DNA of 24,353 nt from a virus (taxonomy: Duplodnaviria > Caudoviricetes). Position 1 is the stretch's first letter. The number at the start of each line of letters is the position of its first letter. Of this stretch, positions 1 to 24,353 are shown in pieces. A program made the position numbers and the translations under genes. Location of the stretch: IMG/VR virus record IMGVR_UViG_3300049712_000032, positions 1-24,353 of that record, one strand, 5' to 3'. The notes under the pieces were generated by a model. The model worked only from the letters and a program-made list of their open reading frames with translations. It made no database searches and was not told the origin of the DNA.

Positions 1-12
1 AAATCCTTTGTT

Positions 13-576
13 ATGGTTCCGACTCGGGCCAATACCATTTGGGCTATGTTCCAACGGGCTACTCAAGATAAGCTTGAATTCGTAAAGGTTAATACTCCAT
101 CCCCGAAACAGAAGCTAGAAGCTATGTACGCTATTAACCAATGGGCTAACGAAAGAATTGAATACGCCTCGGACTGGGACGTATACGGGATTCCTGAATA
201 CTGGGCTACTGCAAGTGAAACTCTGGTGCGGGAAAGGGGGGATTGTGATGATTTTGCCATTCTCAAATATGTGATTCTAAAGAAAATGGGCTTCACGCCT
301 GACGAACTATTCTTTACCCTTCTGTACGTTAAACCAAACTTCTTTTCCCCCGATGATGAAGGGGGCTACCATGCCATTGTCACTGTCCGGTTAGACGGTA
401 AAGACTATCTCCTCGATCTTATAGATGAAGTTAAGAACAAGGAAGAGGGTTATATAATCCTGTGGCAGATTAATGAATTCGGCATGACCAAGGTAGGCAA
501 GGACCCCAATGGGTTCTATAACAAGTTTAGAAGCCTACTTGTAGACCTGAATAGTGGTCTTAATGTAATCAAGTAG
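13..576 (+). CDS. Transglutaminase-like cysteine peptidase (BTLCP/LapG-like, peptidase C93); 5' end may lie outside the window
   Basis: Motifs INQWAN..IEY.SD...YG..EYWAT..ETL....GDCDDFAILKY and a later HAIV...YLLD give a Cys-His-Asp triad. The frame is open back to base 1. Confidence 0.85.
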   Translation: MVPTRANTIWAMFQRATQDKLEFVKVNTPSPKQKLEAMYAINQWANERIEYASDWDVYGIPEYWATASETLVRERGDCDDFAILKYVILKKMGFTPDELFFTLLYVKPNFFSPDDEGGYHAIVTVRLDGKDYLLDLIDEVKNKEEGYIILWQINEFGMTKVGKDPNGFYNKFRSLLVDLNSGLNVIK

Positions 577-801
577 CTGTAACAAGGTTACTTGGTTCCC
601 TTGAAACACGTACTTGAAGTCTTTTTCCCCTTTATTTAAAGCTACAAAAACGTAATCATCTACGTTGGGATTACGCATTACGCCTATTATATGTTGGATA
701 TCGTCCTCTATTTCCTCGGAACGCACATAATTTCTCGGAATAACCGAGATATTGGAATCCTTAAAGGTTATCTTTCCGATGCGGGGAATAGAGGTTTTCA
801 C
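535..801 (-). CDS. Hypothetical protein
   Basis: GTG start overlaps the upstream gene's TAG and follows GAGGA; converges on the peptidase gene. Confidence 0.6.
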   Translation of the reverse strand: MKTSIPRIGKITFKDSNISVIPRNYVRSEEIEDDIQHIIGVMRNPNVDDYVFVALNKGEKDFKYVFQGNQVTLLQLLDYIKTTIQVYK

Positions 802-1082
802 TAGTCCTCGTATAAATTGTCCCTGTAGTCTATGAACATTACAGGTTCAAGGCCTTGTCTAATTCTAAAGAAGTTAATATGACTAAGAATAAGGGCCTTA
901 TCCTCTTTCCCAAGGGGAATGCGGTCACTAAACTTAAACATGACAACATCGTTGGCACTCTCAACCATGTATTCCCGAGTATCATCACAGTAGGAATAAC
1001 AATCCGAGAACCAAACTTTGGGAATGTACTTGTTAACCGTCTGTTTGATAAACTTGTAGTTGGTCCATTTATTAAAAGACAT
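801..1082 (-). CDS. Small protein with C-terminal RDNLYED tag
   Basis: Ends EPVMFIDYRDNLYED*; start overlaps the end of the 1072..1215 ORF. Confidence 0.75.
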   Translation of the reverse strand: MSFNKWTNYKFIKQTVNKYIPKVWFSDCYSYCDDTREYMVESANDVVMFKFSDRIPLGKEDKALILSHINFFRIRQGLEPVMFIDYRDNLYED

Positions 1083-1215
1083 TGTAATGCTCCATCATGG
1101 CAAGGGTGAACGTGCCTACGATACTCAAACCCACAACTCGGGTAAAAGTGTTCATTGCCCCTGAGACAGCTATAGCACCAAGGGCCCAACCGAACCAAAG
1201 AGCAACACTAACCAT
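1072..1215 (-). CDS. 47-aa hydrophobic (membrane) peptide, not in the ORF track
   Basis: Hand translation MVSVALWFGWALGAIAVSGAMNTFTRVVGLSIVGTFTLAMMEHYNVF*. ATG sits in the DNLY codons of the upstream gene, after AGGGA, and the ORF fills the gap exactly. Confidence 0.65.
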   Translation of the reverse strand: MVSVALWFGWALGAIAVSGAMNTFTRVVGLSIVGTFTLAMMEHYNVF

Positions 1216-1525
1216 AGAGGTTATCCCTTATTTTGTTCACCCGTTCCAAGGCCTGTTTGATAGATTGGTAATCGGGGTGCATAATCCTGTTATCATCACG
1301 ATCATGAGTAAAGTAACAATGGCCACACCGTTCAATCCAGTCCTCCTTTTCATCCCTCAACCACTTAAAGCAATACTTTTTCTTCTCCCAGTATTCTTTA
1401 TACAAAGTTGCTAGTACTATATCAAGAATAAGACCCCAAGGAAAAATAAGGCCCATTACAAGAGGGGGAAAATCTCCCGCAGGATAACAGTGAACTATCA
1501 GTAATGCAATGGCGAGACTAACCAT
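1208..1525 (-). CDS. Membrane protein with C-terminal RDNLYG tag
   Basis: Two hydrophobic N-terminal segments; ends KIRDNLYG*. Confidence 0.75.
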   Translation of the reverse strand: MVSLAIALLIVHCYPAGDFPPLVMGLIFPWGLILDIVLATLYKEYWEKKKYCFKWLRDEKEDWIERCGHCYFTHDRDDNRIMHPDYQSIKQALERVNKIRDNLYG

Positions 1526-1958
1526 TCTTTACTTCTTCAAGGTTAACAGTATAAAGGGAGCCCCCACCTTTGCCTTCCTCCCGAACAATGTCAAGGGGGT
1601 TAATGGCAGGACGGGTGTACAGTTCGATTACCTCGATACGATCATGCTCACTCCAATCAGGGAAGTGCTGGCGAAGAGTCTCAATCGTAGGGGTCTTGAA
1701 CCTATGGTATTCCCCTGCATATACTTCCGTAGAAGCCCCCGGCATCAATACCGTTTCATCAATATTGCCAGCCCTGTCAGCCTTCCAAACCTCGATAATC
1801 ATGATACCTTTGAGGCAGTAGAAGATATTATTTTTAAATTGATGTAGGTGCTTCGAGCAATAGGACGAGGGTTTAACCCTGATATGGGCCATTTCAACGT
1901 CCTTGGTTTGGGCCACCATCACAGTAGACCCCCACACTTTGCCTTGGATATTTCCCAT
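1518..1958 (-). CDS. Cupin-fold protein (sugar isomerase-like)
   Basis: GKVWG, SKHLHQFK.N.FY...G and GEYHRF cupin metal-binding motifs. Confidence 0.75.
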   Translation of the reverse strand: MGNIQGKVWGSTVMVAQTKDVEMAHIRVKPSSYCSKHLHQFKNNIFYCLKGIMIIEVWKADRAGNIDETVLMPGASTEVYAGEYHRFKTPTIETLRQHFPDWSEHDRIEVIELYTRPAINPLDIVREEGKGGGSLYTVNLEEVKNG

Positions 1959-2065
1959 TACTGTACCTTCTTAGCGAGTTTATTAAACAGCTTTCGGATA
2001 TCTTTCAAAAAGCCTTTGAGTTTGCTATTTCCCCTTTTTGGAAGTCGCTTTGCTTTTTTTACCAT
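1958..2065 (-). CDS. 35-aa highly cationic peptide, not in the ORF track
   Basis: MVKKAKRLPKRGNSKLKGFLKDIRKLFNKLAKKVQ*; GGAGGG RBS upstream; TAATG overlap with the cupin start. Confidence 0.6.
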   Translation of the reverse strand: MVKKAKRLPKRGNSKLKGFLKDIRKLFNKLAKKVQ

Positions 2066-2615
2066 CGGTCTTTCCCTCCATTCTTTCTTCTAAAAGTTTC
2101 TTTTTAATATAGCCATCCATTCGGGTATCGTCCACTTCAATCGGACCTACAATAAACGGCTCCTCAGCTTCCCGAGGCTCAGGACGTTTAATTTCCTTAC
2201 GGCCCTTTTTAACCCGTTCCTTTAATTCCGTAGAGGAATAATTGTGGGAACGAGGATTAAAGTGAAAGGTTTCAGGTCTGATACTATCCCCCGTAAAGGA
2301 CTTGCCTTTGTGATCTTCCCCGATAAACCTAATGTCGTATTGACAAGTGTTCAGGATAGTCTCAAGGTCCTCCTCGGTTTCGTAGGGAATTACCCTGTCA
2401 ACATACTGGCAAGCCTCAAGCCTAACATATCTTTCAAAGATAGTTTCCGTGGGCCTTTGCTTCTCAGCCCGATACATGGAAGGGTCTACTTGAACACACA
2501 CGATAAGGTAGTCACAGTGTTGCTTGGCGTAATCCAACATTAGCAAATGACCAGCGTGGAGTAAGTCAAACACCCCTGCGGTAATGCCGATAACATCTTC
2601 ATCATTCATCTTCAT
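2025..2615 (-). CDS. Cytidylyltransferase-like protein (TagD/glycerol-3-phosphate cytidylyltransferase family)
   Basis: GVFDLLHAGH (HxGH), ER...L....YVD.VIPY, G.D and R....SST motifs. Confidence 0.85.
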   Translation of the reverse strand: MKMNDEDVIGITAGVFDLLHAGHLLMLDYAKQHCDYLIVCVQVDPSMYRAEKQRPTETIFERYVRLEACQYVDRVIPYETEEDLETILNTCQYDIRFIGEDHKGKSFTGDSIRPETFHFNPRSHNYSSTELKERVKKGRKEIKRPEPREAEEPFIVGPIEVDDTRMDGYIKKKLLEERMEGKTDGKKSKATSKKGK

Positions 2616-2808
2616 CGTACAGGTTATCCCTTATTTTATTCTTCTTCTTTTTGTTGCTAAAGAAATCATCCTCAAGGGCTTCTAGGGTAACGGCAAACCC
2701 CAATGGAATAATTTTATTTCCGTACTTAGCCCTGCTCTTATTGAACTCATCAAACCACTTTAATCCTTCTAAACCATCAGAGCCAGAAGGGTCTTTTGTT
2801 TTAGTCAT
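2602..2808 (-). CDS. Small protein with C-terminal RDNLYDEDE tag (start moved from 3018 to 2808)
   Basis: ATG of MTKTKDP lies in the upstream DNLY-D codons; ends KIRDNLYDEDE*. Confidence 0.7.
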   Translation of the reverse strand: MTKTKDPSGSDGLEGLKWFDEFNKSRAKYGNKIIPLGFAVTLEALEDDFFSNKKKKNKIRDNLYDEDE

Positions 2809-3037
2809 ACAAATTATCTTTCTTGTGAGGTTTAAACTCCCATTCCTTGCCGTTGAATACCAGCATATCCCCCCTTTTCGGATTGTCCGGTGCTTTAACC
2901 CAATCAAGGGACCAATATCCCGGTCCAAAGGGCTGTATGGTTGCCTTAGTGGTGTATACCACACTACTAGTATCCCAAATAGAGACTGTATTTGGACCAA
3001 CCCAAACACCAGTAACACTAGTAGATGCGGAGGTCAT
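2801..3037 (-). CDS. Small Trp-rich protein with C-terminal KDNLYD tag
   Basis: Start MTSAST after GAAGGGG; ends HKKDNLYD*. Confidence 0.7.
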   Translation of the reverse strand: MTSASTSVTGVWVGPNTVSIWDTSSVVYTTKATIQPFGPGYWSLDWVKAPDNPKRGDMLVFNGKEWEFKPHKKDNLYD

Positions 3038-3137
3038 ACCCCTTCTCAATCAACATAAACATAACGTGCAGTATCTCTGATACCACTACGATTAAACAGA
3101 TTAAAATTAAAATACAGTATTCAACAAACCTTAGCAA
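3018..3137 (-). CDS. Possible 39-aa single-pass membrane peptide
   Basis: Hand translation from a TTG start: MLRFVEYCILILICLIVVVSEILHVMFMLIEKGYDLRIY*; fills the gap between neighbours. Confidence 0.45.
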   Translation of the reverse strand: MLRFVEYCILILICLIVVVSEILHVMFMLIEKGYDLRIY

Positions 3138-3595
3138 AGGTCCTTCAAATCCACAGGTTTAAAGTCAGGTCCTTTTTGAACCTTACCGTCCTCTCGGAGG
3201 ATGGGTTTATTGTCAGGGCCAAGCTTGGACATATTGCTTTCATGGACTCTGCGGAAGCCCTCCATCTTAACCCGATGGAAGCCAAGGGCAAGGAAAGCAC
3301 CGTCCAGAACATATTGGATATCCAACAGGGCATCAAGGGTTTCTACCTTGCTTTGTTCGGTAAGAGCCTCTTTCAATTCATCTAGTTCCTCTTGGATAAG
3401 CTTAACCCGAAGTTCGTTAAGGGCATGGTCTGAAACATCAGGACTGTCCTTAACAGGGTGGCCGAAGGCCTCATGAAATTCCTTTACACCCTCAAGGGTA
3501 GAGCGCATTTGCTTTGCCGCCTTGTTGCTGAGTTTATCCAGTTGCTCGTTGACCATGTGCATAAGGGTATCGTATCTAACGGATTCTTGGGACAT
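3131..3595 (-). CDS. MazG-like all-alpha NTP pyrophosphohydrolase (PRA-PH/DR2231-type)
   Basis: VKEFHEAFG, LIQEELDEL, ETLDALLDIQYV, VHESNMSK and REDGKVQKG motifs; start placed at MSQES. Confidence 0.88.
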   Translation of the reverse strand: MSQESVRYDTLMHMVNEQLDKLSNKAAKQMRSTLEGVKEFHEAFGHPVKDSPDVSDHALNELRVKLIQEELDELKEALTEQSKVETLDALLDIQYVLDGAFLALGFHRVKMEGFRRVHESNMSKLGPDNKPILREDGKVQKGPDFKPVDLKDLC

Positions 3596-3596
3596 A

Positions 3597-3839
3597 CTAT
3601 TTCTCCAAACTTTCTTTAGTGGGAACGGTAAACGTAATGTTAGAACGGACCATGTGAGTCTTGGACCCATCAATTCCTTGGTGAGTTTCAACCCAAGCTT
3701 TAACCGACAGGTAGCCCTTATTGTGCCAAAACTGCTCAATACGTTTAGCAAGTTGATTACTGGCTCTTTTGTCGGTAAGGTAATTGGGGATTTTGGAACG
3801 AGTGTTCATATAGACCACGTTATTGCTTTTTCTTTTCAT
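3597..3839 (-). CDS. Hypothetical protein
   Basis: Tightly packed ORF in the operon. Confidence 0.6.
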   Translation of the reverse strand: MKRKSNNVVYMNTRSKIPNYLTDKRASNQLAKRIEQFWHNKGYLSVKAWVETHQGIDGSKTHMVRSNITFTVPTKESLEK

Positions 3840-4221
3840 AAATATTCACTTGGCCGTTTTGGGTTAATTCATCCTTGGCTTGTTTAATCTTCAACATATA
3901 CTTATACACCAACTCGGGCTCAAGGTCTGCCAAATGACAGATAAATTTAAAGTCCTTTCCTTGGCTCTTGTCCGTACCCATAAACCAATTGATGGAGTTT
4001 ACCCCCTCTTTGGTGTATTTATGGGTGCTTATGATATCTAATATAGCTCGGTCTATCACCCAACGCCAGAAGTATTTAATCCTTGTTATCTCTTCATTTC
4101 GGTAATCGTCTGACCCCTCAATTGGGAGTCTGCAAAATAATCCATAATCGCTGAGGGTTCTCCTAAAGGACCTAGGGTTATTCTTAAACTCTTCCAGAAG
4201 GTTGTCTTTTATTTCAGCCAT
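3820..4221 (-). CDS. Hypothetical phage protein
   Basis: Packed ORF with W..VI.RAI.D, W and DF..IC.LA.L.P pattern seen in small phage proteins. Confidence 0.65.
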   Translation of the reverse strand: MAEIKDNLLEEFKNNPRSFRRTLSDYGLFCRLPIEGSDDYRNEEITRIKYFWRWVIDRAILDIISTHKYTKEGVNSINWFMGTDKSQGKDFKFICHLADLEPELVYKYMLKIKQAKDELTQNGQVNIYEKKKQ

Positions 4222-4574
4222 TCATCAGGAACCGTGTTTCCCACATGATAGATAATATCGTGCTTATCGCACCAGTCGGAGTATCGGGTGGTGGAATTCT
4301 TGTTTAGTTTATTGTCAGCTTGGAACAACAGCCGGATATCCTCATGCCTATGCTGGTCCCTAACCGACAGGAACTTGGTTCTGTCTGCCGAAGTGAACCT
4401 ACCTTTGACCTCTACCAGAACACCATTGGGAAGTTTAAGGTCGGGGGTATATTTACGCTGAACGGTATAGGACAACCGATAGGGCTCATACTCGTACTTG
4501 ACCTTACGTTTGTCAAGGTCCTTCATAATCCGCTTTTCAAAACCCGAACGGGCTTTTACTTTACGCTTTCCCAT
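4209..4574 (-). CDS. T7 endonuclease I (gp3)-like Holliday junction resolvase
   Basis: RSGFE, YEYE, YTPDLKLPNGVLVEVKG, DR.K and Y.DWCDKH motifs. Confidence 0.92.
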   Translation of the reverse strand: MGKRKVKARSGFEKRIMKDLDKRKVKYEYEPYRLSYTVQRKYTPDLKLPNGVLVEVKGRFTSADRTKFLSVRDQHRHEDIRLLFQADNKLNKNSTTRYSDWCDKHDIIYHVGNTVPDEWLK

Positions 4575-4702
4575 TTATAGGACCCATCCTTATCTTCCAC
4601 AAGCCGCCAAGTAAACCCAGTCTCAGTATTAACCTTTAGAATAACCCCATTGGTAAAGCCCTTCTCGTTAGTGACCTCACCAGCAATCACCTTAAAAGCC
4701 AT
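4556..4702 (-). CDS. 48-aa hypothetical protein, not in the ORF track
   Basis: MAFKVIAGEVTNEKGFTNGVILKVNTETGFTWRLVEDKDGSYKWESVK* with GGAGG RBS. Confidence 0.65.
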   Translation of the reverse strand: MAFKVIAGEVTNEKGFTNGVILKVNTETGFTWRLVEDKDGSYKWESVK

Positions 4703-4740
4703 GTGCCTCCACAGATTTTGAGTAGCAATGTTAATATAAG

Positions 4741-5610
4741 TTATCCTTTTGGAGTTATCTCGGTAACATTGGGAACACGTACTACCTTAGTAAGGTAGCG
4801 GGGATTGTCGGAATAGTCGAATACCCGCAGCCCTTTTCCACCGTTAACGTCTGACCAGCAGTTAAACTTATAGGGGCAGTAAGTACATTGCTTTCCAAGC
4901 TTCCTGTTCCCACTCTCCCCATCCTTTTCATCATCATAACAACGAGGAGGTTTAACCTCTGACTTGACCTTTTCCTTTAAGTCCTTAATCAAAGGCTTAA
5001 CGTCCACCATCTCAAGGTGGTTTACTTCCAACAGGCAAAGCTGACCATTCTCTTTGTTGATCGCAAGAAGGGCTGCTTCATCCGTACCCTCGGCCTCTGC
5101 ATATCCGCTTACTTGGGCCAGATACCCGAAATCATCCTGCTCGTAGATGGTCCCGTTTTTAAACTTATCAAAGGCCCGATTGGATGCTGACTTGATATCA
5201 ACAGGGATACCCTCAATCTTGGCATCGAGCTTGCCCCTGACCCCATCAACCTCTACCTTCTTCTGTTCATCTGTAACAGAATAGCCAGCCTCCCTACAGA
5301 GGAATAGAACTACCTCTTCAAGGATAGAACCGTACAGAAAGTTTATAAGACCCTCGGGTTTAAACCTACCAGAACGGGACCCCTTATCCCGCGCCTGATA
5401 CCAAAGCTTACGGGCAGGGGTTCCGATGGAACTCATATAGAGTCCATCATCCCCTTCCTTTTTATCCCGTTCCTTGGCAAGGGCCTTAGCCACAGCGTCA
5501 GCGATACCGTCCTTGAGCTTGGTAAGGTTAGCATCACTGGGCTTATGTTCCTTTTCTGAATTGAAAAGGTCGTGGATGGCGGGGATTAGGTCTTTAAGGT
5601 CTTTGGTCAA
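4741..5610 (-). CDS. Cas4-like PD-(D/E)XK exonuclease
   Basis: SSIG, G.LD....PVDIKSAS, Y..Q..GY and C-terminal C.YC.....C; typical phage replication context; no cas operon. Confidence 0.85.
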   Translation of the reverse strand: MTKDLKDLIPAIHDLFNSEKEHKPSDANLTKLKDGIADAVAKALAKERDKKEGDDGLYMSSIGTPARKLWYQARDKGSRSGRFKPEGLINFLYGSILEEVVLFLCREAGYSVTDEQKKVEVDGVRGKLDAKIEGIPVDIKSASNRAFDKFKNGTIYEQDDFGYLAQVSGYAEAEGTDEAALLAINKENGQLCLLEVNHLEMVDVKPLIKDLKEKVKSEVKPPRCYDDEKDGESGNRKLGKQCTYCPYKFNCWSDVNGGKGLRVFDYSDNPRYLTKVVRVPNVTEITPKG

Positions 5611-5635
5611 AAATACTAAATCCTTTTAAAAAGGA

Positions 5636-5764
5636 AATGAGAGGTCTGGGCTTATAGGCTAGCTCCATCCCAGTTTATGTCCGCGAGAAACGGCACTTCC
5701 ACGGCTTGCGCCCTAGCTACCTATCTGGACTCGGCTTTCAACGGCTCTGATTACGCCTCTCAAA
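5636..5764 (-). ncRNA. Candidate structured non-coding RNA (about 125 nt)
   Basis: Intergenic; closed by TGAGAGG/CCTCTCA; internal ATAGG(T)AGCT pairing with AGCTAGCCTAT; GGC-GCAA-GCC tetraloop hairpin on the minus strand. Confidence 0.45.
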
Positions 5765-5775
5765 CTCTAAGAAAT

Positions 5776-5823
5776 AAAAAGAGGGTTTTGTTGGCCACTA
5801 GGTTCACCCTCCAAACCTAGAAG
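5776..5823 (-). ncRNA. H-type pseudoknot, copy 1
   Basis: Minus-strand RNA CUAGGUU-UG-GAGGGU-G-AACCUAG-UGGC-CAACAAA-ACCCUC-UUUUU. Confidence 0.6.
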
Positions 5824-5871
5824 TTGGGGATGCAAGACGTTCCACTCGCCTTGCAGAGCCCCTCACCTCGG

Positions 5872-6165
5872 CTAACTTACTGCCTTAAGCTTAGTCCCTT
5901 TGCCCTTAGTGGTCTTGGGCTTTGCAGTTTTGGGGGTGAAAGATTTGGCGGTATAGCTTACCTCGGGAGATTCGTATACTTGCCAAACAGGTTTGGAAAC
6001 CTCAACAATGGTGTAAGCGTATTCATCAGCGTCATACACCCCATCGTGGAGGTAAGACATAAGGGTTTTTTCTGCCTGTGCTTTGGTAGAAAAAATTCCA
6101 CCATCCATGCCGATATTCTCAACCTTATCCTTATCAGTTTTACCGATATACATAATCGTATACAT
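5872..6165 (-). CDS. Hypothetical protein with Lys/Thr-rich tail
   Basis: Clean ORF with purine-rich RBS; basic C-terminus. Confidence 0.7.
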   Translation of the reverse strand: MYTIMYIGKTDKDKVENIGMDGGIFSTKAQAEKTLMSYLHDGVYDADEYAYTIVEVSKPVWQVYESPEVSYTAKSFTPKTAKPKTTKGKGTKLKAVS

Positions 6166-6192
6166 ACTAGTTCTCTCTTTCGTTTAGAGGTT

Positions 6193-6238
6193 AAAACGGG
6201 GTTTTGTTGCGCCCAAGATTACCCCGATAACTTGGAAG
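6193..6238 (-). ncRNA. H-type pseudoknot, copy 2
   Basis: Minus-strand RNA CCAAG-UUAU-CGGGGU-AAU-CUUGG-GCG-CAACAAA-ACCCCG-UUUU; co-varies with copy 1. Confidence 0.6.
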
Positions 6239-6257
6239 GAGGCTTTCGCTGCGCGGC

Positions 6258-6812
6258 TTAAACCTTGGCTGCTTCCTTTGCATCTTCCCACGGAGGAGTA
6301 TCATCATCACCCTCGGCTCCATCTTCGATGGAGAAACCACCGTCAACTTCCTTAATGTTGTAGTCGATACCCGAGTTGGCTACCTTACGCTCAAACTTGT
6401 TAAGCTTGATAACCTGAACCGTTTGAAGAGTTGCGTACTTCTTGGATTTAAAGCCAGTGTACGTGGTAAAGGAAATGACTACCTCAGAACCGTTGCCAAT
6501 CTCAAAGTCACCGTAGAGGTTATCTTTGCCAGCAACAATCTCTTTCTTCTTGGCATCAACAACCTTCGGGGGGCTGTTGGGTTTGCCAGTAGCCTTTTGC
6601 AGTTCATTCCGTTTGAACTTGATAGTCTCGGTCCCATCGTCCTTCTTGACGATAAGATGCTCAAGGCCTTCCTCTTTAAGGACCTTGCGGTTCTGCTCAT
6701 CAACCACAATGTCGATGGACCAGATACCGCCAGTCTTTTCCTTGGCGTATTTCTTGTCGAGTTGGTGGGGCATAACCTTTGCCCACATGCACTTACCAGT
6801 AATCAGTCCCAT
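6258..6812 (-). CDS. ssb: Single-stranded DNA-binding protein (gp2.5-like)
   Basis: G...WAKV, P.VVDA, IGNGSEV, LQ.VQVI.L and an acidic tail ending DDDTPPWED; lies next to the polymerase; start MGLITG after AAGGGA. Confidence 0.82.
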   Translation of the reverse strand: MGLITGKCMWAKVMPHQLDKKYAKEKTGGIWSIDIVVDEQNRKVLKEEGLEHLIVKKDDGTETIKFKRNELQKATGKPNSPPKVVDAKKKEIVAGKDNLYGDFEIGNGSEVVISFTTYTGFKSKKYATLQTVQVIKLNKFERKVANSGIDYNIKEVDGGFSIEDGAEGDDDTPPWEDAKEAAKV

Positions 6813-6846
6813 GTGTTTAATTCCCTTTTCGTTAAAACCATAATCC

Positions 6847-6875
6847 AATATAGCATAAGTTATGAAAAATGTCAA
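6847..6875 (-). promoter_or_regulatory. Sigma70-type promoter for ssb
   Basis: TTGACA-17 nt-TATATT with a TG extended -10. Confidence 0.75.
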
Positions 6876-7492
6876 GAAAAATCTTTAGGATATTTTTCGA
6901 TAGGATACTTAAGTTTAGATTTAAAGATCTTTACCTCTTTATGAGAACCTATAAAATATACATACCGATGTTTTCTTGGGCGTTCCTTTAATTTTAACCT
7001 ATTTCCAAACCGTTCTTTCAAATACCCTATCCGGCTTTCTTTTCCCTTAGACATATCGGAAATGGTCTGACTGTGCAAGTGTTCCATCCCCTCTACAACA
7101 TACTCTGATCTTTTAGCCGACAACCCACAGTAAATAAAATTACAAGCTTGATACACAAAACCAACATGACCTTGGCTCTTATCTGCATAACTTACAATAA
7201 CAGAAGGTTTAGGCATCATCCTCATACTATTAGAGACTAGGAAACTAGCTTCATTCTTCCTGTTGTATTTTAGTACCAGCCTGTTCAACTCCCAAACATA
7301 CTCTGCCGATTCCTTGCCACAAACCCCAACCCTCAATGTGGAAGAAAAAGGCCTACCATAGGTAACAACCCCTATCAATTCTGTTCCGTCAAAAAGCCCA
7401 AAGGCAAAGGAAATGGAGGGTATGCGTTTGGCGTAATGCACGTTAAGTATGAAGTCATAAGTATCCTTTGCCTGTATCCTCTCCACCCTCAT
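6872..7492 (-). CDS. mom: Mom-like (GNAT-fold) DNA adenine modification protein
   Basis: HY, FGLF...L.GV.TYG.P, ELNRL, N.ASFLVS and VSYAD..QGHVG.VYQACNF.Y.G motifs of Mu Mom-like proteins. Confidence 0.8.
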   Translation of the reverse strand: MRVERIQAKDTYDFILNVHYAKRIPSISFAFGLFDGTELIGVVTYGRPFSSTLRVGVCGKESAEYVWELNRLVLKYNRKNEASFLVSNSMRMMPKPSVIVSYADKSQGHVGFVYQACNFIYCGLSAKRSEYVVEGMEHLHSQTISDMSKGKESRIGYLKERFGNRLKLKERPRKHRYVYFIGSHKEVKIFKSKLKYPIEKYPKDFS

Positions 7493-7498
7493 TAAAGA

Positions 7499-9592
7499 CT
7501 AATGCGTAAAACACCACGCACTCCCTTTACGGTACTCGCCGCCCATTTCAATGTTCATTTTAAAGAAAACACCAGCAGCGACAATAGCACTAACCAAGAT
7601 ATTACCCACTTCATCTGATACAGTTTTCATTGTTTCGAGTTGGAATTCGTCGTGTACGTTTAAGACAAACCTAGCGGGTAGCTGTTTAAGGTTAATTTCC
7701 TTGTAAGCATCCACAAGGCACTTCTTCATAACAATAGCACCAGCCGACTGCAAAAGAGTATTAAGGGACGCATGAGGCTTACGTACCCATAATTTCCTTC
7801 CATCCAGTCCAATCAGATACCCTTTTGTTTGAGCCTCCCGCTGAACCCTCTCGATAAGCTTCTTGAGTTCAGGCAGGAAGTCCATAATCTTTTCTCGGAT
7901 TATCCGTCCACCCCTAGCGTTAGTACCATTAACAGACCCAAGCTTGGTATCAGCCGCGCCGTAGATAAGGGCCAGCATGGTTTCCTTTGCCTTGCGGCGG
8001 GTGGGAAGCCCTACTGCCTCCTGTATCTTGGTGTAGATATCTCCGTTTAGAACTTCATATGTAAAAGCCTTATCATTCATGTAGTGCGCCAACATACGAA
8101 TTTCTAAACTGGCAGCGTCAAAACCTACAAGTTCGTATAAATCGGGATTGGAAACGGTAAAGCACTTACGGCACTCCCAACCGTATTTCCCCTGCTCTCC
8201 AATAAGAAGGACTACAGGCTTGGAGCCAGCCTTCCATTTAAGGAGGTTGCCAGCGTAGGGATATCCACTGGGGATAGGAAAGAAATCCCCCTTGGATTTA
8301 AGCTCAAGGAACTTGGAAACCTCATCCGGCTTAAACTTATCTACATCCTCAACAGAAACAATATTGCCTAAGTTTGGCTCATAATGTCGCATACGTCCAG
8401 TAGGAGTACCGATGGAATTAACAGAAGCATAAATCCGTCCCTCGGAGTTCTCGGACAACTCCATCCAAGAAGCCGCCAGCCTATGCCTATTGGTGTACAT
8501 GATGTACTGGGCAAGCTTCTTAATGCCTTGAGGGGCACTATCAGGAATGGTGTCAAGGTTCTCTTCATCGGTGGTCTTGGGGTTGCCCCGTTTCTTGCCC
8601 TCTTTCTTCATCTTCTCCGAGGGTTTATTAAAGTTAACGGGGTTCCAGCCACAGGAATTAAGGACCTTAAGCCGTTGATCTGCACTGTCAGGATTAAACG
8701 GTTCAATTTCGATAAGGGAGTAGGGGCCCCGAATAGGGAACCCCGCCTCGGTGATTAACTTGTATCCCTTGTTCTGTGAAGAGATTACCTTGTGGGTTTC
8801 ATACACCTTGACCTTGCGGCCAGTGGTGGGGCTCACCTCGTACTCTCCTGTCCACACCTTAATCTCTTTGATTTTAGGCACTACCGTTTCCCCTTGGTAG
8901 ACAAACGGGGGGATATCCTTGGTAATCTCTTGCCTTACAATGTCAGCCTTACGCTTGCACTCGTGGTACATTTCCTCAGCGGTACGTTTATCCAGCTTAA
9001 CCCCGTAACGGCACTGTTCATTAATGATCTGAGCCACACGGTGTTCAAGCCGTATGCTGTATTGACTAAACCCTTCCAGTTCCTTTGTCAACCGTTTAAG
9101 GGTTTCGAGGTTGATGAAGCAATCCTCAGTGCATCGGTTGAGCATTTCAGGGGTATACTCATCCCAGTTGTCGATATCAGGTTTATACCGCCCAACACGG
9201 ATACCCCAAGCTGCAAGGGAGTGGGGTTTATCCCGAAGGATAAACTTATAGTGCTTGGGAATACGTTCCTCCCCGCCATAGAACAGTACGTCCTTTATAT
9301 ACCTGTCGGAGTAGGAAAGTTGAGAAAGAATAAGGGTGTCTGTGACAGAAGATAACTCAATGTCAAGATGTAACAGGCCAGAAAGGACGTAAGGAATATC
9401 GTAGCCAATAAGATTGTGACCATAAATAGCTTTAACTTCTTCTTTAAACCACTTCGGAAACTTGGTGTAACATTCTTCTTGGACAAATGAAAATACCTCT
9501 TTGGTGTCTATATCGAGGACAACGATGCAATGGACTTTGGTGGGTCGGAGGCCGTTGTTTTCCGTGTCGATTATGACTGATCTTTTCCCCAT
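7499..9592 (-). CDS. polA: Family A DNA polymerase with 3'-5' exonuclease (T7 gp5-like)
   Basis: DTE, GHN..GYD, HSL.AWG, TGR, DAASLEIR (motif A), RRKAK...LIYG (motif B), VHDE (motif C). Confidence 0.97.
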   Translation of the reverse strand: MGKRSVIIDTENNGLRPTKVHCIVVLDIDTKEVFSFVQEECYTKFPKWFKEEVKAIYGHNLIGYDIPYVLSGLLHLDIELSSVTDTLILSQLSYSDRYIKDVLFYGGEERIPKHYKFILRDKPHSLAAWGIRVGRYKPDIDNWDEYTPEMLNRCTEDCFINLETLKRLTKELEGFSQYSIRLEHRVAQIINEQCRYGVKLDKRTAEEMYHECKRKADIVRQEITKDIPPFVYQGETVVPKIKEIKVWTGEYEVSPTTGRKVKVYETHKVISSQNKGYKLITEAGFPIRGPYSLIEIEPFNPDSADQRLKVLNSCGWNPVNFNKPSEKMKKEGKKRGNPKTTDEENLDTIPDSAPQGIKKLAQYIMYTNRHRLAASWMELSENSEGRIYASVNSIGTPTGRMRHYEPNLGNIVSVEDVDKFKPDEVSKFLELKSKGDFFPIPSGYPYAGNLLKWKAGSKPVVLLIGEQGKYGWECRKCFTVSNPDLYELVGFDAASLEIRMLAHYMNDKAFTYEVLNGDIYTKIQEAVGLPTRRKAKETMLALIYGAADTKLGSVNGTNARGGRIIREKIMDFLPELKKLIERVQREAQTKGYLIGLDGRKLWVRKPHASLNTLLQSAGAIVMKKCLVDAYKEINLKQLPARFVLNVHDEFQLETMKTVSDEVGNILVSAIVAAGVFFKMNIEMGGEYRKGSAWCFTH

Positions 9593-10152
9593 TTATCCAT
9601 AAACTCCGCTATTTTACAGTGTTCTTCAGCAGTTCCTTCATTCTTAATAATATTAGCCCTAGCACTCATGATGGCTATATTGCCTTTGATATATCCTTTT
9701 GTAGGGTCAACCCGATCAATGGATGGGGTGTTATCGGTGTGGGCATGTTTATGTATTTTCTCACCTAACGTAAACCCGAGGGGTATTCCTAAAATAGGAC
9801 ACACTTCGGGAACTACTATGTCCTCGATTGTGATATTAAACTCTAGTCCTCGTTGCTTGGCCCTCTTTTTAGCCCCTTTCCACAAGTATTTGGCAGGATT
9901 TTTCCTTCGATCTTCATAGTAATACGCAGAAGATTTATTAGCTTGATACACTTTGGCAGAGTGCTTTTTTCTTCTTTCCTTATTATCAGGGAGGGAGTCA
10001 TGGTTTTTAACGCAAAGTCTGCAAGTTGAAGAAACCCCAAATTTTCCAGCTTTTACAGATTGAAACTCTGTTAAAGGTTTAAAAAGTTCGCACTTTGTGC
10101 ATTGTTTAACAGCAATTCCTGCCGCCACTATTTCCTCTACTGTAAACGCCAT
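9571..10152 (-). CDS. HNH-type (homing) endonuclease with N-terminal zinc ribbon
   Basis: CTKC...CRLC; CPILG; SIDRVD..KGY.KGN.......AN..K. Confidence 0.8.
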   Translation of the reverse strand: MAFTVEEIVAAGIAVKQCTKCELFKPLTEFQSVKAGKFGVSSTCRLCVKNHDSLPDNKERRKKHSAKVYQANKSSAYYYEDRRKNPAKYLWKGAKKRAKQRGLEFNITIEDIVVPEVCPILGIPLGFTLGEKIHKHAHTDNTPSIDRVDPTKGYIKGNIAIMSARANIIKNEGTAEEHCKIAEFMDKWGKDQS

Positions 10153-10156
10153 AGGA

Positions 10157-11473
10157 CTATCCCTTCAACAGGTTGATAACCTTATCCGCATCGTTGTTGA
10201 GAAAGAGGTCTTGAAGCTTGGCCCCAACCATAGGAACATACTCTTCCTTAGCGATACCTTCCAACTTTTTACCGTCATAAAACACAGAGTACATTTCGGA
10301 CATAATCTCAAACTCAAGGGGCCCGATCTGGAATATCTCGTCTACCCTGCCGGGGCGTTTAAAGGCATGGTCAAGGGCCTCAAGGTGATTGGTGGTAATG
10401 AGGAAGATAACACCCTCGGGGGTCTGCATACCGTCAAGGGTATTAAGAACCTCTTGAAGCTTGGACTGGGGAGTGACAAGAGATACTGGCTGTTGTTGTT
10501 TAATTTGTATGACATTCTCCCCGTTCATTGCTGCGATAGCGGAAGCAACATCATCCTCTTCTTCTTCCTCGTTCTGTCTCTTGTGCATACCCTCCATAGT
10601 GTCGATATCTTCAATAACGATCAGGGCGTTCTTGCCCACACTGTTGCAAAGTGAGGAAAAGCAAGAAAGGGAAGTTATATAATAAATATCCCGTTTAGTC
10701 TCGGAGGCCAAAGCTTTAATAAGGGAGGTCTTGCCAGTGCCCGGCTTTCCCTCAAGGATAAGGCACAGTTTGTAGGGAATGCCTCGGGTAGTATACCACT
10801 TACGGTTCTTGGAGAAATCGTTGAACCGCTTAAGGATACGTTCTTTAACACCAGCGTTGGAAAACACTGAAGTAAGGGGACGCTTGGAAAGAATATTCTT
10901 GCTATGCCAATGACCCGAGGAACTAGAAGTGCGGATAACCAGATTATCTTCTACCTTCTCAAAGGACTCAGCCTCTTTAAGCAGCTTGTCAAGGATACCT
11001 TTTTTACGAGTAAAGAAGGTGATATCCACTTGGTCCTCGATAGACCCCTGCTTTTCCAGTTGAGTTTTTACAAAAGTGAAGAATACGCCTTTATACCGTC
11101 CCCAAGATACACCATACCCCGGTATAATATAGTCTTTCGCGGGGTCCTCTTCATTTTCGTAATCCTCCCAATACTCTTGGGCAACCCCCCCAACCGAGCG
11201 TTTATACCCAATAGAGTAGGTTCTGGAAAGGACATTAAACCGGTGATCGTTGAGGACCCTCAAAATATTCTCGTAGGAGAAGTTCTTGGTATTAATCGTA
11301 AAATCAATAGTGAGAGTCCTATAAAAAAAGTTATAGATACGGCGGGGGATATTACGGAGGTACATGATAGCACCACCGATAATCGCTGTACCCATGCCCG
11401 CAGTAAGTAACGGGTTAGCCTTAATATGGGTTTGGGCTTGAAGATAAAGGTCGTTAAGTAATTCCATTACCAT
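10157..11473 (-). CDS. BCS1-like membrane-anchored AAA+ ATPase
   Basis: N-terminal TM NPLLTAGMGTAIIGG; WY..RGIPYK; GKPGTGKTS; IEDID; LNTLDG; TTNH...LD.A..RPGRVD. Confidence 0.88.
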   Translation of the reverse strand: MVMELLNDLYLQAQTHIKANPLLTAGMGTAIIGGAIMYLRNIPRRIYNFFYRTLTIDFTINTKNFSYENILRVLNDHRFNVLSRTYSIGYKRSVGGVAQEYWEDYENEEDPAKDYIIPGYGVSWGRYKGVFFTFVKTQLEKQGSIEDQVDITFFTRKKGILDKLLKEAESFEKVEDNLVIRTSSSSGHWHSKNILSKRPLTSVFSNAGVKERILKRFNDFSKNRKWYTTRGIPYKLCLILEGKPGTGKTSLIKALASETKRDIYYITSLSCFSSLCNSVGKNALIVIEDIDTMEGMHKRQNEEEEEDDVASAIAAMNGENVIQIKQQQPVSLVTPQSKLQEVLNTLDGMQTPEGVIFLITTNHLEALDHAFKRPGRVDEIFQIGPLEFEIMSEMYSVFYDGKKLEGIAKEEYVPMVGAKLQDLFLNNDADKVINLLKG

Positions 11474-11688
11474 CGGTTAATCCTTCCCCCTCCAAAAATT
11501 ATTTTGTTCTTTCGGATAGGTCTAATGTGATAAGTAAAAATAACACAAAGCATTAAGAATAAAGCAAAGGATGGGTTCTCTGTTTGATAGAATGCCAGTC
11601 CCAGTAGTCCGCAACTAATTATAGAAATTACAAAGGTGAAAATCCTACACCATCGAAGAAAAAGTATTTCTCCTGTCCTTAAACCCAT
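11467..11688 (-). CDS. Small two-TM membrane protein
   Basis: Two hydrophobic segments; start placed at MGLRTG just after the upstream stop. Confidence 0.6.
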   Translation of the reverse strand: MGLRTGEILFLRWCRIFTFVISIISCGLLGLAFYQTENPSFALFLMLCVIFTYHIRPIRKNKIIFGGGRINRW

Positions 11689-11690
11689 TC

Positions 11691-11882
11691 TTAATATGCG
11701 CCACCATTCTTGATATATTTTTCCCAATTATCAGCCGCCGCCCTAACATCATGAAACCCATGAATATTAAGGTTATTGGCATTATTGAGAGCCAGTTGTA
11801 GAAGCTTAAACCTAAGTATGCTTACATCGGCAACATCTTGAAGATTGTCCACGTAAACTTGATCGTTACTATTACTTGCCAT
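11691..11882 (-). CDS. Hypothetical protein
   Basis: Packed ORF; contains VDNLQD near the N-terminus. Confidence 0.6.
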   Translation of the reverse strand: MASNSNDQVYVDNLQDVADVSILRFKLLQLALNNANNLNIHGFHDVRAAADNWEKYIKNGGAY

Positions 11883-12033
11883 TAATCACCCAATCAACAA
11901 CCTTGTTCAGGGATTTCACGTATTCCTTATCAAAATCGCTGTAATCAATAGAGTCTGAAAACGTCTTAATTATCTGTAGGCGCACACTCTGTTCGGGAGT
12001 AAGGGTATCAGGATACAGATTATCAATAGCCAT
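11872..12033 (-). CDS. 53-aa protein with N-terminal IDNLYP, not in the ORF track
   Basis: MAIDNLYPDTLTPEQSVRLQIIKTFSDSIDYSDFDKEYVKSLNKVVDWVINGK*; AAGGA RBS. Confidence 0.65.
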   Translation of the reverse strand: MAIDNLYPDTLTPEQSVRLQIIKTFSDSIDYSDFDKEYVKSLNKVVDWVINGK

Positions 12034-12035
12034 GA

Positions 12036-12356
12036 TTATACTTCCTTTCTTTCATATTCATCATCATCATATAAGTTGTCTTTTACTTTGTAGCCATAGG
12101 CGGTAACACCCCACCCATCCAATTCAAACCGTTGTTGACCTGTCCGGTTCTTGTATTTTGGATGGCTAAGTGATCTGGCTACATCCCGAACGTACTCCCC
12201 CTTTTTATCATCCCAGTATATCAGCCCAAGTTCAACATCCTCCATTACACTATCAATCACTCTATCCGCATCCCTAAAAAGCTCTTTAGGAGACAGGGCA
12301 TTTCTTATGAAATAAACGGTTACTCCTAAAGATATCAGTATGATGAGAAAGTCCAT
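12036..12356 (-). CDS. Membrane-anchored protein with near-terminal KDNLYDDDE tag
   Basis: N-terminal TM; ends YKVKDNLYDDDEYERKEV*. Confidence 0.75.
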   Translation of the reverse strand: MDFLIILISLGVTVYFIRNALSPKELFRDADRVIDSVMEDVELGLIYWDDKKGEYVRDVARSLSHPKYKNRTGQQRFELDGWGVTAYGYKVKDNLYDDDEYERKEV

Positions 12357-12362
12357 TTGCTT

Positions 12363-14147
12363 CTAGGGCTCCACCCCGCTAAACTTGGACAGGTCAAATA
12401 CGGGCCCATCCTTTCCGTCCACGTTCTCTACTTGTGGTGTGCCTTTAACTTCCGTAAGGCGGTACGTGTTCTTGTCAAAAAATAGATATGAAGAAGGACC
12501 CGTAATCCCAGTAAACCGAGACTTAAGAACCCTGAGTAAAGTAGTGTTTCTAATCTGTTCGTCCTCATTCTGACCATCCCTCTCAAGGCCGATAACCGTA
12601 TCTGCCAATTGTCCGATACCAGCCGTACCCCTCAAGTCGGAAAGGGAGGTCTTACCGCCCTCTTCATGGCTCTTGCCTTGGGGCCTCCGAAGGTGACTGA
12701 CCATAAACAGGTGGATATTCAACTCGTGAACCAGCATCCTTAGCTTCGTTGCTATCTCGTCAAGGGCCTTGCGTTCATCCCCCGCCTCTTGGCTTGAAAC
12801 AATAATGGAAATATGGTCAAGGAAGATATATTTACAGCCAAGAACCTTAGCCATATACCGCACCCTGTTAATCACCCTCTCAATGTTGTTCATTCCAAAG
12901 TCTTTATCCCCGATAGTCCAGATACGCTTTGAACCAAGGCTCCTGTCAAAAGCATCTTTACGGTCTTGAACAAAGGCTCCAACCCTGCCCTTTAAAGCGT
13001 CATACTCAAACACAGCCTGTTCGTAGGTGTGCTTATTCTGCATTGCAAAGCGTAAGGGATAGGACATAGCCACACCCACAAGGTCCCTTGAAGTCTTGGC
13101 CTCAGAGTTTTCGAGGAACAAGCACCCGATACTATGAGGGGTCTTTTCCAACAGCCAATGGACCAACTCGCACATAACAAGGGTCTTACCCGCACCTGAC
13201 CCCGCACTAAGGACAGTCATTTCCCCCATGCGGATACCAAGCAACATACGGTTTAACTCTTCGTAAGGCCAGTCGATACTCTCTACTTCATCGGGGGTGA
13301 ACACCCACTCTTCGAGGTCAGCACCGTTCTTGATACCCTCCATAATCTCGGGTTTAGCGGCCCACCAGTCCCGTTCAAAGTCCTTGTCCAAACCCTTCAT
13401 CAGGTACACGTTAGCATCTTTATGACGCAACTTCATTACCCTGACCTTCTCGGGGCTGAACATTTCCACAAGGTCAGCCTTTGCCTCCCTACCCTTCTCG
13501 TCATTGTCCACACACACCACGATCTGGTCAAAAGAGTTTACCCAGTCGTACACTTGAAGGTCTTGGAAGCAAGCCTTAACACTCTTGGCCCCATTCTTTA
13601 GGCTCACCACGTTGGATATCTTGCCGAGCATTTGCCAAGCGGCCATAGCATCCTCTTCACCCTCGGTAATGGTCAGGTACTTCCTACCCCCTGCAAACTT
13701 GTCCATCCCGAACAGGCAAGCATCGTCAATGGGCCCATCACACCAATACTTGTTCTTCCCGCCCTCCTCTTGAGGGTAAATCTTATGCTTTGTAGCGATA
13801 ACCTTACCGTCATAGTCAGTGAAGGGAGATACGATACCTACCGCTTCACCGTTGGAGTTTACTTTAAGCTTTACTCCGAATTTAACAAGGGTTTCCTCAG
13901 TAAGCTTCCGATGGGGAAGGGGGCCATCTGCAAGAGTATAAATCTCACGAGGTTTAAAAGCAGCCGTATTTGAAATTTCCACAACATTATCCCCTTGATA
14001 GTTCTTCCAAGCCTTGCCACAGCTAAAACAGTAAGCTTCATCCTTATCCAAGTAAAGCACAAGTGCATCCGAGGAACCACAAGACTTACACGGAAGGTCC
14101 CTCATTTGCTTTTTGTCAGCCGATAACTTCCCCACCATCTTCTCCAT
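12363..14147 (-). CDS. Primase-helicase (T7 gp4-like)
   Basis: Zn finger CKSCGSSDA...CFSC; TOPRIM TEGEEDA and DNDEKG; Walker A SGAGKT; DHISII; SHLRR; DLRG. Confidence 0.97.
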   Translation of the reverse strand: MEKMVGKLSADKKQMRDLPCKSCGSSDALVLYLDKDEAYCFSCGKAWKNYQGDNVVEISNTAAFKPREIYTLADGPLPHRKLTEETLVKFGVKLKVNSNGEAVGIVSPFTDYDGKVIATKHKIYPQEEGGKNKYWCDGPIDDACLFGMDKFAGGRKYLTITEGEEDAMAAWQMLGKISNVVSLKNGAKSVKACFQDLQVYDWVNSFDQIVVCVDNDEKGREAKADLVEMFSPEKVRVMKLRHKDANVYLMKGLDKDFERDWWAAKPEIMEGIKNGADLEEWVFTPDEVESIDWPYEELNRMLLGIRMGEMTVLSAGSGAGKTLVMCELVHWLLEKTPHSIGCLFLENSEAKTSRDLVGVAMSYPLRFAMQNKHTYEQAVFEYDALKGRVGAFVQDRKDAFDRSLGSKRIWTIGDKDFGMNNIERVINRVRYMAKVLGCKYIFLDHISIIVSSQEAGDERKALDEIATKLRMLVHELNIHLFMVSHLRRPQGKSHEEGGKTSLSDLRGTAGIGQLADTVIGLERDGQNEDEQIRNTTLLRVLKSRFTGITGPSSYLFFDKNTYRLTEVKGTPQVENVDGKDGPVFDLSKFSGVEP

Positions 14148-14376
14148 TTAGATATTCTATTAAGTCGATATTGCCCTTATCCTGATTGCAAGGGTGACAG
14201 GCAGCTACAATGTTAGCCTCTGTCTCTAAACCGCCTTTGGATTTAGGTAGTAGGTGATCTGCCGTTGGCAAGTTCGCTTCGTCAAAAACTTCCCCGCAGT
14301 AAAAGCACCTGTTCCCTTGCCGGATAACGGCCTCATCCCGTAGTCGTTTAACCCTCTTGCGTTTAGTGTTGGGCAT
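14116..14376 (-). CDS. HNH endonuclease
   Basis: CFYCG...TADHLLPKSKGG.....NIVAACHPCNQDKG. Confidence 0.92.
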   Translation of the reverse strand: MPNTKRKRVKRLRDEAVIRQGNRCFYCGEVFDEANLPTADHLLPKSKGGLETEANIVAACHPCNQDKGNIDLIEYLNGEDGGEVIG

Positions 14377-14384
14377 TGTTAAGT

Positions 14385-14693
14385 TTAAATGTCAAGAGAT
14401 GCTGTCTGTTGCTCTGGGTCTGATTTAAGCTTGGCTTTTAATTTCCTATAGGCAAAATGAAATCGAACCTTATCAGCAAAGGTAAAATGAACCTTCCTAG
14501 TATGCCTAATTTTATTTCTATCAAGAATATAATACAAGCCATAAAACCAAAGCCCGCTACAGGTCCAATATGCTCGTCCAGTCGGAGTGTGCAGGATATA
14601 ATACGGGCCTTTACCATTGATATAGTGTGCCTCAAAATTCTCGGAGTGTTCTTCCATTTCCTTTAGAAGTTTGGGAATTTCACTTTTAAACAT
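14385..14693 (-). CDS. Hypothetical protein
   Basis: Strong AAGGAG RBS; packed ORF. Confidence 0.7.
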   Translation of the reverse strand: MFKSEIPKLLKEMEEHSENFEAHYINGKGPYYILHTPTGRAYWTCSGLWFYGLYYILDRNKIRHTRKVHFTFADKVRFHFAYRKLKAKLKSDPEQQTASLDI

Positions 14694-14723
14694 ATCGTTC
14701 TCCTTCTTTTTCCATAATCCAGT

Positions 14724-15536
14724 CTAAACCTCAATAATTAAAGACTCATTAAAGTTTTTATTTTCTTTTCCGAAACCGTATCCTAGAGGATTGGCTACCA
14801 CACGAGTATCCCCGATCTTGTAATCACAAGGCTTATGTGTGTGGCCGTGGACCCATAGAAGGGGTTTAAACTTCTCAATGACAGGCTCAAGGTTGGAAAA
14901 GAAGGCGTAGTTAAGGGGGCTTCCCTCGAATTCCTTGTCCACACTCCTTTCACTTGGAAGGTGGTGGGTCATACAAATGATCTTGAGGTTCCAGTTTTTG
15001 GAATCCTTTAAACTTTCACACATTTTTTCAACTGTCTCTTGATGGACTTTAAGGGTATGCTCGGGTTGAAGGGGCTCCCCATGAACATAGTTCACATAGC
15101 GATAGTCTGACATACCATAACGGGCATGTTCAATATACTTTCCATCCCCGAAGCAAGTCCAAAGGGTGGCTGCATGAATAACGTAATTCTCATCGAATAC
15201 GTAATACTCACGGTCCATTACCCGTATGTTTTTAAAATTACTAAGGTTCTCTCTGAGGGTGGGGTGGGTCTGGAAAAAGCTTCCCCTGTAATGCTCATGG
15301 TTTCCGGGTACATAGAATACCCGTTTAAACCGTTCACTCAACTCCCCGAAGAAAGGGGTATAGTGTTCAGGTCGGGTAACAGCCTCACAGATATCCCCCG
15401 CCAGCAAAAGGGTTTGTTCCTTGTCGTTATCGGTTTTGTCAAGAACTGTGTAGGAGTTATACTCCCAAGGTTTGGTCGGGTCTTTCCGGTAATTCCCCAA
15501 CTCAAGGTGTAGGTCCGAGCATATACGAAATAACAT
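14724..15536 (-). CDS. Calcineurin-like metallophosphoesterase
   Basis: SDLH, LAGDI, PGNHEHY, THH, HGHTH; start via TAATG overlap. Confidence 0.92.
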   Translation of the reverse strand: MLFRICSDLHLELGNYRKDPTKPWEYNSYTVLDKTDNDKEQTLLLAGDICEAVTRPEHYTPFFGELSERFKRVFYVPGNHEHYRGSFFQTHPTLRENLSNFKNIRVMDREYYVFDENYVIHAATLWTCFGDGKYIEHARYGMSDYRYVNYVHGEPLQPEHTLKVHQETVEKMCESLKDSKNWNLKIICMTHHLPSERSVDKEFEGSPLNYAFFSNLEPVIEKFKPLLWVHGHTHKPCDYKIGDTRVVANPLGYGFGKENKNFNESLIIEV

Positions 15537-15898
15537 TAAATTACCTCTTCTTCTTTCCAAAGACCTCGTTCATCTTTAACTTCCGTCTTAATAAATTTAG
15601 GGTTAAGGGCTTTATCAACGGCCTCTTCAACCTGTTTAAGAAGTCCTGTTCTTTTTGCTATTTCAAGCTTATGCCAAGCCTTAAAAGCTGGTGTTTCCAC
15701 CATCCTTTTAAAAGCCAACCGCCTATTGTCCAATTGGGACCGACTATCTTCTGCGTACCCTTCGGCCCCCGACTCTTTGTGCCTACAAATACAAGCTGAA
15801 TTGGTTTTATTCTTCTTCTGACCCCCGTTACCTCGGCCCCGTTGAAAAATAAAATCACAATCCTTGGCTGTGACTGAGAAAAGTAATTCTTTTGACAT
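15536..15898 (-). CDS. Peptide chain release factor-like protein (stand-alone GGQ domain; ArfB/PrfH-like)
   Basis: GNGGQKKNKTNSA....H..SG.......RSQ.DN...A. Confidence 0.88.
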   Translation of the reverse strand: MSKELLFSVTAKDCDFIFQRGRGNGGQKKNKTNSACICRHKESGAEGYAEDSRSQLDNRRLAFKRMVETPAFKAWHKLEIAKRTGLLKQVEEAVDKALNPKFIKTEVKDERGLWKEEEVI

Positions 15899-16149
15899 TT
15901 TAATTCCCTTTTTCTATTAACAGAGGGGAAGAGTTTAAAAGGTAACAGGTAAAGTAAGGGAGGGCCACTCGTGGCACACTTCTTACGTCTAATTTCTTAT
16001 AAAATTAAACCTTTAAAAGTATAAAGGCTTGGTTGTTACTGAGGCTGTCAGTAACTATCTTAATACTTTAAAAGGTTTTAAGTCAGTGAACATACAACTA
16101 CTGTTAGTGTGGGTAGTCTTTAAAGCTTCAATGCTTTAAACTCTCTACC

Positions 16150-16178
16150 ACAATAACATACTTTCTGGTAAATGTCAA
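16150..16178 (-). promoter_or_regulatory. Sigma70-type promoter upstream of the release-factor/primase operon
   Basis: TTGACA-17 nt-TATTGT with a TG extension. Confidence 0.6.
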
Positions 16179-16226
16179 GTAAAATCGTTATTGGATTTTT
16201 AAACACAGGCATACTATATCTTTCAT

Positions 16227-16484
16227 ATGGCAGAACACATAGATGATAGTGATGGACAAGAGACAATCAAATACTTTAAAGGGTTTGGTATCTTTTGTAA
16301 GTTAATCAAGGATGAGATAACCAACGAGTATGTGGTTATTGCTCAAGATTTATATGATGATGATACCCCTTCCGAATGGTCCTTTAAAGAGTTTAGTAGT
16401 GCTGAGAGTGTCTTTGATAAGGTAACGAGGGACGCTATAGAGACTGAAACTCAAACCCTGTATATTGAGGACCCCGAGTTTTAA
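16227..16484 (+). CDS. Acidic hypothetical protein, divergently transcribed
   Basis: Only plus-strand ORF in a gap free of minus-strand genes; strongly acidic. Confidence 0.65.
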   Translation: MAEHIDDSDGQETIKYFKGFGIFCKLIKDEITNEYVVIAQDLYDDDTPSEWSFKEFSSAESVFDKVTRDAIETETQTLYIEDPEF

Positions 16485-16786
16485 TAGCTAAGCACTAAAT
16501 TTTCCCCTTCATCGTACATATTATCTGATTTATAGGCTATAACTTTGGTTATATCAACATGATGTTGGGGTGAATTGCGGCTTAAGTATTGCCCTGATTT
16601 TAAATCATGCCTCCAACTATCAAAACAGTTTATTTCCGTGCAAGCCCCTTCCAATGTCTCATTGTTGGTACAGGTCCAAAATACACCTAACGCCCTATCT
16701 ATCTTCATAACTCGGGTGTAGGAGCTTTTATCGATTGTACGATATACGTTTCCAACCCGTACTTCTGGTATGTCATTCGTAGTCAT
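16481..16786 (-). CDS. Small beta-rich protein with variant tag SDNMYDE
   Basis: Start MTTND lies in the upstream ENLY-D codons; VRVGNVYRT N-terminal motif; paralog of 17431..17715. Confidence 0.72.
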   Translation of the reverse strand: MTTNDIPEVRVGNVYRTIDKSSYTRVMKIDRALGVFWTCTNNETLEGACTEINCFDSWRHDLKSGQYLSRNSPQHHVDITKVIAYKSDNMYDEGENLVLSY

Positions 16787-16910
16787 AAAGATTCTCCCGC
16801 ACCTCTTTATCGTCAATAAACATTACAGGACCAAGGTACTTTCTGTTATGCACGTTTACGGATTGTCGTCTGGCCCTTTTATACCTGTTTCTAAAGTGTT
16901 TAATCGTCAT
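16773..16910 (-). CDS. 45-aa protein with RENLYDYE tag, not in the ORF track
   Basis: MTIKHFRNRYKRARRQSVNVHNRKYLGPVMFIDDKEVRENLYDYE*; coupled at both ends. Confidence 0.7.
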   Translation of the reverse strand: MTIKHFRNRYKRARRQSVNVHNRKYLGPVMFIDDKEVRENLYDYE

Positions 16911-17188
16911 ATAGGTTATCTCTTAAACTGTAATTTACCTTTAGGTCCAGTGTAAACTGTGATACGTCAACCGTAAGGTTAGAAAGAAGGATTCCTGTTT
17001 TAAGACTATGTTTGTTGGAATCACAAGGGATATCTTCCATTGCATACTCTTTTTTTAGTCCAATTCTTCCCAGTGTAGAAGTAACCTGACTCTTCATCCA
17101 CCGAACTAACCTTGGAATACTCATCGGTAACGTCTTTGTAGACATTGCCTACCTTAACATTATAAGGGTTATACGGATTAAAAGTCAT
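16900..17188 (-). pseudogene. Frameshifted DNLY-tagged paralog of 17431..17715
   Basis: MTFNPYNPYNVKVGNVYKD...GYFYTGKNWT joins KKEYAMED...RDNLYDD if one base is removed from the A7 run (T run at 17050-17056). Confidence 0.72.
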
Positions 17189-17444
17189 ATAGGTTATCCC
17201 TAACTGGTCTGTACCCGATACCTAGATTAAACTGGCTTAGTCCGGTATTTATCCGAGCCATTTTAGTGTCTTTTAGACATTCCCCTATGTCTCTGTAACC
17301 ATGAGTTAGGGAAACACTATCATCCTCTGTTACAGAGATAACTTTACAATACCATATAATTCCAGACATACTATGGCCTACGATATCGCCAGCCCTGCAA
17401 GAATCCCGAGGGTACTTATAAGGTTTAAATTCAGGCATCTTCAT
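17178..17444 (-). CDS. Small protein with RDNLYDF tag
   Basis: AGDIVG..WYCKVI..SLTHG; ends RPVRDNLYDF*. Confidence 0.78.
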   Translation of the reverse strand: MKMPEFKPYKYPRDSCRAGDIVGHSMSGIIWYCKVISVTEDDSVSLTHGYRDIGECLKDTKMARINTGLSQFNLGIGYRPVRDNLYDF

Positions 17445-17715
17445 GATATAAATTGTCCCTGTATGTCCTTTTCGCAGGACCTTTGGTAAGGTCTATATTT
17501 AATCTTTCTATGCTAAGTGTAGTATATCTCCCAGTGAGAAGGCAATGTTCTGAGGTACTTGTTTCGGTATCCTCTCCAGCACCCGATATTGTGTGGTAGT
17601 TTCCCGTTGTATAAAATACACCCCTATAAAGGTCTACTTTCATAACCTTAGAGTAAAGTCCACCGTTGTCTTGGTAAACATCACCAACACATATTTTATA
17701 CGGGTTTTGGCTCAT
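17431..17715 (-). CDS. Small protein with RDNLYHEDA tag
   Basis: ICVGDVYQD N-terminal motif; ends RTYRDNLYHEDA*. Confidence 0.78.
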   Translation of the reverse strand: MSQNPYKICVGDVYQDNGGLYSKVMKVDLYRGVFYTTGNYHTISGAGEDTETSTSEHCLLTGRYTTLSIERLNIDLTKGPAKRTYRDNLYHEDA

Positions 17716-17727
17716 TTTAGGTTAGGG

Positions 17728-17934
17728 CTACTTGTCCCAAGGATTAAATTTCTGTCGTTCCAAAAAGGCTACTTTACGCCAAAGTTTGTTAGCTTCTTTG
17801 CTGGCCCGAATAGCAATCTTGAAGTCAGTTTTGTTCTTCTTCGGGTCCTTGAAGTACAGGTTCATGTGCTTCTGTAGGGTGTACTCGTACTTCATTGCCC
17901 GTAGTTCCAGTTCCTTGATCGTTGGGAGGGTCAT
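17728..17934 (-). CDS. Basic helical hypothetical protein
   Basis: ORF packed upstream of 17715. Confidence 0.6.
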   Translation of the reverse strand: MTLPTIKELELRAMKYEYTLQKHMNLYFKDPKKNKTDFKIAIRASKEANKLWRKVAFLERQKFNPWDK

Positions 17935-18070
17935 TGGAAGATAGTTTCCTTAGATTGGTTAGGGAGGTATGGTAATCCTCAAGGGTTAATTCCATATCGT
18001 CAACATCATATTCCTCGGTGAGGATTGAGTCAATTGATACCGGATAACCTTTATATCGAGAATTACACAT
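17825..18070 (-). CDS. Hypothetical protein, possibly leaderless
   Basis: ATG lies 6 nt after TATAAT; the 3' part overlaps the next ORF by about 110 nt, so its extent is uncertain. Confidence 0.45.
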   Translation of the reverse strand: MCNSRYKGYPVSIDSILTEEYDVDDMELTLEDYHTSLTNLRKLSSNDPPNDQGTGTTGNEVRVHPTEAHEPVLQGPEEEQN

Positions 18071-18112
18071 ACCCTAATTATACCCTAGCCAATTTAAAGG
18101 GAACAATCCCCT

Positions 18113-18403
18113 CTAGCGAGTTGAGGCCTTGCTCATATCAAAGACCTTCGGCTTGGAAGGCTTGCCCTCTTCGATCTGTTTCTGCAAGTTCCTGACTTTC
18201 CTGTTCTTTTTGGCAAGAACACGGTTCAGGTGCATCACTTGGGTCTTGTACTCGAACATCTTTCCTCTGACAAGGTGAAGTTCGTCTGACAGTTCTTGGA
18301 CAATATCAGCCATATCGTCAAACTGTCCCTTTGTTTTGAACAGTTCGGACTTGAGTTGTTTTATTTCCCTATGCTGTCGGTACTCGTCAATGAATTTAAA
18401 CAT
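18113..18403 (-). CDS. Coiled-coil hypothetical protein
   Basis: AAGGAG RBS; heptad-like helical sequence. Confidence 0.72.
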   Translation of the reverse strand: MFKFIDEYRQHREIKQLKSELFKTKGQFDDMADIVQELSDELHLVRGKMFEYKTQVMHLNRVLAKKNRKVRNLQKQIEEGKPSKPKVFDMSKASTR

Positions 18404-18438
18404 GGTTAAAGTCTCCTTTTCTCTTTTTGTGTGTGTGG

Positions 18439-18576
18439 TTAAGGTTGTAGTGCCATCATGAAGTGAAAGTTAATAATCCAAAGGATAGCAAAGAACAGGA
18501 AAGAGCCCAGTTTTCTTTTCCCGAAATACCACCCTGCCAGACAAGCCAGTAAGATACTGTTGATAAAGAACATCAT
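18439..18576 (-). CDS. Small two-TM membrane protein
   Basis: MMFFINSILLACLAGWYFG...; ATGA overlap with the upstream stop. Confidence 0.6.
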   Translation of the reverse strand: MMFFINSILLACLAGWYFGKRKLGSFLFFAILWIINFHFMMALQP

Positions 18577-18755
18577 AGTGCAGTTGCTCCCTGAACGATA
18601 AGGTATAGACCAGCCACAAAGTTTAGCACTGATAGGGCCAATCCTAGAAGAACCCACCAAAAGGGAAAGCCTGTGTCGAAGCTTTTCTTTGCCGCCGATA
18701 GGGTTAAAACACTAATAAAAAGTGATACGGAACCTATAAAAATATCCAACATCAC
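18573..18755 (-). CDS. Small two-TM membrane protein
   Basis: Two hydrophobic helices; start overlaps the upstream stop. Confidence 0.6.
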   Translation of the reverse strand: MMLDIFIGSVSLFISVLTLSAAKKSFDTGFPFWWVLLGLALSVLNFVAGLYLIVQGATAL

Positions 18756-19258
18756 AAGATTTCCTTTCCTTTGATCTGGTTAATACGCATTTCAGCATAC
18801 CGCCGAACCTTTTCGAGGTCCGTAATCTCGCTCTCTTCAAGGGTCATGCCATCATATTGTTTAAGCCCCGCCCTTGCGACATACTTGATGATGCTCCCTT
18901 GCCAGAAGTTGAACCCGTTAGCCATGATGAAGGTAATGGGCTCGATCTTGTACTTGGTGTAATGGGAGGGTTTGTACACCTTGGACTGGATATTGTAGGC
19001 TTGAGAAACATTATGGCAGTCCATTATTTTAAAGTTTTCCATGTGGTCCTCGGCAGTGGGTTCTGTCGAAGCACAAGCACATTCCACGTTGCAGCAATTT
19101 TCCTCGGACATTTTTCCCAGTTCCTTTCCTATGATTTTATATTCCCACTGTTCGGGGTCCTTTATGAACAGGGCAAAGTCTACCCTGTCGTGGTAGGCCT
19201 TAGCTAGTATTATGTCCTTCCACTCGTTAAAATTCTCTTTAAAATTATTCATCGTCAT
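18752..19258 (-). CDS. DUF3310-family protein (T7 gp1.7 nucleotide kinase-like C-terminal domain)
   Basis: PSHYT...IEPI.FI......F..G.IIKYV.RAG.K......DLEK...Y. Confidence 0.8.
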   Translation of the reverse strand: MTMNNFKENFNEWKDIILAKAYHDRVDFALFIKDPEQWEYKIIGKELGKMSEENCCNVECACASTEPTAEDHMENFKIMDCHNVSQAYNIQSKVYKPSHYTKYKIEPITFIMANGFNFWQGSIIKYVARAGLKQYDGMTLEESEITDLEKVRRYAEMRINQIKGKEIL

Positions 19259-19517
19259 GATAAAGATTATCCCTAGCCAAAGTTATCAGGTTATACTCTC
19301 CTCCACCAACGCAAATAATTCCTTTTAAATCATATGCCCCCCAACATCTAGCTTTATCCTCATCAAGAGCAGCCGCATATCTTGAAGCATCACTGAAAGT
19401 TGCGTAATTCCTATCGCATATTAGGGGGTATAAACCGTAACCCTCTGTCCGTATAACTACGGCGTACTTTCCGTTAGCCTGTATCCAAATTTGTTTAGGT
19501 TTAAATACCTTCGTCAT
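19245..19517 (-). CDS. Small protein with RDNLYHDDE tag
   Basis: Start MTKVFK lies in the upstream DNLY-D codons; ends LARDNLYHDDE*. Confidence 0.75.
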   Translation of the reverse strand: MTKVFKPKQIWIQANGKYAVVIRTEGYGLYPLICDRNYATFSDASRYAAALDEDKARCWGAYDLKGIICVGGGEYNLITLARDNLYHDDE

Positions 19518-19821
19518 ACAGGTTATCCACATAACTAAAAGGGATTAGCCTACCGGAAACCCCTAGGCTGTTGTCCTTTAGGTTGTCCCCATCCCAAATA
19601 CCCCATCCGAATATGCTCAACAACCCATTGTCGTGAACAAACCTAACATAGAGGTTACGTTTAAAAGGGTTCTTGTTTTCAAGGGTGGCTACCTCTGCGT
19701 CAAAACACCTCCAATCCTCTGTCGTAAACGCCCTGCATAGACGGAAGCTGTATGCCTTCTGATGGGCCTCGTGCCATTCAATCCTAAACTCAGTGCCATC
19801 TTTAAAACGGGATAGCATCAT
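19501..19821 (-). CDS. Small protein with VDNLYDEGI tag
   Basis: Start MMLSRF after AAGGA; ends SYVDNLYDEGI*. Confidence 0.72.
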   Translation of the reverse strand: MMLSRFKDGTEFRIEWHEAHQKAYSFRLCRAFTTEDWRCFDAEVATLENKNPFKRNLYVRFVHDNGLLSIFGWGIWDGDNLKDNSLGVSGRLIPFSYVDNLYDEGI

Positions 19822-20548
19822 ATTCCTTAATTTCAACCTTTTGGATAGTCTCATTAATGATTGGGGTAGCGGGAACATACGGATTATCCTTTGCAGCTTC
19901 TACTATCTTACCACAATTGAGGATATGAGTCCAGCCCTCACAAGGGGGGAATTTCTCGAACATCTTTTTAAAATGTTTGTGGTTCTCTCTTACCCCTTTA
20001 ATCCAAACGATACGTTTCTCGTTGGTAAGTTTATCATCTGGAACATACCGCCCTCCCCTCGTAGGGGGTTTATAAGACTCAAAGCTTTGGTATCCCCAAA
20101 CAAATTCCCTATGGCCGATTTTATCATCCCACCTGACTTTGCAAATTGAAGAGTCAAAATCATGGTAAATGCTTTCGGGGTGAAAGCCATTTTCCAAGCA
20201 TATAAAATCAATACCAATCCCTTTATAGTTTAAACCAAATACTGCTACCATACCTTGAATTTTAGTGTAATCCACTGACGGTTGAAAGGGTGGTTGTTTA
20301 GGCGTTGGGGCTTGTCCTTCCTTTTTAACTACCTCACAATCGGGAAAGAGGCCTTGAATAGCCTTTTGTAGGCTGTCCGTATTCCCCCCTTTGTAGAAAA
20401 AGGTACGCAGATATACGTCTATGTCGGACGCCTCGTTGCCGAGATACCAGTCCCTTGGAGCCCCGCCGCAAATACAAGCGAGTGGGTCTAAGCCCCGTAT
20501 CTGGCTAAGAACTTCTCGGGCGATAGCTTGTTGCTCTTTAATCGTCAT
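19802..20548 (-). CDS. Nucleotidyltransferase (tRNA nucleotidyltransferase/poly(A) polymerase head-like)
   Basis: GGAPRDWY......SDIDVY, IDFI and FDSSICK motifs. Confidence 0.82.
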   Translation of the reverse strand: MTIKEQQAIAREVLSQIRGLDPLACICGGAPRDWYLGNEASDIDVYLRTFFYKGGNTDSLQKAIQGLFPDCEVVKKEGQAPTPKQPPFQPSVDYTKIQGMVAVFGLNYKGIGIDFICLENGFHPESIYHDFDSSICKVRWDDKIGHREFVWGYQSFESYKPPTRGGRYVPDDKLTNEKRIVWIKGVRENHKHFKKMFEKFPPCEGWTHILNCGKIVEAAKDNPYVPATPIINETIQKVEIKEYDAIPF

Positions 20549-20903
20549 TGTAGAGGTTATCCCTTACGTAAGGTTCTAGGTATAGGGCGTGTTCATTTAC
20601 AGCAATTCCCCAAACATCATGGATAAGATACCCGTTATACTTTGTTGGGAATTCGTCATACCCTGTTGATATACTTTTAAGGTCCATACTCGCATAATAG
20701 TCAACCCTACACTGTCCCTCTTCGTTAAGGCCAGTTCCTCGGTCTACCACTCTGGCAAAAAGACAATCCCTCCAAGTGTGCCTACTATTAAGAGGTATGT
20801 TTCGTTTAGATTTTACCTCATACCAGATATCCTCTCTAAAGGTAAAACCCTTTCTGGTTTTAGCAATCTCTGCTATTTCCACGTCAGTAATTGGTTCAAT
20901 CAT
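20538..20903 (-). CDS. Small protein with RDNLYNDD tag
   Basis: Start MIEPIT lies in the upstream DNLY-D codons. Confidence 0.75.
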   Translation of the reverse strand: MIEPITDVEIAEIAKTRKGFTFREDIWYEVKSKRNIPLNSRHTWRDCLFARVVDRGTGLNEEGQCRVDYYASMDLKSISTGYDEFPTKYNGYLIHDVWGIAVNEHALYLEPYVRDNLYNDD

Positions 20904-21132
20904 AGAGGTTATCCCTAAATTCTTGTAGAATGTCGGTATCACCCTCACTCTTAGCCCAAGCACACCTAAGACCTTCTATATCGTAAAGCCTTGCTGAGAT
21001 AAACATAGAGGGTTTTAAAGGTTCTAGGCGATATATAAAAGGAGAATACATTGAGTCAGTTTTGGTACATTTAAATACATGCCCATCTTTACTTCTATAA
21101 AAATTTCCAATCTTTAATTCCAGCCGGTCCAT
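20896..21132 (-). CDS. Small protein with RDNLYD tag
   Basis: LKIGNFYRSKDG N-terminal motif; ends QEFRDNLYD*. Confidence 0.75.
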   Translation of the reverse strand: MDRLELKIGNFYRSKDGHVFKCTKTDSMYSPFIYRLEPLKPSMFISARLYDIEGLRCAWAKSEGDTDILQEFRDNLYD

Positions 21133-21145
21133 AGAAAATTTTTTC

Positions 21146-21586
21146 TTACTCCCGCTTACCGATTTCTTCGTTGATATACGCCCTTCCATCTTTCTCAAAA
21201 GTAACGTAAGGCTTTCCGTTTAGGCAGATACGTTTTACTTGTTTGAGGGGAAAGGGTATAAGGCAAGTTTGCTTTGGGGTATTGCGGAGATTGTAGATTT
21301 TAATGAAGAGGTTCTTTTCTTCTTCGCTTCGGAATTGACGTTTGGCTAAAGCTTCATCGAGGGGGAGTTCCTTTGGTGTTCCTTCCAATTCCTTTTGGAA
21401 TTCGTAGGCCCTTTCTTGCTTACAGAGAAAGGTAAAGGCTTCCTTGGCCCGTTCAAGTTCTTCCCGAGAAAGGAGGTCAGGGGGCAAGGACTCCCGTTCC
21501 TTTACCGCCCGTTCCCGTTCGGCAAGGATACCTTTGATTTCGTCAAGAAGGCTGTCGATACCGGATAAATCACTACTCTTCCCCAT
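21146..21586 (-). CDS. Hypothetical protein
   Basis: GAGGAG RBS; overlaps the upstream stop. Confidence 0.7.
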   Translation of the reverse strand: MGKSSDLSGIDSLLDEIKGILAERERAVKERESLPPDLLSREELERAKEAFTFLCKQERAYEFQKELEGTPKELPLDEALAKRQFRSEEEKNLFIKIYNLRNTPKQTCLIPFPLKQVKRICLNGKPYVTFEKDGRAYINEEIGKRE

Positions 21587-21755
21587 AGTTTATACACTCC
21601 TCTTCCTCTTTTTTAAAATTAAAATCGTATTGAACCTTGGCGTTAGGGTCCGTAACAGAGTCACAATCCCATACAATAACTTTGGTTTCCTCGTCTGGAA
21701 TTCCCACCACTTTAAAGGGTTTACCTTTGTGGATAAATACTTCAATCACTTTCAT
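21573..21755 (-). CDS. Hypothetical protein
   Basis: ATG lies in the DNLY-E codons of the 21742..22020 gene. Confidence 0.65.
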   Translation of the reverse strand: MKVIEVFIHKGKPFKVVGIPDEETKVIVWDCDSVTDPNAKVQYDFNFKKEEEECINYGEE

Positions 21756-22020
21756 ACAAGTTGTCCTTTATCAGCTTAACCCAAACACCCTTACTGTTTT
21801 GTACGAGTCGTTCAAAAGGGTATTTTAAATGTAAGTGGTAGTCCTCATAATCTTCCTCCCCACACCAGTAACCTAAGCCACTGTATATCTACCCATCCGT
21901 ACACTCCCATTCTGCACCTATGCCTCCTAAAAACTCTTTAATAATACAAACTTCTCCGTTGTTTGAACGGTAGGCTTCCCCTACTCTAAGGCTTGGCATT
22001 GGTCCTCGGTTATTCGTCAT
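21742..22020 (-). pseudogene. DNLY-tagged gene with one in-frame TAG
   Basis: MTNNRGPMPSLRVGEAYRSNNG...ECTDG*IYSGLGYW...KLIKDNLYESD*; TAG at 21889-21891. Confidence 0.75.
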
Positions 22021-22306
22021 TGTAAAGATTATCCTTATATCCCCAAACCCTAAAAGGTACTTTTAAATCATGCCCTTTTTCTCGTGTCCCCCGCCAAACC
22101 CCATCAGAATTCCAGTAGTTATAGTCCTTTGTTTCATAGTACCACCGATATGCTGTTCCGTCCTTGTGAAATAATTCTCCAAGCCAAACATCATCAACAT
22201 TAGGGAATAGCCCCAAATCTTTACTTGAACCATCAAAAATAATGTAACCTCCCTCGTTGGTTTCTAACTTCTTTCCGACAAGGGATTTATCAAGCCTTCT
22301 AATCAT
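22010..22306 (-). CDS. Small protein with KDNLYNDE tag
   Basis: AGGA RBS; ends WGYKDNLYNDE*. Confidence 0.78.
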   Translation of the reverse strand: MIRRLDKSLVGKKLETNEGGYIIFDGSSKDLGLFPNVDDVWLGELFHKDGTAYRWYYETKDYNYWNSDGVWRGTREKGHDLKVPFRVWGYKDNLYNDE

Positions 22307-22315
22307 AGTCCTAAA

Positions 22316-22756
22316 CTACTCGTCTAAAGTATACAGGTTGTCGTAAATTATATTTCCGTACTTATCCACCTGAATAAATGGATAGTGAACGTGGTATTCA
22401 CTTAGGGGGATATCTCCCCAAGTATAGCCAATCCCCTCGGGGGAGTAAAACCACTCCCCTATGTCCTCTGCTATCATCTCGCCTTTATTTAGGTAAAGGT
22501 TACACCGATAAACTGTTTGTCCTTGGTCCCCACGAGTTTCTTTGGTAACTCCCACAAACCATATGCCGGATGGGTCCCCATCGTAACTATTAATCGCCCA
22601 AGGTTTTCCGTTTAAACGTCTTATCTCCCCTTGGATAGCGTAAAATTTACCTAATCGGAGAGTAGCAGTTTTACGTTCCTTGAAGAGGGCAACTTTTATC
22701 TTGCCTCCATGCCTACCTTCAAGCGTGTATACTGTCTTATCCTCATCAAGAGACAT
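22316..22756 (-). CDS. Protein with YDNLYTLDE tag
   Basis: Start MSLDED overlaps the upstream gene's end; ends IIYDNLYTLDE*. Confidence 0.75.
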   Translation of the reverse strand: MSLDEDKTVYTLEGRHGGKIKVALFKERKTATLRLGKFYAIQGEIRRLNGKPWAINSYDGDPSGIWFVGVTKETRGDQGQTVYRCNLYLNKGEMIAEDIGEWFYSPEGIGYTWGDIPLSEYHVHYPFIQVDKYGNIIYDNLYTLDE

Positions 22757-22970
22757 ACTCTTTAATCCACCCAAGAAACATTTCCACGTTGGACTCCATT
22801 GTTTCCCCGTTCAGGAATTCAAATTCCTTTTCCGAGCCGATTAAACGATTTAGAAAGTAGATATCCACCTTTCTAGCAGAGGTATCCCAACGAAAGGAGT
22901 AATCCCCTTCGCTTACGGAGATAATCCCTGTTCGATCATCCCTTGTTATGCTCTTGTAGGTGTGAAGCAT
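22746..22970 (-). CDS. Hypothetical protein
   Basis: GGGGAGG RBS within the upstream gene's tail. Confidence 0.68.
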   Translation of the reverse strand: MLHTYKSITRDDRTGIISVSEGDYSFRWDTSARKVDIYFLNRLIGSEKEFEFLNGETMESNVEMFLGWIKEYVS

Positions 22971-23256
22971 CTAAGTATTCCTCCCCATCATAGAGGTTTT
23001 CCGGTACTCGGTATTTGAGATAGTTTTGGTAGGTTTCGAGGTCCAAGGTAGTTACAGGTGTGTAGCCTGAGCCATTCCCGTAAAACATACACGTTTTAAT
23101 GGTTCCTATCGTGTCAGTGTTGGGTTTTGTCTTGCCGATGATAATGCCCTTGTAGTGTCCTGTATCCTCTCTACCTATGATAAGGTATAGTCTCCCTGTC
23201 TCCCCACCTTTAAACACTTTATTTATATTAGTGTTTCGTGCCAAGGAAACCCCCAT
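22936..23256 (-). CDS. Small protein with variant tag PENLYDGEE
   Basis: Near-terminal RVPENLYDGEEY; start uncertain. Confidence 0.68.
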   Translation of the reverse strand: MGVSLARNTNINKVFKGGETGRLYLIIGREDTGHYKGIIIGKTKPNTDTIGTIKTCMFYGNGSGYTPVTTLDLETYQNYLKYRVPENLYDGEEYLDASHLQEHNKG

Positions 23257-23722
23257 CACCCTTCTCACTCCCTTTATCACCCTCTTCTCCCTTTCCTACA
23301 AAGGGTTCAAGGGCATCAGCGAGGTCGGGGTTGATCTTGCGAAGTTCCTCAATGGAACCCCCCTTAAGAGTGACTTCAACGGGTCGTTCGTCCCCTTCTT
23401 CGGGCTCGGGCATACCATGTTCTTTTAGGTACTCGCTGACCTGTTCTTGGAAAATCTCAAGGGTCCGTTGAAGGATTGCTGACATATCCTTGCCGAATTT
23501 GCTTTCCCCCTCTTTTGCCTTTAAATCATCTTCAAAGGATTGCTCACTGGGGAAATACTCGGGCTTGGTAGTGCGAATACTCTCTTTAAGAAGAGGGGGG
23601 ATGCTGTTCACCACATCATCGGGAAGTTGCATAACCATTTGCATGGTGTACATGGTGGTAGCAACCCCAAGCCAGTATGCGCGGAGTGCTTCGGTGTCTT
23701 TTTCGCTTTTAAAGATTTTCAT
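23228..23722 (-). CDS. Acidic hypothetical protein
   Basis: GAGGA RBS; 164-aa clean ORF. Confidence 0.72.
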   Translation of the reverse strand: MKIFKSEKDTEALRAYWLGVATTMYTMQMVMQLPDDVVNSIPPLLKESIRTTKPEYFPSEQSFEDDLKAKEGESKFGKDMSAILQRTLEIFQEQVSEYLKEHGMPEPEEGDERPVEVTLKGGSIEELRKINPDLADALEPFVGKGEEGDKGSEKGDGGFLGTKH

Positions 23723-23759
23723 GGTGCTTTTTGTCCTCTTCTTCGTTGTTGGTTCGTTA

Positions 23760-24061
23760 TTAATCTAAATCGTCGGTGTACAAATTGTCTTTCATGGTTC
23801 GGTGTACGACATGGAACCCCTATCTAGGGAGAACTTAAGATTTCCTGTACTGGACCATGCTGTTTCCGTTTGCTCTAGAGCCCTTAAAATTCTTTTATCT
23901 TTATCCAACTCCTCTATCTCGGAAACACCATGAGTAAGGGAATATTCACCCTTTTCGTTAAGGGCTATGATCTTCCAGTACACCCTATCATTTTTTGATG
24001 CAACGATATCCCCTACATAGAACACTGTACCATTAGATGCTTTATAAGGTTTATTCGTCAT
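23760..24061 (-). pseudogene. DNLY-tagged gene with apparent 1-nt frameshift near the 3' end (paralog of 17178..17444)
   Basis: ORF 23792..24061 stops early; adding one base near the G4 run (23817-23820) gives ...LDRGFHVVHRTMKDNLYTDDLD*. Confidence 0.65.
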
Positions 24062-24290
24062 ACAGATTATCCCTTGGGCCCCGAAATACTAAGGTGAAGC
24101 TAATAAGAAGTTGCCCAGTATTTCCAATTTTATTGGTATGATAGGCTTTCTCGATAGAAGTCTCCGATGCAGTTACATCGTATAGTGTGGTTCCAGTTCT
24201 ATCTGTGTGGACTTTAAGAATTCTTAAATTGTAGGTTTCGGAACCTCGGACAATATCCCCAACTTGGAATTTTTCCTCTCGTATTGTCAT
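24051..24290 (-). CDS. Small protein with RDNLYDE tag
   Basis: FQVGDIVRG N-terminal motif; ends GPRDNLYDE*. Confidence 0.78.
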   Translation of the reverse strand: MTIREEKFQVGDIVRGSETYNLRILKVHTDRTGTTLYDVTASETSIEKAYHTNKIGNTGQLLISFTLVFRGPRDNLYDE

Positions 24291-24324
24291 AATACCAGTA
24301 TACCCCTATGTGTTTAAGAAAAGA

Positions 24325-24353
24325 TTAATCGTCTTCGGGATAAAGGTTATCAT
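24325..24353 (-). CDS. 3' end of a further DNLY-tagged gene running off the window
   Basis: GAT AAC CTT TAT CCC GAA GAC GAT TAA = DNLYPEDD*. Confidence 0.65.

Follow-up and report, generated by a model that had tools for sequence, protein, structure and literature searches.

Why should about one third of the genes in one arm of a phage genome carry a single four-residue motif? In the uncultured soil phage examined here, DNLY is a peptide motif retained on about 22 proteins, most of them small and fast-changing. The window (the whole stretch of DNA analysed, 24,353 nucleotides) and its features are given in Table 1, where genes are named by the first coordinate, which is their 3' end.

Occurrence of the motif

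The sequence [DE]N[LM]Y was verified in frame upstream of all 21 of the stops listed in a first-pass annotation, all on the minus strand. These ends comprised 17 intact genes, three genes broken in the assembly (16900 and 23760 by frameshift, 21742 by a stop codon) and one truncated by the window edge (24325), so the listed frames stand as intact genes in 17 cases only. A contig of run X4 carries the 16900 frame uninterrupted, and one from run X8 reads the 23760 tag in frame. Two copies were added to the list, one inside the single-stranded DNA-binding protein (SSB) and one at the N-terminus of a 53-residue protein.

The DNA pattern GAYAAYYTNTAY occurred 22 times in the window compared to 0.41 expected and at most 2 in 100 shuffles, and 19 of its 21 minus-strand matches were in frame with a gene (16 intact and 3 broken). 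The match at 4734-4745 lies in no gene frame, nor does the one on the plus strand at 18043-18054, which precedes a sigma-70-like -35 box by 10 nt. The motif was found within the last 25 residues of 18 of 56 minus-strand genes (called by hand, with one, 3131-3600, entered out of frame and untagged in either frame), while 2000 shuffles gave a mean of 0.043 and a maximum of 1; the shared tag noted in the first pass is confirmed. The most-shared C-terminal 4-mer appeared in 15 ORFs here and in five or fewer in any of 71 control loci of at least 10 kb.

Among the tags, N and Y were invariant and all six Leu codons were present. The rare substitutions D>E and L>M were confirmed, with ENLY occurring twice and DNMY once. 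In the 21 terminal tags Y was followed by 1 to 17 residues, and it was the penultimate residue in only 3 of them. The phage's polymerase, primase-helicase and nucleases showed no tag, and the earlier observation that no recognisable enzyme ends in the motif was upheld, the SSB copy being internal.

Table 1. Positions of tagged genes and other features in the window.
Feature	Position	Strand
93-aa ORFan ending RDNLYED; tag 810-821	801..1082	-
105-aa protein, hydrophobic N-terminal part, ending RDNLYG; next ATG +10	1208..1525	-
68-aa protein ending RDNLYDEDE; next ATG +13	2602..2808	-
78-aa protein ending KDNLYD; next ATG +10	2801..3037	-
T7 gp2.5-type SSB, 184 aa (Foldseek 1je5, E 1.6e-7)	6258..6812	-
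9-residue SSB insertion holding KDNLY (motif 6513-6524); low-confidence coil in model	6504..6530	-
BCS1-type AAA+ protein	10157-11473	
53-aa protein, DNLY at residues 4-7 (N-terminal copy, 12013-12024)	11872..12033	-
106-aa protein, hydrophobic N-terminal segment; KDNLY then 10 residues	12036..12356	-
101-aa paralogue of 17431; DNMY then 10 residues	16481..16786	-
45-aa basic protein ending RENLYDYE; next ATG +10	16773..16910	-
Tagged paralogue of 17431, frameshifted in A7 run of assembly	16900..17188	-
88-aa protein ending RDNLYDF; paralogue of 23792	17178..17444	-
94-aa protein, predicted five-strand beta barrel and unstructured tail ending RDNLYHEDA	17431..17715	-
90-aa protein ending RDNLYHDDE; next ATG +13	19245..19517	-
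105-aa protein ending VDNLYDEGI; next ATG +10	19501..19818	-
Phage nucleotidyltransferase	19802-20548	
121-aa protein ending RDNLYNDD	20538..20903	-
78-aa protein ending RDNLYD; next ATG +10	20896..21132	-
92-codon tagged gene (KDNLYESD), in-frame TAG at 21889-21891	21742..22020	-
98-aa protein ending KDNLYNDE; homologue P0019	22010..22306	-
146-aa protein ending YDNLYTLDE; tag off any start site	22316..22756	-
106-aa protein, ENLY then 17 residues	22936..23256	-
Paralogue of 17178; tag KDNLYTDDLD out of frame in assembly	23760..24061	-
79-aa protein ending RDNLYDE; next ATG +10	24051..24290	-
Frame end, window-cut, ending DNLYPEDD	24325..24353	-

Selection on the peptide

On the minus strand, 12-mers that differ from the modal DNA word at one position were synonymous in 8 cases (14 possible words; 0.13 expected) and non-synonymous in 3 (118 words; 0.43 expected), two of which read ENLY. 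At two changes, 4 were synonymous (18 words; 0.03 expected) and 6 non-synonymous (1962 words; 5.7 expected). Judged by these codon patterns, in which near-matches are synonymous far above chance, the tag peptide is shown to be under selection, in agreement with the first-pass view that a peptide and not a DNA repeat is conserved. The homologue P0019 is 59% identical to the 22010 protein overall, while the last 19 residues are identical.

A DNA element only, such as a recombination scar or quasi-palindromic operator with an incidental peptide, would account for the identity between tags (17 nt at the longest), for the contigs that switch at tags and for two out-of-frame DNA matches. Such an element is extremely unlikely, as divergence is nearly all synonymous, which largely refutes it, the minus-strand matches lie mostly in gene frame and the SSB copy is an in-frame insertion.

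Overlap with the start of the next gene

While the peptide-selection claim held, it had overlooked that the bases of 14 of the 21 tags double as Shine-Dalgarno site and start codon (ATG) for the gene that follows. The next ATG is at +10 or +13 in these 14 tags, and AGG precedes the motif in 8 of them. Since the tag bases serve the next start, the Arg in front (AGG) and some of the acidic tail are RNA-level features. The overlap explains these two but leaves D-N-L unaccounted for, which was encoded at none of 14 untagged overlapping junctions. Codons used as both ribosome-binding site and crossover point would offer a cheap route for a tag to spread through an operon.

The spacing of the next ATG and the preceding AGG could also reflect a nascent peptide or RNA element acting in cis to adjust termination-reinitiation coupling with the gene downstream. 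This is very improbable given that the spacing from Y to the stop is variable and that an ATG at +10 or +13 is missing from seven terminal tags as well as from the SSB loop and the N-terminal copy. The Shine-Dalgarno sites were of ordinary strength (-4.9 vs -5.4 kcal/mol), no RNA fold was shared among the 22 tag sites, and neither an Rfam match nor a tRNA was found.

Tagged proteins and gene turnover

The bodies had been described as differing widely, which is true only in part, as some are detectable paralogues: 16481, 17431 and 17021 matched each other at E 6e-11 to 4e-6, 17178 and 23792 at E 3e-8, and 21742 and 16481 at E 1e-4. About one third of the bodies are such paralogues, likely with an SH3-like fold. 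In the model of 17431 (mean pLDDT 64) the tail is unstructured, and fold searches with it returned nothing at E 0.001, with SH3-like barrels among the weak rows. Strongly hydrophobic N-terminal segments (Kyte-Doolittle 19-mer 2.0-2.1) occurred in two tagged proteins.

No family was assigned to the tagged ORFans in PHROGs or Pfam at E 0.01 (2602 and 2801 with longer starts), and NCBIfam gave only three weak unrelated matches (E 0.005-0.08). Apart from proteins of the phage itself, protein searches recovered only P0019 and three long proteins that are unrelated, and the Atlas search for 23228 gave no usable match. Compared to 24 larger proteins of the window and of G001, a record 99.9% identical to the phage with a tagged gene in the opposite, structural arm, the tagged bodies reached a best E of 0.035 (the 2602 body entered out of frame; 35 kb covered, excluding capsid, portal and scaffold genes). 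Tail-profile matches in PDB sequences, to a poxvirus portal protein and a vector tag, were taken as chance.

Contigs from soil runs end or switch at the tag junctions 20903, 22014, 19534 and 19528. The 20538 gene, which lies between two tags with 14 identical nt, was read as missing in contigs of three runs. Short contig ends of this kind (14-30 letters, four runs, 80% likeness) suggest that genes may be swapped or lost at tag junctions. Single tagged members appear dispensable, since three tagged genes are broken in the assembly.

Variable, dispensable genes would suit a virion-loading signal, in which the tag binds scaffold or core, so that variable counter-defence proteins, together with SSB, enter the capsid and leave it with the ejected DNA. 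T4 internal proteins share the layout of a short terminal peptide and a variable body, according to excerpts of PMC9026906. The T4 signal is a cleaved N-terminal propeptide, whereas DNLY is C-terminal or internal and followed by variable numbers of residues, and the strongly hydrophobic segments of two tagged proteins fit poorly with capsid packaging, which leaves virion loading unlikely.

The copy in the SSB

The insertion holding the motif was absent in 6 of 6 SSB homologues (48-54% identity) and in 3 of 3 named relatives, and is distant from any gene junction. Compared to these proteins, the SSB is shown to have acquired the motif as an insertion. This internal copy shows that a free C-terminus is not required by the motif and speaks against a simple degron at the C-terminus. 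A core replication protein with the motif as an inserted loop provides a direct handle on the reader, and the loop-less SSB a built-in control.

A single reader in the cytoplasm could have access to the soluble, the membrane-anchored and the loop copies, and the phage encodes a BCS1-type AAA+ protein, so recognition of the tag by a protease or adaptor, setting when early proteins and SSB are turned over, was considered. Such recognition is decidedly unlikely: the BCS1-type gene family was counted in 179 phage records and hence is not lineage-specific, a cut site would be of little benefit to an essential SSB, and the tag ends are acidic and variable. Acidic ends block known ssrA-type degrons.

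Distribution among related phages

The closest named genomes were HTVC103P-type pelagiphages, Roseobacter phage CRP-9 and MW202615, which share a related SSB (30-33% identity) and two converging gene arms. The primase-helicase of the pelagiphages is 39-42% identical to that of the phage. These relatives differ in their short SSB loop and in having 1, 0 and 0 motif-DNA matches in three whole genomes. By these similarities the phage resembles HTVC103P-type podoviruses, themselves without the tag. Its host may, on loose indications, be one of the Proteobacteria.

Pattern scans of IMG/VR returned 6, 11, 115 and 0 loci. G001 aside, none of the loci examined had more than one terminal copy (8 non-G001 loci in the 11-locus scan; in the 115-locus scan, the 35 loci past the first 80 may carry less flank). 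The GTDB pattern scan gave nine loci, none with a tagged ORF. Besides G001, scans with an SSB profile recovered one distant locus plus two short contigs, and nothing in GTDB, while 32 loci with a related exonuclease (241 kb, mostly short) held no tagged ORFs. No independent tagged lineage was found in these scans, no RNA holder was listed, and no description of a DNLY tag was found in the literature searched.

A proposed shared docking motif

The tag may best be explained as a docking handle: DNLY would bring the tagged proteins and the SSB onto one shared, likely phage-encoded partner acting at replicating phage DNA, a reading that we hold tentatively, at somewhat less than an even chance. 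The earlier proposal of a linear docking or sorting motif is supported; it had overlooked the SSB copy, which is internal. As in docking tails, the peptide is conserved on unrelated proteins and, in the models, lies in a flexible segment outside the fold (the 17431 tail and the SSB coil).

All carriers would share the one partner, and the variable bodies, which we infer to be accessory or counter-defence effectors, would be brought to this hub by a flexible tail. Junction DNA would serve as the crossover point at which bodies are swapped or dropped while tag and translational coupling are kept. The partner would act at replicating DNA, as judged from the single SSB copy. That the phage itself encodes the partner is a guess based on the restriction of the tag to this lineage; the partner's gene may lie in the remaining genome, as about half of it is outside the sequence examined. 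Identifying this partner could show what is common to large sets of phage ORFans and how they are swapped in.

Comparison with known systems

The E. coli glutamine synthetase (GS) loop reads D-K-N-L-Y-D-L-P, and only 1.8e-4 of random 6-mers match its score against the tag profile. Together with the invariant N and Y, this would fit a Tyr-modification site that switches tagged proteins together, either as a mimic of the GS adenylylation loop (host GlnE) or as a substrate of a kinase or the phage nucleotidyltransferase. Such a site is quite improbable. The GS loop scored 6.4 bits compared to 15.7-22.4 for the tags, D/E replaces the GS K at Y-3 in 21 of 21 profiled tags, L-P follows in 0 of 21, the T-ATG-A overlap likewise favours Y-D, and the nucleotidyltransferase family, with 122 phage records containing it, is not lineage-specific. 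Excerpts of PMC6076278 name NLYDLP as the GS adenylation site; this I-beta loop, a GlnE substrate (PMC6076278, PMC11356428, both in part), resembles the tags in its N-L-Y-D core and exposed-loop Tyr. The tags differ in the reversed charge at Y-3 and the missing L-P, sharing NLY, often followed by D, and the tagged proteins have no GS fold. It is highly unlikely that the phage copied the host loop onto the SSB and about 21 accessory proteins for joint AMPylation by GlnE; if it had, phage DNA replication and counter-defence would be coupled to the nitrogen status of the cell.

As described in excerpts of PMC9026906, the T4 capsid targeting sequence is N-terminal, comprises 10 residues and is cut by gp21. 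Within a single phage lineage, T4 internal proteins likewise combine a short common terminal peptide with bodies of low conservation, while DNLY comprises 4-7 residues, is C-terminal in 21 proteins, internal in the SSB and at residues 4-7 in one protein, and also occurs on two hydrophobic proteins. PeSL cassettes of T4-type phages, as far as excerpts of PMC2839356 describe them, share repeated junction DNA and the exchange or loss of non-essential genes. PeSLs are intergenic promoter-stem-loop elements, whereas the DNLY repeat is coding, synonymously diverged, without a shared fold and overlaps the next start.

The tags also fall outside the fixed-end motifs, given their varied trailing residues, the rarity of a penultimate Y and the internal SSB copy. 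C-terminal degrons and HbYX-type end motifs hold a fixed position at a free C-terminus.

Docking tails at the C-terminus are known from phage replisomes, in the clamp-binding tails of T4 gp43, gp33 and gp55 and the acidic tail of T7 gp2.5. No clamp gene was seen in 35 kb of the phage. Replisome tails are found on few core proteins and at the very end, whereas here about 22 mostly accessory proteins are tagged and the SSB copy is internal. The likeness lies in a short, flexible, acidic-aromatic peptide that would place unrelated proteins on one hub, and in the SSB, which has the gp2.5 fold.

Genomic setting

The virus record, which is covered over its entire 24,353 bases, is classed as linear and 53% complete. 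It covers the replication arm of a phage resembling podoviruses, where almost every gene is on the minus strand. PHROGs and Pfam identified a family A polymerase, primase-helicase, endonuclease I, Cas4-like exonuclease, and Mom, as well as a BCS1-type AAA+ protein, an RF-1-domain protein, a nucleotidyltransferase, and a metallophosphoesterase. The nearest named genomes were HTVC103P-type pelagiphages and Roseobacter phage CRP-9, and all 24 listed runs containing 16400-24353 were soil or rhizosphere metagenomes, two of which may be the source. The near-identical IMG/VR record G001 matched in three blocks at 99.1-99.9% identity. It carries an extra 10.6 kb, the converging structural and lysis arm, and is without the Mom and HNH genes, both of which look mobile.

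Features of the window and of locus L008 (record G001, own coordinates)
Feature	Coordinates	Strand	Observation
BTLCP transglutaminase-like cysteine protease	1-576	+	Hydrophobic N-terminus; final gene of lysis arm; complete in L008 (10549-11244)
Protein beginning MAEIKDNLL	3820-4221	-	No tyrosine; possible degenerate N-terminal copy of the tag
Motif DNA match in no gene frame	4734-4745	-	Runs across exonuclease stop codon
SSB (T7 gp2.5-type)	6258-6812	-	184 aa
Mom-family gene	6872-7492	-	Flanks polymerase; also skipped by one contig of run X3
HNH gene	9571-10152	-	Flanks polymerase on other side
BCS1-type AAA+ protein	10157-11473	-	BCS1_N and AAA domains (Pfam); 179 phage records contain relatives, best ones in large phages
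RF-1-domain protein	15536-15898	-	GGQ motif; sigma-70-like promoter ahead (16178-16150); likely ArfB-like ribosome rescue factor
85-aa ORF	16227-16484	+	Opposite to arm, converging on tagged 16481 gene; QDLYDDD within it loosely resembles the tag; unmatched in PHROGs and Pfam
Motif DNA match in no gene frame	18043-18054	+	10 nt upstream of sigma-70-like -35 box at 18033
Nucleotidyltransferase	19802-20548	-	Between tagged genes; KDNPY 28 residues before its end; terminates EYDAIPF, similar to the C-terminal tip of bacterial SSBs
ORFs judged by eye to be glycosyltransferase-like, plus MptE-like gene	L008 5221-8256		Between large virion-type protein and lysis genes

Abundance and selection of the tag

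The first-pass annotation had placed [DE]N[LM]Y at the 3' ends of 21 small ORFs, and the motif was found in frame at all 21. It lies within the final 25 residues of 18 of 56 called genes, compared with a shuffle mean of 0.043. Its DNA pattern occurs 22 times in the window against 0.41 expected, and the most common terminal 4-mer is shared by 15 ORFs, with at most five in any of 71 control loci. Seventeen tagged ORFs are intact, three are broken in this assembly, and one is cut at the window end. Contigs of other runs restored a continuous frame for two of the three broken genes (X4 at 17052, X8 at 23816). G001 has one more tagged gene, of 59 aa, which lies in the other arm amid glycosyltransferase-like genes.

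When the scan was seeded with the modal DNA word rather than the peptide, DNLY was still encoded by 6 exact matches, 8 words with one change, and 4 with two, against 0.03, 0.13, and 0.03 expected, respectively. Among non-synonymous words, for which the pool of possible words is far larger, one change gave 3 (two ENLY and one DNL-stop, with 0.43 expected) and two changes gave 6 (5.7 expected). All six Leu codons are used, as first described. The excess of synonymous words together with this codon use shows that the peptide is what is kept, in line with the earlier reading of selection on the peptide rather than a DNA repeat, and a DNA-only scar is highly improbable. The two DNA matches in no gene frame may be chance.

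Overlap with gene starts and turnover at junctions

At 14 of the 21 terminal tags, the following gene has its ATG 10 (n=9) or 13 (n=5) bases past the D codon's first base; in 8 of the 14, AGG stands before D. By this placement, the Shine-Dalgarno site and the ATG overlap also encode the leading R and some of the Y-D tail. D-N-L occurred in none of 14 untagged overlaps, although their peptides have Y or N ahead of the overlap; Shine-Dalgarno energies at tags were ordinary and no common RNA fold was found. Translational coupling thus accounts for the tag flanks and not the core, and a cis element for coupling is a very unlikely explanation.

Contigs of runs X3, X5, and X8 pass from 20903 straight into sequence usually following the tag at 20561. 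Since the tags at both junctions share 14 identical bases, the join reads as loss of the intervening gene. Other contigs diverge at or beside tags at 22014 (X3, X4), 19534 (X4, X5), and 19528 (X3), and one X4 contig skips the tagged 1208 gene, though the evidence is weak, its short side spanning just 21 letters. These short contig ends, aligned at 80% likeness, show that rearranged forms exist and do not give their frequency. P0019, a homologue of the 22010 protein, is 59% identical overall and identical in its final 19 residues.

Bodies of tagged proteins

The tagged ORFans had no PHROGs or Pfam match at E 0.01. The bodies had been described as differing widely; two paralogue families emerged once tags were removed: 16481, 17431, and 17021 in one, 17178 and 23792 in the other, with weaker links for 21742 and 22316; the 2602 body was taken out of frame in this comparison. 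In two tagged proteins, the N-terminal segment is strongly hydrophobic. The 17431 model (mean pLDDT 64) shows a barrel of five strands and an unstructured tail; fold searches with it gave no significant match, SH3-like barrels being among the non-significant rows. A profile from ten members reached two repeat proteins, and for one of these Pfam gave weak Tudor/SH3 matches. Compared with the 24 larger proteins of the window and G001, no body clearly resembled a piece of one (best E 0.035; the 2602 body was again read out of frame).

A gained copy in the SSB loop

The position of the motif is variable: it occupies residues 4-7 of a 53-aa protein and has been gained inside the SSB. The latter folds like T7 gp2.5 (structure model and fold search). 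Against six homologues of 48-54% identity, it has a single 9-residue insertion containing KDNLY directly ahead of the conserved IGNGS, in coil of low model confidence. The SSBs of three named relatives and distant SSBs have the short loop. Being remote from any start or stop, this copy can act only as a peptide, and the motif does not need a free C-terminus. The loop also makes the tag hypothesis testable.

Range and comparison with known systems

No other tagged lineage was found in IMG/VR, JGI, GTDB, or protein collections. Three named relatives had 1, 0, and 0 motif DNA matches, and the nearest relatives by SSB were on 68-73 kb Logan contigs. The literature searched, in which coverage of subscription journals was thin, yielded no description of the tag. 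The tag is statistically firm, yet was seen in one uncultured lineage.

We tentatively favour docking onto one hub, likely phage-encoded, which would act where the SSB acts, at replicating DNA; a single reader would bind every copy. A phage-encoded reader is preferred because the tag is restricted to one lineage, and a cytoplasmic hub would be within reach of every kind of carrier, whether soluble, hydrophobic, or loop. Replisome tails are known to dock in the same manner, by short tails on a hub. A protease or adaptor recognition site is unlikely. Variable phage proteins that share a terminal peptide have a precedent in T4 internal proteins with their CTS (PMC9026906); by that analogy the tag could load proteins into virions, which is rather unlikely here. 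Repeat-mediated gene swaps are known from PeSLs (PMC2839356).

Tyrosine modification, for which E. coli GS offers a comparison, is quite improbable. Its sequence around the adenylylated tyrosine is D-K-N-L-Y-D-L-P (PMC6076278, PMC11356428). On the tag profile, the GS loop is equalled by only 1.8e-4 of random 6-mers, but it reaches just 6.4 bits where the phage tags reach 15.7-22.4; it has the opposite charge at Y-3, and the tags are without L-P. The resemblance is a lead rather than membership.
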